DNA of 64,000 nt from Bispira polyomma. Its lineage: Eukaryota. Both the position numbers and the translations under genes were made by a program. The notes beneath the pieces were generated by a model, which ran no database searches, was not told where the DNA came from, and saw nothing but the letters and a program-made list of their open reading frames with translations. The stretch is taken from contig OZ287756.1 of the NCBI GenBank assembly GCA_965649765.1, forward strand, positions 44,330,001 through 44,394,000, given 5' to 3'. Positions 1 to 64,000 of this stretch are shown piece after piece; the stretch's first letter is position 1, and the number at the start of each line of letters is the position of its first letter.

Positions 1-3000
1 CTGCTGCTGGTAACTTTTGCTTGTAAGTTCATCCAAGAATTAGATCTTTGTATAGCTGATACCTGTGATAATGTGGCGCACATGCAGGCTTGTTCCTTAA
101 TACTGAAGCTGTCTGCAAATTGTTCATTTTGATCATCACAAATGTTGAAATTCTGAGACACACAGTATTCAGTGTGTTGCACTAGATTCTCAGATGCATC
201 AATCACTTCTTCATCTTGTTGTTTTGCAAGTGTATCTGCATCTTCGGGTGAATCACTTCTGATGTTCTGCACTTCACCATATACATTGTCATAGATTTCA
301 TAAATGTCACAGTCAATTGTTAGATTGTTGATTGTGCTCTGATCTAGCTGTTGTTGTAATGTTTCATCACATACTGTACTTGTGTCTAGTACAACAGCTT
401 CAAACACACTGTGTGATGTTGCAGTTTCAGCAATCATATCCTTTGTCACTTTTGTATCTTTTCGTGTCTCATTATCAATAGTATTTAAAGCTAGACATAT
501 TGCTATATCCACTAATTCTTTGGCAGTGGAATCTATATGATTTTCTTCCACAGTTACAATATGGTCCTCTCTGCTGCTGGTAACTTTTGCTTGTAAGTTC
601 ATCCAAGAATTAGATCTTTGTATAGCTGATACCTGTGATAATGTGGCGCACATGCAGGCTTGTTCCTTAATACTGAAGCTGTCTGCAAATTGTTCATTTT
701 GATCATCACAAATGTTGAAATTCTGAGACACACAGTATTCAGTGTGTTGCACTAGATTCTCAGATGCATCAATCACTTCTTCATCTTGTTGTTTTGCAAG
801 TGTATCTGCATCTTCGGGTGAATCACTTCTGATGTTCTGCACTTCACCATATACATTGTCATAGATTTCATAAATGTCACAGTCAATTGTTAGATTGTTG
901 ATTGTGCTCTGATCTAGCTGTTGTTGTAATGTTTCTTCACATACTGTACTTGTGTCTAGTACAACAGCTTCAAACACACTGTGTGATGTTGCAGTTTCAG
1001 CAATCATATCCTTTGTCACTTTTGTATCTTTTCGTGTCTCATTATCAATAGTATTTAAAGCTAGACATATTGCTATATCCACTAATTCTTTGGCAGTGGA
1101 ATCTATATGATTTTCTTCCACAGTTACAATATGGTCCTCTCTGCTGCTGGTAACTTTTGCTTGTAAGTTCATCCAAGAATTAGATCTTTGTATAGCTGAT
1201 ACCTGTGATAATGTGGCGCACATGCAGGCTTGTTCCTTAATACTGAAGCTGTCTGCAAATTGTTCATTTTGATCATCACAAATGTTGAAATTCTGAGACA
1301 CACAGTATTCAGTGTGTTGCACTAGATTCTCAGATGCATCAATCACTTCTTCATCTTGTTGTTTTGCAAGTGTATCTGCATCTTCGGGTGAATCACTTCT
1401 GATGTTCTGCACTTCACCATATACATTGTCATAGATTTCATAAATGTCACAGTCAATTGTTAGATTGTTGATTGTGCTCTGATCTAGCTGTTGTTGTAAT
1501 GTTTCATCACATACTGTACTTGTGTCTAGTACTACAGCTTCAAACACACTGTGTGATGTTGCAGTTTCAGCAATCATATCCTTTGTCACTTTTGTATCTT
1601 TTCGTGTCTCATTATCAATAGTATTTAAAGCTAGACATATTGCTATATCCACTAATTCTTTGGCAGTGGAATCTATATGATTTTCTTCCACAGTTACAAT
1701 ATGGTCCTCTCTGCTGCTGGTAACTTTTGCTTGTAAGTTCATCCAAGAATTAGATCTTTGTATAGCTGATACCTGTGATAATGTGGCGCACATGCAGGCT
1801 TGTTCCTTAATACTGAAGCTGTCTGCAAATTGTTCATTTTGATCATCACAAATGTTGAAATTCTGAGACACACAGTATTCAGTGTGTTGCACTAGATTCT
1901 CAGATGCATCAATCACTTCTTCATCTTGTTGTTTTGCAAGTGTATCTGCATCTTCGGGTGAATCACTTCTGATGTTCTGCACTTCACCATATACATTGTC
2001 ATAGATTTCATAAATGTCACAGTCAATTGTTAGATTGTTGATTGTGCTCTGATCTAGCTGTTGTTGTAATGTTTCTTCACATACTGTACTTGTGTCTAGT
2101 ACAACAGCTTCAAACACACTGTGTGATGTTGCAGTTTCAGCAATCATATCCTTTGTCACTTTTGTATCTTTTCGTGTCTCATTATCAATAGTATTTAAAG
2201 CTAGACATATTGCTATATCCACTAATTCTTTGGCAGTGGAATCTATATGATTTTCTTCCACAGTTACAATATGGTCCTCTCTGCTGCTGGTAACTTTTGC
2301 TTGTAAGTTCATCCAAGAATTAGATCTTTGTATAGCTGATACCTGTGATAATGTGGCGCACATGCAGGCTTGTTCCTTAATACTGAAGCTGTCTGCAAAT
2401 TGTTCATTTTGATCATCACAAATGTTGAAATTCTGAGACACACAGTATTCAGTGTGTTGCACTAGATTCTCAGATGCATCAATCACTTCTTCATCTTGTT
2501 GTTTTGCAAGTGTATCTGCATCTTCGGGTGAATCACTTCTGATGTTCTGCACTTCACCATATACATTGTCATAGATTTCATAAATGTCACAGTCAATTGT
2601 TAGATTGTTGATTGTGCTCTGATCTAGCTGTTGTTGTAATGTTTCATCACATACTGTACTTGTGTCTAGTACTACAGCTTCAAACACACTGTGTGATGTT
2701 GCAGTTTCAGCAATCATATCCTTTGTCACTTTTGTATCTTTTCGTGTCTCATTATCAATAGTATTTAAAGCTAGACATATTGCTATATCCACTAATTCTT
2801 TGGCAGTGGAATCTATATGATTTTCTTCCACAGTTACAATATGGTCCTCTCTGCTGCTGGTAACTTTTGCTTGTAAGTTCATCCAAGAATTAGATCTTTG
2901 TATAGCTGATACCTGTGATAATGTGGCGCACATGCAGGCTTGTTCCTTAATACTGAAGCTGTCTGCAAATTGTTCATTTTGATCATCACAAATGTTGAAA

Positions 3001-6000
3001 TTCTGAGACACACAGTATTCAGTGTGTTGCACTAGATTCTCAGATGCATCAATCACTTCTTCATCTTGTTGTTTTGCAAGTGTATCTGCATCTTCGGGTG
3101 AATCACTTCTGATGTTCTGCACTTCACCATATACATTGTCATAGATTTCATAAATGTCACAGTCAATTGTTAGATTGTTGATTGTGCTCTGATCTAGCTG
3201 TTGTTGTAATGTTTCATCACATACTGTACTTGTGTCTAGTACAACAGCTTCAAACACACTGTGTGATGTTGCAGTTTCAGCAATCATATCCTTTGTCACT
3301 TTTGTATCCTTTCGTGTCTCATTATCAATAGTATTTAAAGCTAGACATATTGCTATATCCACTAATTCTTTGGCAGTGGAATCTATATGATTTTCTTCCA
3401 CAGTTACGATATGGTCATCACTGCTGCTGCTGGTAACTTCTGCTTGTAAGTTCATACAAGAATTAGATCTTTGTATAGCTGTATCATCTGATAACGTGGT
3501 GCACATGCATGTTTTGTCCTTAATACTGAAGCTGTCTGCAAATTGTTCATTTTGATCATCACAAATATTGGAATCTTGAGACACACAGTAATCAGTGTGT
3601 TGCACTAGATTCTCAGATGCATCAATTACTTCTTCAACCTGTTGTTTTGCAAGTGCACCTGCATCTTCGGGTGAATCATTTCTGATGTTCTTTGCTTCAC
3701 CAAAAACATTGTCATAGATTTCATAACTGTCACAGTTAACTGTTAGATCGTCGTTTGTGCTCTGATCTAGCTGTCGTAATGTTTCTTCACATACTGTACT
3801 TGTGTCTAGTACTACAGCTTCAAACACACAGTGTGATGTTGCAGTGACAGCAATCATATCCTTTGTCACTTCTGTATCTTTTCGTGTCTCATTATCAATA
3901 GTATTTAAAGCTAGACATATTGCTATATCCACTAATTCTTTGGCAGTGGAATCTATATGATTTTCTTCCACAGTTACAATATGGTCCTCTCTGCTGCTGG
4001 TAAATTCTGCTTGTAAGTTCATCCAAGAAATAGATCTTTGTATAGCTGTATCCTGTGATAATGTGACGCACATGCAGGCTTGTTCCTTAATACTGAAGCT
4101 GTCTGCAAATTGTTCATTTTGATCATCACAAATGTTGAAATTCTGAGACACACAGTATTCAGTGTGTTGCACTAGATTCTCAGATGCATCAATCACTTCT
4201 TCATCTTGTTGTTTTGCAAGTGTATCTGCATCTTCGGGTGAATCACTTCTGATGTTCTGCACTTCACCATATACATTGTCATAGATTTCATAAATGTCAC
4301 AGTCAATTGTTAGATTGTTGATTGTGCTCTGATCTAGCTGTTGTTGTAATGTTTCATCACATACTGTACTTGTGTCTAGTACTACAGCTTCAAACACACT
4401 GTGTGATGTTGCAGTTTCAGCAATCATATCCTTTGTCACTTTTGTATCTTTTCGTGTCTCATTATCAATAGTATTTAAAGCTAGACATATTGCTATATCC
4501 ACTAATTCTTTGGCAGTACAATCTATATGATTTTCTTCCACAGTTACGATATGGTCATCACTGCTGCTGCTGGTAACTTCTGCTTGTAAGTTCATACAAG
4601 AATTAGATCTTTGTATAGCTGTATCATCTGATAACGTGGTGCACATGCATGTTTTGTCCTTAATACTGAAGCTGTCTGCAAATTGTTCATTTTGATCATC
4701 ACAAATGTTGAAATTCTGAGACACACAGTATTCAGTGTGTTGCACTAGATTCTCAGATGCATCAATCACTTCTTCATCTTGTTGTTTTGCAAGTGTATCT
4801 GCATCTTCGGGTGAATCACTTCTGATGTTCTGCACTTCACCATATACATTGTCATAGATTTCATAAATGTCACAGTCAATTGTTAGATTGTTGATTGTGC
4901 TCTGATCTAGCTGTTGTTGTAATGTTTCATCACATACTGTACTTGTGTCTAGTACTACAGCTTCAAACACACTGTGTGATGTTGCAGTTTCAGCAATCAT
5001 ATCCTTTGTCACTTTTGTATCTTTTCGTGTCTCATTATCAATAGTATTTAAAGCTAGACATATTGCTATATCCACTAATTCTTTGGCAGTGGAATCTATA
5101 TGATTTTCTTCCACAGTTACGATATGGTCATCACTGCTGCTGCTGGTAACTTCTGCTTGTAAGTTCATCCAAGAATTAGATCTTTGTATAGCTGTATCCT
5201 GTGATAATGTGACGCACATGCAGGCTTGTTCCTTAATACTGAAGCTGTCTGCAAATTGTTCATTTTGATCATCACAAATGTTGAAATTCTGAGACACACA
5301 GTATTCAGTGTGTTGCACTAGATTCTCAGATGCATCAATCACTTCTTCATCTTGTTGTTTTGCAAGTGTATCTGCATCTTCGGGTGAATCACTTCTGATG
5401 TTCTGCACTTCACCAAAAACATTGTCATAGATTTCATAACTGTCACAGTTAATTGTTAGATCGTCGTTTGTGCTCTGATTTAGTTGTTGTTGTAATGTTT
5501 CTTCACATACCATAAATGTGTCTAGTACTACAGCTTCAAACACACTGTGTGATGTTGCAGTTTCAGCAATCATATTCTTTGTCACTTTTGTATCTTTTCG
5601 TGTCTCATTATCAATAGTATTTAAAGCTAGACATATTGCTATATCCACTAATTCTTTGGCAGTGGAATCTATATGATTGTCTTCCACAGTTACAATATGG
5701 TCCACATTGTTGCTGGTGATAACTTCTGCTTGTAATTTCATAAAAGAATTAGATCTTTGTATAGTTGTATCCTCTGATAATGTGGAGCACATGCAGGTTT
5801 GTTCCTTAATACTGAAGCTGTCTGCAAATTGTTCATTTTGATCATCACAAATGTTGGAATCTTGAGACACACAGTAATCAGTGTGTTGCACTAGATTCTC
5901 AGATGCATCAATCACTTTTTCAAACTGTTGTTTTACAAGTGTATTAGCATCTTTGGGTGAATCACTTCTATTGTTATTTGCTTCACAAAAAACATTGTCA

Positions 6001-6370
6001 TAGATTTCATAACTGTTACAGTTAATTGTTGGATCGCTGATTGTGCTTTGATCTAGCTGTTGTTGAAATGTTTCATCACATACTGTACCTGTGTCTAGTA
6101 CTACAGTTTCATTCACACTGTGTGATGTGGCAATGGCATCAACCATATCCTCTGTCCCTTCTGTGTCCTTTCTTGGTTCATTAATACTATTTAATGCTAG
6201 ACACGTTGCTATGTCTACTAATTCTTTGGCAATGGAATCTATATGATTTTCCTCCGCAATTACAACATAGTCCTCTTCCATAGATCTTTGTAGTGCTGTA
6301 CCCTGTGATAATGTGCTGCACATGCAAGTTTCTTCTTTTATGCTGAAGCTGTCTGCAAATTCTTTGTTGT
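1..6370 (-). repeat. Coding tandem array, 570-bp (190-aa) unit, about 11 copies in the window, continuing off the left edge
   Basis: ctgctgctggtaact recurs at 1, 571, 1141, 1711, 2281, 2851, about 3424, 3991, about 4564 and about 5137. The indels seen are 3 bp. Unit: REDHIVTVEENHIDSTAKELVDIAICLALNTIDNETRKDTKVTKDMIAETATSHSVFEAVVLDTSTVCDETLQQQLDQSTINNLTIDCDIYEIYDNVYGEVQNIRSDSPEDADTLAKQQDEEVIDASENLVQHTEYCVSQNFNICDDQNEQFADSFSIKEQACMCATLSQVSAIQRSNSWMNLQAKVTSS. Copies near 5500-6370 are more diverged. Confidence 0.97.
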
Positions 6371-8089
6371 GGCCATTATAAATTTTGCAAGTATCTGTAT
6401 GATATTTTTTTACCTCCTTGCACAGTGTTATATTTAGATTGCAACTTTCATATGTGTTACTGTAACGTTTATACAGTACATCCTCACAATTCGTTATATC
6501 AGAAACAACTACATTGTCACTAGCATCATGCAGATGTTTGCAGTAATCAGTTGTTTTGATTGGAATTGAAGATTCATCATTTGCTGTTTCCCTTGTTGTT
6601 ACTTGAGGTTTGGGCTGCGTTAAATCAGTATTATTGAGAACATTTTTTAGGAAAACATGGTCACATAGTTCTTTACTGTAGCAGTGTGTCGTTATCTCTT
6701 CTTTCTGAACTTGGCAAAAACTTGGCATTTCATCTTTGTCATCTACCTGAAGAGTGTCTTCACTGGTGACAAAGCATGAATCATCAATTGACTGACAACC
6801 ATTGAACTTTTCCTTGTTTGAAAGACGATCTATAAAAAACATGCCATTATCTGCTAGTGCTTCATCAAGTACAGAATAATATACTGCTTTTACTTCCATT
6901 GTGAAAAATGTAACTTCGAAAACGACATTTTCGTGCTTTGCAATATAGTCAGTGTTTTTATCTGTAATGTTTCCAATTTCTCCGGTTCCTTGTTCTTCAC
7001 CAGTCAGACATCCAGTGTTTTCTTCAGATTTTATTTGTTTAACATTTCTTTTCTTCTGTTCAAAATGGTTGATGTGCTTATCGTCCAGCAAGTCTGCAAC
7101 TTGCACAGAAATGTGATCACAATGATTAATGTATGATTCCATGGAAACAGTAGGTGAGTCGCCTCTGTCCTCTTCTAGATCATTTTCAGAATGTGGTGTA
7201 ACAATTTCTCTGGGAGTGCCATCTTCTTCGAAATCTTCAATGTGTTTGTCTTCATCTTCTGCAGCATCAGCAGGTGAATCACCATCCAGTATTAGTGTTT
7301 CATCATTACCACATCTACCAACTGGGACAGGTGCTTCATCCGCCATAGAATCTTCACCCAGGTAATTTTCATGTGGGATTTCATCTGGTTCAGATAAATC
7401 CACATCTTCCATTTCTCTGTCATCCCTTGGAAGATTATCTGTGTCTTTGCTTTCACCATTCTGTACATGTTTGACATGCTCAAGACACTGTTCTAAGTGA
7501 TTGTCTGGTTCAATTGCAATTTCTCTTGCTGCATATACATCACATATAATAGTAATATCCTTATCTGTACAAGTAACCTCAACAGAAGCATCTGTTTCAT
7601 TTTGATTCATTTCTATTTCTTTTGTAGGTGTTACCTTAGTGGAATCAAATTTGTCACTAATTAAATTATCTAATGCATGTACTTTGGTGAAAGTGTGATC
7701 TTCTGTGATTTGTTCATCCAAATCTTTATCACATGATAATTCATCCAATAGATGTGAATAGATAGTTTGTCCAGTGTCTTGGTCCTGTGGGGATGTGATC
7801 TCAGGTGTAGTTAGTATCTTGACTTCGACATCACAAGAAGCTGCATGATTGTAGGTGAATGACATGACATCGGTATACACAATGTCAGTGTCTTGTTTCT
7901 CTGGTTCCTCAACATCAGAATTATTTATATTATCATCCGTTTCCTCATGATCATGTCCCATTGTCTCGATGATGGTAAACTCATGAAGAAATCTAAATAA
8001 ATCTATCAGAGGAGTGCAGGCGATTTCCTTCATTGTAACATAAATGTGGTTTTCCATTTCCTCAGTTCCTTTACGTTCTCCACAGAATG
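1..8089 (-). CDS. Second giant coding exon (3'-incomplete) of the giant repeat protein; unique acidic linker followed by 190-aa repeats with an AKAP-like helix
   Basis: Acceptor ttattacacAG|CATTCTGT, with the exon starting at 8089. The phase-1 join to the upstream exon gives ...MDSIH-A-FCGERKGTEEMENHIY... Codon starts at 8087, 6962 and 2 share one frame, and manual translation found no stop. The ORF track lacks this ORF, consistent with no stop before the window edge. Confidence 0.88.
7150..7454 (-). repeat. Solitary diverged partial copy of the 402-bp repeat inside the second giant exon
   Basis: Translates in frame to ESKDTDNLPRDDREMEDVDLSEPDEIPHENYLGEDSMADEAPVPVGRCGNDETLILDGDSPADAAEDEDKHIEDFEEDGTPREIVTPHSENDLEEDR, collinear with the 134-aa unit. 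Confidence 0.93.
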
Positions 8090-8636
8090 CTGTGTAATAA
8101 TTTAAACCAAGAACCACACTCAAAATATGTATTGGCCTAAATAAATCAGTCGACAAAATAGTGTGTATACACACACAACACAAATATAATAATTGATGCA
8201 TACTATGACAGACATTTTTATCTATAACATGACTAATTCATACCAAAATTTGAGTAACACAGTTTTCATTTTACATTGATTCAGGTAAGTAAACGATTAG
8301 AATCACAGTAATTTATAGACATATCAGTACAACAAAACATTTCATATTATAAATGTTTTCAACTAAATAATGGTTGTTTCTTTTTATATGTTGATAATTA
8401 TCATCATTTTTTCAGTATGCAGTACTCTTACAATAACAGTAACAAAAGGTTTGAACAGAAACTTTTCAAATATAGTTTGATCTATATGTAAAATATGTAG
8501 CGGTTATTACAACTGCCCAGTAAAACTGATGCACATGTTCTTAAGATCACATGAAGGTCAAGTAAAATTATTAACGTATACAAATATATGACAATATATT
8601 CAATTACATTTATACCATGCCAAAAATAATACTGAC

Positions 8637-11600
8637 CATGTATTGAATCCATTCCTTGAGTTTCCTCTTCTACGAAATCTTCCGAGTGTTTGTCTTCATC
8701 TTCCGAATCATCAGCCGGTGAGTCACCATCCAGTATTAGTGTTTCATCATCAACACATGTACCAACTGGGACAGGCGCTTCATCCTCCTTAGAATCTTCA
8801 GTCAGGTCATCTTCATGTGGGGCTTCATCTGGTTCTGACGATTCAACATCTTCCAATTTATTTTCATCCCTTGGAAGATTATCTGTGTCTTTGCTTTCTT
8901 CAGCCATAGTTTCTGTAGGTTCAGTAATTTCCTCTTCTGGTTCTTTGTCATTCTCTTCATCCACACAAGTACCATCTGGAACAGGAACACCAGTGTCATC
9001 TTCTTGTATTCTGTCCCCTTCTAGATCCTTTTCAGACTGTGGTGTAACAGTTTCTCTTGGAGTGCCACCTTCTTCGACATCTTCAGTGTGTTTGTTTTCA
9101 TCTTCTGCTGCATCAGTATGTGAGTCGCCATCCAGTATTGGTGTTTCATCATCAACACATGTACCAACTAGGACAGGCGCTTCTTCCTCCTTAGAATCTT
9201 CAGTCAGGTCATCTTCATGTGGTGCTTCATCTGGTTTGGATGATTCAACATCTTCCAATTCACTTTCATCCATTGGAAGATTATCTGTGTCTTTGCTTTC
9301 TTCATCTATAGTTTCTGTAGGTTCAGTAATTTCCTCTTCTGGTTCTTTGTCATTCTCTTCATCCACACAAGTACCGTCTGGAACAGGAACACCAGTGTCA
9401 TCTTCTTGTATTCTGTCCTCTTCTCGATCCTTTTCAGACTGTGGTGTAACAGTTTCTCTTGGAGTGTCACCTTCTTCGACATCTTCAGTGTGTTTGTGTT
9501 CATCTTCTGCATCATCAGTAGGTGCGTCACCATCCAGTATTGGTGTTTCATCATCAACACATGTACCAACTGGGACAGGCGCTTCTTCCTCCTTAGAATC
9601 TTCGACATCTTCAGTGTGTTTGTGTTCATCTTCTGAATCATCAGCCGGTGAGTCACCATCCAGTATTAGTGTTTCATCATCAACACATGTACCAACTGGG
9701 ACAGGCGCTTCATCCTCCTTAGAATCTTCAGTCAGGTCATCTTCATGTGGGGCTTCATCTGGTTCTGACGATTCAACATCTTCCAATTTATTTTCATCCC
9801 TTGGAAGATTATCTGTGTCTTTGCTTTCTTCAGCCATAGTTTCTGTAGGTTCAGTAATTTCCTCTTCTGGTTCTTTGTCATTCTCTTCATCCACACAAGT
9901 ACCGTCTGGAACAGGAACACCAGTGTCATCTTCTTGTATTCTGTCCCCTTCTAGATCCTTTTCAGACTGTGGTGTAACAGTTTCTCTTGGAGTGCCACCT
10001 TCTTCGACATCTTCAGTGTGTTTGTTTTCATCTTCTGCTGCATCAGTATGTGAGTCGCCATCCAGTATTGGTGTTTCATCATCAACACATGTACCAACTA
10101 GGACAGGCGCTTCTTCCTCCTTAGAATCTTCAGTCAGGTCATCTTCATGTGGTGCTTCATCTGGTTTGGATGATTCAACATCTTCCAATTCACTTTCATC
10201 CATTGGAAGATTATCTGTGTCTTTGCTTTCTTCATCTATAGTTTCTGTAGGTTCAGTAATTTCCTCTTCTGGTTCTTTGTCATTCTCTTCATCCACACAA
10301 GTACCGTCTGGAACAGGAACACCAGTGTCATCTTCTTGTATTCTGTCCTCTTCTCGATCCTTTTCAGACTGTGGTGTAACAGTTTCTCTTGGAGTGTCAC
10401 CTTCTTCGACATCTTCAGTGTGTTTGTGTTCATCTTCTGCATCATCAGTAGGTGCGTCACCATCCAGTATTGGTGTTTCATCATTGACACATGTACCAAC
10501 TGGGACAGGCGCTTCTTCCTCCTTAGAATCTTCGACATCTTCAGTGTGTTTGTGTTCATCTTCTGAATCATCAGCCGGTGAGTCACCATCCAGTATTAGT
10601 GTTTCATCATCAACACATGTACCAACTGGGACAGGCGCTTCATCCTCCTTAGAATCTTCAGTCAGGTCATCTTCATGTGGGACTTCATCTGGTTTGGATG
10701 ATTCAACATCTTCCAATTCACATTCATTCCTTGGAAGATTATCTGTGTCTTTGGTTTCTTCGTCCAGCGTTTCTGTAGGTTCAGTAATTTCCTCTTCTGG
10801 TTCTTTGTCATTCTCTTCATCCACACAAATACCATCTGGAACAGGAACACAAGTGTCATCTTCTTGTATTCTGTCCTCTTCTAGATCCTTTTCAGACTGT
10901 GGTGTAACAGTTTCTCTTGGAGTGTCACCTTCTTCGACATCTTCAGTGTGTTTGTGTTCATCTTCTGCAGCATCAGTAGGTGAGTCGCCATCCAGTATTG
11001 GTGTTTCATCATCAACACATGTACCAACTGGGACAGGTGCTTCATCCTCCTTAGAAACTTCTGTCAGGTCTTCTTCATGTGGTGCTTCATCTGGTTTGGA
11101 TGATTCAACATCTTCCAATTCACTTTCATCCATTGGAAGATTATCTGTGTCTTTGCTTTCTTCATCGATAGTTTCTGTAGGTTCAGTAATTTTCTCTTCT
11201 GGTTCTTTGTCATTCTCTTCATCCACACAAGTACTGTCTGGAACAGGAACACCAGTGTCATCTTCTTGTATTCTGTCCTCTTCTCGATCCTTTTCAGACT
11301 GTGGTGTAACAGTTTCTCTTGGAGTGTCACCTTCTTTGACATCTTCAGTGTGTTTGTGTTCATCTTCTGCATCATCAGTAGGTGCGTCACCATCCAGTAT
11401 TGGTGTTTCATCATCAACACATGTACCAACTGGGACAGGCGCTTCTTCCTCCTTAGAATCTTCAGTCAGGTCATCTTCTTGTGTGGCTTCATCTGGTTTG
11501 GATGATTCAGCATCCTCCAATTCACTTTCATCCATTGGAAGATTATCTGTGTCTTTGCTTTCTTCATCCATAGTTTCTGTAGGTTCAGTAATTTTCTCTT

Positions 11601-14600
11601 CTGGTTCTTTGTCATTCTCTTCATCCACACAAGTACCGTCTGGAACAGGAACTCCAGTGTCATCTTCTTGTATTCTGTCCTCTTGTAGATCCTTTTCAGA
11701 CTGTGGTGTAACAGTTTCTCTTGGAGTGTCACCTTCGTTGACATCTTCAGTGTGTTTGTTTTCATCTTCTGCAGCATCAGTAGGTGAGTCGCCATCCAGT
11801 ATTGGTGTTTCATCATCAACACATGTACCAACTGGGACAGGCGCTTCATCCTCCTTAGAATCTTCAGTCAGGTCATCTCCATGTGGGGCTTCATTTGGTT
11901 TGGATGATTCAACATCTTCCAATTCACTTTCATCCATTGGAAGATTATCTGTGTCTTTGCTTTCTTCATCCATAGTTTCTGTAGGTTCAGTAATTTCCTC
12001 TTCTGGTTCTTTGTCATTCTCTTCATCCACACAAGTACCATCTGGAACAGGAACACCAGTGTCATCTTCTTGTATTCTGTCCTCTTCTAGATCCTTTTCA
12101 GACTGTGGTGTAACAGTTTCTCTTGGAGTGTCACCTTCTTCGACATCTTCAGTGTGTTTGTGTTCATCTTCTGCAGCATCAGTAGGTGAGTCGCCATCCA
12201 GTATTGGTGTTTCATCATCAACACATGTACCAACTGGGACAGGTGCTTCATCCTCCTTAGAAACTTCTGTCAGGTCTTCTTCATGTGGTGCTTCATCTGG
12301 TTTGGATGATTCAACATCTTCCAATTCACTTTCATCCATTGGAAGATTATCTGTGTCTTTGCTTTCTTCATCGATAGTTTCTGTAGGTTCAGTAATTTTC
12401 TCTTCTGGTTCTTTGTCATTCTCTTCATCCACACAAGTACTGTCTGGAACAGGAACACCAGTGTCATCTTCTTGTATTCTGTCCTCTTCTCGATCCTTTT
12501 CAGACTGTGGTGTAACAGTTTCTCTTGGAGTGTCACCTTCTTTGACATCTTCAGTGTGTTTGTGTTCATCTTCTGCATCATCAGTAGGTGCGTCACCATC
12601 CAGTATTGGTATTTCATCATCAACACATGTACCAACTGGGACAGGCGCTTCTTCCTCCTTAGAATCTTCAGTCAGGTCATCTTCTTGTGTGGCTTCATCT
12701 GGTTTGGATGATTCAGCATCCTCCAATTCACTTTCATCCATTGGAAGATTATCTGTGTCTTTGCTTTCTTCATCCATAGTTTCTGTAGGTTCAGTAATTT
12801 TCTCTTCTGGTTCTTTGTCATTCTCTTCATCCACACAAGTACCGTCTGGAACAGGAACTCCAGTGTCATCTTCTTGTATTCTGTCCTCTTGTAGATCCTT
12901 TTCAGACTGTGGTGTAACAGTTTCTCTTGGAGTGTCACCTTCTTCGACATCTTCAGTGTGTTTGTTTTCATCTTCTGCAGCATCAGTAGGTGAGTCGCCA
13001 TCCAGTATTGGTGTTTCATCATCAACACATGTACCAACTGGGACAGGTGCTTCATCCTCCTTAGAAACTTCTGTCAGGTCTTCTTCATGTGGTGCTTCAT
13101 CTGGTTTGGATGATTCAACATCTTCCAATTCACTTTCATCCATTGGAAGATTATCTGTGTCTTTGCTTTCTTCATCTATAGTTTCTGTAGGTTCAGTAAT
13201 TTCCTCTTCTGGTTCTTTGTCATTCTCTTCATCCACACAAGTACCGTCTGGAACAGGAACACCAGTGTCATCTTCTTGTATTCTGTCCTCTTCTCGATCC
13301 TTTTCAGACTGTGGTGTAACAGTTTCTCTTGGAGTGTCACCTTCTTCGACATCTTCAGTGTGTTTGTGTTCATCTTCTGCATCATCAGTAGGTGCGTCAC
13401 CATCCAGTATTGGTGTTTCATCATCAACACATGTACCAACTGGGACAGGCGCTTCTTCCTCCTTAGAATCTTCGACATCTTCAGTGTGTTTGTGTTCATC
13501 TTCTGAATCATCAGCCGGTGAGTCACCATCCAGTATTAGTGTTTCATCATCAACACATGTACCAACTGGGACAGGCGCTTCATCCTCCTTAGAATCTTCA
13601 GTCAGGTCATCTTCATGTGGGGCTTCATCTGGTTTGGATGATTCAACATCTTCCAATTCACATTCATTCCTTGGAAGATTATCTGTGTCTTTGGTTTCTT
13701 CGTCCAGCGTTTCTGTAGGTTCAGTAATTTCCTCTTCTGGTTCTTTGTCATTCTCTTCATCCACACAAATACCGTCTGGAACAGGAACACCAGTGTCATC
13801 TTCTTGTATTCTGTCCTCTTCTAGATCCTTTTCAGACTGTGGTGTAACAGTTTCTCTTGGAGTGCCACCTTCTTCGACATCTTCAGTGTGTTTGTTTTCA
13901 TCTTCTACAGCATCAGTATGTGAGTTGCCATCCAGTATTGGTGTTTCATTATCAACACATGTACCAACTGGGACAGGCGCTTCTTCCTCCTTAGAATCTT
14001 CAGTCAGGTCATCTTCTTGTGTGGCTTCATCTGGTTTGGATGATTCAGCATCCTCCAATTCACTTTCATCCATTGGAAGATTATCTGTGTCTCTGCTTTC
14101 TTCATCCATAGTTTCTGTAGGTTCAGTAATTTCCTCTTCTGGTTCTTTGTCATTCTCTTCATCCACACAAGTACCGTCTGGAACAGGAACACCAGTGTCA
14201 TCTTCTTGTATTCTGTCCCCTTCTAGATCCTTTTCAGACTGTGGTGTAACAGTTTCTCTTGTAGTGTCACCTTCTTCGACATCTTCAGTGTGTTTATGTT
14301 CATCTTCTGCATCATCAGTAGGTGCGTTACCATCCAGTATTGGTGTTTCATCATCAACACATGTACCAACTGGGACAGGCGCTTCTTCCTCCTTAGAATC
14401 TTCAGTCAGGTCATCTTCTTGTGTGGCTTCATCTGGTTTGGCTGATTCAGCATCCTCCAATTCACTTCCATCCATTGGAAGATTATCTGTGTCTCTGCTT
14501 TCTTCATCCATAGTTTCTGTAGGTTCAGTAATTTCCTCTTCTGGTTCTTTGTCATTCTCTTCATCCACACAAGTACCGTCTGGAACAGGAACACCAGTGT

Positions 14601-17600
14601 CATCTTCTTGTATTCTGTCCGCTTCTAGATCCTTTTCAGACTGTGGTGTAACAGTTTCTCTTGTAGTGTCACCTTCTTCGACATCTTCAGTGTGTTTGTT
14701 TTCATCTTCTGCAGCATCAGTAGGTGCGTCGCCATCCAGTATTGGTGTTTCATCATCAACACATGTACCAACTAGGACAGGCGCTTCTTCCTCCTTAGAA
14801 TCTTCTGTCAGGTCATCTTCATGTGGTGCTTCATCTGGTTTGGATGATTCAACATCTTCCAATTCACTTTCATCCATTGGAACATTATCTGTGTCTTTGC
14901 TTTCTTCATCCATAGTTTCTGTAGGTTCAGTAATTTTCTCTTCTGGTTCTTTGTCATTCTCTTCATCCACACAAGTACCGTCTGGAACAGGAACACCAGT
15001 GTCATCTTCTTGTATTCTGTCCCCTTCTAGATCCTTTTCAGACTGTGGTGTAACAGTTTCTCTTGGAGTGTCACCTTCTTCGACATCTTCAGTGTGTTTG
15101 TTTTCATCTTCTGCAGCATCAGTAGGTGCGTCGCCATCCAGTATTGGTGTTTCATCATCAACACATGTACCAACTGGGACAGGTGCTTCATCCTCCTTAG
15201 AATCTTCTGTCAGGTCATCTTCTTGTGGTGCTTCATCTGGTTTGGATGATTCAACATCTTCCAATTCACTTTCATCCATTGGAAGATTATCTGTGTCTTT
15301 GCTTTCTTCATCCATAGTTTCTGTAGGTTCAGTAATTTTCTCTTCTGGTTCTTTGTCATTCTCTTCATCCACACAAGTACCGTCTGGAACAGGAACACCC
15401 GTGTCATCTTCTTGTATTCTGTCCTCTTCTCGATCCTTTTCAGACTGTGGTGTAACAGTTTCTCTTGGAGTGTCACCTTCTTCGACATCTTCAGTGTGTT
15501 TATGTTCATCTTCTGCAGCATCAGTAGGTGCGTCACCATCCAGTATTGGTGTTTCATCATCAACACATGTACCAACTGGGAAAGGCACTTCTTCCTCCTT
15601 AGAATCTTCAGTCAGGTCATCTCTATGTGGGGCTTTATTTGGTTTGGATGATTCAACATCTTCCAATTCACTTTCATCCATTGGAAGATTATCTGTGTCT
15701 TTGCTTTCTTCATCCATAGTTTCTGTAGGTTCAGTAATTTTCTCTTCTGGTTCTTTGTCATTCTCTTCATCCACACAAGTACCATCTGGAACAGGAACAC
15801 CAGTGTCATCTTCTTGTATTCTGTCCTCTTCTAGATCCTTTTCAGACTGTGGTGTAACAGTTTCTGTTGGAGTGTCACCTTCTTTGACATCTTCAGTGTG
15901 TTTGTTTTCATCTTCTGCAGCATCAGTAGGTGCGTCGCCATCCAGTATTGGTGTTTCATCATCAACACATGTACCAACTGGGACAGGTGCTTCATCCTCC
16001 TTAGAATCTTCTGTCAGGTCATCTTCTTGTGGTGCTTCATCTGGTTTGGATGATTCAACATCTTCCAATTCACTTTCATCCATTGGAAGATTATCTGTGT
16101 CTTTGCTTTCTTCATCCATAGTTTCTGTAGGTTCAGTAATTTTCTCTTCTGGTTCTTTGTCATTCTCTTCATCCACACAAGTACCGTCTGGAACAGGAAC
16201 ACCAGTGTCATCTTCTTGTATTCTGTCCCCTTCTAGATCCTTTTCAGACTGTGGTGTAACAGTTTCTCTTGTAGTGTCACCTTCTTCGACATCTTCAGTG
16301 TGTTTGTTTTCATCTTCTGCAGCATCAGTAGGTGCGTCGCCATCCAGTATTGGTGTTTCATCATCAACACATGTACCAACTGGGACAGGTGCTTCATCCT
16401 CCTTAGAATCTTCTGTCAGGTCTTCTTCATGTGGTGCTTCATCTGGTTTGGATGATTCAACATCTTCCAATTCACTTTCATCCATTGGAAGATTATCTGT
16501 GTCTTTGCTTTCTTCATCCATAGTTTCTGTAGGTTCAGTAATTTTCTCTTCTGGTTCTTTGTCATTCTCTTCATCCACACAAGTACCGTCTGGAACAGGA
16601 ACACCAGTGTCATCTTCTTGTATTCTGTCCTCTTCTCGATCCTTTTCAGACTGTGGTGTAACAGTTTCTCTTGGAGTGTCACCTTCTTCGACATCTTCAG
16701 TGTGTTTATGTTCATCTTCTGCATCATCAGTAGGTGCGTCACCATCCAGTATTGGTGTTTCATCATCAACACATGTACCAACTGGGACAGGCGCTTCTTC
16801 CTCCTTAGAATCTTCAGTCAGGTCATCTTCTTGTGTGGCTTCATCTGGTTTGGATGATTCAGCATCCTCCAATTCACTTTCATCCATTGGAAGATTATCT
16901 GTGTCTCTGCTTTCTTCATCCATAGTTTCTGTAGGTTCAGTAATTTCCTCTTCTGGTTCTTTGTCATTCTCTTCATCCACACAAGTACCGTCTGGAACAG
17001 GAACACCAGTGTCATCTTCTTGTATTCTGTCCCCTTCTAGATCCTTTTCAGACTGTGGTGTAACAGTTTCTCTTGTAGTGTCACCTTCTTCGACATCTTC
17101 AGTGTGTTTGTTTTCATCTTCTGCAGCATCAGTAGGTGCGTCGCCATCCAGTATTGGTGTTTCATCATCAACACATGTACCAACTGGGACAGGTGCTTCA
17201 TCCTCCTTAGAATCTTCTGTCAGGTCTTCTTCATGTGGTGCTTCATCTGGTTTGGATGATTCAACATCTTCCAATTCACTTTCATCCATTGGAAGATTAT
17301 CTGTGTCTTTGCTTTCTTCATCCATAGTTTCTGTAGGTTCAGTAATTTTCTCTTCTGGTTCTTTGTCATTCTCTTCATCCACACAAGTACCGTCTGGAAC
17401 AGGAACACCAGTGTCATCTTCTTGTATTCTGTCCTCTTCTCGATCCTTTTCAGACTGTGGTGTAACAGTTTCTCTTGGAGTGTCACCTTCTTCGACATCT
17501 TCAGTGTGTTTATGTTCATCTTCTGCATCATCAGTAGGTGCGTCACCATCCAGTATTGGTGTTTCATCATCAACACATGTACCAACTGGGACAGGCGCTT

Positions 17601-20600
17601 CTTCCTCCTTAGAATCTTCAGTCAGGTCATCTTCTTGTGTGGCTTCATCTGGTTTGGATGATTCAGCATCCTCCAATTCACTTCCATCCATTGGAAGATT
17701 ATCTGTGTCTCTGCTTTCTTCATCCATAGTTTCTGTAGGTTCAGTAATTTCCTCTTCTGGTTCTTTGTCATTCTCTTCATCCACACAAGTACCGTCTGGA
17801 ACAGGAACACCAGTGTCATCTTCTTGTATTCTGTCCCCTTCTAGATCCTTTTCAGACTGTGGTGTAACAGTTTCTCTTGTAGTGTCACCTTCTTCGACAT
17901 CTTCAGTGTGTTTGTTTTCATCTTCTGCAGCATCAGTAGGTGCGTCGCCATCCAGTATTGGTGTTTCATCATCAACACATGTACCAACTAGGACAGGCGC
18001 TTCTTCCTCCTTAGAATCTTCTGTCAGGTCATCTTCATGTGGTGCTTCATCTGGTTTGGATGATTCAACATCTTCCAATTCACTTTCATCCATTGGAACA
18101 TTATCTGTGTCTTTGCTTTCTTCATCCATAGTTTCTGTAGGTTCAGTAATTTTCTCTTCTGGTTCTTTGTCATTCTCTTCATCCACACAAGTACCGTCTG
18201 GAACAGGAACACCAGTGTCATCTTCTTGTATTCTGTCCCCTTCTAGATCCTTTTCAGACTGTGGTGTAACAGTTTCTCTTGGAGCGTCACCTTCTTCGAC
18301 ATCTTCAGTGTGTTTGTTTTCATCTTCTGCAGCACCAGTAGGTGCGTCGCCATCCAGTATTGGTGTTTCATCATCAACACATGTACCAACTAGGACAGGC
18401 GCTTCTTCCTCCTTAGAATCTTCTGTCAGGTCATCTTCATGTGGTGCTTCATCTGGTTTGGATGATTCAACATCTTCCAATTCACTTTCATCCATTGGAA
18501 CATTATCTGTGTCTTTGCTTTCTTCATCCATAGTTTCTGTAGGTTCAGTAATTTTCTCTTCTGGTTCTTTGTCATTCTCTTCATCCACACAAGTACCGTC
18601 TGGAACAGGAACACCAGTGTCATCTTCTTGTATTCTGTCCCCTTCTAGATCCTTTTCAGACTGTGGTGTAACAGTTTCTCTTGGAGCGTCACCTTCTTCG
18701 ACATCTTCAGTGTGTTTGTTTTCATCTTCTGCAGCACCAGTAGGTGCGTCGCCATCCAGTATTGGTGTTTCATCATCAACACATGTACCAACTGGGACAG
18801 GTGCTTCATCCTCCTTAGAATCTTCAGTCAGGTCTTCTTCATGTGGTGCTTCATCTGGTTTGGATGATTCAACATCTTCCAATTCACTTTCATCCATTGG
18901 AAGATTATCTGTGTCTTTGCTTTCTTCATCCATAGTTTCTGTAGGTTCAGTAATTTTCTCTTCTGGTTCTTTGTCATTCTCTTCATCCACACAAGTACCG
19001 TCTGGAACAGGAACACCAGTGTCATCTTCTTGTATTCTGTCCTCTTCTCGATCCTTTTCAGACTGTGGTGTAACAGTTTCTCTTGGAGTGTCACCTTCTT
19101 CGACATCTTCAGTGTGTTTATGTTCATCTTCTGCATCATCAGTAGGTGCGTCACCATCCAGTATTGGTGTTTCATCATCAACACATGTACCAACTGGGAC
19201 AGGCGCTTCTTCCTCCTTAGAATCTTCAGTCAGGTCATCTTCTTGTGTGGCTTCATCTGGTTTGGATGATTCAGCATCCTCCAATTCACTTTCATCCATT
19301 GGAAGATTATCTGTGTCTCTGCTTTCTTCATCCATAGTTTCTGTAGGTTCAGTAATTTCCTCTTCTGGTTCTTTGTCATTCTCTTCATCCACACAAGTAC
19401 CGTCTGGAACAGGAACACCAGTGTCATCTTCTTGTATTCTGTCCCCTTCTAGATCCTTTTCAGACTGTGGTGTAACAGTTTCTCTTGTAGTGTCACCTTC
19501 TTCGACATCTTCAGTGTGTTTGTTTTCATCTTCTGCAGCATCAGTAGGTGCGTCGCCATCCAGTATTGGTGTTTCATCATCAACACATGTACCAACTGGG
19601 ACAGGTGCTTCATCCTCCTTAGAATCTTCTGTCAGGTCTTCTTCATGTGGTGCTTCATCTGGTTTGGATGATTCAACATCTTCCAATTCACTTTCATCCA
19701 TTGGAAGATTATCTGTGTCTTTGCTTTCTTCATCCATAGTTTCTGTAGGTTCAGTAATTTTCTCTTCTGGTTCTTTGTCATTCTCTTCATCCACACAAGT
19801 ACCGTCTGGAACAGGAACACCAGTGTCATCTTCTTGTATTCTGTCCTCTTCTCGATCCTTTTCAGACTGTGGTGTAACAGTTTCTCTTGGAGTGTCACCT
19901 TCTTCGACATCTTCAGTGTGTTTATGTTCATCTTCTGCATCATCAGTAGGTGCGTCACCATCCAGTATTGGTGTTTCATCATCAACACATGTACCAACTG
20001 GGACAGGCGCTTCATCCTCCTTAGAATCTTCAGTCAGGTCATCTTCTTGTGTGGCTTCATCTGGTTTGGATGATTCAGCATCCTCCAATTCACTTCCATC
20101 CATTGGAAGATTATCTGTGTCTCTGCTTTCTTCATCCATAGTTTCTGTAGGTTCAGTAATTTCCTCTTCTGGTTCTTTGTCATTCTCTTCATCCACACAA
20201 GTACCGTCTGGAACAGGAACACCAGTGTCATCTTCTTGTATTCTGTCCCCTTCTAGATCCTTTTCAGACTGTGGTGTAACAGTTTCTCTTGTAGTGTCAC
20301 CTTCTTCGACATCTTCAGTGTGTTTGTTTTCATCTTCTGCAGCATCAGTAGGTGCGTCGCCATCCAGTATTGGTGTTTCATCATCAACACATGTACCAAC
20401 TGGGACAGGTGCTTCATCCTCCTTAGAATCTTCTGTCAGGTCTTCTTCATGTGGTGCTTCATCTGGTTTGGATGATTCAACATCTTCCAATTCACTTTCA
20501 TCCATTGGAAGATTATCTGTGTCTTTGCTTTCTTCATCCATAGTTTCTGTAGGTTCAGTAATTTTCTCTTCTGGTTCTTTGTCATTCTCTTCATCCACAC

Positions 20601-23600
20601 AAGTACCGTCTGGAACAGGAACACCAGTGTCATCTTCTTGTATTCTGTCCTCTTCTAGATCCTTTTCAGACTGTGGTGTAACAGTTTCTCTTGGAGTGTC
20701 ACCTTCTTCGACATCTTCAGTGTGTTTATGTTCATCTTCTGCATCATCAGTAGGTGCGTCACCATCCAGTATTGGTGTTTCATCATCAACACATGTACCA
20801 ACTGGGACAGGCGCTTCTTCCTCCTTAGAATCTTCAGTCAGGTCATCTTCTTGTGTGGCTTCATCTGGTTTGGATGATTCAGCATCCTCCAATTCACTTC
20901 CATCCATTGGAAGATTATCTGTGTCTCTGCTTTCTTCATCCATAGTTTCTGTAGGTTCAGTAATTTCCTCTTCTGGTTCTTTGTCATTCTCTTCATCCAC
21001 ACAAGTACCGTCTGGAACAGGAACACCAGTGTCATCTTCTTGTATTCTGTCCCCTTCTAGATCCTTTTCAGACTGTGGTGTAACAGTTTCTCTTGTAGTG
21101 TCACCTTCTTCGACATCTTCAGTGTGTTTGTTTTCATCTTCTGCAGCATCAGTAGGTGCGTCGCCATCCAGTATTGGTGTTTCATCATCAACACATGTAC
21201 CAACTAGGACAGGCGCTTCTTCCTCCTTAGAATCTTCTGTCAGGTCATCTTCATGTGGTGCTTCATCTGGTTTGGATGATTCAACATCTTCCAATTCACT
21301 TTCATCCATTGGAACATTATCTGTGTCTTTGCTTTCTTCATCCATAGTTTCTGTAGGTTCAGTAATTTTCTCTTCTGGTTCTTTGTCATTCTCTTCATCC
21401 ACACAAGTACCGTCTGGAACAGGAACACCAGTGTCATCTTCTTGTATTCTGTCCCCTTCTAGATCCTTTTCAGACTGTGGTGTAACAGTTTCTCTTGGAG
21501 CGTCACCTTCTTCGACATCTTCAGTGTGTTTGTTTTCATCTTCTGCAGCACCAGTAGGTGCGTCGCCATCCAGTATTGGTGTTTCATCATCAACACATGT
21601 ACCAACTGGGACAGGTGCTTCATCCTCCTTAGAATCTTCAGTCAGGTCTTCTTCATGTGGTGCTTCATCTGGTTTGGATGATTCAACATCTTCCAATTCA
21701 CTTTCATCCATTGGAAGATTATCTGTGTCTTTGCTTTCTTCATCCATAGTTTCTGTAGGTTCAGTAATTTTCTCTTCTGGTTCTTTGTCATTCTCTTCAT
21801 CCACACAAGTACCGTCTGGAACAGGAACACCAGTGTCATCTTCTTGTATTCTGTCCTCTTCTCGATCCTTTTCAGACTGTGGTGTAACAGTTTCTCTTGG
21901 AGTGTCACCTTCTTCGACATCTTCAGTGTGTTTATGTTCATCTTCTGCATCATCAGTAGGTGCGTCACCATCCAGTATTGGTGTTTCATCATCAACACAT
22001 GTACCAACTGGGACAGGCGCTTCTTCCTCCTTAGAATCTTCAGTCAGGTCATCTTCTTGTGTGGCTTCATCTGGTTTGGATGATTCAGCATCCTCCAATT
22101 CACTTTCATCCATTGGAAGATTATCTGTGTCTCTGCTTTCTTCATCCATAGTTTCTGTAGGTTCAGTAATTTCCTCTTCTGGTTCTTTGTCATTCTCTTC
22201 ATCCACACAAGTACCGTCTGGAACAGGAACACCAGTGTCATCTTCTTGTATTCTGTCCCCTTCTAGATCCTTTTCAGACTGTGGTGTAACAGTTTCTCTT
22301 GTAGTGTCACCTTCTTCGACATCTTCAGTGTGTTTGTTTTCATCTTCTGCAGCATCAGTAGGTGCGTCGCCATCCAGTATTGGTGTTTCATCATCAACAC
22401 ATGTACCAACTGGGACAGGTGCTTCATCCTCCTTAGAATCTTCTGTCAGGTCTTCTTCATGTGGTGCTTCATCTGGTTTGGATGATTCAACATCTTCCAA
22501 TTCACTTTCATCCATTGGAAGATTATCTGTGTCTTTGCTTTCTTCATCCATAGTTTCTGTAGGTTCAGTAATTTTCTCTTCTGGTTCTTTGTCATTCTCT
22601 TCATCCACACAAGTACCGTCTGGAACAGGAACACCAGTGTCATCTTCTTGTATTCTGTCCTCTTCTCGATCCTTTTCAGACTGTGGTGTAACAGTTTCTC
22701 TTGGAGTGTCACCTTCTTCGACATCTTCAGTGTGTTTATGTTCATCTTCTGCATCATCAGTAGGTGCGTCACCATCCAGTATTGGTGTTTCATCATCAAC
22801 ACATGTACCAACTGGGACAGGCGCTTCTTCCTCCTTAGAATCTTCAGTCAGGTCATCTTCTTGTGTGGCTTCATCTGGTTTGGATGATTCAGCATCCTCC
22901 AATTCACTTCCATCCATTGGAAGATTATCTGTGTCTCTGCTTTCTTCATCCATAGTTTCTGTAGGTTCAGTAATTTCCTCTTCTGGTTCTTTGTCATTCT
23001 CTTCATCCACACAAGTACCGTCTGGAACAGGAACACCAGTGTCATCTTCTTGTATTCTGTCCCCTTCTAGATCCTTTTCAGACTGTGGTGTAACAGTTTC
23101 TCTTGTAGTGTCACCTTCTTCGACATCTTCAGTGTGTTTGTTTTCATCTTCTGCAGCATCAGTAGGTGCGTCGCCATCCAGTATTGGTGTTTCATCATCA
23201 ACACATGTACCAACTAGGACAGGCGCTTCTTCCTCCTTAGAATCTTCTGTCAGGTCATCTTCATGTGGTGCTTCATCTGGTTTGGATGATTCAACATCTT
23301 CCAATTCACTTTCATCCATTGGAACATTATCTGTGTCTTTGCTTTCTTCATCCATAGTTTCTGTAGGTTCAGTAATTTTCTCTTCTGGTTCTTTGTCATT
23401 CTCTTCATCCACACAAGTACCGTCTGGAACAGGAACACCAGTGTCATCTTCTTGTATTCTGTCCCCTTCTAGATCCTTTTCAGACTGTGGTGTAACAGTT
23501 TCTCTTGGAGCGTCACCTTCTTCGACATCTTCAGTGTGTTTGTTTTCATCTTCTGCAGCACCAGTAGGTGCGTCGCCATCCAGTATTGGTGTTTCATCAT

Positions 23601-26600
23601 CAACACATGTACCAACTGGGACAGGTGCTTCATCCTCCTTAGAATCTTCAGTCAGGTCTTCTTCATGTGGTGCTTCATCTGGTTTGGATGATTCAACATC
23701 TTCCAATTCACTTTCATCCATTGGAAGATTATCTGTGTCTTTGCTTTCTTCATCCATAGTTTCTGTAGGTTCAGTAATTTTCTCTTCTGGTTCTTTGTCA
23801 TTCTCTTCATCCACACAAGTACCGTCTGGAACAGGAACACCAGTGTCATCTTCTTGTATTCTGTCCTCTTCTCGATCCTTTTCAGACTGTGGTGTAACAG
23901 TTTCTCTTGGAGTGTCACCTTCTTCGACATCTTCAGTGTGTTTATGTTCATCTTCTGCATCATCAGTAGGTGCGTCACCATCCAGTATTGGTGTTTCATC
24001 ATCAACACATGTACCAACTGGGACAGGCGCTTCTTCCTCCTTAGAATCTTCAGTCAGGTCATCTTCTTGTGTGGCTTCATCTGGTTTGGATGATTCAGCA
24101 TCCTCCAATTCACTTTCATCCATTGGAAGATTATCTGTGTCTCTGCTTTCTTCATCCATAGTTTCTGTAGGTTCAGTAATTTCCTCTTCTGGTTCTTTGT
24201 CATTCTCTTCATCCACACAAGTACCGTCTGGAACAGGAACACCAGTGTCATCTTCTTGTATTCTGTCCCCTTCTAGATCCTTTTCAGACTGTGGTGTAAC
24301 AGTTTCTCTTGTAGTGTCACCTTCTTCGACATCTTCAGTGTGTTTGTTTTCATCTTCTGCAGCATCAGTAGGTGCGTCGCCATCCAGTATTGGTGTTTCA
24401 TCATCAACACATGTACCAACTGGGACAGGTGCTTCATCCTCCTTAGAATCTTCTGTCAGGTCTTCTTCATGTGGTGCTTCATCTGGTTTGGATGATTCAA
24501 CATCTTCCAATTCACTTTCATCCATTGGAAGATTATCTGTGTCTTTGCTTTCTTCATCCATAGTTTCTGTAGGTTCAGTAATTTTCTCTTCTGGTTCTTT
24601 GTCATTCTCTTCATCCACACAAGTACCGTCTGGAACAGGAACACCAGTGTCATCTTCTTGTATTCTGTCCTCTTCTCGATCCTTTTCAGACTGTGGTGTA
24701 ACAGTTTCTCTTGGAGTGTCACCTTCTTCGACATCTTCAGTGTGTTTATGTTCATCTTCTGCATCATCAGTAGGTGCGTCACCATCCAGTATTGGTGTTT
24801 CATCATCAACACATGTACCAACTGGGACAGGCGCTTCTTCCTCCTTAGAATCTTCAGTCAGGTCATCTTCTTGTGTGGCTTCATCTGGTTTGGATGATTC
24901 AGCATCCTCCAATTCACTTTCATCCATTGGAAGATTATCTGTGTCTCTGCTTTCTTCATCCATAGTTTCTGTAGGTTCAGTAATTTCCTCTTCTGGTTCT
25001 TTGTCATTCTCTTCATCCACACAAGTACCGTCTGGAACAGGAACACCAGTGTCATCTTCTTGTATTCTGTCCCCTTCTAGATCCTTTTCAGACTGTGGTG
25101 TAACAGTTTCTCTTGTAGTGTCACCTTCTTCGACATCTTCAGTGTGTTTGTTTTCATCTTCTGCAGCATCAGTAGGTGCGTCGCCATCCAGTATTGGTGT
25201 TTCATCATCAACACATGTACCAACTGGGACAGGTGCTTCATCCTCCTTAGAATCTTCTGTCAGGTCTTCTTCATGTGGTGCTTCATCTGGTTTGGATGAT
25301 TCAACATCTTCCAATTCACTTTCATCCATTGGAAGATTATCTGTGTCTTTGCTTTCTTCATCCATAGTTTCTGTAGGTTCAGTAATTTTCTCTTCTGGTT
25401 CTTTGTCATTCTCTTCATCCACACAAGTACCGTCTGGAACAGGAACACCAGTGTCATCTTCTTGTATTCTGTCCTCTTCTCGATCCTTTTCAGACTGTGG
25501 TGTAACAGTTTCTCTTGGAGTGTCACCTTCTTCGACATCTTCAGTGTGTTTATGTTCATCTTCTGCATCATCAGTAGGTGCGTCACCATCCAGTATTGGT
25601 GTTTCATCATCAACACATGTACCAACTGGGACAGGCGCTTCTTCCTCCTTAGAATCTTCAGTCAGGTCATCTTCTTGTGTGGCTTCATCTGGTTTGGATG
25701 ATTCAGCATCCTCCAATTCACTTCCATCCATTGGAAGATTATCTGTGTCTCTGCTTTCTTCATCCATAGTTTCTGTAGGTTCAGTAATTTCCTCTTCTGG
25801 TTCTTTGTCATTCTCTTCATCCACACAAGTACCGTCTGGAACAGGAACACCAGTGTCATCTTCTTGTATTCTGTCCCCTTCTAGATCCTTTTCAGACTGT
25901 GGTGTAACAGTTTCTCTTGTAGTGTCACCTTCTTCGACATCTTCAGTGTGTTTGTTTTCATCTTCTGCAGCATCAGTAGGTGCGTCGCCATCCAGTATTG
26001 GTGTTTCATCATCAACACATGTACCAACTAGGACAGGCGCTTCTTCCTCCTTAGAATCTTCTGTCAGGTCATCTTCATGTGGTGCTTCATCTGGTTTGGA
26101 TGATTCAACATCTTCCAATTCACTTTCATCCATTGGAACATTATCTGTGTCTTTGCTTTCTTCATCCATAGTTTCTGTAGGTTCAGTAATTTTCTCTTCT
26201 GGTTCTTTGTCATTCTCTTCATCCACACAAGTACCGTCTGGAACAGGAACACCAGTGTCATCTTCTTGTATTCTGTCCCCTTCTAGATCCTTTTCAGACT
26301 GTGGTGTAACAGTTTCTCTTGGAGCGTCACCTTCTTCGACATCTTCAGTGTGTTTGTTTTCATCTTCTGCAGCACCAGTAGGTGCGTCGCCATCCAGTAT
26401 TGGTGTTTCATCATCAACACATGTACCAACTGGGACAGGTGCTTCATCCTCCTTAGAATCTTCAGTCAGGTCTTCTTCATGTGGTGCTTCATCTGGTTTG
26501 GATGATTCAACATCTTCCAATTCACTTTCATCCATTGGAAGATTATCTGTGTCTTTGCTTTCTTCATCCATAGTTTCTGTAGGTTCAGTAATTTTCTCTT

Positions 26601-29600
26601 CTGGTTCTTTGTCATTCTCTTCATCCACACAAGTACCGTCTGGAACAGGAACACCAGTGTCATCTTCTTGTATTCTGTCCTCTTCTCGATCCTTTTCAGA
26701 CTGTGGTGTAACAGTTTCTCTTGGAGTGTCACCTTCTTCGACATCTTCAGTGTGTTTATGTTCATCTTCTGCATCATCAGTAGGTGCGTCACCATCCAGT
26801 ATTGGTGTTTCATCATCAACACATGTACCAACTGGGACAGGCGCTTCTTCCTCCTTAGAATCTTCAGTCAGGTCATCTTCTTGTGTGGCTTCATCTGGTT
26901 TGGATGATTCAGCATCCTCCAATTCACTTTCATCCATTGGAAGATTATCTGTGTCTCTGCTTTCTTCATCCATAGTTTCTGTAGGTTCAGTAATTTCCTC
27001 TTCTGGTTCTTTGTCATTCTCTTCATCCACACAAGTACCGTCTGGAACAGGAACACCAGTGTCATCTTCTTGTATTCTGTCCCCTTCTAGATCCTTTTCA
27101 GACTGTGGTGTAACAGTTTCTCTTGTAGTGTCACCTTCTTCGACATCTTCAGTGTGTTTGTTTTCATCTTCTGCAGCATCAGTAGGTGCGTCGCCATCCA
27201 GTATTGGTGTTTCATCATCAACACATGTACCAACTGGGACAGGTGCTTCATCCTCCTTAGAATCTTCTGTCAGGTCTTCTTCATGTGGTGCTTCATCTGG
27301 TTTGGATGATTCAACATCTTCCAATTCACTTTCATCCATTGGAAGATTATCTGTGTCTTTGCTTTCTTCATCCATAGTTTCTGTAGGTTCAGTAATTTTC
27401 TCTTCTGGTTCTTTGTCATTCTCTTCATCCACACAAGTACCGTCTGGAACAGGAACACCAGTGTCATCTTCTTGTATTCTGTCCTCTTCTCGATCCTTTT
27501 CAGACTGTGGTGTAACAGTTTCTCTTGGAGTGTCACCTTCTTCGACATCTTCAGTGTGTTTATGTTCATCTTCTGCATCATCAGTAGGTGCGTCACCATC
27601 CAGTATTGGTGTTTCATCATCAACACATGTACCAACTGGGACAGGCGCTTCTTCCTCCTTAGAATCTTCAGTCAGGTCATCTTCTTGTGTGGCTTCATCT
27701 GGTTTGGATGATTCAGCATCCTCCAATTCACTTCCATCCATTGGAAGATTATCTGTGTCTCTGCTTTCTTCATCCATAGTTTCTGTAGGTTCAGTAATTT
27801 CCTCTTCTGGTTCTTTGTCATTCTCTTCATCCACACAAGTACCGTCTGGAACAGGAACACCAGTGTCATCTTCTTGTATTCTGTCCCCTTCTAGATCCTT
27901 TTCAGACTGTGGTGTAACAGTTTCTCTTGTAGTGTCACCTTCTTCGACATCTTCAGTGTGTTTGTTTTCATCTTCTGCAGCATCAGTAGGTGCGTCGCCA
28001 TCCAGTATTGGTGTTTCATCATCAACACATGTACCAACTGGGACAGGTGCTTCATCCTCCTTAGAATCTTCAGTCAGGTCTTCTTCATGTGGTGCTTCAT
28101 CTGGTTTGGATGATTCAACATCTTCCAATTCACTTTCATCCATTGGAAGATTATCTGTGTCTTTGCTTTCTTCATCCATAGTTTCTGTAGGTTCAGTAAT
28201 TTTCTCTTCTGGTTCTTTGTCATTCTCTTCATCCACACAAGTACCGTCTGGAACAGGAACACCAGTGTCATCTTCTTGTATTCTGTCCTCTTCTCGATCC
28301 TTTTCAGACTGTGGTGTAACAGTTTCTCTTGGAGTGTCACCTTCTTCGACATCTTCAGTGTGTTTATGTTCATCTTCTGCATCATCAGTAGGTGCGTCAC
28401 CATCCAGTATTGGTGTTTCATCATCAACACATGTACCAACTGGGACAGGCGCTTCTTCCTCCTTAGAATCTTCAGTCAGGTCATCTTCTTGTGTGGCTTC
28501 ATCTGGTTTGGATGATTCAGCATCCTCCAATTCACTTTCATCCATTGGAAGATTATCTGTGTCTCTGCTTTCTTCATCCATAGTTTCTGTAGGTTCAGTA
28601 ATTTCCTCTTCTGGTTCTTTGTCATTCTCTTCATCCACACAAGTACCGTCTGGAACAGGAACACCAGTGTCATCTTCTTGTATTCTGTCCCCTTCTAGAT
28701 CCTTTTCAGACTGTGGTGTAACAGTTTCTCTTGTAGTGTCACCTTCTTCGACATCTTCAGTGTGTTTGTTTTCATCTTCTGCAGCATCAGTAGGTGCGTC
28801 GCCATCCAGTATTGGTGTTTCATCATCAACACATGTACCAACTGGGACAGGTGCTTCATCCTCCTTAGAATCTTCAGTCAGGTCTTCTTCATGTGGTGCT
28901 TCATCTGGTTTGGATGATTCAACATCTTCCAATTCACTTTCATCCATTGGAAGATTATCTGTGTCTTTGCTTTCTTCATCCATAGTTTCTGTAGGTTCAG
29001 TAATTTTCTCTTCTGGTTCTTTGTCATTCTCTTCATCCACACAAGTACCGTCTGGAACAGGAACACCAGTGTCATCTTCTTGTATTCTGTCCTCTTCTCG
29101 ATCCTTTTCAGACTGTGGTGTAACAGTTTCTCTTGGAGTGTCACCTTCTTCGACATCTTCAGTGTGTTTATGTTCATCTTCTGCATCATCAGTAGGTGCG
29201 TCACCATCCAGTATTGGTGTTTCATCATCAACACATGTACCAACTGGGACAGGCGCTTCTTCCTCCTTAGAATCTTCAGTCAGGTCATCTTCTTGTGTGG
29301 CTTCATCTGGTTTGGATGATTCAGCATCCTCCAATTCACTTTCATCCATTGGAAGATTATCTGTGTCTCTGCTTTCTTCATCCATAGTTTCTGTAGGTTC
29401 AGTAATTTCCTCTTCTGGTTCTTTGTCATTCTCTTCATCCACACAAGTACCGTCTGGAACAGGAACACCAGTGTCATCTTCTTGTATTCTGTCCCCTTCT
29501 AGATCCTTTTCAGACTGTGGTGTAACAGTTTCTCTTGGAGCGTCACCTTCTTCGACATCTTCAGTGTGTTTGTTTTCATCTTCTGCAGCACCAGTAGGTG

Positions 29601-32600
29601 CGTCGCCATCCAGTATTGGTGTTTCATCATCAACACATGTACCAACTGGGACAGGTGCTTCATCCTCCTTAGAATCTTCAGTCAGGTCTTCTTCATGTGG
29701 TGCTTCATCTGGTTTGGATGATTCAACATCTTCCAATTCACTTTCATCCATTGGAAGATTATCTGTGTCTTTGCTTTCTTCATCCATAGTTTCTGTAGGT
29801 TCAGTAATTTTCTCTTCTGGTTCTTTGTCATTCTCTTCATCCACACAAGTACCGTCTGGAACAGGAACACCAGTGTCGTCTTCTTGTATTCTGTCCTCTT
29901 CTCGATCCTTTTCAGACTGTGGTGTAACAGTTTCTCTTGGAGTGTCACCTTCTTCGACATCTTCAGTGTGTTTATGTTCATCTTCTGCATCATCAGTAGG
30001 TGCGTCACCATCCAGTATTGGTGTTTCATCATCAACACATGTACCAACTGGGACAGGCGCTTCTTCCTCCTTAGAATCTTCAGTCAGGTCATCTTCTTGT
30101 GTGGCTTCATCTGGTTTGGATGATTCAGCATCCTCCAATTCACTTTCATCCATTGGAAGATTATCTGTGTCTCTGCTTTCTTCATCCATAGTTTCTGTAG
30201 GTTCAGTAATTTCCTCTTCTGGTTCTTTGTCATTCTCTTCATCCACACAAGTACCGTCTGGAACAGGAACACCAGTGTCATCTTCTTGTATTCTGTCCCC
30301 TTCTAGATCCTTTTCAGACTGTGGTGTAACAGTTTCTCTTGTAGTGTCACCTTCTTTGACATCTTCAGTGTGTTTGTTTTCATCTTCTGCAGCATCAGTA
30401 GGTGCGTCGCCATCCAGTATTGGTGTTTCATCATCAACACATGTACCAACTGGGACAGGTGCTTCATCCTCCTTAGAATCTTCTGTCAGGTCTTCTTCAT
30501 GTGGTGCTTCATCTGGTTTGGATGATTCAACATCTTCCAATTCACTTTCATCCATTGGAAGATTATCTGTGTCTTTGCTTTCTTCATCCATAGTTTCTGT
30601 AGGTTCAGTAATTTTCTCTTCTGGTTCTTTGTCATTCTCTTCATCCACACAAGTACCGTCTGGAACAGGAACACCAGTGTCATCTTCTTGTATTCTGTCC
30701 TCTTCTCGATCCTTTTCAGACTGTGGTGTAACAGTTTCTCTTGGAGTGTCACCTTCTTCGACATCTTCAGTGTGTTTATGTTCATCTTCTGCATCATCAG
30801 TAGGTGCGTCACCATCCAGTATTGGTGTTTCATCATCAACACATGTACCAACTGGGACAGGCGCTTCTTCCTCCTTAGAATCTTCAGTCAGGTCATCTTC
30901 TTGTGTGGCTTCATCTGGTTTGGATGATTCAGCATCCTCCAATTCACTTTCATCCATTGGAAGATTATCTGTGTCTCTGCTTTCTTCATCCATAGTTTCT
31001 GTAGGTTCAGTAATTTCCTCTTCTGGTTCTTTGTCATTCTCTTCATCCACACAAGTACCGTCTGGAACAGGAACACCAGTGTCATCTTCTTGTATTCTGT
31101 CCCCTTCTAGATCCTTTTCAGACTGTGGTGTAACAGTTTCTCTTGGAGTGTCACCTTCTTCGACATCTTCAGTGTGTTTGTTTTCATCTTCTGCAGCATC
31201 AGTAGGTGCGTCGCCATCCAGTATTGGTGTTTCATCATCAACACATGTACCAACTGGGACAGGTGCTTCATCCTCCTTAGAATCTTCTGTCAGGTCATCT
31301 TCTTGTGGTGCTTCATCTGGTTTGGATGATTCAACATCTTCCAATTCACTTTCATCCATTGGAAGATTATCTGTGTCTTTGCTTTCTTCATCCATAGTTT
31401 CTGTAGGTTCAGTAATTTTCTCTTCTGGTTCTTTGTCATTCTCTTCATCCACACAAGTACCGTCTGGAACAGGAACACCCGTGTCATCTTCTTGTATTCT
31501 GTCCTCTTCTCGATCCTTTTCAGACTGTGGTGTAACAGTTTCTCTTGGAGTGTCACCTTCTTCGACATCTTCAGTGTGTTTATGTTCATCTTCTGCAGCA
31601 TCAGTAGGTGCGTCACCATCCAGTATTGGTGTTTCATCATCAACACATGTACCAACTGGGAAAGGCACTTCTTCCTCCTTAGAATCTTCAGTCAGGTCAT
31701 CTCTATGTGGGGCTTCATTTGGTTTGGATGATTCAACATCTTCCAATTCACTTTCATCCATTGGAAGATTATCTGTGTCTTTGCTTTCTTCATCCATAGT
31801 TTCTGTAGGTTCAGTAATTTCCTCTTCTGGTTCTTTGTCATTCTCTTCATCCACACAAGTACCATCTGGAACAGGAACACCAGTGTCATCTTCTTGTATT
31901 CTGTCCTCTTCTAGATCCTTTTCAGACTGTGGTGTAACAGTTTCTCTTGGAGTGTCACCTTCTTTGACATCTTCAGTGTGGTTATGTTCATCTTCTGCAG
32001 CATCAGTAGGTGCGTCACCATCCAGTATTGGTGTTTCATCATCAACACATGTACCAACTGGGAAAGGCACTTCTTCCTCCTTAGAATCTTCAGTCAGGTC
32101 ATCTCTATGTGGGGCTTCATTTGGTTTGGATGATTCAACATCTTCCAATTCACTTTCATCCATTGGAAGATTATCTGTGTCTTTGCTTTCTTCATCCATA
32201 GTTTCTGTAGGTTCAGTAATTTCCTCTTCTGGTTCTTTGTCATTCTCTTCATCCACACAAGTACCATCTGGAACAGGAACACCAGTGTCATCTTCTTGTA
32301 TTCTGTCCTCTTCTAGATCCTTTTCAGACTGTGGTGTAACAGTTTCTCTTGGAGTGTCACCTTCTTTGACATCTTCAGTGTGTTTGTGTTCATCTTCTGC
32401 AGCATCAGTAGGTGAGTCGCCATCCAGTATTGGTGTTTCATCATCAACACATGTACCAACTGGGACAGGTGCTTCTTCCTCCTTAGAATCTTCAGTCAGG
32501 TCATCTTCTTGTGTGACTTCATCTGGTTTGGATGATTCAGCATCCTCCAATTCACTTTCATCCATTGAAAGAATATCTGTGTCTCTGCTTTCTTCATCCA

Positions 32601-35600
32601 TAGTTTCTGTAGGTTCAGTAATTTCCTTTTCTGGTTCTTTGTCATTCTCTTCATCCACACAAGTACCGTCTGGAACAGGAACACCAGCGTCATCTTCTTG
32701 TATTCTGTCCCCTTCTAGATCCTTTTCAGACTGTGGTGTAACAGTTTCTGTTGGAGTGTCACCTTCTTTGACATCTTCAGTGTGTTTGTTTTCATCTTCT
32801 GCAGCATCAGTAGGTGCGTCGCCATCCAGTATTGGTGTTTCATCATCAACACATGTACCAACTGGGACAGGTGCTTCATCCTCCTTAGAATCTTCTGTCA
32901 GGTCATCTTCTTGTGGTGCTTCATCTGGTTTGGATGATTCAACATCTTCCAATTCACTTTCATCCATTGGAAGATTATCTGTGTCTTTGCTTTCTTCATC
33001 CATAGTTTCTGTAGGTTCAGTAATTTTCTCTTCTGGTTCTTTGTCATTCTCTTCATCCACACAAGTACCGTCTGGAACAGGAACACCAGTGTCATCTTCT
33101 TGTATTCTGTCCTCTTCTAGATCCTTTTCAGACTGTGGTGTAACAGTTTCTCTTGGAGTGTCACCTTCTTTGACATCTTCAGTGTGTTTGTGTTCATCTT
33201 CTGCAGCATCAGTAGGTGAGTCGCCATCCAGTATTGGTGTTTCATCATCAACACATGTACCAACTGGGACAGGTGCTTCTTCCTCCTTAGAATCTTCAGT
33301 CAGGTCATCTTCTTGTGTGACTTCATCTGGTTTGGATGATTCAGCATCCTCCAATTCACTTTCATCCATTGAAAGATTATCTGTGTCTCTGCTTTCTTCA
33401 TCCATAGTTTCTGTAGGTTCAGTAATTTCCTTTTCTGGTTCTTTGTCATTCTCTTCATCCACACAAGTACCGTCTGGAACAGGAACACCAGCGTCATCTT
33501 CTTGTATTCTGTCCCCTTCTAGATCCTTTTCAGACTGTGGTGTAACAGTTTCTCTTGGAGTGTCACCTTCTTCGACATCTTCAGTGTGTTTGTTTTCATC
33601 TTCTGCAGCATCAGTAGGTGCGTCGCCATCCAGTATTGGTGTTTCATCATCAACACATGTACCAACTGGGACAGGTGCTTCATCCTCCTTAGAATCTTCT
33701 GTCAGGTCATCTTCTTGTGGTGCTTCATCTGGTTTGGATGATTCAACATCTTCCAATTCACTTTCATCCATTGGAAGATTATCTGTGTCTTTGCTTTCTT
33801 CATCCATAGTTTCTGTAGGTTCAGTAATTTTCTCTTCTGGTTCTTTGTCATTCTCTTCATCCACACAAGTACCGTCTGGAACAGGAACACCCGTGTCATC
33901 TTCTTGTATTCTGTCCTCTTCTAGATCCTTTTCAGACTGTGGTGTAACAGTTTCTCTTGGAGTGTCACCTTCTTCGACATCTTCAGTGTGTTTATGTTCA
34001 TCTTCTGCAGCATCAGTAGGTGCGTCACCATCCAGTATTGGTGTTTCATCATCAACACATGTACCAACTGGGAAAGGCACTTCTTCCTCCTTAGAATCTT
34101 CAGTCAGGTCATCTCTATGTGGGGCTTCATTTGGTTTGGATGATTCAACATCTTCCAATTCACTTTTATCCATTGGAAGATTATCTGTGTCTTTGCTTTC
34201 TTCATCCATAGTTTCTGTAGGTTCAGTAATTTCCTCTTCTGGTTCTTTGTCATTCTCTTCATCCACACAAGTACCATCTGGAACAGGAACACCAGTGTCA
34301 TCTTCTTGTATTCTGTCCTCTTCTAGATCCTTTTCAGACTGTGGTGTAACAGTTTCTCTTGGAGTGTCACCTTCTTTGACATCTTCAGTGTGTTTGTGTT
34401 CATCTTCTGCAGCATCAGTAGGTGAGTTGCCATCCAGTATTGGTGTTTCATCATCAACACATGTACCAACTGGGACAGGTGCTTCTTCCTCCTTAGAATC
34501 TTCAGTCAGGTCATCTTCTTGTGTGACTTCATCTGGTTTGGATGATTCAGCATCCTCCAATTCACTTTCATCCATTGAAAGAATATCTGTGTCTCTGCTT
34601 TGTTCATCCATAGTTTCTGTAGGTTCAGTAATTTCCTTTTCTGGTTCTTTGTCATTCTCTTCATCCACACAAGTACCGTCTGGAACAGGAACACCAGCGT
34701 CATCTTCTTGTATTCTGTCCCCTTCTAGATCCTTTTCAGACTGTGGTGTAACAGTTTCTGTTGGAGTGTCACCTTCTTTGACATCTTCAGTGTGTTTGTT
34801 TTCATCTTCTGCAGCATCAGTAGGTGCGTCGCCATCCAGTATTGGTGTTTCATCATCAACACATGTACCAACTGGGACAGGTGCTTCATCCTCCTTAGAA
34901 TCTTCTGTCAGGTCATCTTCTTGTGGTGCTTCATCTGGTTTGGATGATTCAACATCTTCCAATTCACTTTCATCCATTGGAAGATTATCTGTGTCTTTGC
35001 TTTCTTCATCCATAGTTTCTGTAGGTTCAGTAATTTTCTCTTCTGGTTCTTTGTCATTCTCTTCATCCACACAAGTACCGTCTGGAACAGGAACACCAGT
35101 GTCATCTTCTTGTATTCTGTCCTCTTCTAGATCCTTTTCAGACTGTGGTGTAACAGTTTCTCTTGTAGTGTCACCTTCTTTGACATCTTCAGTGTGTTTG
35201 TGTTCATCTTCTGCAGCATCAGTAGGTGAGTCGCCATCCAGTATTGGTGTTTCATCATCAACACATGTACCAACTGGGACAGGTGCTTCTTCCTCCTTAG
35301 AATCTTCAGTCAGGTCATCTTCTTGTGTGACTTCATCTGGTTTGGATGATTCAGCATCCTCCAATTCACTTTCATCCATTGAAAGATTATCTGTGTCTCT
35401 GCTTTCTTCATCCATAGTTTCTGTAGGTTCAGTAATTTCCTTTTCTGGTTCTTTGTCATTCTCTTCATCCACACAAGTACTGTCTGGAACAGGAACACCA
35501 GCGTCATCTTCTTGTATTCTGTCCCCTTCTAGATCCTTTTCAGACTGTGGTGTAACAGTTTCTCTTGGAGTGTCACCTTCTTCGACATCTTCAGTGTGTT

Positions 35601-38600
35601 TGTTTTCATCTTCTGCAGCATCAGTAGGTGCGTCGCCATCCAGTATTGGTGTTTCATCATCAACACATGTACCAACTGGGACAGGTGCTTCATCCTCCTT
35701 AGAATCTTCTGTCAGGTCATCTTCTTGTGGTGCTTCATCTGGTTTGGATGATTCAACATCTTCCAATTCACTTTCATCCATTGGAAGATTATCTGTGTCT
35801 TTGCTTTCTTCATCCATAGTTTCTGTAGGTTCAGTAATTTTCTCTTCTGGTTCTTTGTCATTCTCTTCATCCACACAAGTACCGTCTGGAACAGGAACAC
35901 CAGTGTCATCTTCTTGTATTCTGTCCTCTTCTAGATCCTTTTCAGACTGTGGTGTAACAGTTTCTCTTGTAGTGTCACCTTCTTTGACATCTTCAGTGTG
36001 TTTGTGTTCATCTTCTGCAGCATCAGTAGGTGAGTCGCCATCCAGTATTGGTGTTTCATCATCAACACATGTACCAACTGGGACAGGTGCTTCTTCCTCC
36101 TTAGAATCTTCAGTCAGGTCATCTTCTTGTGTGACTTCATCTGGTTTGGATGATTCAGCATCCTCCAATTCACTTTCATCCATTGAAAGATTATCTGTGT
36201 CTCTGCTTTCTTCATCCATAGTTTCTGTAGGTTCAGTAATTTCCTTTTCTGGTTCTTTGTCATTCTCTTCATCCACACAAGTACTGTCTGGAACAGGAAC
36301 ACCAGCGTCATCTTCTTGTATTCTGTCCCCTTCTAGATCCTTTTCAGACTGTGGTGTAACAGTTTCTCTTGGAGTGTCACCTTCTTCGACATCTTCAGTG
36401 TGTTTGTTTTCATCTTCTGCAGCATCAGTAGGTGCGTCGCCATCCAGTATTGGTGTTTCATCATCAACACATGTACCAACTGGGACAGGTGCTTCATCCT
36501 CCTTAGAATCTTCTGTCAGGTCATCTTCTTGTGGTGCTTCATCTGGTTTGGATGATTCAACATCTTCCAATTCACTTTCATCCATTGGAAGATTATCTGT
36601 GTCTTTGCTTTCTTCATCCATAGTTTCTGTAGGTTCAGTAATTTTCTCTTCTGGTTCTTTGTCATTCTCTTCATCCACACAAGTACCGTCTGGAACAGGA
36701 ACACCCGTGTCATCTTCTTGTATTCTGTCCTCTTCTCGATCCTTTTCAGACTGTGGTGTAACAGTTTCTCTTGGAGTGTCACCTTCTTCGACATCTTCAG
36801 TGTGTTTATGTTCATCTTCTGCAGCATCAGTAGGTGCGTCACCATCCAGTATTGGTGTTTCATCATCAACACATGTACCAACTGGGAAAGGCACTTCTTC
36901 CTCCTTAGAATCTTCAGTCAGGTCATCTCTATGTGGGGCTTCATTTGGTTTGGATGATTCAACATCTTCCAATTCACTTTCATCCATTGGAAGATTATCT
37001 GTGTCTTTGCTTTCTTCATCCATAGTTTCTGTAGGTTCAGTAATTTCCTCTTCTGGTTCTTTGTCATTCTCTTCATCCACACAAGTACCATCTGGAACAG
37101 GAACACCAGTGTCATCTTCTTGTATTCTGTCCTCTTCTAGATCCTTTTCAGACTGTGGTGTAACAGTTTCTCTTGGAGTGTCACCTTCTTTGACATCTTC
37201 AGTGTGTTTGTGTTCATCTTCTGCAGCATCAGTAGGTGAGTCGCCATCCAGTATTGGTGTTTCATCATCAACACATGTACCAACTGGGACAGGTGCTTCT
37301 TCCTCCTTAGAATCTTCAGTCAGGTCATCTTCTTGTGTGACTTCATCTGGTTTGGATGATTCAGCATCCTCCAATTCACTTTCATCCATTGAAAGATTAT
37401 CTGTGTCTCTGCTTTCTTCATCCATAGTTTCTGTAGGTTCAGTAATTTCCTTTTCTGGTTCTTTGTCATTCTCTTCATCCACACAAGTACCGTCTGGAAC
37501 AGGAACACCCGCGTCATCTTCTTGTATTCTGTCCCCTTCTAGATCCTTTTCAGACTGTGGTGTAACAGTTTCTCTTGGAGTGTCACCTTCTTTGACATCT
37601 TCAGTGTGTTTGTTTTCATCTTCTGCAGCATCAGTAGGTGCGTCGCCATCCAGTATTGGTGTTTCATTATCAACACATGTACCAACTGGGACAGGTGCTT
37701 CATCCTCCTTAGAATCTTCTGTCAGGTCTTCTTCATGTGGTGCTTCATCTGGTTTGGATGATTCAACATCTTCCAATTCACTTTCATCCATTGGAAGATT
37801 ATCTGTGTCTTTGCTTTCTTCATCCATAGTTTCTGTAGGTTCAGTAATTTTCTCTTCTGGTTCTTTGTCATTCTCTTCATCCACACAAGTACCGTCTGGA
37901 ACAGGAACACCAGTGTCATCTTCTTGTATTCTGTCCTCTTCTAGATCCTTTTCAGACTGTGGTGTAACAGTTTCTCTTGGAGTGTCACCTTCTTTGACAT
38001 CTTCAGTGTGTTTGTGTTCATCTTCTGCAGCATCAGTAGGTGAGTCGCCATCCAGTATTGGTGTTTCATCATCAACACATGTACCAACTGGGACAGGTGC
38101 TTCTTCCTCCTTAGAATCTTCAGTCAGGTCATCTTCTTGTGTGACTTCATCTGGTTTGGATGATTCAGCATCCTCCAATTCACTTTCATCCATTGAAAGA
38201 ATATCTGTGTCTCTGCTTTCTTCATCCATAGTTTCTGTAGGTTCAGTAATTTCCTTTTCTGGTTCTTTGTCATTCTCTTCATCCACACAAGTACCGTCTG
38301 GAACAGGAACACCAGCGTCATCTTCTTGTATTCTGTCCCCTTCTAGATCCTTTTCAGACTGTGGTGTAACAGTTTCTCTTGGAGTGTCACCTTCTTTGAC
38401 ATCTTCAGTGTGTTTGTTTTCATCTTCTGCAGCATCAGTAGGTGCGTCGCCATCCAGTATTGGTGTTTCATCATCAACACATGTACCAACTGGGACAGGT
38501 GCTTCATCCTCCTTAGAATCTTCTGTCAGGTCATCTTCTTGTGGTGCTTCATCTGGTTTGGATGATTCAACATCTTCCAATTCACTTTCATCCATTGGAA

Positions 38601-41600
38601 GATTATCTGTGTCTTTGCTTTCTTCATCCATAGTTTCTGTAGGTTCAGTAATTTTCTCTTCTGGTTCTTTGTCATTCTCTTCATCCACACAAGTACCGTC
38701 TGGAACAGGAACACCCGTGTCATCTTCTTGTATTCTGTCCTCTTCTCGATCCTTTTCAGACTGTGGTGTAACAGTTTCTCTTGGAGTGTCACCTTCTTCG
38801 ACATCTTCAGTGTGTTTATGTTCATCTTCTGCAGCATCAGTAGGTACGTCACCATCCAGTATTGGTGTTTCATCATCAACACATGTACCAACTGGGAAAG
38901 GCGCTTCTTCCTCCTTAGAATCTTCAGTCAGGTCATCTCCATGTGGGGCTTCATTTGGTTTGGATGATTCAACATCTTCCAATTCACTTTCATCCATTGA
39001 AAGATTATCTGTGTCTTTGCTTTCTTCATCCATAGTTTCTGTAGGTTCAGTAATTTCCTCTTCTGGTTCTTTGTCATTCTCTTCATCCACACAAGTACCA
39101 TCTGGAACAGGAACACCAGTGTCATCTTCTTGTATTCTGTCCTCTTCTAGATCCTTTTCAGACTGTGGTGTAACAGTTTCTCTTGGAGTGTCACCTTCTT
39201 TGACATCTTCAGTGTGTTTGTGTTCATCTTCTGCAGCATCAGTAGGTGAGTCGCCATCCAGTATTGGTGTTTCATCATCAACACATGTACCAACTGGGAC
39301 AGGTGCTTCTTCCTCCTTAGAATCTTCAGTCAGGTCATCTTCTTGTGTGACTTCATCTGGTTTGGATGATTCAGCATCCTCCAATTCACTTTCATCCATT
39401 GAAAGAATATCTGTGTCTCTGCTTTGTTCATCCATAGTTTCTGTAGGTTCAGTAATTTCCTTTTCTGGTTCTTTGTCATTCTCTTCATCCACACAAGTAC
39501 CGTCTGGAACAGGAACACCCGCGTCATCTTCTTGTATTCTGTCCCCTTCTAGATCCTTTTCAGACTGTGGTGTAACAGTTTCTGTTGGAGTGTCACCTTC
39601 TTTGACATCTTCAGTGTGTTTGTTTTCATCTTCTGCAGCATCAGTAGGTGCGTCGCCATCCAGTATTGGTGTTTCATTATCAACACATGTACCAACTGGG
39701 ACAGATGCTTCATCCTCCTTAGAATCTTCTGTCAGGTCTTCTTCATGTGGTGCTTCATCTGGTTTGGATGATTCAACATCTTCCAATTCACTTTCATCCA
39801 TTGGAAGATTATCTGTGTCTTTGCTTTCTTCATCCATAGTTTCTGTAGGTTCAGTAATTTTCTCTTCTGGTTCTTTGTCATTCTCTTCATCCACACAAGT
39901 ACCGTCTGGAACAGGAACACCAGTGTCATCTTCTTGTATTCTGTCCTCTTCTAGATCCTTTTCAGACTGTGGTGTAACAGTTTCTCTTGGAGTGTCACCT
40001 TCTTTGACATCTTCAGTGTGTTTGTGTTCATCTTCTGCAGCATCAGTAGGTGAGTCGCCATCCAGTATTGGTGTTTCATCATCAACACATGTACCAACTG
40101 GGACAGGCGCTTCTTCCTCCTTAGAATCTTCAGTCAGGTCATCTTCTTGTGTGACTTCATCTGGTTTGGATGATTCAGCATCCTCCAATTCACTTTCATC
40201 CATTGAAAGATTATCTGTGTCTCTGCTTTCTTCATCCATAGTTTCTGTAGGTTCAGTAATTTCCTTTTCTGGTTCTTTGTCATTCTCTTCATCCACACAA
40301 GTACCGTCTGGAACAGGAACACCAGTGTCATCTTCTTGTATTCTGTCCCCTTCTAGATCCTTTTCAGACTGTGGTGTAACAGTTTCTCTTGTAGTGTCAC
40401 CTTCTTCGACATCTTCAGTGTGTTTGTTTTCATCTTCTGCAGCATCAGTAGGTGCGTCGCCATCCAGTATTGGTGTTTCATCATCAACACATGTACCAAC
40501 TAGGACAGGCGCTTCTTCCTCCTTAGAATCTTCAGTCAGGTCATCTCCATGTGGGGCTTCATTTGGTTTGGATGATTCAACATCTTCCAATTCACTTTCA
40601 TCCATTGAAAGATTATCTGTGTCTTTGCTTTCTTCATCCATAGTTTCTGTAGGTTCAGTAATTTCCTCTTCTGGTTCTTTGTCATTCTCTTCATCCACAC
40701 AAGTACCATCTGGAACAGGAACACCAGTGTCATCTTCTTGTATTCTGTCCTCTTCTAGATCCTTTTCAGACTGTGGTGTAACAGTTTCTCTTGGAGTGTC
40801 ACCTTCTTTGACATCTTCAGTGTGTTTGTGTTCATCTTCTGCAGCATCAGTAGGTGAGTCGCCATCCAGTATTGGTGTTTCATCATCAACACATGTACCA
40901 ACTGGGACAGGTGCTTCTTCCTCCTTAGAATCTTCAGTCAGGTCATCTTCTTGTGTGACTTCATCTGGTTTGGATGATTCAGCATCCTCCAATTCACTTT
41001 CATCCATTGAAAGATTATCTGTGTCTCTGCTTTCTTCATCCATAGTTTCTGTAGGTTCAGTAATTTCCTTTTCTGGTTCTTTGTCATTCTCTTCATCCAC
41101 ACAAGTACCGTCTGGAACAGGAACACCCGCGTCATCTTCTTGTATTCTGTCCCCTTCTAGATCCTTTTCAGACTGTGGTGTAACAGTTTCTGTTGGAGTG
41201 TCACCTTCTTTGACATCTTCAGTGTGTTTGTTTTCATCTTCTGCAGCATCAGTAGGTGCGTCGCCATCCAGTATTGGTGTTTCATTATCAACACATGTAC
41301 CAACTGGGACAGGTGCTTCATCCTCCTTAGAATCTTCTGTCAGGTCTTCTTCATGTGGTGCTTCATCTGGTTTGGATGATTCAACATCTTCCAATTCACT
41401 TTCATCCATTGGAAGATTATCTGTGTCTTTGCTTTCTTCATCCATAGTTTCTGTAGGTTCAGTAATTTTCTCTTCTGGTTCTTTGTCATTCTCTTCATCC
41501 ACACAAGTACCGTCTGGAACAGGAACACCAGTGTCATCTTCTTGTATTCTGTCCTCTTCTAGATCCTTTTCAGACTGTGGTGTAACAGTTTCTCTTGGAG

Positions 41601-44600
41601 TGTCACCTTCTTTGACATCTTCAGTGTGTTTGTGTTCATCTTCTGCAGCATCAGTAGGTGAGTCGCCATCCAGTATTGGTGTTTCATCATCAACACATGT
41701 ACCAACTGGGACAGGCGCTTCTTCCTCCTTAGAATCTTCAGTCAGGTCATCTTCTTGTGTGACTTCATCTGGTTTGGATGATTCAGCATCCTCCAATTCA
41801 CTTTCATCCATTGAAAGATTATCTGTGTCTCTGCTTTCTTCATCCATAGTTTCTGTAGGTTCAGTAATTTCCTTTTCTGGTTCTTTGTCATTCTCTTCAT
41901 CCACACAAGTACCGTCTGGAACAGGAACACCAGTGTCATCTTCTTGTATTCTGTCCCCTTCTAGATCCTTTTCAGACTGTGGTGTAACAGTTTCTCTTGG
42001 AGTGTCACCTTCTTCGACATCTTCAGTGTGTTTATGTTCATCTTCTGCAGCATCAGTAGGTGCGTCACCATCCAGTATTGGTGTTTCATCATCAACACAT
42101 GTACCAACTGGGAAAGGCGCTTCTTCCTCCTTAGAATCTTCAGTCAGGTCATCTCCATGTGGGGCTTCATTTGGTTTGGATGGTTCAACATCTTCCAATT
42201 CACTTTCATCCATTGAAAGATTATCTGTGTCTTTGCTTTCTTCATCCATAGTTTCTGTAGGTTCAGTAATTTCCTCTTCTGGTTCTTTGTCATTCTCTTC
42301 ATCCACACAAGTACCATCTGGAACAGGAACACCAGTGTCATCTTCTTGTATTCTGTCCTCTTCTAGATCCTTTTCAGACTGTGGTGTAACAGTTTCTCTT
42401 GGAGTGTCACCTTCTTTGACATCTTCAGTGTGTTTGTGTTCATCTTCTGCAGCATCAGTAGGTGAGTCGCCATCCAGTATTGGTGTTTCATCATCAACAC
42501 ATGTACCAACTGGGACAGGTGCTTCATCCTCCTTAGAATCTTCTGTCAGGTCATCTTCTTGTGTGACTTCATCTGGTTTGGATGATTCAGCATCCTCCAA
42601 TTCACTTTCATCCATTGAAAGATTATCTGTGTCTCTGCTTTCTTCATCCATAGTTTCTGTAGGTTCAGTAATTTCCTTTTCTGGTTCTTTGTCATTCTCT
42701 TCATCCACACAAGTACCGTCTGGAACAGGAACACCAGCGTCATCTTCTTGTATTCTGTCCCCTTCTAGATCCTTTTCAGACTGTGGTGTAACAGTTTCTG
42801 TTGGAGTGTCACCTTCTTTGACATCTTCAGTGTGTTTGTTTTCATCTTCTGCAGCATCAGTAGGTGCGTCGCCATCCAGTATTGGTGTTTCATTATCAAC
42901 ACATGTACCAACTGGGACAGGTGCTTCATCCTCCTTAGAATCTTCTGTCAGGTCTTCTTCATGTGGTGCTTCATCTGGTTTGGATGATTCAACATCTTCC
43001 AATTCACTTTCATCCATTGGAAGATTATCTGTGTCTTTGCTTTCTTCATCCATAGTTTCTGTAGGTTCAGTAATTTTCTCTTCTGGTTCTTTGTCATTCT
43101 CTTCATCCACACAAGTACCGTCTGGAACAGGAACACCAGTGTCATCTTCTTGTATTCTGTCCTCTTCTCGATCCTTTTCAGACTGTGGTGTAACAGTTTC
43201 TCTTGGAGTGTCACCTTCTTCGACATCTTCAGTGTGTTTGTGTTCATCTTCTGCAGCATCAGTAGGTGAGTCGCCATCCAGTATTGGTGTTTCATCATCA
43301 ACACATGTACCAACTGGGACAGGTGCTTCATCCTCCTTAGAATCTTCTGTCAGGTCATCTTCTTGTGTGACTTCATCTGGTTTGGATGATTCAGCATCCT
43401 CCAATTCACTTTCATCCATTGAAAGATTATCTGTGTCTCTGCTTTCTTCATCCATAGTTTCTGTAGGTTCAGTAATTTCCTTTTCTGGTTCTTTGTCATT
43501 CTCTTCATCCACACAAGTACCGTCTGGAACAGGAACACCAGCGTCATCTTCTTGTATTCTGTCCCCTTCTAGATCCTTTTCAGACTGTGGTGTAACAGTT
43601 TCTGTTGGAGTGTCACCTTCTTTGACATCTTCAGTGTGTTTGTTTTCATCTTCTGCAGCATCAGTAGGTGCGTCGCCATCCAGTATTGGTGTTTCATTAT
43701 CAACACATGTACCAACTGGGACAGGTGCTTCATCCTCCTTAGAATCTTCTGTCAGGTCTTCTTCATGTGGTGCTTCATCTGGTTTGGATGATTCAACATC
43801 TTCCAATTCACTTTCATCCATTGGAAGATTATCTGTGTCTTTGCTTTCTTCATCCATAGTTTCTGTAGGTTCAGTAATTTTCTCTTCTGGTTCTTTGTCA
43901 TTCTCTTCATCCACACAAGTACCGTCTGGAACAGGAACACCAGTGTCATCTTCTTGTATTCTGTCCTCTTCTCGATCCTTTTCAGACTGTGGTGTAACAG
44001 TTTCTCTTGGAGTGTCACCTTCTTCGACATCTTCAGTGTGTTTGTGTTCATCTTCTGCATCATCAGTAGGTGTGTCACCATCCAGTATTGGTGTTTCATC
44101 ATCAACACATGTACCAACTGGGACAGGCGCTTCTTCCTCCTTAGAATCTTCAGTCAGGTCATCTTCTTGTGTGGCTTCATCTGGTTTGGATGATTCAGCA
44201 TCCTCCAATTCACTTTCATCCATTGGAAGATTATCTGTGTCTTTGCATTCTTCATCCATAGTTTCTGTAGTTTCAGTAATTTCCTCTTCTGGTTCTTTGT
44301 CATTCTCTTCATCCACACAAGTACCGTCTGGAACAGGAACACCAGTGTCATCTTGTATTCTGTCCCCTTCTAGATCCTTTTCAGACTGTGGTGTAACAGT
44401 TTCTCTTGGAGTGTCACCTTCTTCGACATCTTCAGTGTGTTTGTTTTCATCTTCTGCAGAATCAGCAGGTGAGTCACCATCCAGTATTGGTGTTTCATCA
44501 TCATCACATGTACCAACTGGGACAGGCGCTTCTTCCTCCTTAGAATCTTCAGTCAGGTCATCTTCATGTGGTGCTTCATTCTGTTTGGATGATTCAACAT

Positions 44601-45092
44601 ATTCCAATTCACTTTCATCCCTTGAAAGATTATCTGTGTCTTTGCTTTCTTTATCCATAGTTTCTGTAAGTTCAGTAATTTCCTCTTCTGGTTCTTTGTC
44701 ATTCTCTTCATCCACACAAGTACCGTCTGCAACAGGAACACCAGTGTCATCTTGTATTCTGTCCCCTTCTAGATCCTTTTCAGACTGTGGTGTAACAATT
44801 TCTCTTGTAGTGTCATCTTCTTCAACATCTTCAGTGTGTTTGTCGTCATCTTCTGCAGCATCAGCAGATGAGTAGCCATCCAGTATTGGTGTTTCATCAT
44901 CAACACATGTACCAACCAAGACAGGTGCTTCGTCCTCTTCAGAATATTTACTCTGGTCATTTTCATGTGAGGCTTCCTCTGGTTTGGATAACTCAACATC
45001 TTCGAACATTTCGTGAATACTATTATCATCACTTATATTTTGAACCGGCGATGAGTAACCTGAACTTGATGAATTTTTTCTTGAATAGGCAT
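8637..45092 (-). CDS. Giant 36,456-nt coding exon (12,152 codons) encoding a D/E-rich, probably disordered repeat region
   Basis: Lies within the 12,209-aa ORF 8482..45111. Acceptor ttttaattacAG|ATGCC (AG at 45094-45093) and donor CATG|GTCAGT (GT at 8636-8635). Both ends are phase 1 and the length is divisible by 3. The ORF sequence outside these sites is AT-rich and intron-like. Confidence 0.88.
8670..45010 (-). repeat. Coding tandem array, 402-bp (134-aa) unit, about 90 copies, with higher-order structure
   Basis: Shadow ORFs recur every 402 bp from 13602 to 44154. There are three 126-bp internal duplications (9601-9726, 10531-10656, 13471-13596) and 399-bp units at the 5' end. Representative unit: EDDTGVPVPDGTCVDEENDKEPEEEITEPTETMDEESKDTDNLPMDESELEDVESSKPDEAPHEDDLTEDSKEEEAPVPVGTCVDDETPILDGDAPTDAAEDENKHTEDVEEGDTPRETVTPQSEKDLEGDRIQ. 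Confidence 0.98.
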
Positions 45093-45619
45093 CTGTAATT
45101 AAAAGTCGCATTTCTTATAATTATAAATAGGAACTCCTCCTGATATTTCCAGACCACAAGAGACAACAGTTTGTTGTGTTCTTTAACATTACTGAATTAA
45201 TCCTGGCACTTGTAAAGCACCTGGACAAGCTGATATCGGTCATTAATGTAACGTTAAAGTAAACATCAATGATTTTATTATAAATGTTAAAATTAGATAA
45301 ATAGATATTGCAATTATATGCATTATTTTGTTTGTTTAATACCATATATATCCAGCAAGTTATATTTAAATACAATGCAAAGCGAGAGAATTCTTTAACA
45401 TAATCTAAAATAGAAGACTGTACTGAGAGCATCTGTATAGTGCAATCTAATATCTGTACTTTGAATGTGCTTAATCATTATCAAACTAAAATCTAAAATG
45501 TGTCTCATACAAAATTGTATAGCAAATAATGGTCATTAAAAGAATCTATGTATTTTTAATGAGAGTAAAGCTTTTAACATTAGTTATTTAGTACAGTAGG
45601 TATGATTCACCCTACTAAA

Positions 45620-45848
45620 TTTAGTTTTAGTTCATGTTAAATGCCACTTCCAACACATTTATGTGATAGCACATCAGGGAGTTCAGTGATGGCAGAAGTC
45701 AGAACGGAGTAGTTGGTCATAATGTTCTGCTCTGCTAGCCCTTTGAAAATCTACTCTCAATTTTCTCACACACAGTCATAGCCGAGATTCGAACCCACGA
45801 CATCAGAGGTGGAAGATGAGTGTTTTACCATTGTATCACCGAGGCCCC
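45620..45848 (-). mobile_element. tRNA-derived SINE (degenerate), intronic
   Basis: The minus strand begins GGGGCCTCGGTGATACAATGG (A-box-like) and has a B box GGGTTCGAATCTC. It shares gccgagattcgaacccacga with the element near 51345. Confidence 0.7.
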
Positions 45849-45960
45849 TGCAGACCCCAACTCTAATATTTGTCTTGATGTCCTTTCTGGTGTGGGGATT
45901 TTATGTACAATATTTATTTAATCGAAGCAGTACTTTCCCGACAGAAAAAGTTATCAATAC

Positions 45961-46080
45961 CTTTAGATACTGAAGGAGTTCTAGGGCTTCCTGTTTGTCC
46001 AATATACGGTAGAAATGGTGTTCCAGGGTTGCTGTAGCAATCTCCTTCACCTCTATTACTGCCTGATCGTGGTCTTTGAT
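45961..46080 (-). CDS. Internal 120-nt exon of the giant gene: (D)QRPRSGSNRGEGDCYSNPGTPFLPYIGQTGSPRTPSVSK
   Basis: Acceptor ttcctgtAG| and donor AAAG|GTATTG, phase 1-1, open, and in frame with both neighbours. GC-richer than its flanks. Confidence 0.85.
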
Positions 46081-48114
46081 CTACAGGAATCATGCCAATA
46101 AATATAACTAGTCACATATATTCAATGCGATGTAACAAACAAACAGACAGTAATGAGCAAACAATCTCTTGGCAGAATACAATCATTCAATGAGCGATGA
46201 ATCAGTCACATATTTCAAAATTTCTTCTATTTTTGCTTACAGAAGACAAGGATTTTAGGAAATTACCTGCAAATACTGCCCTAACTTGTGGTATTCAGGA
46301 TATTCAGTTACACAGGGACACTATATAGGGTTGAGTGACCGAATTGGTCTAATAGTTGTAATACAATAGGAGTTTTGATTTTAACATAAAGTGTCGCTAC
46401 CAAAGCTCCCATTGTATTACAACTATTACGTGGTAATTTCATCAAATAGTCAATAATAAGTTAAATAATTTACTATTTAGAAGATCATTTTTGTTTGAAC
46501 TGGGTTCCAAAAACCTCCTATTGTCATTAAGATAGTTGCTGAGCATGAGCATTCCTACCCTAGAAGAGAGGTCTCACCTTTGAATCCATATTGGGGGAAG
46601 TTTCTTTATTGGTCGATTAAAATATATTTGTCTTCGAAGTCTGTTAATATTTCGATATTAATAGGTTAGGTGTACACCTTAAGTTAATATTCGATCGATT
46701 TCATTCAAATATAAACAGTCAAAAACTACAATAATTTCTCTATAACACAATATACATATACAATTTGTGGATTATTAGTTGCTGAGATAAATTTTTTTAT
46801 ATATTAAATGTGCCCCTAAAATGGTAATATTTCAATATTTACATGTTAGGGGTATACTTCAACAATCAAAATATTAGTTAATATTACATGGATTGTATAG
46901 AAATAAAGACAGTCAGAAACTACAATAATTTGTCTTTTAATACCACATATGTATCAATTTGTAGGAATTTTAGTTACAGGGCATAATACATTTTTTGTAT
47001 GAAATTTGCTCTTAAAATGGTGAGATTTCCGTATTTACATGGTACGTTTACATTTCAACTATCGAAACATGCATAAATATTGAAATGGATTTTATTCAAA
47101 TAAAGAAAGTCACAAAGCATATGAATTTAATATAACATTTAAAGTTTGAGTTTATATAATCACAGAGATATTGCAATGTATCAATTTAGTTACCCTCAAT
47201 TATTGGCAAACTTTTACCTACAGCTCAACTTCAACTGACAATATCGTTTATAGAATTTCATTAAATTGTAAAACAGCTGATGGCCTTTATATTGATATGA
47301 CAATGACAATTTTAGGTTGATCTTTACATCCATTTAATGAAATAAAATATTCGGGAATAATGCTATAAAATACTGGCATATATTCCAGGAGGGTCTAGGT
47401 TTCATTATAAGTTTAGTACAAAACAAGATCTCTTCTTCTTAAATGAGGCTGTGTATGATGTTTCAAAGCAATGACATTGAAGGAAGGAGCAACTGACCTT
47501 AACAACAAATAGTGTCATTAAGATAGCACGTGTTGTAGCGAAAATATAATAAACTAAAAGCAATTAAACAGACTTCATTGACCAATATACTGGTCTTTCG
47601 TTTATATGTATCAGATGAGAAGATGAGAGACAATAATTAGATATGTATTAAAGCCATTATGTGTACATATTAGGTAATATTTGATTTCATTTTCATAATT
47701 TTATAAGATGATAAAAAATTGACTTTACTTTTAGATGTATGAGATGAAAGGAGGATGGTGCATACATATCTATTAATTAGAGGTGAGACAAGGCTTGGTG
47801 ACGCGATAACAGTTCCAATTTGTTTGTAAACTGAAGTAAAATTGACGAATCAGCGACTCAAAAACGTTAGAACAATCATTTTGGTCAAATTATTGCACCC
47901 AATATTTGTTTTCCCCATTAATTCCAATATTCTACCAGATATAGGTCATCTTTGTTCGCAAGATTCTGGTTTCTGGAATTGGTTCATACTGAATTCATGG
48001 GTACTCGTATACAAGACGATTCAATGTCTGCGATTACTCTTGCCACGTTTTATAGTGCCCAAAACATCCCTACAATTATTAGATAAGGACATGCTCATGT
48101 TTTCCCGACAATTG

Positions 48115-48785
48115 ACGAAGACGATTCGGAGACGACTCAAAAATCAAAGTTGGCAGATGGAAATCCAAAAATGACTTCATGTCATTGTCCTCCTTTGTTT
48201 GGTTAAAATGTATGGCAAAAAATGCGGTAATTAGTGTTAGGTCAATGGAATTTTAGTCTAGTGTTATTAAATAATTAAAATTTACAGTAAACATATATTA
48301 TTGTATTGGGCATAAGGTCACCTTACATCACATAGTACATAATGTACTCCTTTATCTCACTTTTGACTTAGCACAAAATTTTAAAAATCTTAAATACAGT
48401 TAAGTTAACCTTAAATAAATAAATTAACGTTTCAGATGACTTACTTCAAAATTGTGTAAACCTTAAACTCATTTGAGTCAACCTTAACTAAATTTAACTA
48501 ACATCAAGTTAGGGTGACATTATGCCCACAACTAGAACTGTATATAAAAACCAGTAGATTCAACATGTAGTAGCTAATAAAATTATTATACCGCATATAT
48601 GGCGTATAAATGTAACTATTTGACATTTTAACTGCTACCCAGAGGAACTGGACGAAGACGACTCGGAAATTAAAATTGGCAGATGAAAATCCAAAACTGA
48701 CTTCACCTCATTGTTCTTTTTTGTTTGGTTAAAATGTAAGGCAAAAAATGCGGTAATTCGTGTGTCAGGGTGAGGTCAATTGAAG
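48115..48785. repeat. Diverged direct repeat of about 130 bp (48115-48250 and 48651-48785), probably a transposon remnant
   Basis: Both copies contain gacgaagacga...ttggcagatg.aaatccaaaa.tgacttca...tttgtttggttaaaatgta.ggcaaaaaatgcggtaatt. Confidence 0.75.
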
Positions 48786-49092
48786 TTTGGTAAACAATTT
48801 TTTAATTCTGAAGTAACTAGCCCAAAATTTAAAAAATAAAAGGTGCCTCATTTTCCTCGGCCCTATATTCGAAATTTCCTCCTAACACTCACAAGAGCAG
48901 TGGGTGAAAACGCTGTCCTTTGAACCAAAATTGGATGAAGAACATTTCCGATTACTCGGGCCGCATTTTTTGTGCCCATTGGCTACCATCAATAAATATG
49001 GACATGTTCGTGCTTCTCCTACAAACTGTGCACACATTTCATATAAAATACCTTTTAAAAAAGAAATGTACAAATAAAAAGAGGCGTAGTAC

Positions 49093-49206
49093 CTGTAGTT
49101 AGTGGCGAGGATGTCCTGGGACTGTATGAGCTCTCTATGTGGGGTAGTGTAGGAGTGCATGATCTGGTTCTTGGGCTGGTTTCGTCTGAATACCTCGGAC
49201 TGGAAC
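49093..49206 (-). CDS. Internal 114-nt exon of the giant gene: (C)SSPRYSDETSPRTRSCTPTLPHIESSYSPRTSSPLTT
   Basis: Acceptor ttctgttacAG|GT and donor ACAG|GTACTA, phase 1-1, open. S/P/R-rich like the adjacent exons. Confidence 0.85.
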
Positions 49207-49510
49207 CTGTAACAGAATTAACACTATATATTTATCATATAGAAAGCTAAGTGAATGTATGTTGTTGTTGCCGTGTTGTTTTTGTTCTGTACACAAAGTC
49301 AAGATAACTCCTGTGTGCTAACAGAATCCCATCCACCTGTCAAAAACTATCAAAACTTACATAATAGAGGACATTATGAAAACACAGAACATAACGTCAT
49401 CATTTATTGCTTTGTTGTTGTATTTTGGACGGTATAAAACCACAGATACACATCGTATGTAATTTTCCATGCACTTTTATTGAATATGTGGTATATTTTA
49501 GAAATATGTT

Positions 49511-49607
49511 TAGACCGAATAATCTGTCCCTATTTAGCGAGATATTGAGTCCGTCATCAAAATAACAGCAAGGAATCTCGCTAAATAAGGACAGATTATT
49601 CGGTCTA
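49511..49607. mobile_element. 97-bp MITE with 33-bp terminal inverted repeats (TIRs) and a 9-bp target-site duplication (TSD), Mutator-like
   Basis: TIRs at 49511-49543 (tagaccgaataatctgtccctatttagcgagat) and 49575-49607 differ by one mismatch. aaatatgtt flanks both sides (49502-49510 and 49608-49616). Confidence 0.88.
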
Positions 49608-50924
49608 AAATATGTTGTACTTTATAACTATGGTATACATTTGCTTTCGTTAACCCATATATTTAATACAGACATAATGACACAAAATTTAAAACAAAAA
49701 GGGTTAATCCACCATACACATCTTCATAGTTGTTCTTTGTACATAACTTTTGCCTGCCGTATTCCTTTATGTCCAAACGAAATGGGGGCTTTCCCGAACA
49801 ACCGTTGATATTTTATGAACATAGGACTGATATAACATCTTATGGTTCTTTGTTGTTTTAACTGAAACTGCCAAAATTAACATATCTATTGGAGGTGTTG
49901 CACCAGTTATCGCCCACTGACAGTTTTTGTCATATCTACGTTTTGCCAATAATCTGTTGGAGAATCTTTTGCCCAAACCCCTAATGACTCTGAATGACCG
50001 TACACTTCAAAGTGTCAGAGGGTGGTTTTTAGACGTCACACTATGACTATTATTACTGATGCAATGCGAACATCCAGTAAAAATTAAAGCATTGTCGGGA
50101 ACATAAAACTTGGTCTGGGGGCATGGTGTATGTTTTGTTCATGGTCTGAATTTAACACCTCTGCTACTATTAATCTTGCCACTTTAAGCCTATTTTAGAA
50201 AAATAATTACAGAGGTATGGATTAAAATACTGTTTGGGTGATACCTATGGTTAAAATCAGGTGTTTCTTTTTAAATAATGTACTGTCTGCTTTCTGGGCC
50301 ACATTATTAAATGACCTTGTTTAATAAATTACTCAGTTCAAGTTTACATTGGTACATCATATTCAGTAAGTTTTAAATATATATTACATTTATTCATCAA
50401 AATTATGATATAAAATTATATTAACATAAAATTGCATCTCCTTACCTTTATTTATAATTATAATGGGTGTATGTGTAATTATAAATTCAAAATGACTTTA
50501 AACAATACTTAAAAATACAATTTGTTACCGTCACCTTAGTTTTCAGCAGTTTAAGTCAGAATTCGACTAAGACCATTCATTTTAAAGAAACACCTGATTC
50601 TTGGCTATTCTCCTACACAGCAACATACGTTTAATGAATACTCTTGGTGAAAGAATAAACATATTGGCCTCACTAACGACAACCCTCCAAATTCCAGGGA
50701 TACTTAATAATGTCCCCATACAGAACAGGTGTACGAGTTCCATTGATAATCAACAATGTCTACATACAGAATAGGTATAGACACACAAACTAAGGTTTGT
50801 CAAGTAGTCAAATTGAGAAAAAAATGCTTTACTATTTCACCAATGACTAACTGTCTATATATTTTAGTTTGCCTCAGAGTGTACTGGACAAAATCCGTGA
50901 TTAAAGGTCCAGAATATATATAAT

Positions 50925-51407
50925 GTTAGGGTTTAATGTCGCTTTCAAACCGGGGCCGCGGTGGCCTAGTGGTTAGCAAGCATTGCGCTTCACAATCACT
51001 GGTCTCTCACCTCTGGGTGGCGTGAGTTCGAATCCCGTCGATGCCTATGTGGGAAAGGTGGTAGTTCCTTACTGTGGGTGGCTGGTTTCTCTGCAGAACC
51101 TTGACCGACTGTATGCAGTGTTTCCTCCAGCGTTTCCAACTATCCGTCCCAATATAACCTACTAAAAGGTACTAAATATCCAAAATTCAAATTCAAATTC
51201 GCTTTCAAACCATTTTTGTCATATCATGACCTCCTAGTGGAAGAAATCAGAACATGCTAGTTCACAGTTGGTCAAGGTTTTCAGCTGTGTAAACCACTGG
51301 ATTTTGGCAGGCTGCGACCAACTTGTCCCCATACATGACCAGGCCGAGATTCGAACCCACGACTGCAAATGTAGGAAACCAGTGTGTTACCACTTCATCA
51401 CTGAGGA
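50925..51407 (-). mobile_element. Older tRNA-derived SINE interrupted by the younger SINE at 50952-51198
   Basis: Minus-strand B box (plus-strand gagattcgaacccacg near 51346). Its 3' end, gtttaatgtcgctttcaaacc..., is split by the insertion. Same family as 45620-45848. Confidence 0.6.
50952..51198 (+). mobile_element. Full-length tRNA-derived SINE with TSD
   Basis: Starts GGGGCCGCGG, with A box TGGCCTAGTGG, B box GAGTTCGAATCC and an (AAATTC)n tail. The 13-bp TSD tcgctttcaaacc lies at 50939-50951 and 51199-51211. Confidence 0.92.
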
Positions 51408-52269
51408 CTATCTAGCATATAGATGGCTCAAACCTATACTACAAGCAATGCTTCAAACCATCAGATAAACATATAGAACTTACACATACATGTACAATGT
51501 TAGTCTGTTAGAATAACGTTTGAATTATTTGGGTACTGTTAAGAATGTCACATTAATTTACTGGTTTCTGTACATGTTTGATACTTATGGATAGGCTGTT
51601 AAACACATACTATAGTATGATTAATTCTCACAATTTTAGCCACTAATGCTCTTGAGTGAAGATAGCTATACATCATTCCCAGTTCAGAAAATATATTGTG
51701 CCACAAGGTCTTACTAAATACTTAATACAGTAAACTTTTCTAGTATCCTTGGAAGTAGCATACTTGGTGTTACCATGACAAATGGTATTCCACCTTTACA
51801 TAGTGTGTGTTTTAATCTATGACATTTAGTAGGTCCATACTCCTTACCAGGTGGCCTGTGAGACAGTGTAGCAAGGGTGGTGTTCACAAAAGGGCAAAAC
51901 CAAGACTTTGTCCCAGATATAGTGTACTTTTATGCTAGATCTAGGACCATGTCTAGAATAAGCCCTTCTGTGACTTGGTATTTATTGTAATAAAATATAT
52001 ACTTAATGCATTTATATATCTTTATCTTGTATTGAAGCACTAATGTGCCTTTCTTTGACTACGTCTGAATGATCTTTAGCCTGTCAATGGGTAATTGTAG
52101 AACAAATGGCGACTAATTTAATTAAGTCTTCGCAGTCACTATTTATATGCCTGTACCTGGTCAACCCCAGTCTGGGATCGATAGGTAGTTTGCTAGGTAG
52201 TCTGTATACCTAAAACAGTGTGTTACTCACTCGGCTATAGCCGGCTTGGATGGCTTTGTAAATTTGGGG

Positions 52270-52660
52270 ACCTAATATAGGGACAAAATATTAATAATGA
52301 TTCACAACTTTACATGAGAAACCATGACTGACTAATTTTAGAAAGTTTCACGCCTGATTTTATTACGAAATAATATACCTCAATATTATTAAACATTACA
52401 CCTAATATAGGGAAAATAAATGAGGGCAAACTATAAATATAAACCACAACTTTACTTGTAAAACCATGACTGACTGATCTTGGAATGGCTTTGTGAGACT
52501 GGCGCCTGATACTTTAATAAGCACATAATATAACTCAATATTACCAAATAATATACCCTCAATATTATCGAATAATATACCTTAATATTACTAAATATTA
52601 CACCTAATATAGGGAAAATATTACGGCCAAAACATAAACAAATAAAGCACAACTTTACAT
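52270..52660. repeat. Three diverged tandem copies of an intron-start segment
   Basis: cctaatataggg.aaaata recurs near 52272, 52401 and 52603, and cacaactttac recurs at 52303, 52445 and 52648. Confidence 0.75.

Positions 52661-64000: not shown

Follow-up and report, generated by a model that had tools for sequence, protein, structure and literature searches.

[quoted passage not shown] Binding to the PKA R subunits needs five helical turns (PMC12203939), and a repeated pattern of hydrophobic pairs has been described for the helices that interact with D/D domains (PMC3494852). AKAPs selective for RI present in addition an FA or YA dipeptide at helix positions 1-2 (PMC12083921). Here we analysed a stretch of 64,000 nucleotides from Bispira polyomma (the window, G000:C9:44330001-44394000 in an assembly of 1.035 Gb and 75 contigs), in which an initial annotation had proposed a tandem array of AKAP-type amphipathic helices. 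On the sequence, this array belongs to a real giant gene with a predicted product of about 16,100 aa, and we lean, with considerable reservation, towards the view that the exon carrying it (exon B) codes for a multivalent scaffold docking D/D-domain dimers.

The helix array

The helices identified are the following:

489..6245, minus strand: AKAP-like helices, 11 copies within the window (by translation; cross-species identity 77%, dN/dS 0.06)
L004:9919-9969, 9436-9486 and 8866-8916, minus strand: three off-window repeat helices, just past the left edge
L004:8290-8340, minus strand: diverged solitary helix, after a unique stretch beyond the repeat copies

Translation of the minus strand at the coordinates given in the initial annotation (489-6245) returned the 11 proposed 17-mers, including the two variants, at a spacing of 190-191 aa. 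The frame that encodes them is the only one open throughout the exon, with 0 stops vs 121-414 in the other five. The array had also been expected to run on beyond the window; it does continue to the left but is soon finite, since three more repeat copies and the diverged solitary helix bring the total to 15 (14 repeat copies plus one). A helix-profile search of the whole assembly found no other helix loci. Good retention of the helix in the most diverged copy had also been noted, and the helix is indeed found there, but this is weak evidence because the copies are homogenised and a core Ile has become Thr in that copy. We have therefore discarded retention within the species as an argument, the real evidence being that obtained across species.

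Gene model and exon organisation

The gene model is based on splice signals and conservation, and was searched exon by exon. The features recognised upstream of the C-terminal exons are:

G000:C9:44338089 down to 44327760 (in-window 1..8089), minus strand: giant exon B, whole 10,330 nt, 3,442 full codons
8090..8636, minus strand: intron between the giant exons, 547 nt, GT-AG, phase 1
8637..45092, minus strand: giant exon A, 36,456 nt, 12,152 codons, phase 1-1
45961..46080, minus strand: small predicted coding exon N3, 120 nt, phase 1-1 (splice signals and open frame)
49093..49206, minus strand: coding exon N2, 114 nt, phase 1-1, Ser/Pro/Thr-rich (88% amino-acid identity with the relative)
52659..53022, minus strand: first coding exon N1, 121 codons, ATG at 53022 (P0004 75% identical)
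53746..53793, minus strand: conserved 48-nt block upstream of N1 (85% identity, same relative place in the relative)

Exon B extends 2240 bases past the window edge, with its acceptor AG at 8090 (phase 1) and its donor GT at L004:7759. It opens with some 615 unique residues, followed by the 14 units, each of about 190 aa, and by a unique linker that contains the solitary helix; it closes with the first 37 aa of an aminotransferase-like domain of class V, whose N-terminus is read in the same frame. At the 5' end, the first 56 codons of N1 are 93% identical across species with saturated synonymous sites, and the 48-nt block is possibly a 5' untranslated exon or a promoter element, judging by its position and conservation. 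Pfam scans of the 5' exons returned no significant family; for N1, Pfam gave no match and the ESM Atlas none that was usable. Our search of the literature found no paper on this gene.

Splicing of the predicted exons into one mRNA is suggested by their splice signals. Three sequencing runs hold the sequence, all of them DNA, in which the introns are evenly covered and show no splice joints; this, together with the fact that the 5' exons are all of phase 1-1, such that exon A could be skipped, would suit an array that is untranslated satellite DNA, or an assembly artefact, within an intron of an aminotransferase-like gene. We consider this extremely improbable, as one open frame of 10.3 kb continues without a break into the start of the aminotransferase domain, and as the relative shares the gene layout, its unit being built in another way and its divergence being biased towards synonymous changes. 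The depth of short reads also supports the repeats: for one repeat piece, which the assembly holds as six identical copies, the depth of the short-read contig was 6.5-7.8 times that of the unique flank in the three DNA runs, a fit indicating that the array is not an artefact of assembly.

The giant exons had brought to mind a giant ankyrin, a candidate that we rejected, since ankyrin, ZU5 and death domains are all absent from the flanking exons and the protein ends in an aminotransferase-like domain. Other elements were noted in the surroundings. Upstream of the first exon there is a 61-nt inverted repeat (window 54066-54126 and 54500-54560) whose arms are 79% complementary and separated by 373 nt, and which probably represents a small DNA transposon. 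A 10-bp tandem repeat of 37 copies occupies window positions 60525-60897. Two tandem genes of glycosyltransferase family 92 lie at L014:4386-5462 and L015:4453-5529 (minus strand), and a nearly intact LINE with endonuclease and reverse transcriptase (one stop) lies on the plus strand at L004:441-3380, in an intron of the aminotransferase-like region.

An orthologue in a second species

Using the end of exon B as query against 1.84 billion protein representatives, we obtained a single protein match, P0003, from another animal assembly (ENA ERZ22147071); relatives beyond this one other species were not found in that set, and the ESM Atlas had no usable match to the same query. The contig of the relative shows the same order, namely N1, N2, a frame of 11,077 aa, a short gap, an exon B frame of 2,918 aa and the aminotransferase-like exons, the gap between the two long frames falling at the place of intron 8090..8636. 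Its exon B unit is built differently and measures 249 aa, with 9 repeat helices (14 here) that together with the solitary one make 10. The silent-site distance between both species is large (pS ~0.64 in the aminotransferase exons) and yet exons E2 and E4-E7 of the C-terminal domain are 79-94% identical with dN/dS of 0.02-0.08, which places the gene under strong selection at the protein level.

Selection on the helix and on two further motifs

The initial annotation had asked whether orthologues conserve the helix more than the rest of the unit, and this they do: the helix is 77% identical between species vs 28% for the remainder. No other window of 18 residues in the unit is as well conserved; the permutation test gives a P of ~2.5e-4, which has to be read knowing that columns are not independent and that the spacer alignment is uncertain. 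The codons of the repeat helix differ between species by 9 synonymous and 5 non-synonymous changes, giving a dN/dS of ~0.06 with synonymous sites near saturation. Comparing four helix lineages (repeat and solitary, in two species), A6, K7, L9, D11, A13, A17 and L18 are invariant, one copy excepted; positions 2, 8, 10, 14 and 16 have undergone mostly conservative changes, and positions 1, 3-5, 12 and 15 vary. Substitutions between lineages lie mostly off the hydrophobic face.

Two other motifs of the unit are constrained about as much as the helix, FADSFSIKE with 72% identity over 18 residues and SVFEA with 80% over 15 residues. In the units of exon B (window 1-6400, minus strand) we observed fuller forms of these motifs, FADSFSIKE..CxCxTL and TxSVFEAxxLDT, the first of them being present two or three times in each unit of the relative. 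At its core, FADSF conforms to FxDxF, a pattern of AP-2 ear ligands. From its sequence, then, the exon B unit is a cassette of three motifs set on a fast-evolving spacer.

Since two further motifs are similarly constrained, the helix may belong to a composite site for another partner. The broader alternative is that the helix is real and selected while its partner is no D/D domain, be it another protein with a groove, the two unit motifs against which the helix would pack, the helix itself through self-association, or a membrane on which it would lie. We regard this as unlikely, albeit worthy of serious attention. The co-conservation of three motifs per unit speaks for it, as does the occurrence by chance of such amphipathic helices in folded proteins, and in the membrane variant the conserved Cys of the repeat helix could be acylated or oxidised. 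On the other side, the spacing between the three motifs differs between species, the solitary helix is devoid of Cys, and the polar-face residues K7 and D11, neither of which a generic membrane helix needs, are invariant in the four lineages and match AKAP-IS.

Likeness of the helix to AKAP peptides

The alignment with AKAP-IS proposed in the initial annotation proved accurate, being gap-free with 7-8 of the 17 residues identical, and 8 in the case of the repeat helix (AKAP-IS as printed in PMC4526808); A6, K7, D11, A13 and A17 of the helix are also residues of AKAP-IS. We scored the helices with profiles made of comparison peptides taken from the same source (PMC4526808). With the profile of five peptides, 125 of 5.14 million composition-shuffled windows reached the score of the repeat helix (~0.005 per unit) and only 2 reached that of the solitary helix. 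When Ht31 and AKB-RII (D-AKAP2-derived) were used alone, however, 0.6% of shuffled windows equalled the repeat helix, so that the significance of the profile score rests on designed peptides of the AKAP-IS kind. Under the same profiles the scores were 15.7-23.5 for the repeat helix and 21-29 for the solitary helix, as compared with 23.5-39.5 for known peptides left out of the profile, which puts the repeat helix below the known binders or at their lower edge. Scores of 25-28 for the solitary helices lie within the range of the left-out peptides. In both exon B and P0003 no other window outscores the helices, and exon A contains none approaching them.

The weak score of the repeat helix against natural-derived peptides favours a partner other than a D/D domain, and the fact that the solitary helix scores like known binders argues in the opposite direction. 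The same difference might mean that the solitary helix is the sole working D/D site, the repeats being weak or dead duplicates that give length to a one-site anchor. Indeed the solitary helix clearly outscores the repeat helix in both species, and copy number differs between them (14 vs 9). This is a very improbable reading considering that dN/dS is 0.06 in the repeat helix vs 0.44 in the solitary one, values that come from only 18 codons each.

In its general features the helix resembles the known anchoring peptides. It spans five turns and its hydrophobic moment is 0.32-0.51 (0.39-0.53 in the known peptides), with five hydrophobic pairs at positions 1-2, 5-6, 9-10, 13-14 and 17-18, of which His1 and Thr5 are degenerate in the repeat copy, where Thr occupies a core position. 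Positions 1-2 read HI, NI, VV or AL; lacking the FA or YA dipeptide, the helix would be of RII or dual type and not selective for RI.

Database comparisons were negative. The scan with Pfam RII_binding_1 (PF10522) suggested by the initial annotation gave no match at E up to 10, a result that adds to the case for a partner outside the D/D domains but is a soft one, given that HMMER filters drop weak short matches. Over the whole genome PF10522 yielded two marginal matches elsewhere and none at the locus, and the other Pfam AKAP families matched neither units nor helices. In the PDB, searches with the helix, the helix profile and the solitary helix of the relative found no AKAP chains, and the best match of the helix profile was a helix of a folded acetyltransferase (E 0.048). 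Because of the failed RII_binding_1 test, and the likeness being at the level of sequence, we do not assign the protein to the AKAPs.

Predicted structure and candidate partners

At low confidence, AlphaFold models the repeat unit as disordered (mean pLDDT 32) with a helix at residues 49-74, the sole part above 50, and the solitary helix likewise as a free helix. These models suggest that a five-turn amphipathic helix would form in the units. The unique linker that leads from the solitary helix to the aminotransferase domain (L004:8000-8200, minus strand) has further conserved blocks, two of them modelled as helices.

The genome encodes D/D domains of both RI and RII type and, by our reading of the sequences, also a putative SP17-like one. 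Two RII-type D/D domains (L031 and L032) seem to be present besides one of RI type, and the PDB comparison covered L031. No residue separates the hydrophobic-pair helices of PKA binders from those of non-PKA D/D binders (PMC3494852), hence the sequence of the helix cannot tell PKA from other D/D partners.

The C-terminal aminotransferase-like domain

The remainder of the C-terminal domain is encoded beyond the window:

G000:C9 ~44326880 down to 44316510 (L004, L005), minus strand: exons E2-E8 of the class-V aminotransferase-like domain, seven exons, ending in a stop

These exons lie within 13.5 kb downstream of exon B (window -2130 to -13490). Exon E5 matches PF00266 with 25.2 bits (cut-off 21.5), PDB matches of the domain are C-S lyases including Egt2, and exons E1-E8 correspond exon for exon to those of a neighbouring intact paralogue, aminotransferase exon 3 being present and conserved. 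Mapping the active-site positions through the motifs of the paralogue, and not through structure, we found that in both species the pyridine-binding Asp has been replaced by Asn, the stacking Tyr has been lost and the phosphate-binding His has become Ser, whereas the Schiff-base Lys is kept. The pyridine-binding Asp is essential in EgtE, where D180A abolishes activity (PMC10805701). The residues of an active C-S lyase of the Egt2/EgtE type are thus incomplete in both species, which probably makes the domain a pseudo-enzyme, one that would have been retained for the way it folds or dimerises.

The intact paralogue is Egt2/L-cysteine-desulfhydrase-like and lies ~40 kb upstream of the first exon (L012:9601 to L014:356, minus strand); the contig of the relative has it as well. 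More aminotransferase paralogues are found on the same chromosome (L017-L018), one of them with a changed Asp-Gly-Ala-His motif.

The motif array of exon A

Exon A codes for about 90 acidic units of 134 aa with a net charge of -0.33 per residue. A motif of the type PV-x-[VD]-GTCVD occurs in 176 copies and holds 176 of the 186 cysteines of the exon. In the relative, the called frame of 11,077 aa is made of units of 254 aa that keep the motif, with 36 copies in the 3,225 residues examined. The end of the motif, G-T-x-V-D, resembles a non-canonical LC8 site, and like the multivalent LC8 clients KANK1 and ASCIZ the exon codes for a disordered region with many short conserved motifs. The anchor residues observed in LC8 sites are, however, Gln (or Asn, Met, Ser, Gly), with Cys unlisted (PMC12057147), and Cys is what the exon A motif has at that place. 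The dimensions differ too, there being about 15 motif copies in KANK1 vs 176 in exon A, and short linkers in KANK1 and ASCIZ vs a spacing of 60-70 residues here. An array of LC8 type is accordingly offered as a lead only, and the cysteine motifs form a possible array of either LC8 or metal/redox type.

A model for the function of the array

The interpretation put forward in the initial annotation, of a giant scaffold anchoring many PKA holoenzymes, stands in part. The coding exon, the purifying selection, the conservation of the helix, the modelled helix in a disordered unit and the presence of RI- and RII-type D/D domains in the genome are in its favour, but the Pfam scan was negative and the repeat helix did not stand out when compared with Ht31 and the D-AKAP2-derived peptide only. 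We propose that each unit would be a disordered acidic spacer bearing three selected short motifs, one of them an AKAP-type five-turn amphipathic helix. The helix would dock a D/D-domain dimer, either of PKA RII or of a non-PKA protein of the RIIa/DPY-30 clan such as the SP17-like protein of this genome, and a single chain might carry up to 15 D/D dimers in a row, the individual repeat sites perhaps being weak and dependent on avidity. The C-terminal domain of aminotransferase fold, probably noncatalytic, may serve as an anchor or a dimeriser, and on the scaffold reading the protein would work like an AKAP. D/D binding, its partner, the role of valency and the loss of catalysis are all steps that we infer from sequence. 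As to the partner, PKA itself is a plausible but doubtful candidate, and it is quite unlikely that another D/D protein takes its place.

If this model holds, a single disordered protein of ~1.8 MDa would hold 10-15 PKA holoenzymes, or D/D dimers of another kind, in a row at a fixed distance from one another, a statement we can make but tentatively. Copy number would then be tuned by tandem expansion, with a second array of ~176 motifs and a catalytically dead PLP-enzyme domain alongside. An invertebrate array of 10 to 15 sites would, if true, amount to a natural experiment on valency and spacing in a cAMP signalling domain or PKA condensate. Even with a partner other than PKA, the gene would code for one of the largest predicted proteins, with two independent selected motif arrays and a conserved cap that is probably a pseudo-enzyme.

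Comparison with known systems

With the C-S lyases of the Egt2/EgtE type (PF00266) the C-terminal domain shares the family match, the position of the Schiff-base Lys motif and a C-terminal Arg motif; unlike in the ordinary enzymes of this type, it is here the end of a chain in which some 15,700 residues of disordered repeats precede it. RSP3 and other DDIPs show that amphipathic helices with the same hydrophobic-pair pattern also scaffold RIIa and DPY-30 proteins other than PKA (PMC3494852), but RSP3 is a small axonemal protein whose two helices differ from each other, in contrast to the giant array described here. Among the anchoring peptides compared (the helix of AKAP7/AKAP18 and the designed AKAP-IS, SuperAKAP-IS and RIAD), AKAP7 has an epitope whose core S-K-x-L-V-x-x-A is shared by the last repeat copy (PMC3508976); the resemblance to all of them is nevertheless only a convergent likeness of short motifs.

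The closest described systems are AKAP220 (AKAP11) and SKIP/SPHKAP, to which we detected no homology of the giant protein. They are large and carry more than one PKA-anchoring helix, as we propose from sequence for the present gene, but they are of vertebrate origin, have two described helices each and show no tandem units. The 15 helices found here and the 10 of the relative would therefore exceed the two per multi-site AKAP that we found described in the literature.

Follow-up and report, generated by a model that had tools for sequence, protein, structure and literature searches.

An unusual giant-scaffold architecture around a predicted 36,456-nt coding exon in Bispira polyomma

The minus strand of the window (the whole 64,000-nt stretch of DNA that was analyzed) carries a gene with an unusual giant-scaffold architecture and a conjectural splicing switch. 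With slightly better than even confidence, we interpret the fourth exon of this gene, exon A, as a young acidic tandem array that, in a predicted protein of 16,163 residues, would form a likely disordered spacer ahead of 15 putative PKA-docking helices and a likely dead PLP-lyase domain. The gene model, built from the window plus the flanking genome, consists of 12 exons with AG/GT borders, 16,163 codons, and one terminal stop; its product starts with a Ser/Arg/Pro head, followed by the acidic array and by exon B with the helices, and terminates in an Egt2-like PLP-lyase domain. The features are:

52659..53022, minus strand: predicted exon 1, 121 codons of a basic, Ser/Arg/Pro-rich head, in ORF 53040-52624
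49093..49206, minus strand: predicted exon 2, 114 nt, phase 1-1, Ser/Pro/Thr/Arg-rich, AG/GT, in frame
45961..46080, minus strand: predicted exon 3, 120 nt, phase 1-1, ending ...PSVSK, with the donor that a skip would use
8637..45092, minus strand: exon A, 36,456 nt, 12,151 codons, phase 1-1, from frame and splice-site dinucleotides
8667..45003, minus strand: tandemly repeated 402-nt (134-aa) unit, higher-order period of two units
8660..44872, plus strand: antisense open frame, 12,071 codons
1..8089, on to C9:44327760, minus strand: exon B, 10,330 nt, phase 1-2, in-frame skip impossible
7164..7454, minus strand: single diverged partial exon-A unit within exon B, same frame, DNA 91% and 82%
seven further exons beyond the window, to the stop at C9:44316509, minus strand: remainder, after the ~45 residues in exon B, of a degenerate Egt2/LCD-like class-V PLP-fold domain of ~410 aa
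C9:44433598-44444335, same strand, 51 kb upstream and outside the window: intact 417-aa PLP-lyase paralogue

Between positions 45092 and 8637 of the minus strand, all 12,151 full codons are free of stops, within an enclosing stop-to-stop frame (45114-8485) of 12,210 codons. Exon A has ...TTACAG on its 5' side and GTCAGT on its 3' side. An earlier note on this DNA had described this uninterrupted stretch of 36,456 nt, divisible by three, between phase 1 introns of 868 and 547 nt, and recomputation reproduced these values; skipping would indeed join the flanks in frame as ...PSVSK-A-FCGERK..., without a stop, into a product of 4,012 aa. The acceptor lies 7 codons inside the open frame, the acidic composition stops at the donor, and the codon-position bias is strong. 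At the ends of the exon, ~28 unique Ser-rich codons (5') and ~10 unique codons (3') continue the frame as far as splice sites (acceptor and donor, respectively) whose phase suits the neighbouring exons. Under score matrices built from 17 modelled (that is, predicted) sites, the donor of exon A ranks close to mid-table among the 18 modelled sites, whereas its acceptor belongs to their lower third. The open frame and the splice-site dinucleotides predict that exon A is likely spliced as one exon. The encoded sequence consists mainly of Glu (21.7%), Asp (18.0%), Thr (10.7%), and Pro (8.9%); it includes 4,818 acidic residues (40% Asp+Glu), with a net charge per residue of -0.33, but only 14 aromatic residues and 186 Cys, and Ser, Glu, Thr, Asp, and Lys together with Pro account for 69%.

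The array contains ~90 copies, parsed into 93 motif-anchored segments, namely, 87 of 402 nt, 2 of 399 nt, and 4 of 126 nt; all six odd-length segments differ by multiples of three, a pattern that reflects few independent events. Among the 87 402-nt units, 54 sequences are distinct, with similarity of at least 92.5% and averages of 95-98%, some units being identical, and 80 distinct base variants separate the 93 segments from the consensus. The 54 unit types form a position-dependent mosaic of regional sub-families, in which the longest exact internal repeat spans 3,279 nt. In each unit, the Val/Pro-Gly-Thr-Cys-Val-Asp motif occurs twice, and there are three splice-site look-alikes, all in phase 1: an acceptor-like site, with 86 exact copies, the first near 44328, and a pair of donor-like sites, with 93 and 83 copies. 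Invariant 31-mers of the unit occur up to 89 times in the assembly. The Gly-Thr-Cys-Val-Asp motif may resemble dynein light-chain LC8 sites but lacks their anchor Gln. Across the 36 kb of exon A, there is no GTAAG, no GTGAG, and no T5 run.

The array variants comprise 64 non-synonymous and 16 synonymous changes, compared with 57.9 and 20.0 expected (omega ~1.4), and dN/dS between the exon-A unit and its copy in exon B is 1.7; in this range (1.4-1.7), the array shows no purifying selection. None of the 80 variants creates a stop (P=0.11 under neutrality). The antisense frame is equally open: it remains so in 28% of synonymously recoded units, and the probability of its lack of stops among the 80 variants is P=0.057. 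Hence the frame of exon A alone is no proof of translation. An antisense gene was rejected on recoding and stop statistics; most probably, the antisense frame simply results from the codons used on the sense strand. The earlier note had called the uninterrupted length exceptional. A 36,456-nt frame is less surprising given near-identical units, that is, 93 similar segments with only 80 base variants and a stop-free outcome that is not significant.

Exon B consists of ~14 repeats of ~190 aa with 15 AKAP-like helices and ends with the first ~45 residues of the degenerate class-V PLP-fold domain. The AKAP helix pattern, as described in the available text of PMC12083921, has hydrophobic residues at positions 2, 5, 6, 9, 10, 13, 14, and 17; all 8 are hydrophobic in 12 of the 15 helices, with one additional offset match in the last helix, whereas 1.4% of shuffled units reach 8/8. 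A relative, represented by P0001/P0002, has an exon-B-like frame with the same acceptor context at the start, the same donor at the end, and final 46 residues that are 93.5% identical; its two versions, 97-99% alike, contain 12 and 10 helices. The relative keeps the helix in every 249-aa repeat although its repeats are built differently, so that the AKAP-like helix was kept while the remaining repeat was rebuilt; no match to the exon-A unit was found in P0001/P0002. Neither of two helix peptides matched any Pfam AKAP family, and a PDB profile search with the helix retrieved no AKAP peptide, results that carry little power with peptides so short. The same genome encodes PKA-type D/D domains (5 PF02197 matches). 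The exon B helices are, by their sequence pattern, likely to dock PKA, and the earlier proposal that the acidic array separates a head from an AKAP-like array is borne out by the 8/8 helix positions and their retention in the relative. Pfam matches of exon B to DUF7038, Cas9_C_2, DUF455, and PHAT were discarded, since their scores add up across the repeats and no individual stretch passes; for PHAT, one stretch came near the cut-off. ESM Atlas searches with the exon B and exon A units gave no usable match, which speaks neither for absence nor for novelty.

The C-terminal PLP-fold domain lies outside the window and was missed by the earlier note. It matches PF00266 with 25.2 bits (cut-off 21.5), one of its exons reached E=2e-7 in a PDB search, and, in full-length alignment, it is 25-37% identical to 7 canonical rows. 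Nine of the 26 positions invariant in these rows are altered, including the pyridine-N Asp (Egt2 D221), replaced by Asn, and the phosphate-binding Thr (T107), replaced by Ile. The stacking Tyr (Y134) is changed to Met and the His (H246) before the Schiff-base Lys to Ser, and the Gly-Thr-Arg-Asp loop with the dimer-partner Thr (T307 position) is deleted, whereas the Schiff-base Lys (K247) and the substrate Arg are retained. Individual canonical rows also deviate at one or another of the Tyr, His, and T307 positions, but none does so at all three. As described in the available text of PMC10805701, T107, H246, and T307 of Egt2 bind phosphate, D221 binds the pyridine nitrogen, and EgtE D180A is inactive. 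Judging from these substitutions, the domain is likely to be catalytically dead. Over 81 aa, its final exon shares 89% identity with P0003. P0004-P0006, with 46-51% identity to the final exon, suggest that the domain belongs to an older, separate lineage. Derivation by tandem duplication of the intact neighbour was rejected: the location and the shared intron positions fit, but the identity is 31%, no closer than to the rest of the family. An 8-row tree gave no resolution of the origin of the domain, and none of the 8 candidates (proteins of 89-2,000 aa) from a homologue search with the PLP exon passed.

Because the helices and the C-terminal domain are kept in a relative (89-93% identical), the gene is, on sequence conservation, real. 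Its 5' part is less firmly placed. Exon 1 joins in frame and is single copy in the genome, with a weak donor score; nothing else in the model is as uncertain as its start codon and donor, and more 5' exons may exist. Within the modelled protein, no 19-residue hydropathy window exceeds 1.29, and there is no signal-like or membrane segment, although a signal peptide might exist further upstream of the uncertain N-terminus. Runs X1-X3 (2 samples, 1 study) cover the introns evenly and thus behave as DNA; one contig per run, perhaps from the assembly's own sample, spans 44960 to 46117-46140 with no extra letters. A gap in their cover at ~52200-53400 carries no weight, given the filter.

Under the interpretation that we favour, the array would be a long, likely disordered, negatively charged spacer connecting the basic head to the docking helices, in a protein that is probably intracellular as it lacks a hydrophobic segment. 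Type I PLP folds are dimers, and the dead enzyme domain accordingly might pair chains, or else dock a partner. The array presumably would matter through its length and charge rather than its sequence, and might have grown by unequal crossing-over or slippage within a pre-existing phase 1-1 exon, which would tolerate any copy-number change in steps of three. The earlier proposal of a micron-scale spacer is consistent with a contour length of 4.6 um; a free coil, however, would measure tens of nanometres (radius 34-53 nm by standard scaling laws), and micron scale would require stretching. It is conceivable, but rather unlikely, that the whole forms a 1.8-MDa scaffold of a new architecture in which the dead PLP domain pairs two chains with 15 PKA docks each and the splicing of exon A, beyond a simple on/off choice, sets the distance to the head through a ladder of in-frame steps, as a ruler of up to micron contour length.

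The analogy to giant ankyrin exons drawn in the earlier note applies to size and composition but not to the gene itself, which is not an ankyrin. The long exon of Drosophila Ank2 XL comprises 27,804 bp with 93 repeats of 76 aa, and, like exon A, the giant ankyrin exons, this one above all, are single, very long internal frames with tandem arrays of ~90 units adjoining a second long exon, are rich in Glu/Asp/Thr/Pro/Ser/Lys, have been proposed to form molecular spacers, and contain repeats unconserved beyond close relatives (available text of PMC5135030). By contrast, exon A is 31% longer than the largest in the S4 table of that source and far more acidic, and, whereas giant and short ankyrin isoforms are known, their counterparts here are hypothetical. 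Pfam scans of the head exons, the unit, exon B, and the scanned C-terminal exons detected no ankyrin repeats, ZU5, UPA, or death domain, for which the 12-exon model has no room unless far upstream. Giant exons of mucins also consist of tandem repeats, with variable copy numbers. Giant internal coding exons occur in MUC16 (exon 3, over 21 kb) and TTN (over 17 kb; available text of PMC3467050), but exon A is longer, dominated by Asp/Glu rather than Ser/Thr, and lacks Ig/Fn3 domains and a modelled signal or membrane segment. The multi-helix AKAPs, AKAP220 and SKIP (available text of PMC12083921), share the 14-18-residue amphipathic helix pattern and a large low-complexity protein, but possess few sites, compared with the 15 tandem-repeat helices found here, which are candidate binders by sequence; neither Pfam nor the PDB profile search revealed a sequence relation to a named AKAP. 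The Egt2/EgtE/L-cysteine desulfhydrase-like lyases (PDB 5uts, 5v12, 8dl5) align over the whole domain, with the Lys and Arg kept, and differ in that, here, the Asp, Tyr, His, phosphate Thr, and dimer-partner Thr loop are lost and the domain is fused behind ~15,750 low-complexity residues.

If spliced as one piece, exon A would exceed the largest human internal exon given in the available text of PMC3467050 (over 21 kb) and the largest ankyrin long exon in the PMC5135030 table (27.8 kb). It would then offer a case in which to study how the spliceosome defines an exon with hundreds of in-frame decoys. Word searches of the open-access literature found nothing on this gene or on a similar or longer animal exon. 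Giant algal polyketide synthase genes contain very long exons, so no record across all eukaryotes is claimed. The combination of a 12,000-residue polyacid, an AKAP-like helix array, and a conserved Egt2-family pseudo-enzyme was not found in the databases and searches used; it would show that an enzyme duplicate came to anchor a giant scaffold via growth of its own first coding exon.

The earlier note held that exon A is symmetric and, therefore, skippable. This reasoning is weak: among the 10 internal exons, phase 1-1 is found in 6, of which three encode the core of the folded C-terminal domain, and 7 of the 10, exon A included, have a length divisible by three with equal phases on both sides. 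Symmetry thus permits skipping without predicting it, and is the default of this gene rather than a sign of regulation. In human, inclusion of internal exons over 1 kb, ~42-45% of which are constitutive, does not correlate with size, and flanking introns under 1 kb show enrichment in neither direction (available text of PMC3467050). A skip isoform at a meaningful level has, in our estimate, a little less than an even chance. By analogy with the giant ankyrins, exon A might be included in one tissue and skipped elsewhere, producing a 16,163-aa or a 4,012-aa scaffold, but a regulated binary switch of this kind appears unlikely, with neither the phase nor the size of the exon and its introns speaking for it.

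The in-frame splice look-alikes within every unit, missed by the earlier note, make a length ladder a rival to the on/off switch: alternative 3'/5' splicing or exitron-type removal at the phase-1 unit sites would change the spacer in steps of a unit or part of one. Among the sites in exon A that score at least 5, 109/109 donors and 268/269 acceptors are in phase 1; with a score of 9.4, the main internal acceptor surpasses the acceptor of exon A itself (3.6); and the donor look-alikes are similar to the modelled donors of exons 2, 6, and 10. However, the look-alikes stem from the Val-Pro-Val-Pro-Asp/Gly-Thr-Cys protein motif, and the best donor and acceptor are in phase 1 in 1,994/2,000 and 1,774/2,000 recoded units, respectively. 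Although recoding with the codon use of exon B gave a weaker acceptor in 2,000 of 2,000 trials, within-unit shuffles match the strength of the internal acceptor in 1.2% (matrix score) or 17.7% (pyrimidine count) of cases, and the would-be introns are as coding-like as the remaining array. We consider the ladder improbable. Equally improbable is an intronic satellite, that is, a coding piece duplicated and amplified in the intron that separates exon 3 from exon B, with the frame inherited and homogenized, so that the 4,012-aa form is the real one and translation of exon A is rare or absent. An omega of at least 1, the non-significant lack of stops, the counterpart of the exon-A unit in exon B, and the failure to score any exon-A relative among 294 candidates of 4,400-14,000 aa (query, exon A start plus one unit) are compatible with such an origin; against it stand the unique in-frame codons at both ends with an acceptor and donor in the phase of the neighbours, the array length variants that are all multiples of three, and the absence of GTAAG, GTGAG, and T5 runs.

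That the real array is much shorter and was inflated in assembly is very unlikely. The high similarity of the units, including identical ones, and exact copied blocks of up to 3.3 kb would allow for inflation, but the window contains no N and belongs to a 68-Mb contig, the 54 distinct full units fall into regional sub-families, and the exact repeats are far below the typical length of long reads; the 3,279-nt longest exact repeat and the unit mosaic are easier to reconcile with a real array than with the copying of a block. Least probable of all is an acidic matrix protein, secreted or at the surface, that serves in biomineral, mucus, or ion binding and whose array is a polyanion that binds calcium, for which the abundance of acidic residues and the unfixed 5' end leave room, but against which speak the lack of a signal-like or membrane segment in the modelled protein, the cytosolic-type C-terminal domain, and the AKAP-like helices; intracellular cation binding could be a side function of the array.

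Modelling on the window (C9:44330001-44394000) plus 100 kb on each side, from a genome of 1.04 Gb, predicts a gene of twelve exons with AG/GT borders, giving 16,163 codons, a single terminal stop and a protein of ~1.79 MDa; the start and donor of the first exon are the least secure parts.

Components of the predicted giant gene, 5' to 3'
Head: three exons, 199 residues, Ser/Arg/Pro-rich
45092-8637, minus strand: exon A, between the head and exon B
10,330 nt, minus strand: exon B, 3' of exon A
Outside the window: seven small exons, 3' of exon B

A genome search found the head and the exon B repeat unit at this locus only. The last exon is 89% identical to the best of 39 matches, so the gene is real and selection acts at its 3' end.

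Exon A (minus strand, 45092-8637) comprises 36,456 nt, or 12,151 full codons with no stops, is directly preceded by AG and directly followed by GTCAGT, and is separated from the neighbouring predicted exons by introns of 868 and 547 nt, both of phase 1. Its array consists of 93 motif-anchored segments (87 of 402 nt, two of 399 nt and four of 126 nt); 54 of the 87 segments of 402 nt are distinct, and the longest exact repeat spans 3,279 nt. Adjacent units are 95.6% alike and next-but-one units 97.6%, which indicates a higher-order period of two units. Asp and Glu make up 40% of the product, which contains 14 aromatic residues. A genome search that skips very common words recovered one unit outside the array, a diverged copy in exon B, and a search of proteins of 4,400-14,000 aa yielded nothing related to exon A. 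Elsewhere in the window, a 10-nt tandem repeat of 37 copies occupies positions 60525-60897.

Several features favour translation of exon A: the reading frame opens seven codons ahead of its acceptor; its unique ends are in frame, with phases fitting both neighbours; the length differences of odd-length segments are multiples of three in all six cases; and the copy of the unit within exon B is also in frame. Against translation stand the variants (64 non-synonymous and 16 synonymous, versus 57.9 and 20.0 expected), a dN/dS of 1.7 between the unit and its exon B copy, the lack of stops among 80 variants, which is not significant (P=0.11), and an antisense frame that is just as open. This plus-strand frame over the array (window 8660-44872; 12,071 codons, Ser-rich) is explained as a by-product of the sense codons. 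On balance, exon A is quite probably a real exon in which the array expanded recently with little constraint on its sequence, its properties residing in length and charge.

The earlier note described exon A as symmetric and therefore skippable. The frame, phases, intron lengths and skip junction are as claimed, and skipping would leave an open product of 4,012 aa; however, symmetry is common to seven of the ten internal exons of the model (phase 1-1 in six), including core exons of a folded domain. Exon B is asymmetric, and its skipping, alone or together with exon A, would lead to an early stop. In the set of human internal exons >1 kb described in PMC3467050, 42-45% are constitutive and inclusion is not predicted by size. 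Under splice-site matrices derived from 17 modelled sites, the exon A donor is middling and the acceptor rather weak. In nearly every unit, a look-alike acceptor (86 exact copies) scores higher than exon A's own, and there are also two look-alike donors (93 and 83 copies). Strong internal sites are of phase 1 in 109 of 109 donors and 268 of 269 acceptors, a phase that, by recoding controls, follows from the protein motif; the internal acceptors are no more than mildly unusual in strength, which shuffling within the unit reproduced in 1.2% (matrix score) and 17.7% (pyrimidine count) of cases. Because these look-alike sites are in phase, internal splicing there would keep the frame, so that the sequence fits a length ladder just as well as an on/off switch; that exon A is a single exon is a prediction.

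Exon B contains ~14 repeats of ~190 aa; an AKAP-like helix, with the form A-K-E-L-V-D-x-A-I-x-x-A-L, occurs in it 15 times. AKAP helices are marked by hydrophobic residues at eight positions in the description of PMC12083921. All eight are hydrophobic in 12 of the 15 copies (the last helix is an offset match), compared with 1.4% of shuffled units showing the pattern. Searched against Pfam and the PDB, the helix matched no AKAP. Two proteins from public assemblies (P0001 and P0002), mutually 97-99% alike at their ends, share the exon B acceptor context at the start and run into the same intron. They are 34% identical to exon B where they begin and 93.5% identical in the final 46 residues; their repeat is a different 249-aa unit that keeps only the helix (12 and 10 copies) and two short motifs. 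On these grounds, both represent exon B in a related organism; neither contains a copy of the exon A unit.

Together with the final 45 codons of exon B, the seven small exons encode a PLP-fold domain of class V, which scores above the cut-off of PF00266 and whose nearest solved relatives include Egt2. On the window's contig, C9, the same strand carries an intact family member 51 kb further upstream (C9:44433598-44444335; stretches L014-L016); its seven intron positions and phases are identical to those of the giant gene, and its first coding exon matches the end of exon B. A third member on contig C4 (57.21-57.22 Mb) is intact, with its last two exons duplicated. The intact C9 and C4 genes both encode Egt2/LCD-like PLP lyases, which are candidates for an animal C-S lyase step, for example, in ovothiol synthesis. 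Of the 26 positions that do not vary among seven canonical rows, the giant gene differs at 9.

Giant-gene counterparts of Egt2 residues (Egt2 numbering; residue roles as given in PMC10805701)
Asp221: Asn
Thr107: Ile
Thr307: loop deleted
Tyr134: Met
His246: Ser
Lys247: retained
Arg438: retained, correspondence by motif

Given the Asp221 change and the inactivity of the EgtE Asp mutant described in PMC10805701, the domain is likely a pseudo-enzyme, although it is a conserved one, as the match to the last exon shows. P0012, a protein match to the last exon, is 806 aa long and consists of two tandem Egt2-like domains, both complete. Within the PLP-fold domain, the 5.3-kb intron holds a retrotransposon of the LINE type (L001:1-3480), with frames for an endonuclease and an RT on the plus strand. 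Introns of this domain also carry, just ahead of the exon, copies of its acceptor and first bases, namely, a minisatellite of 4 to 7 pattern matches before exon 8 (L001:5040-5540) and a single copy before exon 10 (L002:8780).

The model protein has no hydrophobic segment; this, the helices and the resemblance of the C-terminal domain to an enzyme suggest that it is intracellular. Since EgtE and Egt2 function as dimers (as described in PMC10805701), the dead domain would likely pair chains or bind an active paralogue. Through its putative docking helices, the protein could recruit PKA holoenzymes in large numbers, or other partners that carry a docking domain of the RIIa type, to which the genome has five matches, and the exon A polyacid might keep the basic head apart from the helices. 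The proposed micron-scale spacer agrees with the contour length of 4.6 µm, but for a coil, scaling laws predict a radius of 34-53 nm, larger if the chain is strongly charged, and micron spacing would require tethering of both chain ends. A PKA RII-like frame of 372 codons on contig C2 (L038:1465-2580) is intronless, a possible retrogene, and an RII-like gene on C4 has its docking domain within a short frame.

The nearest functional analogue of exon A would be Drosophila's Ank2 XL exon (27,804 bp, 93 repeats, a proposed spacer, as described in PMC5135030), but exon A is longer and its gene is not an ankyrin. Exon A is also longer than MUC16 exon 3 (over 21 kb, as described in PMC3467050). Word searches of an open-access library returned no paper on this gene. 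Exons built of giant repeat arrays are an established kind, of which this one, by its size and domain architecture, is a variant.

In the surrounding DNA, C9:44230319-44281385 (L005-L010) is a near-perfect inverted duplication centred near C9:44255870, with arms of 21 kb and 4.3 kb at 99.7-99.9% identity that extend near the edge of the examined region; it is either a genuine giant palindrome or a fold-back assembly artefact. At C9:44446500-44475500 (L016-L019) lies a cluster of long frames, three to four in number and similar to each other, that begin with a hydrophobic anchor at the N-terminus (524 aa plus split copies) and resemble a glycosyltransferase family; a tyrosine-recombinase retroelement sits between them.
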